The notes beneath the pieces were generated by a model. That model did not search any database. It was given only the letters and a program-made list of their open reading frames with translations, and was not told the origin of the DNA. Made by a program: the position numbers and the translations under genes. This document shows positions 1-64,000 of a stretch of DNA of 64,000 nucleotides, piece after piece. This DNA is from a virus (taxonomy: Duplodnaviria > Caudoviricetes): positions 32,001-96,000 of the IMG/VR virus record IMGVR_UViG_2910903598_000004, one strand, 5' to 3'. Within the stretch, counting starts at the first letter, position 1. Each line of letters begins with the position of its first letter.

Positions 1-306
1 ATATTGACGACGTATTTTGATTCTAAACATCTCAACATCTGCGATAAGATCATCCCAACAATGAATATATAATCCACTGTCCTTATGATGAACAGGGATA
101 GATTTCCCATGGCTTTCTAAATCAAATCCACACACAACATACCCTAAATCTGTAAAATGTGCTGCAAATTCTTCATATCTGTCAATGTATTCCGTCATTC
201 CATGGATTACCTGCATTACTCCAACTGGTATACATTCAGGCTCCCAAACATAACCATGCAGCTTAAATTTATCGTTTCTCTTAAATGTAAATTCTGTTTT
301 TTTCAT
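1..306 (-). CDS. Alpha/beta hydrolase (lysophospholipase-like), runs off window
   Basis: Manual translation MKKTEFTFKRNDKFKLHGYVWEPECIPVGVMQVIHGMTEYIDRYEEFAAHFTDLGYVVCGFDLESHG; HG-x-EY..RY and D..GHG-like motifs. Confidence 0.8.
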   Translation of the reverse strand, partial: MKKTEFTFKRNDKFKLHGYVWEPECIPVGVMQVIHGMTEYIDRYEEFAAHFTDLGYVVCGFDLESHGKSIPVHHKDSGLYIHCWDDLIADVEMFRIKIRRQY

Positions 307-917
307 TTCATTTCCTCTTTCTGTAAAATTGTATAATCCGGATTAATGTAACTCTTCATAAAGCGATACTGATACTTCTCCCATATCCACTTACGATTAC
401 TTTTTAGTAGAGTAATGGAATCTCCTTTCTCTACACCGTTTGAAAATGAAAGAAGCGAAGGAAATTGAATTCTAGTACCTTCCGGCAATCCATCAAGTTT
501 TAATAATTTTCTCTTAATCTGTAAGTTTGTATGACACTGTTTTCTCCATTCCATCGAATTTTCATCATTTGTGTCAGACAGCAGATTAAGAATAATTTCA
601 GGACATTCTCTACGAATTGGCATATCGGACTCTCTTTCAAGATTCAGATAAATAAATTCTTTCTTTTCTGTTTTTGTATCAATGACCATAGCTGTAATTT
701 CCTGCTCTTCCTTTGGAATCTCTTTATACTCCTGGTCATTGAATATTTTTGTTTGTACAACTGCAGCATAATACACGTTGCAATAAAAGGCAGCATGTAC
801 AACTTCATAAAGATCACTGTTGATTGTATCTAACAAAAAGCACGTACATTCTTTTTTTCGATCAATGTCTCCATTCTTTTTGAAATATTGTGCCTTATGA
901 CTTATCCAATTGCTCAT
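303..917 (-). CDS. Hypothetical protein (ICE/plasmid-type; YYAAV...ESDMP...CP..IL.LLS...WR..C motif)
   Basis: 204 aa ORF, RBS upstream, 4-nt overlap with next gene. Confidence 0.7.
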   Translation of the reverse strand: MSNWISHKAQYFKKNGDIDRKKECTCFLLDTINSDLYEVVHAAFYCNVYYAAVVQTKIFNDQEYKEIPKEEQEITAMVIDTKTEKKEFIYLNLERESDMPIRRECPEIILNLLSDTNDENSMEWRKQCHTNLQIKRKLLKLDGLPEGTRIQFPSLLSFSNGVEKGDSITLLKSNRKWIWEKYQYRFMKSYINPDYTILQKEEMK

Positions 918-936
918 TATTTTTCTCTCTTTCTCT

Positions 937-1425
937 TTAAATACTCATACGATTCAGTAATTTGGCGTTTGAATTCTCTTTCATACTAAGATGATAATGA
1001 TCTCCAATAATAATACTATCTATCATGGTAATTCCCAGTAAATCTCCCGCTTCTTTTAATTTTTGTGCAACCATACGATCTGCTTTTGATGGATTCGTAT
1101 CTCCGGACGGATGATTATGTATCATTACAAAAGTACTAGCTCCACATAATAATAATCGGATAAAAATTTCTCTAGGATTGCATATGGATGCAGAAACGGC
1201 TCCATGTGAAATTTCAAAGACACCAAGTGCTTGTGTTTTTGTAGTAAGCCCAACGACATAAACATATTCTTCTGCACGTCGATCGAGATGCAGCTGGTTT
1301 ATTGCAAAACGAGCAATTTTTTCAGGCTTATCAAATATATCTTCTGTAACATCGTAATAACCTATCTCACACAAAACATTCTTCTTATCCTTATCCAATT
1401 CTGTTCTGTATTCTTTAATTCTCAT
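937..1425 (-). CDS. radC: RadC-like JAB domain protein
   Basis: E...PREIF...HNHPSGD..PS.AD...D.IIIG JAB motif; GGAGG RBS. Confidence 0.9.
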   Translation of the reverse strand: MRIKEYRTELDKDKKNVLCEIGYYDVTEDIFDKPEKIARFAINQLHLDRRAEEYVYVVGLTTKTQALGVFEISHGAVSASICNPREIFIRLLLCGASTFVMIHNHPSGDTNPSKADRMVAQKLKEAGDLLGITMIDSIIIGDHYHLSMKENSNAKLLNRMSI

Positions 1426-1440
1426 AAATCTGTCCTCCTT

Positions 1441-1487
1441 ATAAAATGCACAAAAGACAGACGTATTTATGTCTGCCCTTTGTTTTT
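1441..1487 (-). terminator. CAGAC..GTCTG-core terminator-like hairpin abutting the radC RBS
   Basis: Minus strand ACAAAGGGCAGACATAAATACGTCTGTCTTTTGTGCATTTTAT immediately followed by AAGGAGG. Confidence 0.55.
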
Positions 1488-1521
1488 AATAATCTTTCAT
1501 TCAATAATTTCTCTTGAGTTT

Positions 1522-1785
1522 CTATTTTTTAGATGCGAATCTAGGAATAAATCCTTCAAAATTCGTTGCTGGAAACTGATCTCGTGCAATATGATCGATA
1601 ATTCCATAAAAATCATGTGTAAAATTAAATAAATCTGCTTGAAGCCATTCATCTAATCTGATGTTAAATTTGCGATCTGCACTTTCAATATCCATTAATA
1701 CTGAAAGTTTATCGTTAACATGAAGGCCCTCTTCTTTTGCACGCTGAATAATAGCTGCATATTTTTTATATCTTTCTTTTATCAT
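1522..1785 (-). CDS. Hypothetical protein (DUF6874-like)
   Basis: MDI...L...L.AD.FNF.HD..GI..HI.R...F.PRF pattern. Confidence 0.65.
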   Translation of the reverse strand: MIKERYKKYAAIIQRAKEEGLHVNDKLSVLMDIESADRKFNIRLDEWLQADLFNFTHDFYGIIDHIARDQFPATNFEGFIPRFASKK

Positions 1786-2714
1786 TATCTATTCTCCTTT
1801 TCTACAATTTTGATATTTCCTGTTTTTCGCTCATAATGATAAATGTTATAGCTTAGTTGATTGTCTTCTGAAACTATAATATCATTAGCTGCACCTAACA
1901 TTTCTTTTACATCATGAATGGAACAATCGTCGGGTAACACGATGCATTTATGTATAGATGACGGAATAATATAAAGATCTGAATGGAGTTTATTTGAAAG
2001 TTTCCATAGATTTTCCGTATAGAGAATTTCATTTGCTCCAAACAGCATATTTTCATTCGTAAGCATATACACCAGACGAGACTCTGCCTCTGGTGGATAC
2101 ATAATATCTACAAACGCTCTTGGTGCTCCCGCCATGAAGAGATACTCACGAGCAACATCATCAAGTAACGCAATTTTTGTCTTCATAATATGTTGACTCA
2201 TTGCCTTTAGATACAAATCCTTTTCACTCCAATCAAGGGCTTCCATAAGTTCGTTATTAACAATCCCTGTTTCAAATCCCTGATCTGTTTCTTCGCATAC
2301 TATACGATATATTATTGCAAGATCAAGAAATTGCCGATGTGGAACATGTTGAAGCATTTCTTTTGACTCTTCCATATTTACTAATTGAATAAATACTTTA
2401 GCTGTTTCTTTTGAGAGTTTTTCTTCTTTTTCTCTTCGATCTTCATGAAGAAAATACGCTTTTACCTGCTTAATAATTGTATCCAATGTATATGGAAAAT
2501 CATAATATGGAAGATAAATCTCATACAATTGCTGTATATTAATCACAATTCCTTTATCTTCTCCTTTTCTGGAGATTTTGATCCCATCCATCATTCTGTT
2601 TGTACATACTAGCTTAGAAAAACTTATCTCTAGTCCTGCTAACTCATTTTTTGATGCTTTTGGCAATTCTTTTTCTAATTCCAATTTGAATTCTTCATAG
2701 TTCATTATTTTCAT
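1785..2714 (-). CDS. DUF5688-family protein
   Basis: LVN.E...E.L..VPH..FLDLAIIY, MLTN....FGA, DLYIIPSSIH, LS..IYHY motifs. Confidence 0.8.
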   Translation of the reverse strand: MKIMNYEEFKLELEKELPKASKNELAGLEISFSKLVCTNRMMDGIKISRKGEDKGIVINIQQLYEIYLPYYDFPYTLDTIIKQVKAYFLHEDRREKEEKLSKETAKVFIQLVNMEESKEMLQHVPHRQFLDLAIIYRIVCEETDQGFETGIVNNELMEALDWSEKDLYLKAMSQHIMKTKIALLDDVAREYLFMAGAPRAFVDIMYPPEAESRLVYMLTNENMLFGANEILYTENLWKLSNKLHSDLYIIPSSIHKCIVLPDDCSIHDVKEMLGAANDIIVSEDNQLSYNIYHYERKTGNIKIVEKENR

Positions 2715-2727
2715 TATTTTCCCTCCT

Positions 2728-2880
2728 AAAAATAAAAAATGGCATAAAAATAAGCAGATATTTTATATCTACTCAATTTACACCATTTGGTTTATAAAAT
2801 TTCTATTTTTGTGTTTTCTAAAAAAAGTCACAGTTATATCGGTCTGTGAATCTAATAAAAATACATATTTATTATAACAT
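2728..2880 (-). promoter_or_regulatory. Repeated promoter/structured leader, copy 1 of 8
   Basis: TGTTATAAT; GTATTTTTATTAGATTCACAG-loop-CTGTGACTTTTT; terminal AGTAGATA..TATCTGCT hairpin plus T tract; RBS. Confidence 0.85.
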
Positions 2881-3119
2881 AAAATTTATATAAGAAAAAG
2901 AAGCAGTTAAACAATTTCTGCTTAACCACTTCTTTTCTGCAATCGCCCCAACCTGGAAAATTGAGCGATCATTTTAAATCGTAAATATATCAGGTAACCA
3001 TTATATCGGTAATACCTTTTCTATTACCAGAATATCATTTCAGTCTTTTCATGTCAATGTTTGAATCACATACTACTTTATGTTATTCAATTTTTTAGTT
3101 TTAATATTGATCTAAACTG

Positions 3120-3400
3120 TTAGATACTATTAATGCTATATGCACTTCTAGGTGTCACAATTAATGCATTATAAATATTCTTTTCCATAATACAATCTGA
3201 TCTATCTTTAGCTCCATTTCCTGTGTTATAACGTGGTATTTTTAAAAGTATAAGATCTTCTTTATAATATGTAGGTTTATTACGATATTCAATAATTCCA
3301 ACAAATTCTGAAGGTACACAAAGATAATTAACATCAAAACAAAAATTCATACCACAACCAGATTTAAAATCACCTAATTGATTTCTTTTGTTAATTGCAT
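3120..3400 (-). pseudogene. Frameshifted small hypothetical gene
   Basis: GGAGG-led ATG at 3400 (MQLTKEIN*) stops early; the downstream frame (LGDFKSGCGMNFCFD...) continues to 3120. Confidence 0.5.
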
Positions 3401-3442
3401 ATGTTGCCTCCTGTTCGTGATTCTACACATGTTTTTTCTCAT

Positions 3443-3721
3443 TTATACCTTATATTTTGCAACTGCATCTTCCCAGTTAGCTATGGTACAAACCTTGTCT
3501 ATTTCCTCTGCAATGCGTTCTATTTGCTTAGAAGAAACACAAGGAGTGTTTTTAAAAGCTCTACCTATTGCTAATTTAACATCATCTAAGGTTTTATTTT
3601 TTTTGAGTTTTAAATTATGCCTCCTTAATAAATTCGGCAATTTCTTTTCGCAAACATTACCGTAATTAACAAACCATTCTACCCATAATGCTTCTGCGAA
3701 TATTTCTTGTGGTAATCTCAT
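3443..3721 (-). CDS. Hypothetical protein
   Basis: 92 aa ORF with GAGG RBS. Confidence 0.7.
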   Translation of the reverse strand: MRLPQEIFAEALWVEWFVNYGNVCEKKLPNLLRRHNLKLKKNKTLDDVKLAIGRAFKNTPCVSSKQIERIAEEIDKVCTIANWEDAVAKYKV

Positions 3722-3988
3722 TTTGCACCTCTCAATTCACTTTTGAAAATTCTGCTTCTATAAGAACAATGTACTTTGGCTGTATGAACAATAGTCTCGT
3801 TTCTTTTATTTCTGTTTTAAAAAATATTTCATACGTTTTGTTCTTTCACTTTCTGACATAATGTCTCCTTTCTATATCTATAATCATCAATAGGTTTTCT
3901 TCCTGCCATTATAAACTCCTTTTATTCAATATTGATGGTACAAAAAACAAACAGCAATTTCTGTCTGTTTTTTGTACTATAAATTTTC

Positions 3989-5740
3989 TTAAATTCCAAA
4001 ATCAGCAAATGTTAACTGTGTTGCATTGTCAAGATTAATATTGTTTTTAGAAGCCAGATCCTTGAACTGACTATGACTATTATTAAACTCATATTCATCA
4101 ATAGGTTCGTGAAGATACCCCAGCTGTTTTAATTCAATAAATAATTGATCAAACAGAATAAAGAATCTCTTCCGTTCTTCGCCAGTTGGGTAAGCTGCGA
4201 TCATTCCATCTTCTGTTTCGCATACTACAGAATCTGCATGTCCACACAAATAATCATTTCTTCTTCCAGATTCTTTGAGTTTATCTTTGACATAACATGC
4301 AAATGCACGTGCAAATAATTCAACTTTGCTTTTCCAATATCCATTTTCTGTCTTTGTTGCTCCCTGATCGATTTTTTCAGCATTCATATAAAACTCTGTG
4401 AAAGTATTATCTTCATTTCTGATCAATCTATGGATCAGCGTTTTAAACGATTCTGGAATCGCATCAATTCTAAGCATATTGGTTGCATAGTGACCAACAA
4501 TATGCGAATCTACAATTTTTCCTAAAAAATCATCAAAAGCGTGACCCCATTCATGTGCCAATGATCCGGCCCCACGAAGTTTAGTAAGATTGATAACTTC
4601 TCTTCCTGGTTCATAATGAGCCAAAGCATTTCCATGACCTCTCGCACCAAAAGCGATTCCTAATGCTCCTGTTTCCAAACCTGCCAGTCCGATATCTTCC
4701 CGAGATATTTCTAAAGCATCAGCTAAATCACAAAATGCTTCATATGCCATATTTAAGTTAGCTTGACGGTCTTTGTCATTTGTATAATTTCCAAACTCAC
4801 CGCCGCGAATCTTAAATGCATTCAAGAAATCGTCTCCCACAATATTATGACCATGACGATAATCTTTTCCTTTTCGTTCTATATTTTCCAGCTGTTTTGG
4901 AACTAATTTTTTCTTACCTTTGCGTTTTGTTTTTCTTTTTTCTCCTGCAATTAATAAATCAATCAATGTATCCTTGAATAAAATAACTTCTGGTTTACTT
5001 CCATAAAAAAGAACATCACGACTTTCTTTACATAATAATAAATACTGCCCTTTTTTGATCTCTTCCAGATTAATCTCTTCACTTCTTGAATAGAAAGGAT
5101 ATGTCTTTCCTGATATTTTCCATGCAATGCAAGGTTTTCCTTTTTGAATTCCGAAACGCTCATGTTCAACCTTTACAGTTTCCTCGTCAAATTCTACAAT
5201 ATCGTATTTCTTTGATAAGAATTCCGTTTTTGATAAGCCAAATCCCGTTTTTTCCATCTTCATCTTTAGCCTATCGAGAGCGTCTTTCTCATGAAGCTTT
5301 AGAAATTTGTTCCCGTTAGCAATACCATAGTATGGTACAGCATAGTTATAACGACATGGTCCTGTCTTATAAAGCACTCCTTCTTCGCAAAGAATCTTTT
5401 CCCATGCAAGATTGATATCATCTTCGGTTTTAACCTTCATAACAATATCTCGAATCTTTTCGATTGCCTTGATGTATTCTTTTATGCTAATGTATGTGCG
5501 TTTCATGTCAGGGTAGATACAAGCTCGCATTTCTTTCAACCAGAAAACAATTAATCTCGGATATCCTTTTTCTAATAATTCTTCTGTATCAATCTTTTTC
5601 CAGATATTATCTCGTTTAACATATTTGCGTTTTTCTGCTTCTGTCATTTCAATTGTATCTTCAAAGATCATATTTCTTTCTTTCCAAAGATCCTTTTTGG
5701 CACCGCCAATTTTCTTTCCAAAATCATTTATTTTTTGCAT
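3989..5740 (-). CDS. Polyvalent-protein-type protein with zincin-like metallopeptidase motif and LPD1-like C-terminus
   Basis: N-terminal DFGKKIGGAKKDLW; GEFGNY, GIAFGARG, AHYEP..INLTK..GAGSLAHEWGHAFD (HExxH); ELFARAF..YV..YPTGEER. Confidence 0.8.
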   Translation of the reverse strand: MQKINDFGKKIGGAKKDLWKERNMIFEDTIEMTEAEKRKYVKRDNIWKKIDTEELLEKGYPRLIVFWLKEMRACIYPDMKRTYISIKEYIKAIEKIRDIVMKVKTEDDINLAWEKILCEEGVLYKTGPCRYNYAVPYYGIANGNKFLKLHEKDALDRLKMKMEKTGFGLSKTEFLSKKYDIVEFDEETVKVEHERFGIQKGKPCIAWKISGKTYPFYSRSEEINLEEIKKGQYLLLCKESRDVLFYGSKPEVILFKDTLIDLLIAGEKRKTKRKGKKKLVPKQLENIERKGKDYRHGHNIVGDDFLNAFKIRGGEFGNYTNDKDRQANLNMAYEAFCDLADALEISREDIGLAGLETGALGIAFGARGHGNALAHYEPGREVINLTKLRGAGSLAHEWGHAFDDFLGKIVDSHIVGHYATNMLRIDAIPESFKTLIHRLIRNEDNTFTEFYMNAEKIDQGATKTENGYWKSKVELFARAFACYVKDKLKESGRRNDYLCGHADSVVCETEDGMIAAYPTGEERKRFFILFDQLFIELKQLGYLHEPIDEYEFNNSHSQFKDLASKNNINLDNATQLTFADFGI

Positions 5741-5758
5741 AATTATAAACCTCTTTTC

Positions 5759-5971
5759 CTAAATACGATGAAAATTTTCTTCATTGGAAGCTTCAATACA
5801 TAATCGCATGTCATCGTAGCCATTATGATTCCCTTCTGTGTGTGCAACACAGTAATCTTCATGCACTTCTACGATCCTGCACTTTACGTTTTGTTCTCCC
5901 TGACTATCAAAATCTTCAAATTTCCACACAATCTCTTCATCAACTGTGAATTTTTTCTTTAAATTACTCAT
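5759..5971 (-). CDS. Small hypothetical protein
   Basis: Start moved to ATG after AGAAAGGAAG RBS (MSNLKKKF). Confidence 0.65.
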   Translation of the reverse strand: MSNLKKKFTVDEEIVWKFEDFDSQGEQNVKCRIVEVHEDYCVAHTEGNHNGYDDMRLCIEASNEENFHRI

Positions 5972-5990
5972 AATCTTTTTCTTCCTTTCT

Positions 5991-6019
5991 AACAAAAAAA
6001 GAGGACCGCAGTCCTCTTT
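5991..6019 (-). terminator. Intrinsic terminator abutting the next RBS
   Basis: AAAGAGGAC-TGCG-GTCCTCTTTTTTTGTT then AGAAAGGAAG. Confidence 0.75.
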
Positions 6020-6024
6020 CTAAA

Positions 6025-6977
6025 TTAATTCCAATGTGCATCAGTAATAAACATCTGATGATCGTTTGTTTTTAGATATGAGATGGAAAAATCTGAATAA
6101 TGTTTTTTAAAAACACCCTTTCCGAAAGTTCCATCAAGCACAAAATCTACATCAGCATCTCCGAATAAAATTTCATCATTAATCTCTGATTCCTGGAGCA
6201 CAAAATTTGGCAGACTTTTTTTTGTAGCCTGTAATTTTTCAAAAATCCATTTTTCAACCATAGCAATCGCTGAAAATCTCATCCCGATAATTTTGCTGAA
6301 CATATCCTCCACATCATTTTCATTGAAAGTAATCTTTAAATGATGCATTTCAATCAATGTTTTACACATTACTGATTCAAGATATGATTTCCAGTCTGGA
6401 AATTCAAAATGAGCATCGTGAGAGCAATGTATATTGCAATCTCTTTCAAAACCGTCTCCATTTTCATTTTTTTGATCTTATAAATGCAACTACGATCTAC
6501 TCCTTTTTCGATGTGAAGATCATATTCTACACCAATGTCTTCAAATAAAATGCGTGCTGCATTAGGAAGAACTATATTATTTGATGGTCTTGATTCTGGA
6601 ATATTACATTCAAATTTATATCTTGAATCCAACACAAAATCATATAAATCTGAATCAGGCCCACGATTTGCAAAAATGATTTGCCAGCTAATATCTTGAC
6701 GTGCATAAGTTTCTTGCTCGTAATTGAATAAATCATACATGATCTTAACTTTTTTTGATTCTGAGAGCTGATCATAATTCTGATCAAGCAATTCCTCATA
6801 TATCTCATCACAATCCCAACAAGTTTCGACATTTTTAATATCATGCTTGCTTGAATTCAGACTGTTTAATTTCTTTTTGAATCGAAAAGCAATATTTGAA
6901 ACAGCTTCTCTTTTTTCTTTAAATGTAGACACATACGTCTTTTTATTTTCGCTATTTTTTGCAATTACATAATACAT
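6025..6977 (-). pseudogene. Frameshifted paralog of 6999..7676 (ORFs 6369..6977 and 6025..6369 are one gene)
   Basis: Adding one A to the A7 run at 6467-6473 restores NENGDGFERD...PDWKSYLESVMCKTLIEMHHLK, matching the paralog NKAGDDFETD...PEWKANLEIEMCRVLILLHDLK. Confidence 0.75.
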
Positions 6978-6998
6978 AATTTTTTCCTCTTTTCTTTC

Positions 6999-7676
6999 TT
7001 ACTTCAAATCGTGTAATAAAATCAATACTCTACACATTTCAATCTCAAGATTTGCTTTCCATTCAGGATCCGTTGGATCAATTTCATAATGGTAAAATTC
7101 ATCATGATCTGTTTCAAAATCGTCACCTGCTTTATTCATATCCATCCGGTAAATTGCACTGTAGTTTTCTCCATTTTCGATGCAGAATTCAAATTCTACA
7201 CCAATATCTTCAAACCATATATACGCAGCTCCTGGAAGAGTTACTTCTCCAGAAAACATTTCTTCTGAAATATTACATTCAAATTCATAATCTGGATTCA
7301 TCATTAAGTTAACTATTTCTTTTTCTTTTAAAGGATAGTTCTTAATAATCTCCCAATGAATTACTTCTGTTCTTTTAGTCTTTTCGCTATGTTTTTCTTC
7401 ATTATATTCTGGAGTTAATTCATAGCAAATTGTTATTTCCATAGCACAAAAAATCCCAAATTCAAAGTTTTTGATTGATTCTTCTAATGTCTCATCATAC
7501 TTATTTTTATCCCAAGTTGATGTGATTTTCTGGTATTTCTTATTGTTAGTTTTCAAACGCTTTATCGTTTTCTGATATTGATCAACCACGAAATTAATCA
7601 TAGGCTGCATATCCTCAAATGGAAGCACAATAGATCCTTCTTCTTTTTCGCTGTTATAAATATGTAAATAATACAT
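6999..7676 (-). CDS. Hypothetical protein, tandem paralog of 6025..6977
   Basis: Shared MYY....NSE start and FECNI.E...LP.AA.I.FEDIGVE motif. Confidence 0.8.
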   Translation of the reverse strand: MYYLHIYNSEKEEGSIVLPFEDMQPMINFVVDQYQKTIKRLKTNNKKYQKITSTWDKNKYDETLEESIKNFEFGIFCAMEITICYELTPEYNEEKHSEKTKRTEVIHWEIIKNYPLKEKEIVNLMMNPDYEFECNISEEMFSGEVTLPGAAYIWFEDIGVEFEFCIENGENYSAIYRMDMNKAGDDFETDHDEFYHYEIDPTDPEWKANLEIEMCRVLILLHDLK

Positions 7677-7725
7677 GTTTTTCCCTTCTTTCTTTTAATA
7701 AAAAAGTAGAAGCAATTTCTTGATT

Positions 7726-8322
7726 CTACTCATTACATGGATGAAACTCTATCAAATGACTTTCCGGATCGATCAGACAGATTGGAATTTTGCCTTTTGC
7801 ATAACGTAAGCAGCTTGCAGTTCCACTATTTCTGTCTTTTGTAAAATCCTTATTCAAAGGATATAATCCAACGATCATCTGACTATTATCAACCATTTCT
7901 TTATTCCTTTCTAAAAGTGCTTTAATTTTTCCATCGTTTGTTGATACATCCAATGTTCGAATCTTGGAAACATCTACAATCTTATCTGACATAGATTTCA
8001 TCTTTCGATATTCTTTTTTGCCAAACAGACCTGTTTCATTCCAGAGTTCTTCCTGACCAACAAATGGAATATACACTTCATTTTTTAAGGAATACTCCTT
8101 CTTTAATGAATTTGCTGCCCAAAAAGCAAGCTGATCGATTCCCTGTGCTCCACCTGTAATAACTGTTAAGATTTCATCCGATTCTATTCTACAAAAACCT
8201 CGAAGGAAATCATGAATACAATCTACAAGTTTCTGATATTTTTCCTTGTTTTTGTATCCATACAGTTTATTGGGTCTTGGTCCGGTAAAGCAAATGGTTC
8301 TCATTGTACTGAAATCAGTCAT
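7726..8322 (-). CDS. SLOG-family (YspA/DUF1273-like) protein
   Basis: ICFTGPRP..L, ITGGAQGIDQ, RN..MVD.S, SGTA.C..YA. Confidence 0.85.
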   Translation of the reverse strand: MTDFSTMRTICFTGPRPNKLYGYKNKEKYQKLVDCIHDFLRGFCRIESDEILTVITGGAQGIDQLAFWAANSLKKEYSLKNEVYIPFVGQEELWNETGLFGKKEYRKMKSMSDKIVDVSKIRTLDVSTNDGKIKALLERNKEMVDNSQMIVGLYPLNKDFTKDRNSGTASCLRYAKGKIPICLIDPESHLIEFHPCNE

Positions 8323-8869
8323 TTTCTTCCTCACTTTCTGCCTTAACAGCCTTCTTAATCTCTGAAAATCCGTCAAAGAAAGCATTATCAAATATATCTA
8401 ATACAATTTCTGCTTTAGGTTTTAAACAATAATGCCCAAAATTCAAATTTTGAATTTTTTCATTCCAGCTTGTCCAGACAGCATATTCCCCTGTTTTTTT
8501 CTGTACCGCTGAAATCATATATAAATGAGCATCTTGTAGAAGATTGCTTTGTCTTGCAACACTGATTAACTCATAGTTCGGCAGCATTTTTTTGAAATAT
8601 GCATTGATATTTTTTCGTACTTTGTAGCTAACCTCTAAGGTTCTCCATGTACTCATTACCAGATCTTCCGTATACATTAATATGCGGTTTTCATCACTGT
8701 TAATGTCATGGAATTCTCCATTTTTGTCATAAAACTTAATGATTATGGAACCCTTATATTGTCCTCCTACATCTTCAATGGAAGCAAGCTGTGAAGTGAT
8801 CGTATCAATCTGCATAACTTCTCCATCTACTGTTAAAATGTCGCTTGGTTTTAATTCTAAATTCTTCAT
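8315..8869 (-). CDS. Hypothetical protein
   Basis: 184 aa ORF, AAGGAG RBS, coupled to neighbours; YAVWTSWN....LN.GHY motif. Confidence 0.75.
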   Translation of the reverse strand: MKNLELKPSDILTVDGEVMQIDTITSQLASIEDVGGQYKGSIIIKFYDKNGEFHDINSDENRILMYTEDLVMSTWRTLEVSYKVRKNINAYFKKMLPNYELISVARQSNLLQDAHLYMISAVQKKTGEYAVWTSWNEKIQNLNFGHYCLKPKAEIVLDIFDNAFFDGFSEIKKAVKAESEEEND

Positions 8870-9186
8870 AATTTCTCCTTTTCGCTATCGTCGCAGTATG
8901 TATCAAATGTATTATTGATAGTTTGATGCAGTTCGACCAAAGCATTGTTTATTTTTTCTTTGTATGTTTGTTCTGCAGTATCAATGCGTTTCTGGATTTC
9001 TTCGCCCTTTTCTTTGGTCGTGATAAACAGCGGTTTAAACTCGTATCCGGTATAACCTTCTACTGTGATACGATTATTTTTTGTGATGCTTTTGATGTTT
9101 CCACCAAGAATGAATGGCGCACTGTCATATTTCCAAAATCCATACAATGGTTTGTATGGATCGATGCAACTCATATCGATTTTCAT
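8866..9186 (-). CDS. Hypothetical protein
   Basis: Likely start ATGAAA at 9186; the upstream extension in the ORF track is IS-derived. Confidence 0.7.
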   Translation of the reverse strand: MKIDMSCIDPYKPLYGFWKYDSAPFILGGNIKSITKNNRITVEGYTGYEFKPLFITTKEKGEEIQKRIDTAEQTYKEKINNALVELHQTINNTFDTYCDDSEKEKL

Positions 9187-9461
9187 AAAAAATAACCTTT
9201 GGCAAGCCAAGTGCGGAAACCCCATTCCTTCAGGTGTGGGGAGGAGCACTCTAACGGCTATGCCATTTCCTTTCTTTGTTCTGTTAGATAACCACGAGGA
9301 GTTTCAAAAAATTGGATTTTTTTATAACTCAGGCTACCTTTGTTTACTTTTTCTTTTTTGTGAACTTGATCACATAACGCAGATGTAATACATCTGTAAT
9401 ATAGCCTTCGCCAATAACTTTTGTCACAAGCCACAGACCTTTACAGTCTGTGGTTATTGAC
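9187..9461 (-). mobile_element. Internally deleted IscB-type (IS200/IS605, OMEGA) mini-element
   Basis: GTCAATAACCACAGACTGTAAAGGTCTGTGGCTT left-end hairpin; ATTGGCGAAGG omegaRNA-like 3' piece; coding remnant EKVNKGSLSYKKIQFFETPRGYLTEQRKEMA* resembling IscB C-termini; right-end hairpin GTGCTCCTCCCCACACCTGAAGGAATGGGGTTTCCGCAC. Confidence 0.75.
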
Positions 9462-9484
9462 GGTATACACACCCATCCTTTCTG

Positions 9485-9641
9485 AAAATAAAAAAGGGCA
9501 TAAAAAAAACAGACAATAGATATCTGCTTAAATTTATACCCTTATGGTTTAAAGTTCTGTTTTATTATATATTCTTAAAAAAAGTCCTATTTATCCTATT
9601 ATGGACGAGGAATCTAATAAAAATACATTTGTATTATACCA
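9485..9641 (-). promoter_or_regulatory. Repeated promoter/structured leader, copy 2 of 8
   Basis: TGGTATAAT; GTATTTTTATTAGATTCCT..AGGACTTTTT; GGGTATAAA..GCAGATA..TGTCTG..TTTATGCCC plus T tract. Confidence 0.85.
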
Positions 9642-9703
9642 TATATATTTGCAAAAAAAAAGAGGCAGACGCATAAAAATACACGTCTGCTTCTTAATCT
9701 TCC

Positions 9704-12151
9704 CTATCGTTTTGATGGGTTTGTCTTGAACATTTTAACAACGCTGTCATACATAGCTTTTCCATACTTGTCTGTATTAGTTTTCATAGATGCAGCTTCG
9801 GATTTGTTGGAGATAAATCCAAACTCTGTCAAAGTAGATGCAGTTTTTGTATGACGTAATACAGCTAATCCAGTACGATCTACCAGTCCTCTGTTCGTAA
9901 ATCCTGTTGCTGCCTTTGTAAAGTTATGTACATTAGCTGCCCACTTATAGGATGTAACTCCATTGGATGCTTTATATCCTTGAGAATTGTATAACGTCTC
10001 TGAACCTTTTGCTGTTGCTCCTGCAGAGTTGATGTGGCAACTAAGGAAGTAATCAGCTCCAACGTTGTTTGCCAGATCACTTCGATCTGTCAAAGATGGA
10101 TAAGTATCAGTGGTTCTTGTGTAATACACTGCATAATTCTTATCCTTATCAAATTGTTTCTTTGCTGCTAAAACAATGCTTAATGTAAGGTCCTTTTCTC
10201 TTAATCTATTTCCTGTTGCTCCAGAATCAGAACCACCATGTCCGGCATCTAAAACTAAGATATTTTTATACATTGTTTTTGGTGTTCCCCATTTGATGTA
10301 AGCATATCCATTGTCAAAAGAAACAGCATATCCACGATAAGAACTAGAGGCTTTTACATAGACATATGTTCTTTTTTTCGTAGAATTATATTTGACTGTA
10401 AATCCTGACATACTACTTTTTGCGTAGCGGTTTGAAGCATTATTAAAATGGCTTACATAATTGCCTGCACAAGACATGAATAATTGACGGCTAGTATACT
10501 TATCTTCAAGATAATAGCTTGTCACTCCGCTAGGTAACTTGATTCTTAAATCATAATTACTCTTAGAAGCTTTTACACGAGCGTTTGGTAATGTTCCCGT
10601 AACTGTATATTTTGTCGTTGTTGGCTTTGTCGCGGTAGTTGTAGTCGTTGGTTTGGCAGTTGTCGTTGTGGGTTTGGCTGTTGTAGTCGTTGTTTCAGGT
10701 TCTTTCACAAAAGCTGGTCTGTCATAGGTAAATGTATTAGAACATCCATCATATACAGATTTCATATTTTTCATATGTTCTGCAATTTCTTCTGCATAAG
10801 AAGGATTTGTTGAATATTGATGCCAGATATTATCCTTTTTCGGATTATATCTCATTTTGAATAGTGTATTCTGCTGATAAACGGTATTATGAATATAATT
10901 ATCAGCAACATACTGTGCAGCTCCATTTAATGCTTTGTCAACACTTGTCCATCCCATATAATACGCATAGGAAGAACCACAAAGCTGCGGATCACTGTCA
11001 TATGCCTTGATTCCATACAGATTATATACTGTTGTTTCCGGAATTGTTTTTGTAATATATTTTCCATTAACTTTCTGGAATCCTGTTACATTTCCATTGG
11101 CATCTTTTTTTACACTATCGCCTGTAATGACCTTCGTAATAGCTTTCTTACTTAATGCACTTGTTCCGTATGCAGATTCATTAATCGTCTGGGATACTAA
11201 GTACACTGGATCAATCTTTTCTTTTTTAGCAGCTGCAATGATTGCACTTGCTTTTCCTTTTAACACGCTGTTATTTTTATTTTGTAATAACTCATCCAGT
11301 TTTTTCGCAAATGCAGATTCATTTACATTATGATAAACATCAATTTTCATATACTGTTCATCATTTACTGTTGATGTAATTTTTTTCTGATATGCATTTT
11401 CATCAAACGTTTGATTGTTATACTTAGGAACAGCTTTGCTCTGTTCTTTCGCATACGCAGATGCTGTCATATCATAGGATGTTGTTACTTTTTTGTTTAC
11501 AACTTCCGGCTTAGTTTCTGTTGGTTTTGCCGTTGTTGTTGTGGGTTTCACTGCCGTTGTTGTAGGCTTCGTTGTAGCTGTAGTTGCATTATTAGAACCA
11601 CCTGACTGACTGGCCGCACTCATGCAGCCTGCACGTTTCGTAGCATTCCATTTATAGCTAATGCCTAAATTTTTGGCTGTCCATGATCCCGGCACCATAA
11701 TGTAATTAGTTTTGTTGCCGTAGTTATATACTTTTCGTGGAGCTGTAGACATTGTTGTTTTTTTGCCATTGATATAAGCAGTCTTACTATCGACTGTCAT
11801 TTTAATGGTTGTATTATATCTGCTTAATGTAAAAGTATCTCCACTGTTTTTATATAATACTTTGGGACCCTCCGCCTGTCCAAAAATCCAGTAGGCAGAA
11901 TACATTGCATTGGAATCCTCATCAATGTATCCAGGCATTTTTGTACCTAGAATCTTATCATTCCATCTTGCATCCACTGCACTCTTTTTATAAGTCTTAT
12001 TGTTATGCAGATACTTGACTTGTACTGTATCTCCAGCTTTGAAGGAATTTGCAGCATAAACCATGTTGACCCCTCCTCCAAATCCTGTTCCTAATGCAGT
12101 TACCAGACTCATTGCCATTGCCATGAATCGTTTACATGTTCCTTTTTTCAT
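9704..12151 (-). CDS. Secreted dual-domain peptidoglycan hydrolase (stalk/copper-amine-oxidase-N-like domain, GH73-like glucosaminidase, Amidase_3)
   Basis: Signal peptide; INESAYG, YNLYGI.AYD, NTL.KMRYNP..HQYST; LDAGHGG.D.GA..EK, SCHINS, TEFGFISN; Thr-rich linkers. Confidence 0.88.
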   Translation of the reverse strand: MKKGTCKRFMAMAMSLVTALGTGFGGGVNMVYAANSFKAGDTVQVKYLHNNKTYKKSAVDARWNDKILGTKMPGYIDEDSNAMYSAYWIFGQAEGPKVLYKNSGDTFTLSRYNTTIKMTVDSKTAYINGKKTTMSTAPRKVYNYGNKTNYIMVPGSWTAKNLGISYKWNATKRAGCMSAASQSGGSNNATTATTKPTTTAVKPTTTTAKPTETKPEVVNKKVTTSYDMTASAYAKEQSKAVPKYNNQTFDENAYQKKITSTVNDEQYMKIDVYHNVNESAFAKKLDELLQNKNNSVLKGKASAIIAAAKKEKIDPVYLVSQTINESAYGTSALSKKAITKVITGDSVKKDANGNVTGFQKVNGKYITKTIPETTVYNLYGIKAYDSDPQLCGSSYAYYMGWTSVDKALNGAAQYVADNYIHNTVYQQNTLFKMRYNPKKDNIWHQYSTNPSYAEEIAEHMKNMKSVYDGCSNTFTYDRPAFVKEPETTTTTAKPTTTTAKPTTTTTATKPTTTKYTVTGTLPNARVKASKSNYDLRIKLPSGVTSYYLEDKYTSRQLFMSCAGNYVSHFNNASNRYAKSSMSGFTVKYNSTKKRTYVYVKASSSYRGYAVSFDNGYAYIKWGTPKTMYKNILVLDAGHGGSDSGATGNRLREKDLTLSIVLAAKKQFDKDKNYAVYYTRTTDTYPSLTDRSDLANNVGADYFLSCHINSAGATAKGSETLYNSQGYKASNGVTSYKWAANVHNFTKAATGFTNRGLVDRTGLAVLRHTKTASTLTEFGFISNKSEAASMKTNTDKYGKAMYDSVVKMFKTNPSKR
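10612..10695 (-). repeat. Degenerate tandem repeat encoding the TTTTAKP linker (second tract ~11517-11590)
   Basis: ETTTTTAKPTTTTAKPTTTTTATKPTTTK in translation. Confidence 0.7.
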
Positions 12152-12171
12152 AACCTATACTTCCTCCTTAT

Positions 12172-12678
12172 TTAAAATACCGCAATAATTTGCTTATTGG
12201 CTTGTCCTGCTTTGGCTTTGTACCGAATTGTTACTTTTGTTCCAGGATTTAAATCTTCTAACTTCTTAATTAAATCCTCTTTTTCAACGATCATCACTTC
12301 ATAACTTCCATCAGACATTTTCATTTCCACACTATTTGTGTCAGAAAATCCGTTATAAGTAACCGTCGCCTTAACTGCAGCTTTTTGTTCGTCTTTTTTA
12401 GTAGCAATTGGTGTTTCTGTTGTTGCTTTGGTTGTTTTTTTCGCTGTGCTTGTTGTTGTGCTTGTCGTCACTTTGGTTGTAGCTTCTGTCGTAGCTGACG
12501 ATGTTATTGTCTGCTGATCTTTATTTTTTGAAATATTTTCCTTTTCCGTGGTTGATGCAACTTCTGTAGTTTTAGTAGTTGCTTTTTGTTTTTTCTTTGC
12601 AGATCCACATCCACTTAACACCGCAAGACTTAATACCGCAATAAAAAGACCAATAACTCGTATTCTTTTTTTACTCAT
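12172..12678 (-). CDS. Thr/Lys-rich lipoprotein
   Basis: Signal peptide with lipobox LSGC. Confidence 0.8.
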   Translation of the reverse strand: MSKKRIRVIGLFIAVLSLAVLSGCGSAKKKQKATTKTTEVASTTEKENISKNKDQQTITSSATTEATTKVTTSTTTSTAKKTTKATTETPIATKKDEQKAAVKATVTYNGFSDTNSVEMKMSDGSYEVMIVEKEDLIKKLEDLNPGTKVTIRYKAKAGQANKQIIAVF

Positions 12679-12728
12679 ATCATTGTCACCTCCTCTCTGA
12701 TCGACTGATTATTAACAGGTATATATAT

Positions 12729-12890
12729 AAATAAAAGCATAAAAAAAACAGACCATTCGTCTGCTTAATCTATGCTTCTATATCAAAAATATTGAATTGT
12801 AATACATAATTTCTCTAAAACTTTATTCCTTAAAAAAGTCCAAACTATCCCTGTTGTTTTGGAATCTAATAAATTAATTACATTATAACA
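12729..12890 (-). promoter_or_regulatory. Repeated promoter/structured leader, copy 3 of 8
   Basis: TGTTATAAT; TTTATTAGATTCCAAAAC..GTTTGGACTTTTT; AAGCATAG..GCAGAC..GTCTG..TTATGCTT. Confidence 0.8.
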
Positions 12891-12992
12891 CATTTTAAGC
12901 TTTCAGAAAACAAAAAAAGAGCTGCACAAAAATGTGCAACTCCCTTTCCATTATTTAAATAATTTTGGCCTTTTATAAGGCGTTTTCCATTC

Positions 12993-13793
12993 TTACATAA
13001 TCGTATCGGACATTACATCCAAAAATTTCTTATAATTTTTATTCCTTGAGCAATCTGGGATCGCAAAGATGATTTTTTCAAAAGTCCAAAATTCTTCAAT
13101 CAAAAGTCTTTTGAAAATCTGTGCAACTTCTGTTGCATCCTGACCAAAAACTCCCGCTCCGTAAGCACCCAAAATAAGCGTGTCTACTTTTTCTTTTTCT
13201 GCAATATGTAAGACAAAACGAATTCTTGACTCTAATGCATTATAGTTTTCTTCATCTGATACATGACAATATTTCTGTGCTGCCGATTTGTTTGGTGCAG
13301 CACATGTAATTACATCACAAAGTGTCCCTACACTATCATTTGTAAATACAACATCAGGAGAATACAATGCTCGATTTTCATATAATGCACGATTCTTGTG
13401 CTTATCATTCCAAGCGTAATAGTCTTTGAATTCAGATAATACATTGTATAAAAACGATGCATGGCATAAACTTTCTTCCTGAGCACTGCTACCTTGTAAA
13501 AACATTCCGCCGGCATTTTTATAGCTGGCAAAGTTAAGAATTGCCGTCCTTTTTTCTTTCCTTTTGTAACGAAATATTGCAGACACCGTATCCAGATCAA
13601 CAACGGAAACTTCTCTTGTCAATACTGGATTTAATTCATCAAATGTATTTGTATCATCATATAATTTTGTATTTCGAACACATTGTTCAATATGATCTGA
13701 AAAAACATAAGCCATATTTTTTGTATGGAGATAAGCTCTTTCTTTTCTTTCGTCTCTATTTTCCCAATAATGGGCATTACGATTATGATTCAT
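12993..13793 (-). CDS. TIGR02452-family macrodomain (microbial PARG-like ADP-ribosylglycohydrolase)
   Basis: LNFAS...GG.FL.G..AQEESLC; YSPDV; VITCAAPN; LILGAYG.GVFG. Confidence 0.9.
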   Translation of the reverse strand: MNHNRNAHYWENRDERKERAYLHTKNMAYVFSDHIEQCVRNTKLYDDTNTFDELNPVLTREVSVVDLDTVSAIFRYKRKEKRTAILNFASYKNAGGMFLQGSSAQEESLCHASFLYNVLSEFKDYYAWNDKHKNRALYENRALYSPDVVFTNDSVGTLCDVITCAAPNKSAAQKYCHVSDEENYNALESRIRFVLHIAEKEKVDTLILGAYGAGVFGQDATEVAQIFKRLLIEEFWTFEKIIFAIPDCSRNKNYKKFLDVMSDTIM

Positions 13794-13867
13794 TAGTATT
13801 CTTCCTTTCTTATATAATATAAATTTCTCTGATTTCAACTTCAATACTTTGTTATACATCTCAATGG

Positions 13868-14821
13868 CTAATCATTACCTAAATCATCAAAATGAATTCC
13901 AAATTCATTGTAAAATTTTTCTTCATCATAACAATCAGTGAGATCTTGGATGTTTGGATGCTGCCAATCAACAAAATCAAATAAGGCTTTGGCAATGTTT
14001 TTGTATCCATTGCATTCCTTCAAGAAATCATTTCCTGTATAGCAATTTTTCAAAATATCATTCAAATTTTCCCCTGTCGCTACGACTCCAAGGTTCAATT
14101 TATTAAGATAAATATCAGGAATATAAATAATATTATCGGATACTTCAAATTCTCCTTTATAAATCAAACATTCCTGACCATCAGTAAAATCAAAAATTTC
14201 TTCAAGACATTCTCCCTGTTTTAATCTTGCTGCCAACTCTCTTTTATTAATCATATTTTTTTCTTTCGCTTCATCAGATACGATATTATCTTCTTTTTTG
14301 TCTGCCATATTTAAGACTTGTCTTCCAAATTTTAAAGCCTTTTCAATAAGCTCAAATTCCCTTTCTGCACACAAAGCATTATAATTTCCATAAATGGAAT
14401 CTCTACAAAAGATGATTGTATGGGGAAATATATAATTATTTGCCACATTAAAAAAATGACGATCCATAACATCAGTATTCAAGTAATCACGAAATGTTTT
14501 CAGAATTTCTTTTTCAGATTTCTCATCTTTTGCCTGTAAGATATACAGATCATCATTACTTGATATATCTGTATGTAAGATGCGAGTAAGAAGATAATCA
14601 TTGCTAATAATTTGATCATTATTTTTATGATTCTTAATCATTGGATCACTGGTATAAATTCCATATTTTTTAAAACATAACTTTGCTTTGTCCATTGAAT
14701 CTAAATGTGCTTGATGCATATTTGCATCATAATCATCCGTAAATTTTTTTCCATCCGTTGTAACATATTTTGTTATTGGCATTGTTACTACATCTTCTAT
14801 TTTTTTAATTTTTTTGTTCAT
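13868..14821 (-). CDS. Hypothetical two-domain protein
   Basis: AAGGAG RBS before MNKKIKK; C-terminal IIYIPD...YT.NDF...LF..VDWQHP motif. Confidence 0.75.
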   Translation of the reverse strand: MNKKIKKIEDVVTMPITKYVTTDGKKFTDDYDANMHQAHLDSMDKAKLCFKKYGIYTSDPMIKNHKNNDQIISNDYLLTRILHTDISSNDDLYILQAKDEKSEKEILKTFRDYLNTDVMDRHFFNVANNYIFPHTIIFCRDSIYGNYNALCAEREFELIEKALKFGRQVLNMADKKEDNIVSDEAKEKNMINKRELAARLKQGECLEEIFDFTDGQECLIYKGEFEVSDNIIYIPDIYLNKLNLGVVATGENLNDILKNCYTGNDFLKECNGYKNIAKALFDFVDWQHPNIQDLTDCYDEEKFYNEFGIHFDDLGND

Positions 14822-14922
14822 AATTTTCTCCTTAATTAATATTTTCAATTTTTGTATGATTTTATAGAACAGCGTCCGTAATAAGCTATTTTTTAAGATA
14901 CTCTGCGGGAATTCTCGGCCAT

Positions 14923-15483
14923 TCAATGTAATCTTTCATATTCAGATTGCAATTCTTCTATTTTCTTCTTCAATTTCTGCTTTTGATTCTCTTTTAAATC
15001 TTTAGAATTCTCTATACTTTTTGGAAATTTACTTTTCCATCTAGCATAATCTTCTAAAATTCTTTCTCTCTCTTCTTGCGTATCTACCAATTTACTTTCA
15101 ATTTTTTTACATATATAAGCATCATGCCATTTAGATAAATAATCATACATACGATTTTCAGAATTCGCCACAACTGCATATTTAACATTTCCATCATCAT
15201 CTACAATTTTTTTAATAGTCATTCCATATTTTTCTTCCATTTCAAAGAAAAAAAACATGGTACTTAAATCATCACATGGTGTTGGATCATATAATGTAGC
15301 AGCATTAACATCCAAAGCATTTGCTATCCGAAATATCATGGAGACTTTTGGATTTCTTGCTCCATTTTCATATTTTTGAATTCGATCTGCTGTCAATCCC
15401 AGCTTTTCACCTAACTCAGATTGAGACAGACCATTTAGAATCCTAATATTTCTTATTCTTTTTCCGATTTCCGTTTTGCTCAT
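14923..15483 (-). CDS. XRE-family HTH transcriptional regulator
   Basis: IGKRIR.IR...GLSQ.ELG..LG....IQKYENG.RNP......IA.AL.V. Confidence 0.9.
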   Translation of the reverse strand: MSKTEIGKRIRNIRILNGLSQSELGEKLGLTADRIQKYENGARNPKVSMIFRIANALDVNAATLYDPTPCDDLSTMFFFFEMEEKYGMTIKKIVDDDGNVKYAVVANSENRMYDYLSKWHDAYICKKIESKLVDTQEERERILEDYARWKSKFPKSIENSKDLKENQKQKLKKKIEELQSEYERLH

Positions 15484-15551
15484 TATAAGTAAACAAAAGA
15501 GACTTATCATCTAAGCCTCTTTTGCCCCACTGTAGAGTGAGCCTCCTTTCT
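15484..15551 (-). other. SD-two-hairpin-ATG element A (probable IscB/IS605 right-end remnant)
   Basis: AGAAAGGAGG CTCACT-CTAC-AGTGGG GCAAAAGAGGCTTA-GATGA-TAAGTCTCTTTTGT TTACTTATA ATG. Confidence 0.65.
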
Positions 15552-15563
15552 TATCAAAAATTT

Positions 15564-16376
15564 TCACATAATAACACATAATAAATATGCGATTGGATTT
15601 GTTTCTTTTAATTTTTCCCATGGAATCTTACATGCACGACATTTCGCATTACGAATCTTTTCCATAATTTCCGGAACAGAATCGTAAATAGATGCAATTT
15701 TAGGACAAAGTGCCGACTCACCAATCTTAATACTTCCATCTGGTGCAATAACTGGTGTACAAACCTTGCCATTAGATAAAAGTATATTGACCAAATCCTT
15801 CAATGTTGCTTCTGGTTTCTGCTTTGTAATCAAAATGCAATTGATACATTTAGGTGCAATCGTATTCCAATATTCATCGGAATAATTCTTCAAAGCACGT
15901 CCTTGTGGATACAAACAGTGAGATTTATTGTTTTTATCCGAAGGCACCGTATCAATAATAACTCCTAACTTAGATAACCAATATTTTTCATTATCTGTTA
16001 ATGGATCGGGATAAAATCTCGGATCATCTGTCACCTGGATCATAACATATCGTTTTCCACAGTGTTTCAAGAACTCTGAAACTGCATGATAAATTTTTTT
16101 GTTACGAACAAGTTCACGACCATTTGTTGCAAATGTGATTGGATACTTAATCGGTAATGTCTTCCAATATGATTCGATAAGTGACAGCATCTTCAAAATA
16201 TCTGGATGTTCAAACATTTCTCCACCTGAAAAACTCCACGTTGGAATCTGATTTTTGATCATAAATTTTAATACATCTTCAAATACTTCCAGTGTCATAT
16301 GTTCTCCATCCGGTTTGCAGTCTGATAAACAATGCGTACATCCCATTTTACAAGCATATGTAACTTCTACTAACAT
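15564..16376 (-). CDS. Radical SAM protein
   Basis: CKMGCTHC (CxxxCxxC), SGGE, ATNG; extra C-terminal cysteines. Confidence 0.88.
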   Translation of the reverse strand: MLVEVTYACKMGCTHCLSDCKPDGEHMTLEVFEDVLKFMIKNQIPTWSFSGGEMFEHPDILKMLSLIESYWKTLPIKYPITFATNGRELVRNKKIYHAVSEFLKHCGKRYVMIQVTDDPRFYPDPLTDNEKYWLSKLGVIIDTVPSDKNNKSHCLYPQGRALKNYSDEYWNTIAPKCINCILITKQKPEATLKDLVNILLSNGKVCTPVIAPDGSIKIGESALCPKIASIYDSVPEIMEKIRNAKCRACKIPWEKLKETNPIAYLLCVIM

Positions 16377-16434
16377 GATTTCTTTCTCCTTAATCTTCAA
16401 TTTAGCTTAGAGGCTTTAATCAATCACTAATCTT

Positions 16435-17253
16435 TTAAATTAATGGATCTTCTCCCTCTAACCACTGATGAAATTTTCCATTTTCTTCTTTGTATTTCTT
16501 CTGTTTCTCTTGATACCATCGTTTAGACAACTCGAAAATCAAATCTAAATAGCAGCGTTTGCTAGAAACATATTTTGAAGCAATCTTGCTTAATTCAGGA
16601 ATCACATAAAAATCAGCTTTTTTAAGGCAATCATAAAAAATCAATAATTCCTCATCTGTATAATCTTCAAAAAGATTTTTTTCCGGAGAAATCTTCTGTT
16701 GTTTTTCTTCTGCTGCCAGAAAAATATTCAAAGCATTTGTAATATCCTCTTGCATCTCTATATCGTCAAGAAAAAGAGCTTTTGATCTCGCTTTATTAAG
16801 CATTCCAAGTCCCTCTTTGATCAAAGTCTTAATTTCTTCACGTTCCTTTTCCATCCCATCTTTAGGATTTTCAATTTCAGGACCATAAACATTTTTGAAA
16901 AGTTCTGTATATCTTTGTATCTGATATTTCCAACTAGAACAATCAAATACAATGTAAAAATACTCTCCATAATCTTCTATCGAATCGTCTGTTCGAATTA
17001 ATTGGTTGTTTTGTGCAATTTCCAAAACTTTTTTCAAAATATTTGTTCTGATTCTAAAATATTTCTTTGGACCTAATTCCATTGGAATCTCATATTTTAC
17101 TAATATAATAACCTGATAAATATTGTCATATAGTCCGTTTAGATCAAATTCTACTTTTGTTATTCTACTAAGCCGTAAAAAATCTTTCTCTAGCTTTTGA
17201 CATTTATCAAGTATGTTGAATCTTTCTGCAATTTTTATTTCCTTTTCTTCCAT
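16435..17253 (-). CDS. Hypothetical protein
   Basis: 272 aa ORF, AAAGGAG RBS. Confidence 0.75.
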   Translation of the reverse strand: MEEKEIKIAERFNILDKCQKLEKDFLRLSRITKVEFDLNGLYDNIYQVIILVKYEIPMELGPKKYFRIRTNILKKVLEIAQNNQLIRTDDSIEDYGEYFYIVFDCSSWKYQIQRYTELFKNVYGPEIENPKDGMEKEREEIKTLIKEGLGMLNKARSKALFLDDIEMQEDITNALNIFLAAEEKQQKISPEKNLFEDYTDEELLIFYDCLKKADFYVIPELSKIASKYVSSKRCYLDLIFELSKRWYQEKQKKYKEENGKFHQWLEGEDPLI

Positions 17254-17271
17254 GTGTTTTTCTCCTTTAGT

Positions 17272-17308
17272 AAAAAAGCGGTATGAGATTTATACTCACA
17301 CCGCTTTT
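17272..17308 (-). terminator. Intrinsic terminator abutting the next RBS
   Basis: AAAAGCGGTGTGAG-loop-CTCATACCGCTTTTTT then ACTAAAGGAG. Confidence 0.75.
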
Positions 17309-17336
17309 AGTTATTTCTTAATATTCTTTCAAAATT

Positions 17337-18185
17337 CTAATTTTCTCCTGATTTTATAAGAAAATCAGTATGACAATCTGATTGAGCAATCACTGTACAA
17401 CCATGATTTGATAATATTTTGTTGATACGTTCATTTTCTGCATTTTCAACTTTTTCTTCTAATTCTTCATAATCAATTTCATCTTTATGACCTGGAATCT
17501 CAATATCCAGATCTTCTAAGATTTCATTCATTGCATCATAAATAGAAATATCCGGATTATCAAGCTGTCCTCCATCAATTTCTGAATAATCAGAAGTATA
17601 AAGTGTATAATCGTAACCATCTTCTGATTTCTGAATCATAAAATAGTTATCTCCAATTTTGCAGGCCAATGAATTTTTGCATGATATAGACTTATTCTTT
17701 ACATTTTTAATAGATTCCCATTGTCCTGACGATAAATTAAAATAAAACCGTTGTGAATCAATTTCATAATCATCATTTCTATCATAAAAATGAATGACCA
17801 TAGCACAGGCAGCATATAGATCTCCATTTTTCTCTCTTGGAAGATTATCAATAGAAAAATTAACGCTCCATATACGATCGTCTAATTTTAGAGTTGATAA
17901 CTTTTCTGCAGCCCGTTTCATCAAATAAGAAATATCTTCATTTTCAATCTTTTCAGTCATATGTATGAAATATAGCATATCATCTTCAAAAGTATAATCA
18001 TAATAATATCCATCACGCATATAAACCGTATAAATCTTCAAGTTTGATAAGTTATATTTTATAGCCTGTTCTCTTGCAAGATTTAAAACGTCTCTAGCCA
18101 TTACGGCTCCTTCTGTAATGAATAATTTTGCTCCTTCATCCGTTATTTCAATCTTCCAATTTTTAATAGTGTTCTTATTTTGCAT
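17337..18185 (-). CDS. Two-domain protein: N-domain shared with 25740..26462, LPD16-like C-domain
   Basis: C-terminal YF.IQ...DGYDYTLY...Y.EIDGGQLDNPDISI..A..EIL. Confidence 0.7.
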   Translation of the reverse strand: MQNKNTIKNWKIEITDEGAKLFITEGAVMARDVLNLAREQAIKYNLSNLKIYTVYMRDGYYYDYTFEDDMLYFIHMTEKIENEDISYLMKRAAEKLSTLKLDDRIWSVNFSIDNLPREKNGDLYAACAMVIHFYDRNDDYEIDSQRFYFNLSSGQWESIKNVKNKSISCKNSLACKIGDNYFMIQKSEDGYDYTLYTSDYSEIDGGQLDNPDISIYDAMNEILEDLDIEIPGHKDEIDYEELEEKVENAENERINKILSNHGCTVIAQSDCHTDFLIKSGEN

Positions 18186-18271
18186 TTTGTCCTCTTCCTT
18201 TCTAAAAAAAATCCAGTATATCCGACAATCTGTCTGAATATACTGGATCAATAATGATTCTAAGTTCTTTC

Positions 18272-18715
18272 TTAATTAAATGGGAGTTCATCCTCCAGTC
18301 CATCAGGGATGTTCATAAAACCATCACTTGCTGCCGTACTTGGCTGAGGTGTGCTTGGCTGTGAAGCTCCCCTATTATTGTTCTGGGATGCAGCTGCTTT
18401 GCTCTCTGCAAATTCCTGTTCTTCGATCACAACTTCTGTTGTGTAAACTTTCACACCCTCACGGTTTGTATAACTTCCTGTCTGGATTCTTCCGGAAACA
18501 GCAATCTTTGTACCCTGTTTGAAATACTTCTCTGCAAATTCTGCTGATTTTCCAAACGCTAAACAGTTAATAAAATCTGCACTCTGCTCACCATCTCTTT
18601 TGAATCGTCTGTCTACCGCTAATGTGTATCGTGCGATTGCCATAGGATTTTCTCCCTGTGAGTATCTTACATCTGGATCTCTTGTTAATCTTCCCATTAA
18701 AATTGCTTTATTCAT
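18272..18715 (-). CDS. ssb: Single-stranded DNA-binding protein
   Basis: MNKAILMGRLTRDP...ADFINC.AFG..AE...G..I.VSGRIQT; acidic tail DELPFN. Confidence 0.97.
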   Translation of the reverse strand: MNKAILMGRLTRDPDVRYSQGENPMAIARYTLAVDRRFKRDGEQSADFINCLAFGKSAEFAEKYFKQGTKIAVSGRIQTGSYTNREGVKVYTTEVVIEEQEFAESKAAASQNNNRGASQPSTPQPSTAASDGFMNIPDGLEDELPFN

Positions 18716-18763
18716 TGTTTCTTTCTCCTTTTCTTTATAACTAATTTTTTGACTTCTTTTTAG

Positions 18764-19327
18764 CTAATTTTTACTTAGCTCCTGATAAAACGGTACGCTC
18801 ATAAGTTCCGCACGTAATACATCATACATTTTATGTAAACGTGGGTTTACTAGACTCATCCATTTTTTTCGATCATCTTTTGCCATTGCTTCTCTCACCA
18901 TAGTTGCACTGATTGGTAAATCCTGTCTGTTAACGATTAATTCAGCTGTGTTTGCAAGATCTTTTTTGTCAAACCAACCGCTTCGGCTTTCATCGTTGCC
19001 ATAAATCATCAGCTCGGGATTCTTGTAGATGTATCTGTCTACATTGTTTAACAGATAACGTCCCCATTCAGGACAAATATCATTTTCGTCCGTCATGTCC
19101 GAAAGTGCATAGATCATAATCTCTGGCCGATCTCCATAAATCTCTCTTAGGATTTTGGTCCGTGTATTGATATTGAACGGATTACGTTCAGTTCCAGATT
19201 CCTGTGCAGAGCCGATTAGAATCAGTAATCGATCACACAGTAACAGACCAGTATCAACTAATTTTTCATGACCTTTATGGAAGGTCTGGAATCGTCCACA
19301 CACTAATCCTACGTCATAAGGTTTCAT
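18764..19327 (-). CDS. Nicotinamide-nucleotide adenylyltransferase (NadM/NMNAT-like cytidylyltransferase fold)
   Basis: GRFQ.FHKGH, IGSAQ.S....NPF...R, ISAT.VR. Confidence 0.85.
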   Translation of the reverse strand: MKPYDVGLVCGRFQTFHKGHEKLVDTGLLLCDRLLILIGSAQESGTERNPFNINTRTKILREIYGDRPEIMIYALSDMTDENDICPEWGRYLLNNVDRYIYKNPELMIYGNDESRSGWFDKKDLANTAELIVNRQDLPISATMVREAMAKDDRKKWMSLVNPRLHKMYDVLRAELMSVPFYQELSKN

Positions 19328-19407
19328 TCATAAATAAGCGAAATTTTTATTCCTACATTAATTGTTGAAAATAATTCCGCCCTCGCCATTTGGCGAGCCT
19401 CCTTTCT
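19328..19407 (-). other. SD-two-hairpin-ATG element B
   Basis: AGAAAGGAGG CTCGCC-AAAT-GGCGAG GGCGGAATT...AATTTCGCT TATTTATGA ATG. Confidence 0.65.
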
Positions 19408-19428
19408 AATATTTATAATATTTGTTAA

Positions 19429-19863
19429 CTACTCCACCCATTTTAACTGCTCTAAAAGATCTGTCACTGCTAAAATAGACTTCGTATAATAACTGTATCC
19501 ATCTACTTTACGATAAAGTTCATTTAATTTTCCAAAGCTTTCTTCATAATAAGCCATAGGATCATTATCATCTGCATTTTCTTTTACAATATTGTAAATT
19601 GGTCTGCAAACTTCATCATAGAAATCTCTATTTATATCCTTAACCTCTTTACAATAAAACATCATCATCTGTGTCATATTGCGTTTTAAGAATTCTTTAT
19701 TATACATCGCATTCTTATCAATTTCAGCATACATGATTGTCTGTAAGCGATTCCAGTAATTGATATCATGCTGCTCTGAATCCTTAATGTTTTCCATCGC
19801 AAAATATAACAATCTAAAATTTGTTTGAATGATGATTGTATTAGATTCTGCTGCCTGTGCCAT
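19429..19863 (-). CDS. Hypothetical protein
   Basis: AGAAAGGAG RBS before MAQAAES. Confidence 0.7.
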   Translation of the reverse strand: MAQAAESNTIIIQTNFRLLYFAMENIKDSEQHDINYWNRLQTIMYAEIDKNAMYNKEFLKRNMTQMMMFYCKEVKDINRDFYDEVCRPIYNIVKENADDNDPMAYYEESFGKLNELYRKVDGYSYYTKSILAVTDLLEQLKWVE

Positions 19864-19882
19864 AGTTATATTACTCCTTTCT

Positions 19883-20131
19883 TTATACAAATTTTATCTT
19901 TTGAACATGTGAAAATCGAAAGATTAAGAAATTCACACAATCCTGTGATTCTAAAGTTTCTGTCAAACAATAAAAACCTCTACGCAAATAAAGATCCGGA
20001 TTATTTCTAAATCTTTCAGCTCCAGTTTTTTGTAGGAATCCTGTTAAGATATCTCCATCAAATAACTCGATTTGAACTTTTTCCCCTAAATATTTCTGTT
20101 CGAATTCTGCTTTTCTCATAGCTTCCTCCAT
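19883..20131 (-). CDS. Small hypothetical protein (Sm/LSm-like pattern)
   Basis: YLG.KV.I.LFDG.IL.G.L...FR.SHV.KI. Confidence 0.65.
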   Translation of the reverse strand: MEEAMRKAEFEQKYLGEKVQIELFDGDILTGFLQKTGAERFRNNPDLYLRRGFYCLTETLESQDCVNFLIFRFSHVQKIKFV

Positions 20132-20136
20132 TAAAT

Positions 20137-20352
20137 TTAATCAATGATAATTGTAAAGCCATGTTTCTTTGTAGCTTCTTTATTAATTACAATTCGTTTT
20201 ACTTCTTCTCCTCCATGAAAACATTCCACTGATAACAGCTTGTCGATTTCTCCAGTAGCTGAATTATGAATGCCGATAGATTGTCCTTTGAAGACGCCAG
20301 AATCGTAATTCCATGCTTCGATCATGTCTTTATGATTTATTTTCTTCTTCAA
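20137..20352 (-). CDS. Small hypothetical protein
   Basis: 71 aa ORF, TTG start after GAGG. Confidence 0.55.
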   Translation of the reverse strand: MKKKINHKDMIEAWNYDSGVFKGQSIGIHNSATGEIDKLLSVECFHGGEEVKRIVINKEATKKHGFTIIID

Positions 20353-20401
20353 TTTACTTTTCCTTCTTTCTATCCTTGATTCATACGACTCCTTTCCAAA
20401 A

Positions 20402-21349
20402 TTAGAGTGGTTTGTATAAGCGGGTGTTGTTTAACCCGAAAATACGGTCCGTGAATGTTCCGTTGCTCTGATCTTCTAATGCATGTTCACATTGATACAT
20501 TTCCGCATCGATCATATCAATTCGATTTAACATGATAGCCTCCGGCAGCTGTGGAACTGTAATTGCTCCGTACTCCTGCTTGCCGTGATGAGATGCTAAT
20601 AAGTGTTTTAAAAGTAAAATCTTATCTTTATTCTCATCATTTTGAAGATCTAATTTATTGCAAGCTTCATCGATCATTTCACATCCAATCAGTAAATGTC
20701 CAAGCAAACTTCCTTCCGGAGTATAATCGGCATTTCCTGTAGGATCTGTATATAATTCTTTTAACTTTCCAACATCATGTAAGATAATGCCGGTTAACAA
20801 TAAACTGTGATTTAAGGCTTGCCCATACACTTTTCCAAGTGCAATTCCACTCTGAACCATACGGAATGTATGATACAAAAATCCAGATCGAATGTTATGA
20901 TGTACTGCTTTGGCAGCAGACCAGATAAAGATCTGTTCTTTGTACTTCTCATAAATATTATGAATGATAGCAAGATAAGCATCATCAAGTACTGTTTGAT
21001 CTGCAATCTGTAAGATATACTCATACATTTTTTGCGGACTGTAAGGTGCTGCATTAATGAAATCTTCCATTCTGTACTCAGATTCCAAAGCTTCTCTGTA
21101 CATATCCAGTGTAAAATCTTTCTGTCCGTTGTATTCTCCAACAGAAAATTCACCGATGATCACTGTATTCTTATCAAATGGAAATTCTTCAACTGACATA
21201 TTCCATAACTTGGCATCTACCTCTTTCTTCTGATCATCTCTTAACTTTAAGATCAAATAGGGTTTTGAAGTTCTGGTCTGTTTCTGTGTAACAGATACGA
21301 TCATCACTGGACCTGAAATCTTTCCTTGAATTGTTGCTTCTTTAAACAT
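20402..21349 (-). CDS. yhaM: YhaM/Cbf1-like OB-fold plus HD 3'-5' exoribonuclease
   Basis: YL.L.L.D...V.AKLW OB fold; AAK..HH...G.L.HT; LHDVGK..E; GH; SHHG..EYG...P...EA..L..ID.IDA. Confidence 0.88.
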   Translation of the reverse strand: MFKEATIQGKISGPVMIVSVTQKQTRTSKPYLILKLRDDQKKEVDAKLWNMSVEEFPFDKNTVIIGEFSVGEYNGQKDFTLDMYREALESEYRMEDFINAAPYSPQKMYEYILQIADQTVLDDAYLAIIHNIYEKYKEQIFIWSAAKAVHHNIRSGFLYHTFRMVQSGIALGKVYGQALNHSLLLTGIILHDVGKLKELYTDPTGNADYTPEGSLLGHLLIGCEMIDEACNKLDLQNDENKDKILLLKHLLASHHGKQEYGAITVPQLPEAIMLNRIDMIDAEMYQCEHALEDQSNGTFTDRIFGLNNTRLYKPL

Positions 21350-21409
21350 AAAAATCTCCTTTCGTAAATAAAAAAAACAGACTTTTTGTCTGTTTCAATG
21401 ATTTTTTTC

Positions 21410-21504
21410 TCATGACTTAAATATCGTAGGATCTATTTCTGAATCCTGAGTCTGGTGAACTATTTAACAGAAGCCACAGACCTTTACGCTCTGTGGTAGT
21501 TCAC
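21410..21504 (-). mobile_element. 5' fragment of an IscB/IsrB omegaRNA (HEARO-like) element left end
   Basis: GTGAACTACCACAGAGCGTAAAGGTCTGTGGCTTCTG..GTTCACCAGACTCAG..CTACGATA..GTCATGA; first hairpin nearly identical to 9428-9461. Confidence 0.7.
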
Positions 21505-21743
21505 TCTTCCTCTTCGCAATCCTCTTCATAATCAAAAGCCCAATCGCCATTGATTAGCACCTCCCATCCAGTTGCATGCCGTCCGTCGTGATCAAATGGC
21601 ATTTTTTCGACCACGTCAACGTCCTCGATCTTGAGGTTATTGTATTTTTTTTTCATTTCTTCAAGTTTATTTTTTCTTATTTCTTCCCATTTTTCAGTGC
21701 CATAAATTTCGGCACCGTAATAATAATATTCTCTATTTTTCAT
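21501..21743 (-). CDS. Small acidic hypothetical protein
   Basis: AAGGAGG RBS; stop TGA overlaps the IS remnant end. Confidence 0.7.
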   Translation of the reverse strand: MKNREYYYYGAEIYGTEKWEEIRKNKLEEMKKKYNNLKIEDVDVVEKMPFDHDGRHATGWEVLINGDWAFDYEEDCEEEE

Positions 21744-21754
21744 TTTGCCTCCTT

Positions 21755-21901
21755 ATAAAAAAGGGTATAAAAATAAACAGATACCATATATCTGCTTAAT
21801 TTATACCCATGATTGATAATTTTCTATTAACTTGATTCTTAAAAATGTTCAGAATTTTCCTATATTCTAAAGTCTGATAAAAATACAATTCTATTATATC
21901 A
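21755..21901 (-). promoter_or_regulatory. Repeated promoter/structured leader, copy 4 of 8
   Basis: TGATATAAT; GTATTTTTATCAGACTTTAGAAT-ATAGGAAA-ATTCTGAACATTTT; GGGTATAAA..GCAGATA..TATCTG..TTTATACCC plus T tract. Confidence 0.85.
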
Positions 21902-21923
21902 TGTTGTGATCAGTATCTCAATC

Positions 21924-22457
21924 CTAACATAGTGAAATTTTTTCTAATGCAAGAAACACCCATCGCTTAATCTCTGGATTTTCTGCAATGATATCCAATG
22001 CTCGATCATGATCAATTGCTCTACGATACACCCTGTCACTTATCAATGCATCATAAATATCAGCTGCCATTAAGATTTGAAAATATTCTTTTGCAAAATC
22101 GCTGATCTGTTCATCTGTCAGCGTACGATATTTGTGTGTACCATGATGCAGTAATATTAATTCACAAATATCTTTTTCAAACCCATATTCCATGCAAGCT
22201 TCATATCCATAGTATGCGTGCATATCAATGACTTTGCGTTCCAATCCTGTTAATGGTCTTGGTGCATTCAGAATCTTTTCTGGAATGTAGTATTTACCAA
22301 TATCATGATATTTTGCTGCAACCGTTAACATCTTTGTGTCGTATGCAGACAGCCTTAATTCTTCTGCCATTGCTTTCGTGTATTGTTCTACTCTGTCGCA
22401 ATGAATTTTTGTTTCTTTTGAAAAATATTCCTGTATTTTATATCTTGTCTTGATCAT
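21924..22457 (-). CDS. HD-domain phosphohydrolase (HD-GYP-like)
   Basis: HC.RV, HDIGK..IP..ILN....LT..E, H...G, HH, ADIYDAL.S.R.YR. Confidence 0.88.
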   Translation of the reverse strand: MIKTRYKIQEYFSKETKIHCDRVEQYTKAMAEELRLSAYDTKMLTVAAKYHDIGKYYIPEKILNAPRPLTGLERKVIDMHAYYGYEACMEYGFEKDICELILLHHGTHKYRTLTDEQISDFAKEYFQILMAADIYDALISDRVYRRAIDHDRALDIIAENPEIKRWVFLALEKISLC

Positions 22458-22867
22458 TTGTGTTCTTCCTCCCAATCTTTACCATACTTCTTTTTCAACT
22501 GTGGATTATCAAAAATATTTCCTACAACTATACAATCTTCCGGATCTTCTGCTTCTCCAAAAAAGTGATCATATACCCAGCCTTTTCTTTCAAGTGCCCA
22601 AGATGCATATTTTTTGTTCCAATGAACAATGGTATAGATATAATAGGATTTTATGATGTCGTTTTCAAAAATCGGCCTTCCATTCTTATCTCTTAGTCCT
22701 GTGCATTGACAGATGGTAGACTCATCTATTTGATGCGTTAGATTATCGCTTTCAAAGGGATGTTCAAAAATATAATGTTTTCCCATGAATACAAAGTAAG
22801 ATCCTTGCACCCATTCTCCATTGTCAATCCGTTTCGCTTTAAACAAAAATCTATTGTTAATTTCCAT
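22454..22867 (-). CDS. YopX-family protein
   Basis: FKAKR.DNGEWV.G; TICQCTGL.DKNG..IFE.DI; VVGNIFDNP. Confidence 0.88.
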   Translation of the reverse strand: MEINNRFLFKAKRIDNGEWVQGSYFVFMGKHYIFEHPFESDNLTHQIDESTICQCTGLRDKNGRPIFENDIIKSYYIYTIVHWNKKYASWALERKGWVYDHFFGEAEDPEDCIVVGNIFDNPQLKKKYGKDWEEEHK

Positions 22868-22882
22868 AAAGATACTCTCCTT

Positions 22883-23230
22883 TTACAATTTATTTAGTGG
22901 ACATCTGTTACATGCTTCTTCTGCTTCCTTTTGAAAATTTGGTGTTAATTTTGCATACACGCAATATTCATCGCACATTTCTTTTTTGATTTCTTCCAGA
23001 ATACTTGTTACTGTTTTGGCCCCTTTGTTGACATCTTTTACGACACCTGTGAGCTCTTCTGTGCCTTTATGGATTGTCTTTTCAACGATCTTGTATAATT
23101 GATCGATCTTTTTATCTGGCAGTTCATCGAAGTCACAATTGTCTGTTAATGCATCTAATCTGCATTTCGAACAATCATCTTGCACGTTACAAAATCCTCT
23201 TAAATTGTATATCTTATCGTTTCTTTCCAT
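22883..23230 (-). CDS. Cys-rich hypothetical protein
   Basis: C....C..C.L and MCD.YC...C..CPL motifs. Confidence 0.65.
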   Translation of the reverse strand: MERNDKIYNLRGFCNVQDDCSKCRLDALTDNCDFDELPDKKIDQLYKIVEKTIHKGTEELTGVVKDVNKGAKTVTSILEEIKKEMCDEYCVYAKLTPNFQKEAEEACNRCPLNKL

Positions 23231-23290
23231 TTGATTTTCCTTTCTTTTTAACGATACAGGACAAGGGAGTTTCCCTGTCCTGCATAACAA

Positions 23291-23728
23291 TTAATAATTA
23301 TCTTTCTCATATTCCAAAATCTTCTGCCAATGTTCTGCCATTGGACCTGTTGGATCGTAATGATATCCTGCTTTCATAAGTAGCAGTTGATCCAGATTGC
23401 AGTCATTTTCATAGAATCTCTTATTTCGAAATTCCATCAAAAGATTCTGTTTTAAGATATGCTTTTTCGCATCTTCTTCAGACAAACACAATACATCATT
23501 TGCTCCGCTTGTCTTATTTTTTAAGGCAAATTCGTAAATGACTCCGTCATGTTTCAGACAGTATTCTTGATCTCTGTACTGAACAATAGCAGTAATATAT
23601 TTACGACCAATTTTTTTAATCTCCGCCGGATCAATGTGATATACTTGTTTCATCTGATCTGAATCGTATTTCTTAGTTACAACATAAGCCGTATTTCCAA
23701 CGGCAAGCTCTTTCTTATTGACTTTCAT
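23291..23728 (-). CDS. Hypothetical protein (domain shared with C-terminus of 32786..33601)
   Basis: IKKIGRKYIT; VLCLSEEDAKKHI. Confidence 0.75.
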   Translation of the reverse strand: MKVNKKELAVGNTAYVVTKKYDSDQMKQVYHIDPAEIKKIGRKYITAIVQYRDQEYCLKHDGVIYEFALKNKTSGANDVLCLSEEDAKKHILKQNLLMEFRNKRFYENDCNLDQLLLMKAGYHYDPTGPMAEHWQKILEYEKDNY

Positions 23729-23746
23729 GATTTTTCTCCTTTTTTT

Positions 23747-24205
23747 TTACAAAACATCAAATATTCTAAGTTCTCTACCTCTTGCAATCACACTAGATTC
23801 ATCAACATAAAAGTGAGCTGCAATCTTTGAAATATTGATTCTATGACCTTCACTTTCATTTTTATCAACCTGCTGCAAGAATTCTTTTGTTGGTATCATC
23901 AATCTTCGTGCCAGATTTTTACATTCTGCATGATCTTGTATTCCAGCATCTATCTCAAAAAGTGCCTCAGCAAGAAGCATATTTTCTCTTTCTTTAGAAA
24001 GGAAAGGAATCTGTATTTTGTGTTCTTCTCCTCTTGAATGGAGTAACTGATAGCTGCTACTATATGGACTTATCGTTCCTGAGTAGTCTACAGTATGTCC
24101 TTTCTTAATTAAGATTTTTTTCACATCTTTGATCACTGAAGTCTGAATATCATACATTTCTCTGATGATTTGAACGATTTCGCCATAAATTTTCTCTTTT
24201 ATCAT
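23747..24205 (-). CDS. Degenerate ImmA/IrrE-like protein lacking HExxH
   Basis: ERE..LLAEAL in place of HELGH; AR.LMIP..EF...IA.HF.V...V..R..EL. Confidence 0.55.
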   Translation of the reverse strand: MIKEKIYGEIVQIIREMYDIQTSVIKDVKKILIKKGHTVDYSGTISPYSSSYQLLHSRGEEHKIQIPFLSKERENMLLAEALFEIDAGIQDHAECKNLARRLMIPTKEFLQQVDKNESEGHRINISKIAAHFYVDESSVIARGRELRIFDVL

Positions 24206-24219
24206 GATTTTCTCCTTTT

Positions 24220-25158
24220 TTAACGGCTGCAACTGTATTTTCTACCAATCATATGTATTCCAATATGATTTTGATCGTAAAGTTCATGCAGAATTTTTTG
24301 ATCATCATAAGTTAGCAAAATATCTGCACATCCTGGGAATTCTCTCAGTAATTCTGTAATCAATGCAGCTAATTCCTGATGCAAATGAAATTTTACTGGA
24401 TACAAACAATCGCCTTTTTCAATGTAAGGCGGATCAATAAAGATACAATTATCTGGGCTCCAATACATTTCTTCGATCAGTTCCATTGCATTTTTATTTG
24501 TTACCTCAATCCGATCGCTCATAGAATGTATCTTTTCGATCCGTTTGATCAGAGTATCAGAAAGCCAGCGATCTTCCATGTTGGATTTTGGATTTGCTGT
24601 TTGAATTCCAGAAAAACTACATCGATTGATCACAAGAAAGTAAAATGCACGATCAACTTCTGAAATATTTGCTTTGAGCATTCGCTTTTGATACAGAAAA
24701 TAGGATTCTCTACTTGGCTGATATTCTTTGATCCTTTGAATCAGCTCTTTATAATGATCACTGCATACTATATTCCAAAATGCATACACGTTCGGATCCA
24801 GATCATTTAATATCAGTTTTTCAATCATTCCGGATTCTAAAAGTGAAAGTCCAAAACTAGCTCCGCCACAGAAAGCTTCTACAAAATATTTCTTTCCTTT
24901 AAGATAAGGCAGCAGATGATCGATCATTTTCGATTTTCCACCTGGATATCTTAAAGGAGACAGCTGTTTCTTTAATTTTGATTTTTGGATGATCGGGCGA
25001 TGATCTGATACTGGTTTTTCTAAGATGATATCTGTTTGACTGTAATCTTCTTTCCCTTCTTTATAAAGGAATCCCTGACAGTCTGGACACCAGAATCCGA
25101 ATTCACCTTCTTCAAATCCGTCTCCGTCATATCCGCAATATTCGCATTTTTTACTCAA
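24220..25158 (-). CDS. Dam-family DNA adenine methyltransferase with N-terminal Zn ribbon
   Basis: SPLRYPGGKSK, E.F.GG, LND, N..SFSG, FIDPPY; CEYC...CPDC. Confidence 0.9.
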   Translation of the reverse strand: MSKKCEYCGYDGDGFEEGEFGFWCPDCQGFLYKEGKEDYSQTDIILEKPVSDHRPIIQKSKLKKQLSPLRYPGGKSKMIDHLLPYLKGKKYFVEAFCGGASFGLSLLESGMIEKLILNDLDPNVYAFWNIVCSDHYKELIQRIKEYQPSRESYFLYQKRMLKANISEVDRAFYFLVINRCSFSGIQTANPKSNMEDRWLSDTLIKRIEKIHSMSDRIEVTNKNAMELIEEMYWSPDNCIFIDPPYIEKGDCLYPVKFHLHQELAALITELLREFPGCADILLTYDDQKILHELYDQNHIGIHMIGRKYSCSR

Positions 25159-25178
25159 TGAATTTCCTCCATCATATT

Positions 25179-25481
25179 TTATGATTCCATTACATCTCTA
25201 ATTTCATCAAATGGACGTGCCTCATATTCAATATGGTATGTATCAAAAGAAGCATACGCATGAAACACCATAAAATCTTCTGTAATAGGTTCTTCGTATC
25301 TTCCAAGTTCATTAACGCTATTTGTACACTCATGACATATTTCTTGCGATAATTCTTTGTCCTCTTCAATTAACGATAAAAGATAACTCTTAATCTCTTC
25401 TTCTGTTGCAGCGAGCCGTTCAATAGAGAACTGACCGCTGCCATCATTCCACACTACTACTAACCATTCTTTTTTTGCCAT
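25179..25481 (-). CDS. Hypothetical protein
   Basis: AGGAGG RBS, 100 aa. Confidence 0.7.
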   Translation of the reverse strand: MAKKEWLVVVWNDGSGQFSIERLAATEEEIKSYLLSLIEEDKELSQEICHECTNSVNELGRYEEPITEDFMVFHAYASFDTYHIEYEARPFDEIRDVMES

Positions 25482-25564
25482 TCTTCTTTCCTCCTAATTT
25501 CAAAAGAACTATCACACTATTGCCATGCTTTTGATGACATCGGCACCGTATGATAGTTCAATTC

Positions 25565-25747
25565 TCATTTTTTTATTTCACAGGCAATATCACTTCTACT
25601 TCCACGAACAGAAAAACCTTCTGTATCATGTTTCAGAAGAATAGCCATAATCTGTTTTTCTTCTTCCTCGCTCAAAGAGAATCCTTCCCAATAAGAAAAA
25701 TCATCTTCTCCGAATCTGGTAATGATTCCAAAAATGTTCTCACTCAT
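25565..25747 (-). CDS. Small hypothetical protein
   Basis: AGGAGG RBS before MSENIF. Confidence 0.6.
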   Translation of the reverse strand: MSENIFGIITRFGEDDFSYWEGFSLSEEEEKQIMAILLKHDTEGFSVRGSRSDIACEIKK

Positions 25748-26462
25748 TTTCTTTCCTCCTGATTTTAATCTTAAAACCATCATGACAAAAACCATATTTG
25801 TTTGTCAGAGCGTCTGAAACATCATCCAGAAAATCCTCATTATAATCTAAATCATCGTCAGGATCATATTTAGAAAAATTAATGTTAAGAACTGAAGCAT
25901 AAATTTCATCAGGTAATCCTGCCATCACTCTAACATCATCCGGTGTAGACCAATTGATGTTTGTGATCATGATATCTTTCCATGATCTTTGCTTCTTTTT
26001 TTTCTTTACCCATTTTAATTCCATAAGATCGAATTGGTACAATTCACTAGGTCGTTCTGTTTCCTCATCTATATCGAGAAAATCAATGCACAGTAGGCAA
26101 TCTGCAAAATTACCTTGTCGTTTTGGCACATCAAATACAAAATCGATGCCATACAATTGATCAACATATCCTGATTCATGGATCAAATCTTCTGCTTTTT
26201 TTAAAAAATATGAAAAATTCGAATCTGTGACTTTCTTAAATGGCTTTATTGGCAAATTATCATTTTTATATTTTGTATCTTCTTTTAAAGTATAATCAAA
26301 ATATTTATTACCATTTTCATGGTAAACCGGTAATTTGTTAAGATGATATTTGATTACAAGATGTCTTGCGAGACTCAGAATATCATTATTCATCGCAGCT
26401 CCATCTTGAATAATCAGCTTTGTCTCATTTTCTGTAATTTCTAATTTCCAATTTTTAATCAT
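25740..26462 (-). CDS. Two-domain hypothetical protein, N-domain paralogous to 17337..18185
   Basis: IKNWKLEITE...L.I..GA.M..D.L.LAR...IKY.L..L..Y. Confidence 0.75.
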   Translation of the reverse strand: MIKNWKLEITENETKLIIQDGAAMNNDILSLARHLVIKYHLNKLPVYHENGNKYFDYTLKEDTKYKNDNLPIKPFKKVTDSNFSYFLKKAEDLIHESGYVDQLYGIDFVFDVPKRQGNFADCLLCIDFLDIDEETERPSELYQFDLMELKWVKKKKKQRSWKDIMITNINWSTPDDVRVMAGLPDEIYASVLNINFSKYDPDDDLDYNEDFLDDVSDALTNKYGFCHDGFKIKIRRKENE

Positions 26463-26475
26463 AATTTCTTTCTCC

Positions 26476-26805
26476 TTATATGCAAATCATATGAATAATA
26501 TCACTTTCTGGTATAGGCATTTCACGTTCATGGTGATCTAAATCTCTTTGACCAAATTCATCAATGAAATCATCCTCAACCGCTGATCTCTTTGGTTTGT
26601 GATCATACTCGAAGATATAATCATCATCAATAAGATCATCATTATCGTTGACTCTTTGAACTTTTGCGTAGAATGTAGGGAATTCTTCATTTTCTTCTGC
26701 TTTTCCAATTACATACTTTACTTTTTCCGCTTTCCATTCCGTCTTCCATTCATCAAGCTTGATGCACTTATACCCATCAATTTTAATTTGCTTTTCATTT
26801 TTCAT
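26476..26805 (-). CDS. Hypothetical protein
   Basis: RBS before MKNEKQ. Confidence 0.65.
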   Translation of the reverse strand: MKNEKQIKIDGYKCIKLDEWKTEWKAEKVKYVIGKAEENEEFPTFYAKVQRVNDNDDLIDDDYIFEYDHKPKRSAVEDDFIDEFGQRDLDHHEREMPIPESDIIHMICI

Positions 26806-26819
26806 AATGTATTCCTTCC

Positions 26820-27299
26820 TTACCAATAATTTTGTCGTTTGACAATATCCTTGCAAATCATGCTTGCCAGAAAATCGTCATTTTCACATAACTCTTTCAA
26901 ATTTTCTCTTATATCATCATAAGATTTTGAAAATTCTTCGTAAGCATAGTCAATTATTTCTAATCGCTTTTCTAATGATTTGATAAACCTTTTTGTGCTT
27001 TCGATTTCTTCTGATACTTTTTGCTTAATTTCTTCCAAAGTATTTGGATTATCCTTATTACCACAATCAATATAATTTCTAAAATATTGATTTTTGGTAA
27101 ATTTTGTATCAACTTCAAGAATGTATCCTCGAAAAGATTCTTTCCTTTTATATGTTGCATTGGTGAAATTTTTTGACATGCTTTTAAAAGGGGTTCCATC
27201 TTTTTTCGTTAAATATGTGACATTTTCCCATGCTTCCAGTCTTGCTTTATTTTCTTCAATATAATCTTTCAAATCTCTTTTAATACTATTCAAACTCAT
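26820..27299 (-). CDS. Hypothetical protein
   Basis: 159 aa, AWE.V...TKKDG.PFK.MSKNF motif. Confidence 0.75.
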   Translation of the reverse strand: MSLNSIKRDLKDYIEENKARLEAWENVTYLTKKDGTPFKSMSKNFTNATYKRKESFRGYILEVDTKFTKNQYFRNYIDCGNKDNPNTLEEIKQKVSEEIESTKRFIKSLEKRLEIIDYAYEEFSKSYDDIRENLKELCENDDFLASMICKDIVKRQNYW

Positions 27300-27429
27300 A
27301 TTTATTGCCTGCCTTTCCTATGATTTTTTAATTTCAGTACGATAAAATTCTTTGATATATAAAAAGTACAAAAACAAATAATAATTTTTCATCTGTTTTT
27401 GTACCATATTAATATAATATATATCAAAA

Positions 27430-27669
27430 TTAAGCAGTTACAATCTGCCAAACATGAACCTCTTCTCCATTAATATAGAGAATAGCTTCTTCATTATCGC
27501 AGTGTGATGATTTCATCCATTCCGGATCAATACCGTTTGAAAACATTTCTTGATACTCAATCTTTCGTTCATATTCAAAATTAAGTTGCTTACAGGCTTC
27601 TTCTTTGGTGTTATATTTTCCAACAACATCAATAGAACATCCGTCTGTATGAATTAATAAAACTTTCAT
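27430..27669 (-). CDS. Small hypothetical protein
   Basis: AAAGGAG RBS, 79 aa. Confidence 0.65.
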   Translation of the reverse strand: MKVLLIHTDGCSIDVVGKYNTKEEACKQLNFEYERKIEYQEMFSNGIDPEWMKSSHCDNEEAILYINGEEVHVWQIVTA

Positions 27670-27902
27670 TAATTCATCTCCTTTCCTGATGAATTTACAT
27701 ATTCTTTATAAAATTTCATCAATTCATCTTCTGGCATCTGTTCAAGAGTTTCTTCAACTTTTGCATATAAATCCTCTTGATCATCATCTGGGCGATTCTC
27801 ACCAAAAAAATCAAAATAAACATAGTCACTGTTCATGCACTCCTGAATCATAGTGCATTTCAGGCTAATTAACATTTTATCAGTGAATTTTAATTTACAC
27901 AT
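27669..27902 (-). CDS. Small hypothetical protein
   Basis: AGAAAGGAGG RBS before MCKLKF. Confidence 0.7.
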   Translation of the reverse strand: MCKLKFTDKMLISLKCTMIQECMNSDYVYFDFFGENRPDDDQEDLYAKVEETLEQMPEDELMKFYKEYVNSSGKEMN

Positions 27903-27925
27903 TTTGTATTTCCTCCTTTCTTTTG

Positions 27926-28091
27926 TAAAAATAAAAATGGACATAAAAAGAAGCAGATACAAAATATCTACTTAAATTTATGCCCAAATGATTGGTTATG
28001 AAATTTCTATTGATTTTTTATCCTAAAAAAAGTTCAGAGTTTTTCCGTTAAAACTCCAAAGTCTAATAAAAAATACATTAGTATTATATCA
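27926..28091 (-). promoter_or_regulatory. Repeated promoter/structured leader, copy 5 of 8
   Basis: TGATATAAT; TATTAGACTTTGGAGTTTT-AACGGA-AAAACTCTGAACTTTTT; terminal GGGCATAAA..TTTATGTCC hairpin. Confidence 0.88.
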
Positions 28092-28221
28092 TATTCAGAA
28101 AAAATTATAAAGATTTTGTCGCAAAAAAAAAGAAGCAGACACATAAAATATGTATCTGCTCCAAAAATTAATTTCTAGCTATTCTCATTCAAGACAAAAT
28201 CTTCTCCATATAATGGTGGCA

Positions 28222-29109
28222 TTACTTTCGAGTTAGAATATAACATTCATCATTTGAATTTTTTATTATTCCAGTTTCAACATTGTATTTTTCATGTTCT
28301 GCTATTCTCATTATATCAACAAAATCAAGATTGCATATTAATGCTTTCCTTTTAGAAATACAAAATTCATTTGCTTTTATTGAGTAAATTCCTAATACAT
28401 TTGCAATCTTTCTTAAATCACTGCCATCCATGGAATCAGTTAATTTAATATATGGAACACCAGAAGCATCATAATATAAACTATTGAAAATTTTCATATG
28501 ATGAAATATATCTCCAATACTACAACCTACGTGATATATTTCTTCGCAAGAATACTGATCGATCAATTCGACATCATTACATTTTGAGTATTGATCATAT
28601 AATAATTTAACCATATATCCCTCATTTAACAATTCCATTACTATATGGTGGAATGGATAATTTGAAGAAATTGAATTATGCTGACTTTTTATCCAGTTCT
28701 CGATCACTGCTTTGGGAGCATCTGTTTTAAAAATGATAGATTCTTTCTCATCATTGCCAGAATCTGAAAGATATACTTGAATAGCTCTTGGTTCTGCTTT
28801 CAAAATATTTTCTTCCATCACTTTTTTGCTTTCTACTAGATAATCTTCAAATTTTTCATCTGTAATTAAATAAAATAATGATTCAAAATCGTCCTTATTT
28901 TCTACTTCAAGATACAATTTTAATATATCATCAGAAATTCCACTAACTTGAAAGTCTGCTGCTTCCATAATATCTGCTAAAATCGTATCTGCATCATGAA
29001 TCATCCCATCTGGCTGTTTTGTCGATAAATCCAAAACCTGTTCTGCTAATTCCTTTACCGTTCCTTCAAAGTCTGTAGGCTCTTTAATGTTTCCTAATTC
29101 TTTTCTCAT
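28222..29109 (-). CDS. Hypothetical multi-domain protein
   Basis: 295 aa, AAAGGAG RBS. Confidence 0.75.
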   Translation of the reverse strand: MRKELGNIKEPTDFEGTVKELAEQVLDLSTKQPDGMIHDADTILADIMEAADFQVSGISDDILKLYLEVENKDDFESLFYLITDEKFEDYLVESKKVMEENILKAEPRAIQVYLSDSGNDEKESIIFKTDAPKAVIENWIKSQHNSISSNYPFHHIVMELLNEGYMVKLLYDQYSKCNDVELIDQYSCEEIYHVGCSIGDIFHHMKIFNSLYYDASGVPYIKLTDSMDGSDLRKIANVLGIYSIKANEFCISKRKALICNLDFVDIMRIAEHEKYNVETGIIKNSNDECYILTRK

Positions 29110-29128
29110 GATTTTTCTCCTTTTTTAT

Positions 29129-29177
29129 AAAATTCTCAGCTGCGTATCCACATACCTTTAGGTGGTGGGTAGTTCAT
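29129..29177 (-). mobile_element. Minimal IS200/IS605 (IscB-type) end-fusion remnant (~49 bp)
   Basis: ATGAACTACCCACCACCTAAAGGTATGTGGATACGCAGCTGAGAATTTT followed by ATAAA; begins like the left ends at 9461 and 21504. Confidence 0.55.
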
Positions 29178-29185
29178 AAAATTTG

Positions 29186-30649
29186 TTACAGTTCTTTGAT
29201 TGAGATTCTTGGAATCCAGTCTTCTTCTACCGCTTTAATCTTGTCCTTTGGGACACAAGACAGTAAAGCTGAATCTTTCGCTAATGCCATGTCAATGATC
29301 CAAAAATCTTCTCCATTCTGCATCACATCAATGGACCACTGCCCTCTTAAATCTAAAAATGGTAACAGTTTCATGATCTCTCTTTGAACTTTCTCTTTGT
29401 TCTTCTCGTATCGTTCCATTAATGTTTTCTCATGTGCTGCATAGATCACATAGTCATGCACCATATCTGGATTATTTGCATCCGCTTCTTTTCCAAATCG
29501 CTTTTTCATGACATCCGGATCCCAGTATGGATTGATCCCTAACACTTCTTTTGTATCTGCATCAATAAATACACGATATTCTGTATGTAGTGGTAATCCT
29601 TTGTAGATACATGGATTGTTTTCTTTATCCTTAATGAATTCTCTAACGACCCACTCATTTGTTGTTGCTGCACCATATATACTTGGCTGGTTTCTTCCAG
29701 AAAGATCATAGTGTGCAAAACAACTTGCCTGAAAACTGATGAATAGTAAATATTCTCCGATCTCTTTGACTTCTTTTGCGTCATGAATATAAGCATTCCG
29801 AAAATCAAATTTAGAAGAAAAAACACCAGTTTTGATAAAGTATTCTTTCGTTTCGTCTAATTCAAAAGCTTTCTGGCAAAATTGATCAATGATCTGAAAA
29901 GTCGTAGATGACAATTCTGTATATTCCATTCAACTCATTTGTAATACCGGCAATGGAACTTTCATGATCTTTGTCTTTGGCAGCTGAAAGAAATCAGAAT
30001 AAAAAATCGCATTTACTAATCGTGGAAACCAGTTTCCTATGGAATTCTGACAACGATCTAAAATTGCATAGCTGATTCCATCCAGATCTAACATATCTAA
30101 TCCCTGACGAAAATGGTCATAAAGAAACCTTTTTTTTCGTGGATCTTTTGTATTCAGATACTGCTGATATTGCTCTAACAATGCATCTCCCGTACCATCA
30201 GAAAGACTTTTTTTAACATATCGTCCAGTCAGATCAGGTCTTAACTCTTTTGGCAGCTCATTGATTTCTTCAAGTGTTACTTCTGAGTTTTCTGGAACTT
30301 TAACTGTTCTCGTTTGATTGCAAGAATAGATATTTCCATATGTAAATCCTGGTTTTCCGTCATATTCATAAATGAGGGCTTGATCTAAAAGCTCATTCAC
30401 GATCCGGTCAATCAAATCTTGAACTTTTCCTTTCCCATGTACATCCTGTTTTGGATTTAAACTTGCAGCCTGCTTTGCATTGACTTTGAAAAGGTTGTCG
30501 CTGATCGGCTCATTCATGGAATGTAGCTGATAGGATTTTTCAAATGCCTTTAAGGCTTCTGGTGTAACCCTTAACATTTCTGCGAGTTTTTCTTTGGACA
30601 TAATTGCTTTTTTCATATCTTTATTAAAAATATTTGATAAATCTAACAT
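29186..30649 (-). pseudogene. ATP-grasp-like protein interrupted by an in-frame TGA at 29930-29932
   Basis: ...VPLPVLQMS*MEYTEL... same frame, no RBS for the second half; FIKTG..S.KF, WVVREFI, EYRVF, WSIDVM..G..FW.IDM. Confidence 0.7.
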
Positions 30650-30662
30650 AAATTTTCTCCTT

Positions 30663-31667
30663 TTATTTTTCAAATCTGATTTCCATAGCTTTTGCTAATG
30701 CATAGCCAAACTCCTGATTTGCACCTGGACTTGTTTCCCATCCTTTTAACATGTAAATGATGTCACAATCCTTTAACAACTGAAAAGATAATCTCATGTA
30801 ATCTTCATAAGAAGCGTTTTCTAATTTTGTCCCTTCATATGCAGGATTTACAACTTCATATCCTTGTGCCAAAAGTTCTCTCGCTGCTACATCAAATCGT
30901 TCCTGATAATCTTCTGTTTTTGTAATCTTTCCAGAGATATAGACTTTCCGGTTCTTCTTGCTAAAATCAACCGTATGTAAAATATCAAACAGTTTTTTTA
31001 TTTCTGGACTGCAATCTGTAAATAAATCCATTGGAGACGTTTCAATTAGCTTTACATCCTTATCATACTTATCCGCGTATTTTTGCAGATAACGTACGCC
31101 ATCTTTGTAAGTTAAGAAAAAGATCCCTGGACGCTGATATAATTCTTTTATGTAATATCTTAATTCTGCATGATGATATGTATATCCCATAACCCATTCT
31201 ACAATTGCAAGCAATCCATTCTTTTGGATTTTTTCTAATGATCCTTCCCATAACATAGTTTTGCCTATATCGTTTTTTCCATGAATCAAGACCTTATAAT
31301 TGTTAATCAACTCTACCTGATACTTTTCTTCGAGTGAATTATCCTTAATAATACTCTGAATCGTTTGATATAATTGCTGCGGAGTTGTTATATTGATACA
31401 ATCAATACATAAATCTGCTCCATCAGCAATCTGATTTAGATATTCTACTGCATCCGGATCATTTCTAAGATCAGTCTCAACATTGTCGAGATAATTTTTG
31501 ATTGGTTCTTGAATAACCCAGATACGTGGATAAGTCAGCATGTCGGAATGTTGGGTATTCATTTCTTTCTGCAGTTCATACAAAAAATCCAATTCTTCAT
31601 CTGTGATACGATGCTTTGCATATGGATCAGTATGATGTGGATATTGTGTAAATTCTTTCTTTAACAT
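30663..31667 (-). CDS. Hypothetical N-domain fused to DUF4406 (nucleoside deoxyribosyltransferase-like) C-domain
   Basis: KVYISGKIT....Y.ERF..A...L...GY.VVNP...YM......L..CD.IYML.GWE.S.GA..E..YA. Confidence 0.8.
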   Translation of the reverse strand: MLKKEFTQYPHHTDPYAKHRITDEELDFLYELQKEMNTQHSDMLTYPRIWVIQEPIKNYLDNVETDLRNDPDAVEYLNQIADGADLCIDCINITTPQQLYQTIQSIIKDNSLEEKYQVELINNYKVLIHGKNDIGKTMLWEGSLEKIQKNGLLAIVEWVMGYTYHHAELRYYIKELYQRPGIFFLTYKDGVRYLQKYADKYDKDVKLIETSPMDLFTDCSPEIKKLFDILHTVDFSKKNRKVYISGKITKTEDYQERFDVAARELLAQGYEVVNPAYEGTKLENASYEDYMRLSFQLLKDCDIIYMLKGWETSPGANQEFGYALAKAMEIRFEK

Positions 31668-31681
31668 AATTTTTTCTCCTT

Positions 31682-31948
31682 TTAAAATTCTTGAGATGGT
31701 TTAGTCTGATATGGATTTGCTGCTTTTGCTCTTTCCTTTATAATTTTAGAAAGAGTCGTATCATCAATATTTCCATACTGACTTATATCTCTTGCGATCA
31801 TTAAGTCACTCTTAATTTCGTGATATAAATTGTCTCCATCGTACTTGTCTCTAGCATAATATAATACATTGCAAAGTTTGACTAATTCATCAGAACTTAG
31901 AGTAACTGTTACTTCTCTGTCATTTTTTGATATATTTTGAATATTCAT
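31682..31948 (-). CDS. Hypothetical protein
   Basis: 88 aa; SD displaced by element C. Confidence 0.7.
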   Translation of the reverse strand: MNIQNISKNDREVTVTLSSDELVKLCNVLYYARDKYDGDNLYHEIKSDLMIARDISQYGNIDDTTLSKIIKERAKAANPYQTKPSQEF

Positions 31949-32024
31949 TGTAAATAAGCAAAAATCCCCAAACCTCTAAGGTCGGGGATAAATTTGCTCT
32001 CGCTATTAAGCGAGCCTCCTTTCT
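31949..32024 (-). other. SD-two-hairpin-ATG element C with a typical IS200/IS605 end hairpin
   Basis: AGAAAGGAGG CTCGCT-TAAT-AGCGAG AGCAAATTTATCCCCGACCTTAGAGGTTTGGGGATTTTTGCT TATTTACA ATGAA. Confidence 0.7.
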
Positions 32025-32050
32025 ATAAAATGTAATTTTTACTGTCAATC

Positions 32051-32362
32051 TCAACTTTTTGCAACTAACACTGCTTTTGTTGTCTGACTATAATATCGTT
32101 CCTCTACTTGTTGAGTAATCTTTTTAACAGCTTCTTCCATCATTTCAGCAGTATCATCATTTGTTGTATTCAAGATATATTCAAATTCATCGACTACCAT
32201 ATCGAAGTCATCATCTGTCATTTTATTATAAACATCTTTTGAGGCGAATCTCTCTATCATAAGTTTTCCTTCTTCAATATGTTCTTGGCGATGTAATTCA
32301 CGAATCACATCTTCCGTTAAAACAACAGTTTTCCCATTTACTTCTAACTTTCTTATTATCAT
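32051..32362 (-). CDS. Hypothetical protein
   Basis: AAGGAG RBS, 103 aa. Confidence 0.7.
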   Translation of the reverse strand: MIIRKLEVNGKTVVLTEDVIRELHRQEHIEEGKLMIERFASKDVYNKMTDDDFDMVVDEFEYILNTTNDDTAEMMEEAVKKITQQVEERYYSQTTKAVLVAKS

Positions 32363-32405
32363 GATTTTCTCCTTCTTATTTTTATACCTAGAAACCTACA
32401 ACTCT

Positions 32406-32726
32406 TTAGTTAATTGACTCAGGCTTAAGTTTATCAATATAATAAAATTCTTTAATATTTTGATAATTTTCCTGCTGCCATTCTTCTGATGTTCCGTATG
32501 GGGTTACATGCTGTTCAGAATCAATATATCTACATAAATATCCCTCAAATTCTAACGTATAAGACCAATTTGGAATTTCATCATAAGCTTCTTCCGTAAA
32601 TAATGCACAACTTTCTTTTTCCAGCTCTTTTAGACGTTTGGAAGGTGCGTTTGTTTCAAAAATAACTAATTCTCCATCCATCTCTGGACTATCAGATAGT
32701 GCAATCAGACGTGTTTTATCTTTCAT
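32406..32726 (-). CDS. Hypothetical protein
   Basis: AGAAAGGA RBS; IFETNAP resembles IFKTDAP in 28222..29109. Confidence 0.7.
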   Translation of the reverse strand: MKDKTRLIALSDSPEMDGELVIFETNAPSKRLKELEKESCALFTEEAYDEIPNWSYTLEFEGYLCRYIDSEQHVTPYGTSEEWQQENYQNIKEFYYIDKLKPESIN

Positions 32727-32785
32727 TTAATTTTATTCCTTTCTAATTCAAATCAGCTAAGACTCGTGAAAAGCTTATTACATTA

Positions 32786-33601
32786 TCATTTTTCAGTTCT
32801 CTCTAAATAGTTTTGTAATTCATGTAATTGAGACAGCGAAAAGTCCTTTTCACGAAGCCCTCTCGAATGAATCTCTAATATTAATTTTGTTTTCTCAATA
32901 TACTTTTCAGCATCTTCTCTTGAAGTGCATAGGACTCTATTTCCATAATCGGCTTCTTTAATACCAAATTCTGTATCTCTTTCACCATCTAACATAAAGT
33001 TTAGCAAGTTGTCTATCCGTTCTGATGCAACTTCTACTTTGACATTTTTCTGGTTTTTCTCACGAATCATACCTTCAAGGATTTCATAAGCAGGTCTGTC
33101 ACAAGAGCGAAGATAAAGTTCGCTAAGATATGTATTATCAGAAACAAGCCATACATGTTGTCCATTATAGAAGTTTTTCTCAACTTTTTTTCTCTGATCA
33201 CGTTTTGGAAAATCATATTTTTCAAAAACTGCCTTATAACCAAGACTTTTCCAGTAATTGATCATATCTTGTTGAATTGTTGAAAGTTTGTACCAAAGTA
33301 TATAATCTAATTCCATTTCAAAAGATTCATATGTGGATATACTATAATAAATCTTTTTATCCTCTAAATCAAAACTTGATCCTCCAATAATAATTTCAGG
33401 AAAATTTTTAATATCCATTTTCAATGGATGGATATTATAAGCTTCTTTTAGTAATTCCCAGTCTTTTAAATTATTGACTTTGAAATATGTGTAATTAGAA
33501 ATATCATTTGAATTGGTAATCATTGGAACCAAATGAAAATCTTTAATGATTAATTGGTCTGCTAATTTTTTCTTCTCTATTTTTTCCTTGTAAATTCTCA
33601 T
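32786..33601 (-). CDS. Hypothetical two-domain protein
   Basis: C-terminal VLCTSREDAEKYI...LSQL similar to 23291..23728. Confidence 0.75.
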   Translation of the reverse strand: MRIYKEKIEKKKLADQLIIKDFHLVPMITNSNDISNYTYFKVNNLKDWELLKEAYNIHPLKMDIKNFPEIIIGGSSFDLEDKKIYYSISTYESFEMELDYILWYKLSTIQQDMINYWKSLGYKAVFEKYDFPKRDQRKKVEKNFYNGQHVWLVSDNTYLSELYLRSCDRPAYEILEGMIREKNQKNVKVEVASERIDNLLNFMLDGERDTEFGIKEADYGNRVLCTSREDAEKYIEKTKLILEIHSRGLREKDFSLSQLHELQNYLERTEK

Positions 33602-33668
33602 AACATTCTTCCTTTATTAAATAAAATAATTCAAAAACTAGGCAGTAATTTTTGCCCGTAAATTTCAC

Positions 33669-34076
33669 TCATACGATTAATTCTAGTTTTTCTCCAAATA
33701 CGTCTCCATGAGGCAATTTGCCAAGTTCTTCATTCTGACTGATCCGGTACCAGTCTATTCGATCTTTGAAACAACTTGTTAGAAATTCTGAGAAATTCCC
33801 ATGAAAATCATCCTCAAAATCGGATAAATCTGGTTCTGCAACTGTTCCAGAAATATATGTTGCTCCATGTCCATCTACAAATTTTTGAATATTTGTCAGA
33901 TAAACAACATCGTCTCCATTGATCGTTTTTACAAGTTTCGCATAGATTTCCAGCAGCTCTGCTTTCTTCGCATGAACAGGAAATTCGAAATGTAACAGAT
34001 TTAACTCGACATCACCGCATGTATAATTATGCCATACAGTTTCAAAAATTTTTTCATACGTATTAACAAGATTCAT
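33669..34076 (-). CDS. Hypothetical protein
   Basis: 135 aa, ATGA overlap with the upstream gene. Confidence 0.7.
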   Translation of the reverse strand: MNLVNTYEKIFETVWHNYTCGDVELNLLHFEFPVHAKKAELLEIYAKLVKTINGDDVVYLTNIQKFVDGHGATYISGTVAEPDLSDFEDDFHGNFSEFLTSCFKDRIDWYRISQNEELGKLPHGDVFGEKLELIV

Positions 34077-34624
34077 TCTTCTTCTCTCCTTTTGTATTCC
34101 ATAAATTCTTTGACTTCTTCTTCCGTCATAAGCATGGCACTTTCTGATAATTCTTGAATATGATTCCCTATATTGTCAATCATTCTTCTTGGAATAGGTT
34201 TATTTGGAAGTATGGATTCTATCCAAAGATTCCATAACATATATTCTGAAGGATTGCACAAAGTATTATTTCTTATTAACAATGCATACTTGATCGCTCC
34301 ATCACATTGTATATCAATAAGTGCTTTTCCATCATTATCATCTTTCCAATAATCTCCATATTTATTTAAAATATCAGTAATGATAACAACGTCGCCCAGA
34401 TCATATTTTGTACCAAGAATACGGATAAATTCTTTTTGATTCCATAATAAATATTGCCCAAAACCACAATTATTTAGATCCAAATGTTTTTTTAGCCATT
34501 CAATTGTATGGTATACTATACTAATCATTTGATCCCCACAATTCCATTTATAATATCTTGCGACAATCTCTTTTTCTCCGGGGTTCTTTTCAAATCTTAC
34601 AAAAATCTGTGATCTCTGCCCCAT
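34073..34624 (-). CDS. Hypothetical protein (MGQRSQI family)
   Basis: Start moved to ATG after GAAAGGAG; N.DGK..IDI...IKYA motif. Confidence 0.75.
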   Translation of the reverse strand: MGQRSQIFVRFEKNPGEKEIVARYYKWNCGDQMISIVYHTIEWLKKHLDLNNCGFGQYLLWNQKEFIRILGTKYDLGDVVIITDILNKYGDYWKDDNDGKALIDIQCDGAIKYALLIRNNTLCNPSEYMLWNLWIESILPNKPIPRRMIDNIGNHIQELSESAMLMTEEEVKEFMEYKRREEE

Positions 34625-34691
34625 AATTTTTCTCCTTTCCTTTTCTGTTGCAATTCTTTTAGTTTTATCAATTTTTTTCTCCTTTCTTTTG

Positions 34692-34857
34692 TAAAAATAA
34701 AAATGGGCATAAAAAGAAGCAGATACAAAATATCTGCTAAACTTTATGCCCAAATGATTGGTTATGAAATTTCTATTGATTTTTTATCCTTAAAAAAGTT
34801 CAGAATTTTTCTGTTAAAACTCCAAAGTCTAATAAAAAATACATTAGTATTATATCA
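34692..34857 (-). promoter_or_regulatory. Repeated promoter/structured leader, copy 6 of 8 (near-identical to copy 5)
   Basis: Same architecture; only scattered substitutions versus 27926-28091. Confidence 0.88.
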
Positions 34858-34935
34858 TATTCCAAAAAAATTATAAAGATTTTGTCGCAAAAAAATAAGA
34901 GCAGACAAATATATGCCTGCCCCTTATTTTGATTA

Positions 34936-37900
34936 TTACGCACTCAATTTCTGATTTAATTCAGATAATCGTGCCTGTTTCTTAATTAATTCACTTTCAT
35001 GAGGAAAATCAGGATTTAATTCCGTCTTTGCTGTAACAAATTTTCTGGATTCAAACTCTAATCTTCTCTTGAAAGTTTTTAATTCTTCCAATATTCCATA
35101 TTCAATGATCTTATCAATCTGATACATGATATTCGTACTGCCACTGAATTCAAATTCATAGTCATAATTACCACGAATAATCATTGTCTGATGACTGTAA
35201 ACTGACTTTCTATCAAGAATAATATCAAATCCTTGATAGCTGGCAATCTTTCGTTCATTCTTATAAGATGGTTGAATATTGTGGATTATTTTGTTAGCTT
35301 CTGCTCTTGTATCGGAATCATATTTATCTAAAACTTTGATATGGAAATCACCTGTATGATATTTTTTAGCAACTTCGATATCTTTTTCAATGTTTTCAAT
35401 ATTTTTCTTATACTGTTCAATTCTGTTTGGAGCAATCTTGCTAATATAAGACTCTAACTCGTAATATTGATTTAAGAAATTGTTTTTCTGCATTTTTAAT
35501 CGTTTTACTTGCTGCGTAAGTTCCATCTGTTCCTTGATTAATGGATTCCCACAGGCTGCTGCCTTAATTTCCGCAAACGATAATGTTAAATCATCTTCCT
35601 CCATACGTCTAGGAATGTTTTCTTCTGACAAAATCTGTCCAATATATCGCTGCTTGTTTTCCACTGTCTGCCATAAATAAGAGTCAAAGGTATTTTTCGT
35701 TACATATCGGTAAATGTAAACTTCTTTATTAAAGTTACCCTGACGGATAATACGGCCGGACCTCTGTGTAAGATCTGACGGTCTCCATGGACAATCCAGA
35801 TCATGTAAGGCAATCAATTTTTTCTGGAAGTTGCAACCAGTTCCCGCTTTATCTGTACTTCCTAATAATACACGAATAACACCTTCGTTTACCTTCTTGC
35901 AAAGATCAACTTTTTGTTTATTCGTTTTAGCACTATGGATAAAAGCAATTTCTCCTTCTGGAATTCCCCTTTCTATTAATTTAGCCTTTACATCATCATA
36001 AACGTTAAACTCTCCTTTCTTTGGCGTTGATAAATCTAAGAAAATAACCTGAGTTTTTCCAGGATATTTCTCATAAATATCCATGACCTGATTCACACAA
36101 TATTTTGCTTTAGAATTAAAGTTTTCTTCCTCAATTCCAACCAGTCGCTGATCTAAAGCTAATTTACGTCCTTCGTTTGTAACCTTGAGCATATTATCTT
36201 CTGATGGATCTACTCCACCGTCTCGAATGCGAGCTGCCCTGCTTGCCAAACCATCTACATATTTTTTCTGTTCATCAGAAGCATCAATGGAAATAGTCTC
36301 CATAACGGCATTCGGCACATCCATTTCTTTAATATCTTTGACCTTAATATCAGCCACTTCTTTAAAGATTGTTAATAACTCGGCCAATCCAACAAATCGT
36401 GTGAATCTTGTTCTGGCACGATACCCTGTTCCCTCCGGAGCAAGTTCCATGGCAGTCTTTGTTTCACCGAATGTCGATGCCCAGCTGTCGAATGAGTCAA
36501 TGCCAAGTTCTTTTAAGGTATTTAACTGCAAATAGCGTTGCATTGTGTATACTTCTGCCATACTATTTGACACGGGAGTACCGGTTAAGAATACAATACC
36601 TTTGTTTCGGCAATTTTCTTCCATGTACTGGCATTTCATGAACATATCAAAAGCTCTCTTTGAATTACTGCTGGTATTGATACCTGCAATATTATTCATC
36701 TTCGTTGTTAACAGCAGATTCTTGTAATAATGTGCTTCATCAACGATCAGCTTAGTAACACCCAACTGATCAAAGTAAATTACATCATCTTTTCTCTTGC
36801 TATCTTGTAACTTTTCAAGCTTGACAGAAAGTTTTTTCTTGGAACTTTCGATATTTCGTACTGTAAAGTTCTGCTCAGCAGAGTCTAACAGCTTATCTAA
36901 TTCTTCAATCTGTGCTTTAATATATTTTTCCTGATATTCAGGAGAAATCGGGATTTTTTGGAATTGTGACTGAGCAATAATGATTGCATCGTATGATCCT
37001 GTCGCGATTTTAGAACAAAATTCTTTTCTCTTGGCCGGAGTAAAATCGTTCTCACTGGACACTAAAATGTTAGCACCAGGGAATAATTTCATGAATTCTT
37101 CTCCCCACTGGCCTACTAATGGATTTGGAACAACAAATAAGTTCTTTTCAGATAATTTTAATCGTTTGGCCACCATAATTGCTGCAATCGCAGTATATGT
37201 TTTTCCGTAGCCTACTTTGTGCCCAATTAGTGAATTGTCTTTAGAAAATAGAATCCTCATGATTGCATCTTTTTGATGTTTATACAGTTTGATCTCGCTG
37301 TTCATATTTGGAACTTTTAAAAAGTCCCCATCAAATGTACGATACCTGATGGAATTAAATCTTTCATTATAAATGTTTTCAAGATCACAACGACGATCAT
37401 AGCTCTTAAAGATCCAAGAATGAAATACTTCTCTGATCTCATCCTGTTTGCCCATCGCAAGCGTTGTCTCTTTTGAGTTTAATACTTCTTTCTTATTATC
37501 ATTTTCATCACAAACCGTATCATAGACCTTTGCATCTTTTAAGTTTAAGCATTTTTCTAACAAAAGAAATCCATTAATTCGTTTTGTTCCATACGTAACC
37601 GCAGCTTTCTGGTTTGCAGAATCTCGATACCATTCGATATCCCAATGATCGGTCTCTTTAGTATAAGTAACACTCATACCATTTCCATTAAAATATTCTC
37701 GTGGAGTGTCAAAAACCTCAACCAAGAAATCTTCAATGTAATGAGCAGGAATCCATGTTGCACCAAGTTTTGCATCAATCTCTGCAGCTTTTAATGGCTC
37801 CGGCTGTGCTTCTTCCAATGCAGCGACATTGATATTATATTTTTTATCCTGTTTTGCTGCACACTTTGCAAATTCCAATTTCTTTCGAACATTGCCTGAT

Positions 37901-39759
37901 AAATATTCATCTTTCATGACATACTCTTCGGTTTCTGGATCTAAAAAGATCTGTCCTTGAAGTTCTTCAATGATATCTTTCTCTGCTTTGTCATAAATAC
38001 TTTCCATAAAAGCAAAATCAATACATCCTTTTTCATTCAGTGAGCATAATAATGACTCCTGTGCTGTATTGACTTTATCTGGCACAGAATGAGGAACAAT
38101 AGTTCTTTTTGTGAATATATCTGCCTTGCTTTTTAGCTTATTGTTTTCATCCAGATTTTCCAAAGAACAAAGGAGGTAATAACTATCATCTTCCTGAAAT
38201 GCTAATTTATTCCCTCTACTATGGATCAGTCCAAATTTTTTTTGAAACTTATCATAAGTCATATTTAATTTCTTACGATATGGTTCAATCGATTCATCAC
38301 TAACATCTTGCATTTCTTTAGAAATCAATTCCTTTAATACATTTCTTAATTCGATCATGGCTGCAATTCTTTTTGCGACCATTCCTGTATCCGGAATTTT
38401 TTTCATCATGGAATTCTTTCGGTAATAAATATGATCATTGTAAATTCCATAGGACATGTTACTAATGGAATCTACTGCCGGAACATATTCTTCATCGTTA
38501 TTCTCAATTGTCTGACCTGGTTCATAAACATCTTTGAGATAACTTTCCAAATGAAAATTATCAATACATGCTTTCCAGTCCATACCTTCTTTTTCCTTAC
38601 ATACAAAGCGTTTTCCGTATGGTCCACTTTCTTCCATCATACGTCCTAACATATGATTAAGATGCGTGCCAAAATACATATTAGCTTCTTGTGCAATGTT
38701 TACCCATTCCGGTTCATCACCGACCGTCTGGTATCTTCTTTTCTGGAAAAATAAAATGTCTGTAGAAACCTTGGCTCCTGTCACTGCAAAAGCTGTTTCT
38801 GGAAGTCTGATGGCACATAAAAGATCAGCTTTTTTCGCTAACATCTTACGAATGCGGCTAGATTTCTTGTCCATTGTACCTTTTGTGGTTATCATAGCAA
38901 CAATTCCACCCGGTCGGGCAAGATCTAATGCTTTAAGAAAAAAGTAATCATGAATTAAGCATGAGCCGTACGTATTATCTGCTGCACTAAAATCGGAAAA
39001 TGGTACATTTCCAATGATCAGATCAAAATAATTGTCTGGCAGATCAGCTTTTTCAAATGCACAATTTTGAATATTGGCTTTCTGAAATAGCTGTTTTGCG
39101 ATATTACAGCTCGTTTCCTCTAACTCAACACCGTACAAGTTTGAATCTTGTAATGTATCTGGAAGCATCCGATAGAAATTTCCTGTTCCCATGCAAGGAT
39201 CAAGAATATTCAACTTCCCTTTGACTCCTATTTCAGATAGAATCTGATACATAAAGTTTATGATTTTTTCATTTGTATAATAGGATGTTAAGATTGAAGA
39301 CTTAATTCCCTTATATGTATTTTCTCCAACAAGGGTTTCTAACTGTACTTTCTTTTCCTCCACTTCGAAATATGAAGACAATCCACCCCATCCTTCATAG
39401 CTTGACAAGATGGTTTGCTGATCTTCATCAGCATAATCGTCCAACCCAAGTAACATTTTTAATGCTGCTAGATTGTTCTTCCATTTATCTTCCAAGCTCT
39501 TTGCGAACTGAATTGTTCTATGGAAGAAATTCTTTTTAGGCTTTTTTTCTTGTTTCTGTGTATCTTGTTCATCTGTAGAAAACAAGTCGAAAATAGATGT
39601 TTGCGTTCCTGTCTCTACTGCTGTTATGTCAGCTGCAGCAATGCCACCTTCAGAAACTGTAACATTTTCTTCCTCAGTTTTAGTATTTTCAATGACAGAA
39701 GAAAACATATCAAAAATAGACATTTGCCCTTCCATCTGTTTATTTTTCTTTCTTCTCAT
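34936..39759 (-). CDS. DarB-like N6-adenine DNA methyltransferase / SNF2-type helicase fusion
   Basis: ILDPCMGTGNF (motif I), IIGNVPF (motif IV), LGATWIP, HKVGYGKT, DEAH, TGTPVSNS, QRSGRIIRQGN. Confidence 0.92.
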   Translation of the reverse strand: MRRKKNKQMEGQMSIFDMFSSVIENTKTEEENVTVSEGGIAAADITAVETGTQTSIFDLFSTDEQDTQKQEKKPKKNFFHRTIQFAKSLEDKWKNNLAALKMLLGLDDYADEDQQTILSSYEGWGGLSSYFEVEEKKVQLETLVGENTYKGIKSSILTSYYTNEKIINFMYQILSEIGVKGKLNILDPCMGTGNFYRMLPDTLQDSNLYGVELEETSCNIAKQLFQKANIQNCAFEKADLPDNYFDLIIGNVPFSDFSAADNTYGSCLIHDYFFLKALDLARPGGIVAMITTKGTMDKKSSRIRKMLAKKADLLCAIRLPETAFAVTGAKVSTDILFFQKRRYQTVGDEPEWVNIAQEANMYFGTHLNHMLGRMMEESGPYGKRFVCKEKEGMDWKACIDNFHLESYLKDVYEPGQTIENNDEEYVPAVDSISNMSYGIYNDHIYYRKNSMMKKIPDTGMVAKRIAAMIELRNVLKELISKEMQDVSDESIEPYRKKLNMTYDKFQKKFGLIHSRGNKLAFQEDDSYYLLCSLENLDENNKLKSKADIFTKRTIVPHSVPDKVNTAQESLLCSLNEKGCIDFAFMESIYDKAEKDIIEELQGQIFLDPETEEYVMKDEYLSGNVRKKLEFAKCAAKQDKKYNINVAALEEAQPEPLKAAEIDAKLGATWIPAHYIEDFLVEVFDTPREYFNGNGMSVTYTKETDHWDIEWYRDSANQKAAVTYGTKRINGFLLLEKCLNLKDAKVYDTVCDENDNKKEVLNSKETTLAMGKQDEIREVFHSWIFKSYDRRCDLENIYNERFNSIRYRTFDGDFLKVPNMNSEIKLYKHQKDAIMRILFSKDNSLIGHKVGYGKTYTAIAAIMVAKRLKLSEKNLFVVPNPLVGQWGEEFMKLFPGANILVSSENDFTPAKRKEFCSKIATGSYDAIIIAQSQFQKIPISPEYQEKYIKAQIEELDKLLDSAEQNFTVRNIESSKKKLSVKLEKLQDSKRKDDVIYFDQLGVTKLIVDEAHYYKNLLLTTKMNNIAGINTSSNSKRAFDMFMKCQYMEENCRNKGIVFLTGTPVSNSMAEVYTMQRYLQLNTLKELGIDSFDSWASTFGETKTAMELAPEGTGYRARTRFTRFVGLAELLTIFKEVADIKVKDIKEMDVPNAVMETISIDASDEQKKYVDGLASRAARIRDGGVDPSEDNMLKVTNEGRKLALDQRLVGIEEENFNSKAKYCVNQVMDIYEKYPGKTQVIFLDLSTPKKGEFNVYDDVKAKLIERGIPEGEIAFIHSAKTNKQKVDLCKKVNEGVIRVLLGSTDKAGTGCNFQKKLIALHDLDCPWRPSDLTQRSGRIIRQGNFNKEVYIYRYVTKNTFDSYLWQTVENKQRYIGQILSEENIPRRMEEDDLTLSFAEIKAAACGNPLIKEQMELTQQVKRLKMQKNNFLNQYYELESYISKIAPNRIEQYKKNIENIEKDIEVAKKYHTGDFHIKVLDKYDSDTRAEANKIIHNIQPSYKNERKIASYQGFDIILDRKSVYSHQTMIIRGNYDYEFEFSGSTNIMYQIDKIIEYGILEELKTFKRRLEFESRKFVTAKTELNPDFPHESELIKKQARLSELNQKLSA

Positions 39760-39781
39760 AAATTTAAAGGTCCTTTCTTAT

Positions 39782-39835
39782 AAACAAAAAAAGGCCGCCG
39801 CATCTCTGATTCTTAATCATTAATGCGACGGCCTT
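39782..39835 (-). terminator. Long-stem intrinsic terminator directly before the DarB-like gene RBS
   Basis: AAGGCCGTCGCAT...ATGCGGCGGCCTTTTTTTGTTT then ATAAGAAAGGA. Confidence 0.75.
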
Positions 39836-39922
39836 CGTCTGAAATTCTATTATTATTTAGTTAAATTGTTATCTGAAATGTGAAAATGTAGAATTTCTCC
39901 TACATTCTACATAAAGTGTCGA

Positions 39923-40615
39923 TTATTTCCACTGAATCACAAATTTATCATCGGAATAATCTGTAGAAACTTCTCTCCAAAGACGTTCAAATTCTGAACA
40001 TACATAAGGGAAAAATTTAGAATCTGGTAACCGTTCAATTGTATCTTCATACATTTTTTTCAGTTCTCCATCTTCTTCTCCATATCCTTCTACTTTTCCA
40101 GATGTATTTACCTGTAAAAAGTCACAACCACTTGCGTCTGCTTCCATGATGAAGCGATTGATTGTCTGGTAGGCAAAATGATTTAACCATAAGTCTACTT
40201 CTTTTTTAGGATCTGTTTTTTTTGTTTCAGATTTTTTCACACTTTTTTCTTTTACTGCACTTTCAACTTCTGATGAATTATTAATAATCTCTTCTTCATT
40301 AGTTTCTACTGCTTCTTTTTTACTAGCCTTATTTTTGGATAAAAATGTATTAAATAAACTTACATTCCCTAACCCTAATAAAGAGTTAACTGGTCCTCCA
40401 GTTAAAAATAAGAAAACTAATAATACAATTTTCCATTTCTCTGCTCCTTCTTTTCCTTCATTTCGATATAAAATATAGGAAATTAATAAGTTGCATAAAA
40501 ATACTGAAAAGGATCCAATCATAAACACAATATCACCCAAAATAATTGCTTTTTGTAATGTTGTTGTTTGATTTTTAACCTTTAGTGTTGTTTCTTTCAT
40601 TGTTTGTTCTTTCAT
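39923..40615 (-). CDS. Membrane protein
   Basis: Two N-terminal hydrophobic segments. Confidence 0.7.
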   Translation of the reverse strand: MKEQTMKETTLKVKNQTTTLQKAIILGDIVFMIGSFSVFLCNLLISYILYRNEGKEGAEKWKIVLLVFLFLTGGPVNSLLGLGNVSLFNTFLSKNKASKKEAVETNEEEIINNSSEVESAVKEKSVKKSETKKTDPKKEVDLWLNHFAYQTINRFIMEADASGCDFLQVNTSGKVEGYGEEDGELKKMYEDTIERLPDSKFFPYVCSEFERLWREVSTDYSDDKFVIQWK

Positions 40616-40640
40616 TACTCATTCTCCTTAATATATATAA

Positions 40641-41495
40641 TTAATTATCTCCATTTTGCATAAAGTCATTTGGATCTGGTAAATTTCCATCTCCGTAAGG
40701 GTTATGAAACTCATCATCCTTCTCCGCTGCCATATTAAATGGATTTTCTTCCGGTGCAAGACCAGCAAACTCATTATTACTACTACTTGGCTGTTGATTT
40801 GATCTTTCAGAATTTTTTCTTCCAGAATTATTACTTCTTTGAGTTGAAGCATTTTTGCCAGTATTAGATTGTGAATTCTGCTGATTTGAATTTGATGTTC
40901 TATTGGATGAATTCCCTGCTGATTGCTGCTGATTTCCTTCTTGTGCCATTGGCATTGTAGCTCTTTTTTTAGGCGGTACACTTGTACTTGTTTCAGTTGT
41001 GTTCTGCCCTTGCATCTCAGAATGCTGTCCTCTATTAGAGTTTCTTGATTCCTGATTCTGAGGATTTGCATGGTTAGACTGCCTCTGCTGTCTTTTGCTT
41101 GAATTATTCTGATTTTGTTTCTGTGTATTTTGATTATTGTTCTGCTGATTTAGCTGATTCATTGGAATACATGTATTGGCCATGATTTGAAGCCCATACA
41201 CTTTTCCATCTTCTCTGTCATAATTATTTGGTCTAAGCTCTCCTGAAACTTGCACATAAGATCCTTTTTTAACCTTATTAACCAATTCCATTGCCGTTTT
41301 CCCATAATTGACACAATTAAGATAGATTTTTTCATGAACTAACTGCTTCTTTTCTTTGTCTGGATAATAATCTCTTCCTGTATAAATTTCAATACTATAA
41401 TATAAAATCGTTCTGTTTGGATTTTCTTTATTCTCTTTATAAGCTGGTTCACGATTTACAGTTCCTGACACTGTGATTATGTTTAAGTCTCTCAT
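40641..41495 (-). CDS. Divergent SSB-like OB-fold protein with long N/Q/S-rich tail
   Basis: LN.ITVSG.V.REP...YLNCV.YGK.A......KKGS.V.VSGELR...Y...DG. Confidence 0.8.
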   Translation of the reverse strand: MRDLNIITVSGTVNREPAYKENKENPNRTILYYSIEIYTGRDYYPDKEKKQLVHEKIYLNCVNYGKTAMELVNKVKKGSYVQVSGELRPNNYDREDGKVYGLQIMANTCIPMNQLNQQNNNQNTQKQNQNNSSKRQQRQSNHANPQNQESRNSNRGQHSEMQGQNTTETSTSVPPKKRATMPMAQEGNQQQSAGNSSNRTSNSNQQNSQSNTGKNASTQRSNNSGRKNSERSNQQPSSSNNEFAGLAPEENPFNMAAEKDDEFHNPYGDGNLPDPNDFMQNGDN

Positions 41496-41538
41496 TTTTT
41501 CTCTTCCTTCCTTTATAATACAATGCATAAACATTCAG

Positions 41539-41808
41539 TTATTGCACCTGAATGATAAGTTTTCCTTCTTTTCGTTGTGTTTTTCGGTATTTATTCTTAT
41601 ATACTTCACATAACTCCTCAGAGTATTCATTATATATGCGACAAGCTTCTTCAATAGTTTCTATGCTATGAAAGTTCTTACTTGTCGCCTGTGAAGATGT
41701 ATAGATCAAACACACATCATATGTTACAGATCCGTTATCCCATATACATTCTTCTAATTGTACTGTTCCTTCGGATAAGCTACGTTTTGCCACAACCTGT
41801 TTTGTCAT
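41539..41808 (-). CDS. Small hypothetical protein
   Basis: GAAAGGAG RBS before MTKQ. Confidence 0.65.
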   Translation of the reverse strand: MTKQVVAKRSLSEGTVQLEECIWDNGSVTYDVCLIYTSSQATSKNFHSIETIEEACRIYNEYSEELCEVYKNKYRKTQRKEGKLIIQVQ

Positions 41809-41828
41809 TTGATTTTTTTCTCCTTTCA

Positions 41829-41880
41829 TAAAGGCAATAAAAAAACAGACAGTAATTTTTCTGTCTGTTTTTTGCCTATA
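41829..41880 (-). terminator. CAGAC-core terminator-like hairpin abutting an RBS
   Basis: AGGCAAAAAACAGACAG..CTGTCTGTTTTTTTATTGCCT then TTATGAAAGGAG. Confidence 0.7.
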
Positions 41881-41903
41881 TCTTTTCTTTATTTAATATG
41901 TTT

Positions 41904-42317
41904 TTATACGTGTACTTTTTGATTTTTTTTGATCTGTTCAAGTCTTTCTTTTGAGATTTTCAAGTATTTTAGAATCATCTCATCGGAAGCACCCTCTTCA
42001 ATCATACCTAAAACAATCTCCATCTCTCTATCGTTACGTCCTTCTGTACGTCCTTCTATACGACCCTCTTGTAGAAGTTCTTGATATCGAATTTCCATTG
42101 CTTTCACATCTTGCCTCCATTTCTGATCAGACATTGCTTTTCGAAATTGAGCTTCGATCATCTTACTTAATTGTAAGCTGTCTTCTTTAATAATCGGCTT
42201 TTCCAAATATCTGAGAGCATCTTGCAATTCCTTGGATACGTTGTGATACACCAAACGGGCAACTAAAGTTGACCGCGGCTTCTTTACGAGGCAAATTACA
42301 CCTCGATGGAAATACAC
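41904..42317 (-). pseudogene. C-terminal part of an Rpn/PD-(D/E)XK-family protein; nuclease domain absent
   Basis: LQEGRIEGRTEGR...EIVLGMIEEG.S.E.I.K.L.IS.E.LE.I; internal GGAGG plus GTG at 42107. Confidence 0.6.
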
Positions 42318-42580
42318 GTTTCCATCTATTCCCTGTTACGGGAATTACTTTTCACTTATGCTGCCTTCTTTGCAGAATCATGCACATATTTCGACTTTCC
42401 AAAAAGTATCCGGTATTGAAGTCTGGTGTCCTTTCTGTAATAGCGTCTTGTTTTACTGGCAGAACTCAGTTCATGTTTTTTACCATTATATAATTCCTTC
42501 GTAAATCATAGTTTCTTTCTCCTAATTATAGCATATTGATAGTTGCTTTTGTACTGTGTACGTTGATTTTCTCCTTTCTC

Positions 42581-42737
42581 AAAATAAAAAAGGACATAAA
42601 AATAAGCAGATATAAAATATCTGCTAAATTTACGCCCTTTGGGTTGATAATGTTCTATTTTAATCGTTATTCTATAAAAAGTCCCAAGTATCCTAATACC
42701 GTCGGGAATCTAATAAAAATACAATAATATAATATCA
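42581..42737 (-). promoter_or_regulatory. Repeated promoter/structured leader, copy 7 of 8
   Basis: TGATATTAT; GTATTTTTATTAGATTCCCGA..TTGGGACTTTTT; AAAGGGCGTAAA..AGCAGATAT..ATATCTGCT..TTTATGTCCTTTTTT. Confidence 0.85.
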
Positions 42738-42781
42738 TAAATTATGTTAAATAACAACTGATAACTACAAACAACCGTGGA

Positions 42782-45526
42782 TTATTGCTTGCTGCTATAT
42801 AATATTGTATTTTTCAATTCCTTTTCTTTTTCAGTTACCACAGAAGTTTCATTGACTTTATATAAAACATCCTGCTTTGTTTGATTGATCTCTTCCTCAT
42901 TAATACCATCATCAATAAATCGCTCTCGGTAAGTATCAATAGAATTTACCGTTAACTTGTATAATTCTAAGGATGCAACAGTGTTTGAATTTCCTATTTC
43001 TAATAGATCCTTAAGGTTATTATAATATTTCTTATAAACTCCTTTATCTGTTCCTTCCTTTACATTTAATGTGATCTCTTGATTAAATTTTCCAATCTCA
43101 CAATAAATTTTGGCAATTCTATGATGCTTTGCTGTGCTTTTGTATTTCAAAGAATCTTCAAACCATTGAACAGCACTTTTCATTCTTGTGATTTCTTCAT
43201 TATTCATATCATCATATTCATAGTAATACCAATATGCCTTTCCAATTTCATAAGACAAGTTTCCATAGCCATCTCCTTTTTTTACCTTGTCCCAATTCTG
43301 ATGAATCGTTTTAAGATAAGCACTTTCTTCTTTAGAACTAAATACCGCGTCCTCTAAATATACATCTAGCAATTTTTCGTATGCTTTTGATTCCTTTGGT
43401 AATATATCAATTGCCTGATGCAACATCTTGATTTTTTCTTTTTGGTTTGTGCTGCGATCTACAACCTCTATAATATCATTATATTTATTTTTTTGATGAA
43501 TATTATGTATGAAGAATCCCCCGACTCCTATAACTAAAAGTACAGAGCTAATGATCGCAATACGTACACTCATTGGAATATTGATTTTAGGCATTATAAA
43601 TTTTCTTTCTTTTTTTACCTTGTATTCCGTCTTAATTGGTATAGTAGCTTCTTTCTTAATATCTGGTATAGAAGAATTCTGTTCTACAAAATCTTTTATT
43701 TCACTTTCATAGATTATATTTTCTTTCTCCTGAATTACTTTTTTTATCGAGGATGATTCTATTGGCATTTCCTTTTTATTTTCAAGAATTATCTCATTGT
43801 TAGAAACAGAAGCATTTTTTATATCTTCCCCATTTTCTTCTGCAATAATAGATGCTGGAATATCTGATAACTTTTCATCATGATTCGGTTCTTTAACAAT
43901 TTCCGTTTCCTGTATTGTATTAGTTTTTTGTCTCAGATTTTCATGATTTTCCTTCTGGTTATTTATTTTTTGATGATTCAGAATCTTATTATGTTCTGTT
44001 ATTTCTTTTTTGTTGGAACTATTCTCTTCTTTAGAACTCTTTTTCTTATTTTGCTCTAAATTCAAAGATTCCTTAGCATTAAGAACTTTTACTTCCTTTT
44101 TTACTGTTTTTTCATTATTCGCTTTTGGAAGTTTTATATTATTCCATGACCCTTTACTCGCAGAAGATATATTCTGAATTCTTTTTTCTTCCTGTTTATT
44201 GTGATCTTTAGGCTTCTGTGATCTAGGTTTTGGAATATGAGACTTTGGATGAATATCTTTTTCTTTAAATTTATCTTGTGGAATTATTTTTTTACTCTGT
44301 TCTTTCTCCTTTTCTATTTTTTCCATTTTACCTGATTGTGATTCAGTTTTAGATTTTGGTTTTATATTTTGCTCTTTTTTTTCAGATTCTAAACTTTCAA
44401 TATTCTTTTGACTGTTAATCTTCTCTTTCGACTTCTTAGATGAAATATGCTGCCTTTCTGATTTTTCTATTTTCGCATCTTTTTTATCTTCCGCTTCTTT
44501 TTGTTTCTTTGATGCGACTTCTGTTGATGATTCCTCTTGAAGATTTCTTTTCTTTTTTCCTTCTACTTCATCTGTTGCTAATGTTTTTTTCGTTTTAATC
44601 GCCAGTAACTCTTCTTCCGGCAGCAGGGTTTTTTCTTCATGTTCTGTTACATGATTTTCCAGAGTTTCTTCTTTTCCATACTTCTGTTTGGAATCCTTTA
44701 TTTCCAGCTTTTGTCTGTTTTCCTCTGAAACAATAGGTTTTGATAGTATCTCTGCAGTATTCTCCATATTTTCACGATTTATATCCTGTTTTATCTTATA
44801 AAATTCCAATTGTTCTGGATTTGGCATAAAACGTGTTAATGTATTTTTCTTCCTGCGTGGCGGCCGTAGACTTCGATCCTGTTGATATACTATCAGATCA
44901 GTTTCTTTATATTGCTGCAACGTTGTTGCAAATGCTTTAATACCTAATACCGTCTCTCCCTTTGCACATTTAAGTATTGTAGAGTTTAAGATATAAGAAA
45001 ATGATGGATCAATACTTCGAATATCATCTAACTGCTTTCTTCCTGTTACTAATTGATATAACACATAGGATAATTGTTTTGTAATAAAACCCTCATCGCA
45101 TTTTTTATACATTGAAAAGTTATACGCATTTTTAAATACCAGATTTTGATCTTTCGTAAAATATAATTGATTCATATCAATTTCTGGATAAAAATATCCA
45201 TTTGATAATGTCCACACCTGATAAATAGACAGACATAAATTTTTAATTGCATTTACCGCAAAATCAATGTCATATGGTATCGTATCTAAATGTGATCCTT
45301 CGAATTCTTTATATATAAAACATGCTTTATCTTCCCACTGAAATTGATTAATCAGACTTGGAAATCCGATAAGATCATAATTTTTAATACCCAACAAATC
45401 TAATTGTTCAGATATTGTCATAATATAATCATCTGCTGTTTCAAACATTGTATCTATTACAATAGCTGCATCTTTTCCATATGTCTTTAAAACCTCATAT
45501 TGCCCGATTTTTTGGCTTATTTGCAT
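42782..45526 (-). CDS. Membrane protein with degenerate Ser/Thr-kinase-like N-domain, long Lys/Glu-rich linker, one TM, helical C-domain
   Basis: IGQYEVLK..G, LYQLVTG, I.PSFS..L...ILKC; HRD/DFG not recognisable; TM IAIISSVLLVIGVGGFFI. Confidence 0.6.
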   Translation of the reverse strand: MQISQKIGQYEVLKTYGKDAAIVIDTMFETADDYIMTISEQLDLLGIKNYDLIGFPSLINQFQWEDKACFIYKEFEGSHLDTIPYDIDFAVNAIKNLCLSIYQVWTLSNGYFYPEIDMNQLYFTKDQNLVFKNAYNFSMYKKCDEGFITKQLSYVLYQLVTGRKQLDDIRSIDPSFSYILNSTILKCAKGETVLGIKAFATTLQQYKETDLIVYQQDRSLRPPRRKKNTLTRFMPNPEQLEFYKIKQDINRENMENTAEILSKPIVSEENRQKLEIKDSKQKYGKEETLENHVTEHEEKTLLPEEELLAIKTKKTLATDEVEGKKKRNLQEESSTEVASKKQKEAEDKKDAKIEKSERQHISSKKSKEKINSQKNIESLESEKKEQNIKPKSKTESQSGKMEKIEKEKEQSKKIIPQDKFKEKDIHPKSHIPKPRSQKPKDHNKQEEKRIQNISSASKGSWNNIKLPKANNEKTVKKEVKVLNAKESLNLEQNKKKSSKEENSSNKKEITEHNKILNHQKINNQKENHENLRQKTNTIQETEIVKEPNHDEKLSDIPASIIAEENGEDIKNASVSNNEIILENKKEMPIESSSIKKVIQEKENIIYESEIKDFVEQNSSIPDIKKEATIPIKTEYKVKKERKFIMPKINIPMSVRIAIISSVLLVIGVGGFFIHNIHQKNKYNDIIEVVDRSTNQKEKIKMLHQAIDILPKESKAYEKLLDVYLEDAVFSSKEESAYLKTIHQNWDKVKKGDGYGNLSYEIGKAYWYYYEYDDMNNEEITRMKSAVQWFEDSLKYKSTAKHHRIAKIYCEIGKFNQEITLNVKEGTDKGVYKKYYNNLKDLLEIGNSNTVASLELYKLTVNSIDTYRERFIDDGINEEEINQTKQDVLYKVNETSVVTEKEKELKNTILYSSKQ

Positions 45527-45633
45527 TTTCTTTCCCCTTTCTAACAAAACATCATCTTGGTATTGATGATGCTTTGTTATCTTTTTTCTTTTCGTGTAAA
45601 TTGCATATTTAACACATTCTATGCAATTTACAC

Positions 45634-46314
45634 TTATTTTTTATTTTTTTCAATTTGTACATCACTGTCATTACTCGTCACATTTTCTTCAAATCCATCT
45701 GATGATGTGATTGTAAATTCTCTATTCGGTACAAAAGGAATATCATACGTTGTATAATTATCATCCACTACACCATTACTCTTCTCTATGTAATCACTTG
45801 TAACTTCGATTCCATTAATGTACGTCGTAAGACTTTTTTCTGCTTTATACTTATAATTTGATACATAGATATCTGGCATATAGATTTTCCAATCATTATT
45901 CCTATCCTGAACAAGTATAATTTCATAATCCTCGGAATCTTCTGTTGTATACGTTAGTTTTCTTGTAGTTGCATTATTATTATCTGAATCATCAATTACC
46001 GTATTGTCTTTTTCCATATTGGTTAACACAATCTGCTTCTTTGACATTCCTACGATATCCTCAAGATTACTTCTTTCAATATACCAAGATACATCATCAT
46101 CTTTAATAAATGTGCTGTCTGGAATATAAATATATGACTTAATATCTTTGTAGTCCTCTTTTTGGACCTTTTTCACAAATTTATCAGACACTTTTTTTGC
46201 TTTCTTTTCCTGTATATTTTGAGGTGTATAAATTTCTTTACTTCCACTAGAACACCCTGTTAAAACTGTCATAATACCCATAACACATAAAAATAATACA
46301 ATTTTTTTCTTCAT
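45634..46314 (-). CDS. Lipoprotein
   Basis: Lipobox LTGC. Confidence 0.8.
   Translation of the reverse strand: MKKKIVLFLCVMGIMTVLTGCSSGSKEIYTPQNIQEKKAKKVSDKFVKKVQKEDYKDIKSYIYIPDSTFIKDDDVSWYIERSNLEDIVGMSKKQIVLTNMEKDNTVIDDSDNNNATTRKLTYTTEDSEDYEIILVQDRNNDWKIYMPDIYVSNYKYKAEKSLTTYINGIEVTSDYIEKSNGVVDDNYTTYDIPFVPNREFTITSSDGFEENVTSNDSDVQIEKNKK

Positions 46315-64000: not shown

What the first reader, a model, noticed from the sequence alone, without database searches (positions are those of the whole stretch)
9187..9461. Compact IscB mini-element retaining left end, omegaRNA 3' piece, iscB C-terminus and right end, inserted between an RBS and an ATGAA start
Seen: 275 bp between the SD of leader copy 2 (AGAAAGGATGG, ~9473-9483) and ATGAAA at 9186. 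Its parts match, in order, what I recall of IscB elements, implying at least two internal deletions. Its 3' end repeats the AGAAAGGA-hairpin-hairpin-TTATTT-ATG layout of the split-RBS elements, linking the two classes. Established: IscB elements lie next to their TAM, and ATGA- and ATAAA-type TAMs are reported for some IscBs. Inference: this lineage targets start codons (junctions here: ATGAA x3, ATGAG, ATAAA) and limits damage by carrying an outward-facing SD in its last codons.
Basis: partly seen in the sequence, partly recalled or inferred. Interest (0 to 1): 0.7.

Follow-up and report, generated by a model that had tools for sequence, protein, structure and literature searches.

The report
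Decayed IscB transposon before a start codon
A 275-base leftover of an RNA-guided (IscB) transposon sits exactly between a phage gene's ribosome-binding site and its ATG; it is an ordinary decayed member of a known transposon family whose known target motif, ATGAA, often coincides with gene starts.

Summary
Window 9187-9461 (minus strand) matches a full-length 1,615-nt IscB/omegaRNA (HEARO) element from gut metagenomes (L022, L023/L064) in three collinear blocks at 94-98% identity. The blocks are the first 46 nt of the omegaRNA with the end hairpin, the last 62 nt of the omegaRNA region, and the last 31 iscB codons plus the 71-nt 3' tail. Two deletions (180 nt and 1,160 nt), each at a 4-5 nt microhomology, removed the RNA core and nearly all of iscB. 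The record has no IscB and no TnpA, and Rfam's HEARO model no longer detects the remnant. I read it as a dead relic that could at most be moved in trans.

It lies between the Shine-Dalgarno sequence of leader copy 2 and ATGAAA of a 106-aa gene. Among 40 independent full-length relatives, 38 abut ATG and 25 abut ATGAA. In 33 the ATG opens an ORF (null 30%), and 17 also have a Shine-Dalgarno sequence in the 5' flank (null 7%).

The target (N|ATGA; TAM TTCAT) and gene-less derivatives are published, and this scan has met the pattern before, including in this window. The idea of a replacement Shine-Dalgarno is only weakly supported.

The parts
9187..9461 (-). Whole mini-element (275 nt), an internally deleted IscB/omegaRNA transposon
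   Evidence: Three collinear blocks at 94-98% identity to the 1,615-nt elements L022 2202-3816 and L023/L064.
9473..9483 (-). Native Shine-Dalgarno sequence of leader copy 2 (AGAAAGGATGG), now 286 nt from the ATG
   Evidence: Sequence and comparison of the leader copies. Anti-SD duplex -8.3 kcal/mol.
9462..9477 (-). The 16 nt of 5' flank that an intact omegaRNA would carry as its guide
   Evidence: Inferred from the position just 5' of HEARO model position 1, which is the transposon end, and from the IscB guide architecture described by Meers 2023.
9416..9461 (-). OmegaRNA 5' piece and transposon end, with the subterminal hairpin CCACAGAC/GTCTGTGG at 9453-9431
   Evidence: 45/46 identical to L022 2202-2247, where Rfam HEARO starts at 2202.
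9354..9415 (-). OmegaRNA 3' piece: the last ~20 nt of the HEARO model plus two downstream hairpins. The iscB SD is mutated.
   Evidence: 59/62 identical to L022 2428-2489. Also 78-81% identical to the same region of L006, L027 and L029.
9258..9353 (-). iscB C-terminal remnant: 31 codons plus the TAG stop
   Evidence: 93% identity to the C-termini of IscB proteins P0001 and P0003 (PF14239, PF01844).
9268..9275 (-). SD-like AGAAAGGA inside the last iscB codons (R-K-E), 3 nt before the hairpin foot
   Evidence: AGAAAGG is nearly invariant in 13 related ends. GAAAGGAGG-type codons are kept across the family.
9201..9264 (-). Composite imperfect hairpin of the 3' transposon end, spanning the iscB stop codon
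   Evidence: RNAalifold on 13 ends: 18 pairs, of which 9 show compensatory double changes. The single-sequence fold agrees.
9196..9200 (-). RE-proximal weak SD-like AAAGG, 9 nt before the ATG
   Evidence: Sequence. Duplex energy -3.9 kcal/mol. RAGG(T) is kept in 12 of 13 related ends.
9182..9186 (-). ATGAA: the target/TAM of the element and the start codon (Met-Lys) of the downstream gene
   Evidence: Three independent insertions of near-identical elements share ATGAA and diverge after it. 25 of 40 relatives have ATGAA. TTCAT is the published TAM of GstIscB.
8866..9186 (-). Downstream gene, 106 aa, with no Pfam match
   Evidence: ORF list; Pfam scan.

Best explanation
A full-length (~1.6 kb) non-autonomous IscB/omegaRNA transposon of the IS200/IS605 superfamily (an ISC element) once inserted into the 5' leader of this phage-like element. 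The insertion was immediately 5' of ATGAA, which is both the element's target/TAM and the Met-Lys start of a 106-aa gene. It therefore landed between the gene's Shine-Dalgarno sequence plus spacer and its ATG, in the gene's orientation.

Two later deletions, each between 4-5 nt direct repeats, removed 180 nt of the omegaRNA core and 1,160 nt holding the iscB SD and codons 1-383. The 275 nt that remain keep both hairpin-bearing transposon ends, two omegaRNA fragments and 31 iscB codons. The copy has no nuclease and no usable guide RNA scaffold. It is a relic that a Y1 (TnpA) transposase could at most move in trans.

What is shown: the homology, the deletion map, the site, and the family-wide ATGA(A)/start-codon association. 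What is inferred: the order of events, the slippage mechanism, loss of omegaRNA function, and that the downstream gene is now translated from the weak AAAGG in the transposon end, probably less well than before.
For: - Homology: three collinear blocks at 94-98% identity to full-length elements at unrelated loci.
- Remnant peptide: 93% identical to IscB C-termini. The L022 protein has RRXRR at 224 bits plus HNH.
- RNA: all 40 full-length relatives tested carry HEARO at 97-155 bits, starting at the same boundary. The mini gives no HEARO hit even at E<=10.
- Record content: no RRXRR and no Y1_Tnp in the 120-kb record.
- Deletion junctions: microhomologies A(C/T)TGG and AAAGT.
- Insertion sites: three independent sites of near-identical elements all read SD-spacer|element|ATGAA.
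- Tally over 40 independent sites: 38 ATG and 25 ATGAA. The ATG opens an ORF of at least 43 codons in 33 (null 30%, p 8e-12). ORF plus SD in the 5' flank occurs in 17 (null 7%, p 9e-10).
- The 5' flanks are SD-like: median -5.5 against -2.2 kcal/mol, p 1e-8.
- Published: the N|ATGA target with empty sites (PMC4810608); TAM TTCAT of GstIscB and gene-less PATEs (bioRxiv 10.1101/2023.03.14.532601).
- The cellular genomes holding relatives all encode Y1 transposases. One IS200-type tnpA in Eubacterium oxidoreducens ends with the same hairpin plus GAAAGGATTTTATTT|ATGAAG.
Against: - No empty allele of this site was found. The downstream gene has no relative in IMG/VR, so the exact boundaries rest on comparing independent insertions and on published ISC biology.
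- The RE boundary of singleton relatives was set by eye at the ATG, which favours the ATG tally. The three multi-member subfamilies fix it independently.
- Loss of omegaRNA function is inferred from the missing 180 nt and the lack of a covariance-model hit, not measured.
- Translation of the downstream gene is untested.
Confidence: 0.9

Rival explanations
1. The 275-nt unit is an active gene-less mini-transposon (PATE) that spreads in this deleted form, mobilised in trans by a host Y1 transposase.
For: Both ends are intact at 94-98% identity, with their hairpins. PATEs related to an IscB element are published. Y1 transposases are present in genomes holding relatives. A second, different mini-element lies at genome 15195-15417.
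Against: A search for deletion junction 1 in 2.9 million viral contigs found no other copy. There were no matches in the phage or plasmid collections. It is a single copy in its own record. No tnpA is present in the record.
Confidence: 0.15
2. The relic has been exapted. The transposon end (conserved AGAAAGG, 64-nt hairpin, AAGG, A/T spacer) now acts as the gene's translation-initiation region or as a translational control element. This would be the first reader's 'damage-limiting SD'.
For: AGAAAGG and RAGG(T) flank the hairpin and are nearly invariant in 13 ends. Arg at the ERR motif is almost always AGG, although AGG makes up 21% of Arg codons in iscB bodies. RE ends are somewhat more SD-like than null (median -3.9 against -2.2 kcal/mol, p 0.003, not corrected for shared descent).
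Against: In this copy the RE-proximal motif is weak (-3.9, against -8.3 for the displaced SD). AGAAAGGA lies 82 nt from the ATG, and still about 15 nt away if the hairpin is discounted. In other subfamilies GGAGG(A) can pair with a downstream TCCTCC (read by eye from the sequences, not tested), so the conservation may be structural, for TnpA, and not ribosomal. Several subfamilies have no SD-like end.
Confidence: 0.2
3. The fragment still supplies a guide RNA to an IscB encoded elsewhere (a trans-acting mini omegaRNA).
For: It is transcribed from the leader promoter in the right orientation. The 5' end of the scaffold is intact and sits next to a 16-nt flank.
Against: 180 nt of the scaffold core (HEARO positions ~47-190) are missing. 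No HEARO match even at E<=10. No IscB in the record.
Confidence: 0.03
4. It is a native structured part of the leader and unrelated to transposons.
For: The region folds well (z -4.5).
Against: It is absent from the other seven leader copies. It is 94-98% identical to pieces of IscB elements at unrelated loci.
Confidence: 0.01

Closest known systems
ISGst5 / GstIscB of Geobacillus stearothermophilus and its gene-less PATE derivatives (Meers et al. 2023, bioRxiv 10.1101/2023.03.14.532601)
   Same: Non-autonomous IS200/IS605-type element with HEARO omegaRNA 5' of iscB. TAM is TTCAT, which reads ATGAA in iscB orientation. The guide is taken from the flank outside the end. There is an orientation bias towards the upstream gene, and protein-less derivatives keep only the ends.
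   Different: This copy is a doubly deleted relic that still keeps omegaRNA fragments and 31 iscB codons. It sits in a phage-like element of gut Firmicutes. It was seen at a single site only. Neither TnpA nor IscB is present in the record.
ISC transposons with the N|ATGA target (Kapitonov, Makarova & Koonin 2016, PMC4810608)
   Same: 5'-GT terminus, subterminal hairpins, no target duplication, insertion immediately 5' of ATGA verified there with empty sites, mostly non-autonomous.
   Different: That paper does not mention start codons (0 occurrences). Its ATGA families are from Cyanobacteria and Proteobacteria, whereas this clade is from Lachnospiraceae/Clostridia and their phages.
Full-length elements L022, L023 and L064 (gut metagenome contigs OLPN01001085.1, OLRS01000147.1, ERZ857785 NODE-258)
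   Same: 94-98% nucleotide identity over all retained parts. The insertion geometry is the same: SD-spacer|element|ATGAA(A/G).
   Different: They are 1,615 nt long, with a 414-aa IscB (RRXRR plus HNH) and a complete HEARO (122-126 bits).
RE-only 'split RBS' relics in the same window (32040-31950, 19423-19330) and the mini-element at genome 15195-15417
   Same: IscB-element remains placed directly before ATGAA-type starts of genes of the same record. The layout is the same: GAAAGGAGG-type codons, hairpins, A/T tail, ATG.
   Different: They derive from other IscB subfamilies (L041/L030-like) and have different deletion end points.

Membership tests
ISC / IscB transposon (IS200/IS605 superfamily) | iscB ORF with RuvC (RRXRR, PF14239) and HNH domains | tested here: not met
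   Only the last 31 codons remain (93% identical to IscB C-termini). No PF14239 anywhere in the record. The unit is a derivative, not an intact member.
ISC / IscB transposon (IS200/IS605 superfamily) | HEARO/omegaRNA 5' of iscB, starting at the transposon end | tested here: not met
   No RF02033 hit at gathering score or at E<=10. Only 46 nt plus 62 nt fragments remain, 95-98% identical to L022, whose HEARO scores 122.5 bits.
ISC / IscB transposon (IS200/IS605 superfamily) | Subterminal imperfect hairpins at both ends, 5'-GT terminus, no terminal inverted repeats, no target duplication | tested here: met
   GTCAAT terminus and hairpin at 9453-9431. The 3' composite hairpin at 9264-9201 has 9 of 18 covarying pairs. 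The flanks CC|...|ATG show no duplication.
ISC / IscB transposon (IS200/IS605 superfamily) | Insertion immediately 5' of the ATGA(A) target/TAM | tested here: met
   ATGAA at 9186-9182. The same holds for L022 and L023/L064, and for 25 of 40 relatives. Published target and TAM.
PATE (gene-less IS200/IS605 derivative mobilised in trans) | Multiple copies of the gene-less unit at different sites | tested here: not met
   One copy in the record. The junction pattern is absent from IMG/VR, and there is no match in phages or plasmids.
PATE (gene-less IS200/IS605 derivative mobilised in trans) | A cognate Y1 transposase available in the host | not testable with these tools
   The host genome is not identified. 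The record has no PF01797. Five cellular genomes holding relatives all have it.

The most novel reading that the evidence does not exclude
In this Firmicute and phage IscB clade, the 3' transposon end has evolved into a portable translation-initiation region: conserved AGAAAGG, a covarying hairpin, RAGG and an A/T spacer. With it the element can wedge precisely between a gene's SD and its ATGAA start at little cost, while the gene's own promoter transcribes the omegaRNA with the RBS region as guide. This would be start-codon homing as an adaptive strategy, not a by-product of the TAM.
Probability: 0.25. Interest if true: 0.55.

Novelty: new member of a known kind. Interest (0 to 1): 0.3.

Why it matters
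On its own the element is a dead transposon fragment and changes nothing about what is known of IscB. It is useful in three ways. It documents step by step how IscB elements decay, through microhomology deletions that spare both ends. It connects the intact elements to the puzzling 'SD-hairpin-ATG' units in the same phage-like genome. And it adds to the quantitative evidence that this IscB clade sits at start codons: 33 of 40 sites, and 17 of 40 with the native SD directly in front. The papers I could read give the target motif but do not discuss this consequence. For annotation, such relics explain long structured gaps between an RBS and a start codon.

Tried and rejected
- Rfam on the window found nothing for the mini, at gathering score or at E<=10 on 8900-9800.
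- blastn of the mini against the phage and plasmid collections gave no match.
- An exact right-end pattern in IMG/VR gave none. The junction-1 pattern in IMG/VR gave none.
- The left-end hairpin pattern gave one contig, L003, which led to the first HEARO hit.
- The search for relatives of the downstream 106-aa gene, to find an empty site, found none (the first try, used wrong coordinates).
The metagenome scan supplied L022, L023 and L064 instead.
- A single-deletion model with a frameshifted longer IscB remnant ('GEGYITDV...') was rejected, because that stretch aligns to the omegaRNA 3' end and not to iscB.
- Within-genome copy series in Eubacterium oxidoreducens and Butyrivibrio gave too few copies (1-3) for a clean tally.
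- The Weinberg 2009 HEARO paper and Altae-Tran 2021 are not held. My recollection that the former noted ATGA/GTGA next to HEARO elements is unverified.

Full report
**Setting.** The window is bases 32001-96000 of a 119,963-nt IMG/VR virus record. All genes around the finding lie on the minus strand. A promoter-leader unit is repeated about eight times. In most copies its Shine-Dalgarno sequence (SD) is followed within a few bases by a start codon. In copy 2 the SD AGAAAGGATGG (9483-9473) is followed by GTGTGTATACC. Then comes a 275-nt stretch that starts with GTCAATAACC at 9461 and ends with TTATTTTTT at 9187. ATGAAA at 9186 opens a 106-aa ORF with no Pfam match.

**What the 275 nt are.** Rfam finds nothing in the window at gathering score, and no HEARO match in 8900-9800 even at E<=10.
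- The left-end hairpin recurs at window 21504. It also recurs in an IMG/VR contig (L003), where the full region scores 87 bits for HEARO (RF02033), the omegaRNA of IscB.
- A 51-aa peptide that I read across the poly-A run of the element found four proteins. Only its last ~30 residues, VNKGSLSYKKIQFFETPRGYLTEQRKEMA plus stop, matched (59-61% of the query), at 81-93% identity to their C-termini. All four carry IscB-type Pfam domains: PF14239 (RRXRR), PF01844 (HNH) or both.
- Using the 414-aa P0003 as bait I fetched 86 loci from viral, genome and metagenome collections.
- Three metagenome loci (L022, L023, L064) hold a 1,615-nt element that matches the mini in three collinear blocks. Window 9461-9416 matches L022 2202-2247 (45/46). 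Window 9415-9354 matches 2428-2489 (59/62). Window 9353-9181 matches 3650-3822 (163/173), which runs 6 nt past the element into the shared ATGAAA.
- In L022, HEARO runs from 2202 to 2447 (122.5 bits). iscB runs from 2501 to 3745 and has RRXRR (224 bits) and HNH.

The mini therefore keeps four parts: the first 46 nt of the omegaRNA, which is also the transposon end; the last ~20 nt of the HEARO model plus two downstream hairpins; 31 iscB codons with the stop; and the 71-nt 3' tail. Two segments are missing. One is 180 nt of omegaRNA core. The other is 1,160 nt covering the iscB SD and codons 1-383.

Both junctions sit in short repeats of the parent, read by eye from the sequences: A(C/T)TGG, and AAAGT (the latter taking the K-V-N reading of the closer relative P0003). 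This pattern is what slippage or microhomology-mediated deletion leaves. That mechanism is my inference. I first considered one deletion plus a frameshifted longer IscB remnant. I rejected it because the stretch in question aligns to the omegaRNA 3' end and not to iscB.

**Is it alive?** The 120-kb record has no RRXRR protein and no Y1 transposase. The omegaRNA remnant is not recognised by the covariance model. No second copy with junction 1 exists in IMG/VR. There is also no match in the phage or plasmid collections. Both ends are intact, however.
- The 5' end has the hairpin at 9453-9431.
- The 3' end forms a composite hairpin (9264-9201) that spans the iscB stop codon. Compensatory changes support it in 9 of 18 pairs across 13 related ends.
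- The five cellular genomes that hold relatives all encode Y1 transposases.
- An IS200-type tnpA in Eubacterium oxidoreducens ends with the same kind of hairpin followed by GAAAGGATTTTATTT|ATGAAG.

Mobilisation in trans is therefore conceivable, but nothing shows it. I call this copy a relic.

**The site.** The three independent insertions of near-identical elements read as follows:
- L022: GAAAGGAGTTTTTGT|element|ATGAAACAT
- L023/L064: AGAAAGGTAGGTAAGTA|element|ATGAAGCAA
- Window: AGAAAGGATGGGTGTGTATACC|element|ATGAAAATC

Identity begins at GTCAAT and ends after ATGAA.

For 40 independent full-length relatives, HEARO (97-155 bits) gave the 5' boundary. I set the 3' boundary from subfamily comparisons or, for singletons, by eye. 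The first flank bases are ATG in 38, ATGA in 29 and ATGAA in 25.
- The ATG opens an ORF of at least 43 codons in 33 of 40, against 30% for all other ATGR in the same DNA (p 8e-12).
- An SD 4-mer also lies 7-17 nt upstream in the reconstructed empty site in 17 of 40, against 7% (p 9e-10).
- The 5' flanks pair with the anti-SD much better than null (median -5.5 against -2.2 kcal/mol, p 1e-8).
- About seven sites are not gene starts (for example L018, L052, L086). In several of the misses the element sits just before the SD of the next gene instead (L026, L034, L037; L020, which is outside the 40-site set, does the same).

Caveat: the by-eye boundaries of singletons favour ATG. The multi-member subfamilies do not depend on that.

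**Comparison with the literature.**
- Kapitonov et al. 2016 (PMC4810608) showed with empty sites that some ISC families have a 5'-GT terminus and insert at N|ATGA. The words 'start codon' do not occur in that paper.
- Meers et al. 2023 (bioRxiv 10.1101/2023.03.14.532601) measured TTCAT, the reverse complement of ATGAA, as the TAM of GstIscB (ISGst5). They described gene-less PATEs related to it. They also reported that IscB elements are biased to the orientation of the upstream gene, because the omegaRNA must be transcribed from outside.

The start-codon association follows from three things: a TAM that spells Met-Lys/Asn, the need for read-through transcription, and loss of disruptive insertions. 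The element is thus a new, decayed member of a known kind. The scan's notes record the same pattern in other genomes and in this window. I treated those notes as leads only and re-derived the tally here.

**The replacement-SD idea.** AGAAAGG in the last iscB codons is nearly invariant in the 13 closest ends. GAAAGGAGG-type codons recur across the family. The first Arg of the ERR motif is almost always AGG, although AGG is only 21% of Arg codons in the iscB bodies. So there is a nucleotide-level constraint.

In this copy, however, the motif lies 82 nt before the ATG, in front of the 64-nt hairpin. In other subfamilies, read by eye from the sequences, GGAGG(A) can pair with a downstream TCCTCC, which I did not test. 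A structural role in the transposon end explains the conservation at least as well.

Directly before the ATG the end carries RAGG(T) plus 7-10 A/T. In the mini this AAAGG (9200-9196) gives only -3.9 kcal/mol, against -8.3 for the displaced native SD. Over the family the ends are only modestly more SD-like than null (p 0.003, uncorrected for shared descent). I therefore rate the damage-limiting SD as possible but unshown. The gene behind the relic is probably translated less well than before.

**Other remains in the same record**.
- A second mini-element of another subfamily lies at genome 15195-15417, outside the window. It reads AGAAAGGAAAATTATT|GTCAATAACC...|ATGAAAAA.
- A 5' omegaRNA piece lies at window 21504-21410.
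- RE-only relics lie at 32040-31950 and 19423-19330. Their layout (GAAAGGAGG, hairpins, A/T tail, ATGAA) equals the 3' third of the present element.

**Verdict.** The start-codon bias is real but follows from a published target motif. The SD-carrying adaptation is not demonstrated.

Noticed in passing
G000 genome 15195-15417 (minus strand; 16.6 kb before the window start): A second IscB mini-element of a different subfamily (L030/L041-like), about 220 nt long. It has SD AGAAAGGAAAATTATT, then GTCAATAACC..., then GAAAGGAGGCTCGCC, hairpins and ATGAAAAA. HEARO scores 31 bits.
   Followed up: partly
window 32040-31950, 19423-19330 and 21504-21410 (minus strand): Two RE-only relics begin exactly at GAAAGGAGG, the IscB ERR codons. 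This suggests deletion between the gene's own SD and the SD-like codons of the element, which would form a direct repeat. The third locus is a 95-nt omegaRNA 5' piece whose first bases supply the TGA stop of the upstream 80-aa ORF.
   Followed up: partly
L003 6200-6567 (minus strand; IMGVR_UViG_3300029220_000218): A complete HEARO RNA (87 bits) with no iscB ORF behind it, followed by an end hairpin and ATGAAAAG. This is an omegaRNA-only derivative in another large viral contig.
   Followed up: no
window 2720-56373, eight copies (e.g. 9484-9700): A repeated unit of extended -10 promoter, structured leader and terminator-like hairpin with a T tract, directly before the SD of operon-first genes. 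The IscB relic sits inside copy 2.
   Followed up: no
P0002 (225 aa) versus P0003 (414 aa): A metagenome IscB with an in-frame internal deletion of about 190 residues (...TGYQ|GEQYFIF...). It shows that internal deletions are common in this lineage.
   Followed up: no
L054 and L056: Two full-length elements share an identical 30-nt 5' flank but have different 3' flanks after ATGAA. Possible causes are recombination between copies or a repeated upstream unit.
   Followed up: no
L096 1077-1560 (Eubacterium oxidoreducens DSM 3217): An IS200-type tnpA whose 3' end carries the same hairpin type and GAAAGGATTTTATTT|ATGAAG as the IscB elements. It is a candidate autonomous partner that shares the end and the target.
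   Followed up: partly
window 9186-9249 (minus strand): The frame of the downstream gene stays open for 21 codons back into the transposon end, from GTG at 9249, with an in-frame ATG at 9225. The same in-frame ATG, 13 codons upstream, occurs in L022 and L023. This is probably incidental.
   Followed up: no

What the first reader, a model, noticed from the sequence alone, without database searches (positions are those of the whole stretch)
15484..32024. Three 'split RBS' elements: perfect SD separated from the ATG by two tandem hairpins (58, 70 and 66 nt)
Seen at 15484-15551 (XRE regulator), 19328-19407 (NMNAT) and 31949-32024: AGAAAGGAGG, then hairpin 1 with covariation (CTCACT/AGTGGG, CTCGCC/GGCGAG, CTCGCT/AGCGAG), directly followed by a variable hairpin 2, then TAYTTAY(G)A and ATG. 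None of the three genes has another SD near its start; with both hairpins folded, the unpaired SD-ATG distance falls to ~8-10 nt. Established: hairpin-bridged SD-AUG spacing is described for phage T4 genes 25 and 38. Hairpin 2 of copy C is a typical IS200/IS605 end, and the SD reads GAA AGG AGG CTC GCT TAA (ERRLA*), like an IscB C-terminus. Inference: these are domesticated transposon right ends acting as structure-dependent translation initiation regions. In copy B a 21-codon uORF (MARAELF...IYE*) overlapping the NMNAT ATG offers translational coupling as an alternative.
Basis: partly seen in the sequence, partly recalled or inferred. Interest (0 to 1): 0.78.

Follow-up and report, generated by a model that had tools for sequence, protein, structure and literature searches.

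The report
IscB transposon relics splitting phage RBSs
The three "SD, two hairpins, ATG" units are leftover ends of IscB (IS200/IS605-type) transposons that insert directly in front of ATGAA start codons of phage genes, so the relic's own SD-like codons and hairpins now form the gene's ribosome-binding region.

Summary
All three units lie on the minus strand of a 120-kb gut phage record, and there are two more copies: D outside the window and E at 9187-9461.

Their origin is settled. Sister phages carry intact IscB elements whose gene ends ...TERRLA* (GAAAGGAGACTCGCCTGA). This is followed by the same two hairpins and TTATTTACG tail, directly abutting ATGAA.

ATGAA is the complement of TTCAT, the TAM published for a Geobacillus IscB element. 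That explains why the relics sit exactly between SD and start codon. By TnpA convention this end is the transposon left end, not the right end.

Empty alleles exist. Five sister phages lack D. More than 70 loci with NMNAT homologues, and one homologue of the 88-aa gene, have a normal SD 6-10 nt before the same ATGAA start.

The NMNAT gene behind copy B stays under strong purifying selection (pN/pS 0.04). Copy B is also better conserved than neighbouring third codon positions.

How translation works is inferred, not shown:
- In B and D (and in a variant form in A), a relic mini-ORF starts 8-11 nt after the SD and stops in an ATGA overlap. In B and D that ATG is the gene's start; in A it is an upstream in-frame ATG. 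This is classic translational coupling.
- Only C needs a hairpin-bridged SD.

The parts
15484..15551 (-). Copy A, in front of the XRE/HTH gene (14923-15483). It is an IscB-element end relic made of SD-like iscB codons AGAAAGGAGG, H1 (CTCACT/AGTGGG), H2 (14-bp stem) and a 9-nt tail. The flank is ATGAG. A GTG 11 nt after GGAGG opens a 7-codon ORF whose TGA overlaps ATG 15510, which is in frame with XRE.
19328..19407 (-). Copy B, in front of the NMNAT-like gene (18764-19327). It has the same layout as A. The relic 21-codon mini-ORF runs 19389-19324, starting at an ATG in the H1 loop 8 nt after GGAGG. Its stop is the TGA of the NMNAT ATGA.
   Evidence: (empty alleles)
31949..32082 (-). Copy C, in front of the 88-aa gene (31682-31948). 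SD-like codons, H1, H2 and an 8-nt tail occupy 31949-32024. About 58 nt of further iscB 3' coding remnant (DNKSSVSCKKLRL.. against VNKGSISYKKLRL..) reaches into the end of ORF 32051-32362. The H1 loop has ATA instead of ATG and the frame is off, so there is no coupling ORF.
   Evidence: (homologue with normal SD)
9187..9461 (-). Copy E, a 275-nt mini IscB element of a related subfamily. In order it holds the omegaRNA start GTCAATAACC (9461), an omegaRNA 3' piece, the iscB tail ..EKVNKGSLSYKKIQFFETPRGYLTEQRKEMA*, an end hairpin, and a tail with CAAAGG 10 nt before ATGAAA (9186). The native SD AGAAAGGATGG lies upstream, at about 9473-9483.
14891..14928 (-). A 38-nt piece identical to the iscB-distal end of a third IscB family (470-aa IscB, L040). 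It is cut in the middle of the hairpin and lies at the XRE stop / next-gene junction.
21410..21504 (-). A 95-nt 5' fragment of a HEARO/omegaRNA (GTGAACTACC...), 94% identical to the omegaRNA in sister record G001 (L032). No iscB follows it.
27324..27331 (-). Empty target site of a second IscB family (424-aa IscB). The site is occupied in sister G003 (L039). The full/empty pair is precise; the flank on the iscB strand is TTAAA.

Best explanation
The units are relics of IS200/IS605-family IscB elements. Each keeps the last codons of iscB (E-R-R-L-A, GAAAGGAGG CTC GCx) and the iscB-distal transposon end. That end has two subterminal hairpins and an 8-11 nt tail, and is the left end in TnpA terms.

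**Why they sit before the ATG.** This element family integrates, or homes, directly 5' of ATGAA on the iscB strand. ATGAA is the complement of the TAM TTCAT, and it is also the commonest way a gene starts (Met-Lys/Asn) in this AT-rich phage. Surviving insertions therefore lie exactly between a gene's SD and its ATG, co-oriented with the gene. Later deletions removed the omegaRNA and nearly all of iscB. Copies A-C are solo ends; D and E are mini-elements that still keep omegaRNA pieces.

**How the gene is translated (inferred).** The displaced native SD is functionally replaced by the relic's perfect SD-like codons.
- In B and D, ribosomes most likely start at the ATG in the H1 loop, 8 nt after GGAGG. 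They translate a 21-codon relic ORF, the old IscB C-terminal frame, through H2. They stop on the TGA of the gene's ATGA and re-initiate there. This is translational coupling.
- A has a variant: a 7-codon GTG ORF that ends in an ATGA at an in-frame upstream ATG.
- C has no such ORF. There the contiguous, probably coaxially stacked H1 and H2 would have to bring the SD to about 8 nt from the AUG. That is a two-hairpin version of the T4 gene 25/38 split RBS.

**Confidence by step.** Origin and insertion logic about 0.95. The relic SD being what drives downstream translation about 0.6. Coupling as the main route in B and D about 0.5. A hairpin-bridged SD operating in C about 0.35. The overall figure of 0.6 is for the statement as a whole.
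For: **Shown**
1. Intact family-1 IscB in sister phages ends ...GAAAGGAGACTCGCCTGA, then H1, H2 and TTATTTACG|ATGAA. It aligns with A-D over the full length.
2. D is preceded by a HEARO-like remnant that matches the intact element's omegaRNA 5' and 3' parts. Five sister phages have the empty site ...GAAAGGAAATTAATTACG|ATGAAAAATG.
3. More than 70 loci with NMNAT homologues have a canonical SD 6-10 nt before ATGAAACC, and the homologue of the 88-aa gene has TAGGAGTGAAAAA|ATGAATAT.
4. Most of 71 distinct family-1 IscB 3' ends from other gut phages also end directly at ATGA(A), often the start of an ORF of at least 45 codons. GstIscB has TAM TTCAT next to the left end.
5. NMNAT pN/pS is 0.04 between two haplotypes that both carry copy B.
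6. Copy B has 2 differences in 80 nt, against 11% and 22% at third codon positions of the two flanking genes. Both differences preserve pairing.
7. The phage is SD-dependent: 90 of 111 genes against 18 of 234 internal ATGs.
8. The mini-ORF keeps 21 codons and its ATGA stop in B, D and the intact element, despite indels (read from the sequence).

**Inferred**
- Use of the relic SD.
- Translational coupling.
- Hairpin bridging.
Against: - No expression or translation data exist for any copy.
- C lacks a mini-ORF and A has only a short one, so no single mechanism covers all copies.
- H1 (dG down to -10 kcal/mol) would have to melt for initiation at the loop ATG.
- A two-hairpin bridge of 58-70 nt has no experimental precedent; T4 bridges 22-27 nt with one hairpin.
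- Hairpin covariation is expected from TnpA recognition of the ssDNA end while the elements were active, so it does not prove an RNA-level role.
- The conservation test rests on one pair of haplotypes, and recent recombination could mimic it.
- The ERR codons are part of a conserved protein motif, L[TI]E[RK]R, so their SD likeness may be incidental.
- No TnpA or IscB gene lies in this 120-kb record.
Confidence: 0.6

Rival explanations
1. The relics are inert scars. The downstream genes are translated without help from the relic SD. Possible routes are SD-independent initiation on the unstructured A/U-rich tail and start, or ribosomes scanning on from the upstream cistron. Alternatively the genes are simply expressed poorly, and the phage tolerates it.
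For: - The tails and first codons are very A/U-rich and mostly predicted unpaired.
- Other IscB debris in the window has arbitrary break points (14891-14928 and 21410-21504).
- The 5' limits of the relics differ between copies.
- Some intact relatives (e.g. L053, L071) have neither a mini-ORF nor a tail SD before the flanking ATG.
Against: - About 81% of this phage's genes use an SD at 3-13 nt.
- NMNAT is under strong purifying selection after the insertion.
- Copy B is more conserved than neighbouring third codon positions.
- All five family-1-type relics kept the SD-like codons and both hairpins while losing about 1.3 kb of iscB.
Confidence: 0.25
2. A pure hairpin-bridged (split) RBS works in all copies. 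H1 and H2 fold, the SD lands 8-11 nt from the AUG, and the mini-ORFs are irrelevant.
For: - The SD abuts H1, H1 abuts H2, and the tails are 8-11 nt in A-D.
- Pairing is maintained, with compensatory changes.
- The SD is predicted unpaired in A-C.
- There is a single-hairpin precedent in T4 genes 38 and 25 (PMC3014915).
- C has no alternative route.
Against: - This geometry is inherited from the transposon end, so it needs no selection to explain it.
- In B and D a start codon sits at ideal spacing (8 nt) from the SD and opens an ORF that ends on the gene's ATGA. Ribosomes loading there would unfold both hairpins.
- No two-hairpin bridge of this length is known.
Confidence: 0.25
3. The units are still mobile, non-autonomous PATE/MITE-like IS605 elements rather than fixed relics.
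For: - D (about 206-216 nt) and E (275 nt) keep both transposon ends.
- D is present in this record only and absent from five sister phages.
- PATEs related to IscB/TnpB elements are described (Meers et al.).
Against: - A-C lack the omegaRNA/right-end side entirely, so TnpA cannot mobilise them.
- A-C sit at the same sites in all six related records.
- No TnpA gene lies in this record.
Confidence: 0.1
4. The units are a dedicated cis-regulatory RNA (riboswitch or protein operator) or an intrinsic terminator/attenuator, unrelated to transposons.
For: - The structure is conserved upstream of several genes.
- H2 of A and C is followed by a U-rich stretch.
Against: - Rfam finds no family at gathering score.
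- The whole unit aligns with an IscB gene end.
- No minus-strand terminator is called at A, B or C.
- The downstream genes are unrelated in function.
Confidence: 0.03

Closest known systems
IS200/IS605-family IscB elements (ISC / HEARO elements), e.g. ISGst5 of Geobacillus stearothermophilus (Meers et al. 2023, bioRxiv 10.1101/2023.03.14.532601)
   Same: - The HEARO-type omegaRNA lies upstream of iscB.
- The subterminal palindromic end lies next to the TAM.
- TAM TTCAT is the complement of the ATGAA found at the relics.
- Insertion is co-oriented with the upstream gene.
- Most copies lack tnpA.
   Different: - Copies A-C have lost the omegaRNA and iscB; only about 70-135 nt of the TAM-side end remain.
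- They sit in a phage.
- The insertion point coincides with the start codon of phage genes. The papers I read do not mention this consequence of the TAM.
PATEs / MITE-like non-autonomous IS200/IS605 derivatives
   Same: D and E keep both ends with internal deletions and no ORF, like the PATEs related to ISGst1/5.
   Different: - A-C are one-ended and therefore not transposable.
- All copies retain iscB terminal codons that read as a strong SD.
Split RBS of phage T4 genes 38 and 25 (Nivinskas 1999; Malys and Nivinskas 2009; reviewed in PMC3014915)
   Same: The SD lies far from the AUG, with intervening structure that restores a functional spacing. No other SD is present.
   Different: - T4 uses one hairpin and 22-27 nt. 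Here there are two contiguous hairpins and 58-70 nt.
- Here the structure is a transposon end.
- Function is untested here.
Translational coupling through overlapping stop/start (ATGA)
   Same: - In B, D and the intact element, a short ORF with a perfect SD ends on the TGA of the gene's ATGA.
- In a large clade of related IscB elements the iscB stop itself is that TGA.
   Different: - The coupling ORF is a relic of the IscB C-terminal frame running through a transposon-end hairpin.
- It is absent in C.

Membership tests
IS605-family IscB element (relic) | Sequence homology to the 3' end of an iscB gene | tested here: met
   A-D align with the end of an intact 416-aa IscB (..TERRLA*). tblastn finds D, E and C tails, with E value 3e-6 for E. 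C extends 58 nt further into iscB.
IS605-family IscB element (relic) | Subterminal palindromic transposon end homologous to that of intact elements | tested here: met
   H2 (GCRAATTYATCCCC...GGGGxATCCTTYGC) and the tail are shared with L037, L053 and L125. 96% of cells pair.
IS605-family IscB element (relic) | Transposon-adjacent motif at the boundary (TTCAT for the characterised GstIscB) | tested here: met
   The flank on the iscB strand is ATGAA in B, C, D, E and intact L037. A has ATGAG.
IS605-family IscB element (relic) | Presence/absence polymorphism with a clean empty site | tested here: met
   D has an empty site in five sister records. For B and C, homologous genes have a normal SD directly before the same ATGAA. 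Family 2 gives a precise full/empty pair. A could not be tested; its only distant homologue is uninformative.
IS605-family IscB element (relic) | HEARO/omegaRNA and an iscB ORF (RRXRR, HNH) within the element | tested here: not met
   A-C have neither. D has a 31-bit HEARO remnant, below the gathering score of 83, and E has omegaRNA pieces. There is no RRXRR hit in this record. Intact copies occur only in sister records. The copies are therefore relics, not elements.
Split (hairpin-bridged) RBS, T4 gene 25/38 type | SD more than 15 nt from the AUG, no other SD, and intervening stable structure that restores a 5-11 nt spacing | tested here: met
   Distances are 58, 70 and 66 nt. Tails are 9, 9 and 8 nt after H1 and H2.
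Split (hairpin-bridged) RBS, T4 gene 25/38 type | The structure is required for efficient initiation (mutational or probing evidence) | not testable with these tools
   Only indirect evidence is available: NMNAT pN/pS 0.04 and conservation of copy B.
Translational coupling cassette | An upstream ORF with its own SD and start, whose stop overlaps the downstream start | tested here: inconclusive
   Met by sequence in B (19389-19324), D and intact L037. A has a variant (GTG, 7 codons, ATGA at 15510). It is absent in C (ATA, frame off). Translation of the ORF was not tested.

The most novel reading that the evidence does not exclude
IscB/IS605 elements with TAM TTCAT are adapted to colonise the SD-to-ATG gap of genes. 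ATGAA holds a start codon and an overlapping stop codon. The element's TAM-side end carries an outward translational relay, which takes one of four forms:
- the iscB stop, or a relic mini-ORF stop, falling on that TGA;
- an SD in the tail;
- SD-like terminal codons held next to the AUG by two stacked end hairpins.

Insertion would then not silence the target gene. After iscB decays, the end persists as the gene's permanent ribosome-binding region. In copy C this would be the longest natural hairpin-bridged SD-AUG spacing (66 nt, two hairpins).
Probability: 0.3. Interest if true: 0.8.

Novelty: new variant of a known kind. Interest (0 to 1): 0.6.

Why it matters
- **An odd anatomy with a concrete cause.** The perfect SD 58-70 nt from the ATG is explained by TAM-directed IscB insertion at ATGAA start codons.
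- **Real gene structures, not annotation errors.** Gut phages carry many such relics.
- **Possible built-in tolerance.** If the relay or bridging works, selfish RNA-guided transposons can sit inside the ribosome-binding site of useful genes without killing them. Their ends are then recruited as translation signals. That bears on how IscB elements persist in compact phage genomes, on gene calling and RBS models for phages, and on the limits of SD-AUG spacing.
- **Test material.** The work also yields natural full, mini, solo and empty alleles for experiments.

Tried and rejected
- **Rfam.** No family matched at gathering score over the window. In the E-value search of the loci around copies A-D, only the sub-threshold HEARO hit next to D was meaningful.
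- **Riboswitch or operator idea.** Dropped once the IscB homology was found.
- **Terminator idea.** No minus-strand terminator is called at A, B or C.
- **Phage database (INPHARED) search.** It returned only SSB-gene matches, with no annotated relative.
- **Exact-pattern scan for SD+H1.** It found only near-identical sister phages plus GC-rich chance hits.
- **Scan for more solo ends** (TATCCTTCGC...ATGAA).
- **Empty allele for copy A.** The only distant XRE homologue has a different N-terminus.
- **Conservation tests for A and C.** The sisters are nearly identical in the flanks, so there is no power.
- **Arg codon choice in the ERR motif.** AGG is over-represented, but the sequences are phylogenetically dependent, so this is not used as evidence.
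- **Microhomology deletion.** I considered that the solo ends arose by deletion between the native SD (AGAAAGGA at the D and E left flanks) and the SD-like iscB codons. This is possible for A and B. It cannot be general, because C, D and E keep more iscB sequence.
- **MFE folds of longer mRNA contexts.** These gave copy-specific alternative pairings of little diagnostic value.

Full report
**What is there**

The window is bases 32001-96000 of a 119,963-bp IMG/VR phage record. Its weak DNA matches in a phage database are mostly human-gut phage records. Almost all genes lie on the minus strand (106 of 111 called), and so do the three units.

Read on that strand, each unit runs in this order:
- AGAAAGGAGG;
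- a 16-nt hairpin, H1;
- directly after it a 33-45-nt hairpin, H2;
- an 8-9-nt A/T-rich tail;
- the ATG of an HTH/XRE gene (A), a cytidylyltransferase-like NMNAT gene (B) or an 88-aa ORF (C).

The 15-mer AGAAAGGAGGCTCRC occurs three times in the window, against none in 100 shuffles. GGAGG-to-ATG distances are 58, 70 and 66 nt. The hairpins fold as described. A fourth copy, D, lies outside the window in front of a Prok-JAB gene. nhmmer finds no further close copy in the record.

**Origin**

An E-value Rfam search gave one meaningful hit. It is a 31-bit HEARO (IscB omegaRNA) match immediately upstream of D, below the gathering score.

This record has no IscB (RRXRR) or Y1 transposase gene. Five very close sister records share copies A-C. 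They also hold intact elements: HEARO above the gathering score in four of the five, followed by 416-470-aa IscB ORFs of three families.

The family-1 gene ends ...SYLTERRLA*, which is ...ACAGAAAGGAGACTCGCCTGA. Its stop lies in the H1 loop. It is followed by TGGCGAG, H2 and TTATTTACG, and then ATGAA. Copies A-D align with this end over their whole length.

D is an internally deleted mini-element. In order it holds the omegaRNA 5' part, the omegaRNA 3' part, the last ~15 iscB codons and the end.

One correction applies. Meers et al. place the omegaRNA at the transposon right end, so this TAM-side end is the left end.

**Why the relics touch the ATG**

In every family-1 case the base after the element is the A of ATGA:
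- ATGAAG/ATGAAA for the intact copy;
- ATGAAA for D;
- ATGAAT for C;
- ATGAAA for B;
- ATGAAA for E;
- ATGAG for A.

ATGAA is the complement of TTCAT. That is the TAM shown experimentally for GstIscB and its TnpA, located 5' of the left end.

I collected 80 family-1 IscB homologues (61-100% identity) from other gut-phage contigs. Among their 71 distinct 3' ends, most elements again stop directly at ATGA(A). This is often the first codon of an ORF of at least 45 codons.

Full/empty comparisons confirm insertion:
- Five sisters lack D and read ...TAGAAAGGAAATTAATTACG|ATGAAAAATG, a normal SD 11 nt before the JAB start.
- More than 70 loci with NMNAT homologues, at 95% identity or less, have a canonical SD 6-10 nt before ATGAAACC.
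- The one distant homologue of the 88-aa gene has TAGGAGTGAAAAA|ATGAATAT.
- A second IscB family gives a base-precise full/empty pair at window 27324-27331, with flank TTAAA.

The coding strand has 568 ATGAA sites, of which only about 22 are called gene starts. Yet all five family-1-type relics sit at starts. That fits purging of insertions inside ORFs and tolerance of insertions in the SD-ATG gap.

**More debris**

- tblastn with the intact IscB found copy E (window 9187-9461). It has the omegaRNA start GTCAATAACC, an omegaRNA 3' piece, the iscB tail ..YLTEQRKEMA*, one end hairpin, and a tail with CAAAGG 10 nt before ATGAAA. The sisters lack E and its downstream gene.
- A 38-nt half-hairpin of a third family's end lies at 14891-14928.
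- A 95-nt omegaRNA 5' fragment lies at 21410-21504.
- C retains about 58 nt more iscB coding sequence. The 5' limits of the relics therefore differ. What all five keep is the SD-like codons plus the hairpins.

**Does the relic serve translation?**

Direct data are absent. No RNA run holding the sequence is listed. The indirect evidence is as follows.
- The phage relies on SDs: 90 of 111 genes have one at 3-13 nt, against 18 of 234 internal ATGs. None of A-C has one near the ATG.
- Two haplotypes that both carry copy B differ in NMNAT by 22.5 synonymous and 3.5 non-synonymous changes, giving pN/pS 0.04. This is as low as among element-free homologues, so the gene has stayed functional since the insertion.
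- Between the same haplotypes copy B has 2 differences in 80 nt. Third codon positions differ by 11% in NMNAT and 22% in the upstream ORF. Both differences turn G-U into Watson-Crick pairs.
- The relic SD is very strong, at -15.4 kcal/mol against a Firmicute-type anti-SD. It is predicted unpaired in A-C.

**Two routes**

- *Coupling.* In B, D and the intact element an ATG in the H1 loop lies 8 nt after GGAGG. In D and the intact element it overlaps the iscB stop as TGATG. It opens a 21-codon ORF, which is the former IscB C-terminal frame through H2 (..ANSSP..GVS.., still read by IscB in relatives). That ORF stops on the TGA of the gene's ATGA. Indels between the three copies compensate, so length and frame are kept. 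In a large related clade the iscB stop itself is that TGA. A has a 7-codon GTG ORF ending in ATGA at ATG 15510, in frame with XRE. This is ordinary translational coupling and would unfold the hairpins.
- *Bridging.* C has ATA in the loop and the frame is off. Only the folded H1+H2, contiguous and thus stackable with the SD strand and tail meeting at the nick, can place GGAGG 8 nt from the AUG. T4 genes 38 (22 to 5 nt) and 25 (27 to 11 nt) are single-hairpin precedents.

The hairpin covariation is strong: 96% of cells pair, 9 of 16 pairs change on both sides, and 0 of 500 shuffles reach this. It is also what TnpA recognition of the end would produce, so it does not separate the two routes.

**Verdict**

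- The transposon origin is established.
- The position before the ATG is a consequence of the TAM.
- Reuse of the relic SD is likely but unproven. Coupling is favoured in B and D. A two-hairpin split RBS is needed only for C.
- This is a new variant of known things: IscB relics, translational coupling and the split RBS. The papers I read do not mention the link between TAM TTCAT and start codons.
- The scan's other first-stage notes on this genome (e1-5865231, e1-5865240) reached a similar reading. I checked their main claims here.

Noticed in passing
L072-L124 (IMG/VR gut-phage loci), iscB 3' ends: A large clade of family-1 IscB genes ends ..LTEKRMQVNL* with ...GTAAATTT|ATGAA. The end hairpin H2 seems to be deleted and the iscB stop is the TGA of the flanking ATGA. 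These elements still occur at many different sites. That raises the question of how they move without the TnpA hairpin; IscB-guided homing is one possibility.
   Followed up: partly
G000:C1:29850-30110 (just upstream of the window) versus L037: At the site of the intact family-1 IscB in sisters G002 and G004, this record has about 175 nt of ORF 3' end instead. That stretch is bounded by ATGAAG and ATGAAAGG. The element-bearing allele therefore lacks this stretch, which suggests a deletion between two TAM-like sites.
   Followed up: partly
L001 / G000:C1:15420-16070 versus sisters: The left flank of mini-element D (Prok-E2_D gene) is only 86% identical to the sisters, while the right flank (JAB gene) is 99% identical. 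This may be co-conversion from a divergent donor during homing, or a recombination boundary at the element.
   Followed up: no
window 2717-2809, 9476-9549, 21740-21832, 27909-28145, 34675-34911, 42569-42661, 56207-56281: A repeated intergenic module of about 90-240 nt, with a CAGA(T/C)...TCTG hairpin and A/T-rich flanks. It looks like promoter/leader/terminator units, is unrelated to the IscB relics, and occurs many times in the sister genomes.
   Followed up: no
window 10599-12495: Degenerate 9-21-nt periodic repeats (GTTGTnGTnGTTGG...) lie on the plus strand inside the 815-aa minus-strand ORF 9704-12151, which encodes Thr/Pro/Lys-rich TTTAKPTTT linkers of an amidase-like protein.
   Followed up: no
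window 15557-15580: A 10-nt tandem duplication (TTATTATGTG) just upstream of copy A, within the 3' end of the radical-SAM ORF 15564-16400, is present in this record and absent from the sisters.
   Followed up: no
The phage DNA is held at 87-100% of sampled words by 3-5 Mb isolate assemblies of one coded organism, and by mouse-gut, bioreactor and clothing metagenomes. Two sister records are classed as proviruses. The phage is therefore probably a prophage, or resident in a cultured bacterium, which would make experiments feasible.
   Followed up: no
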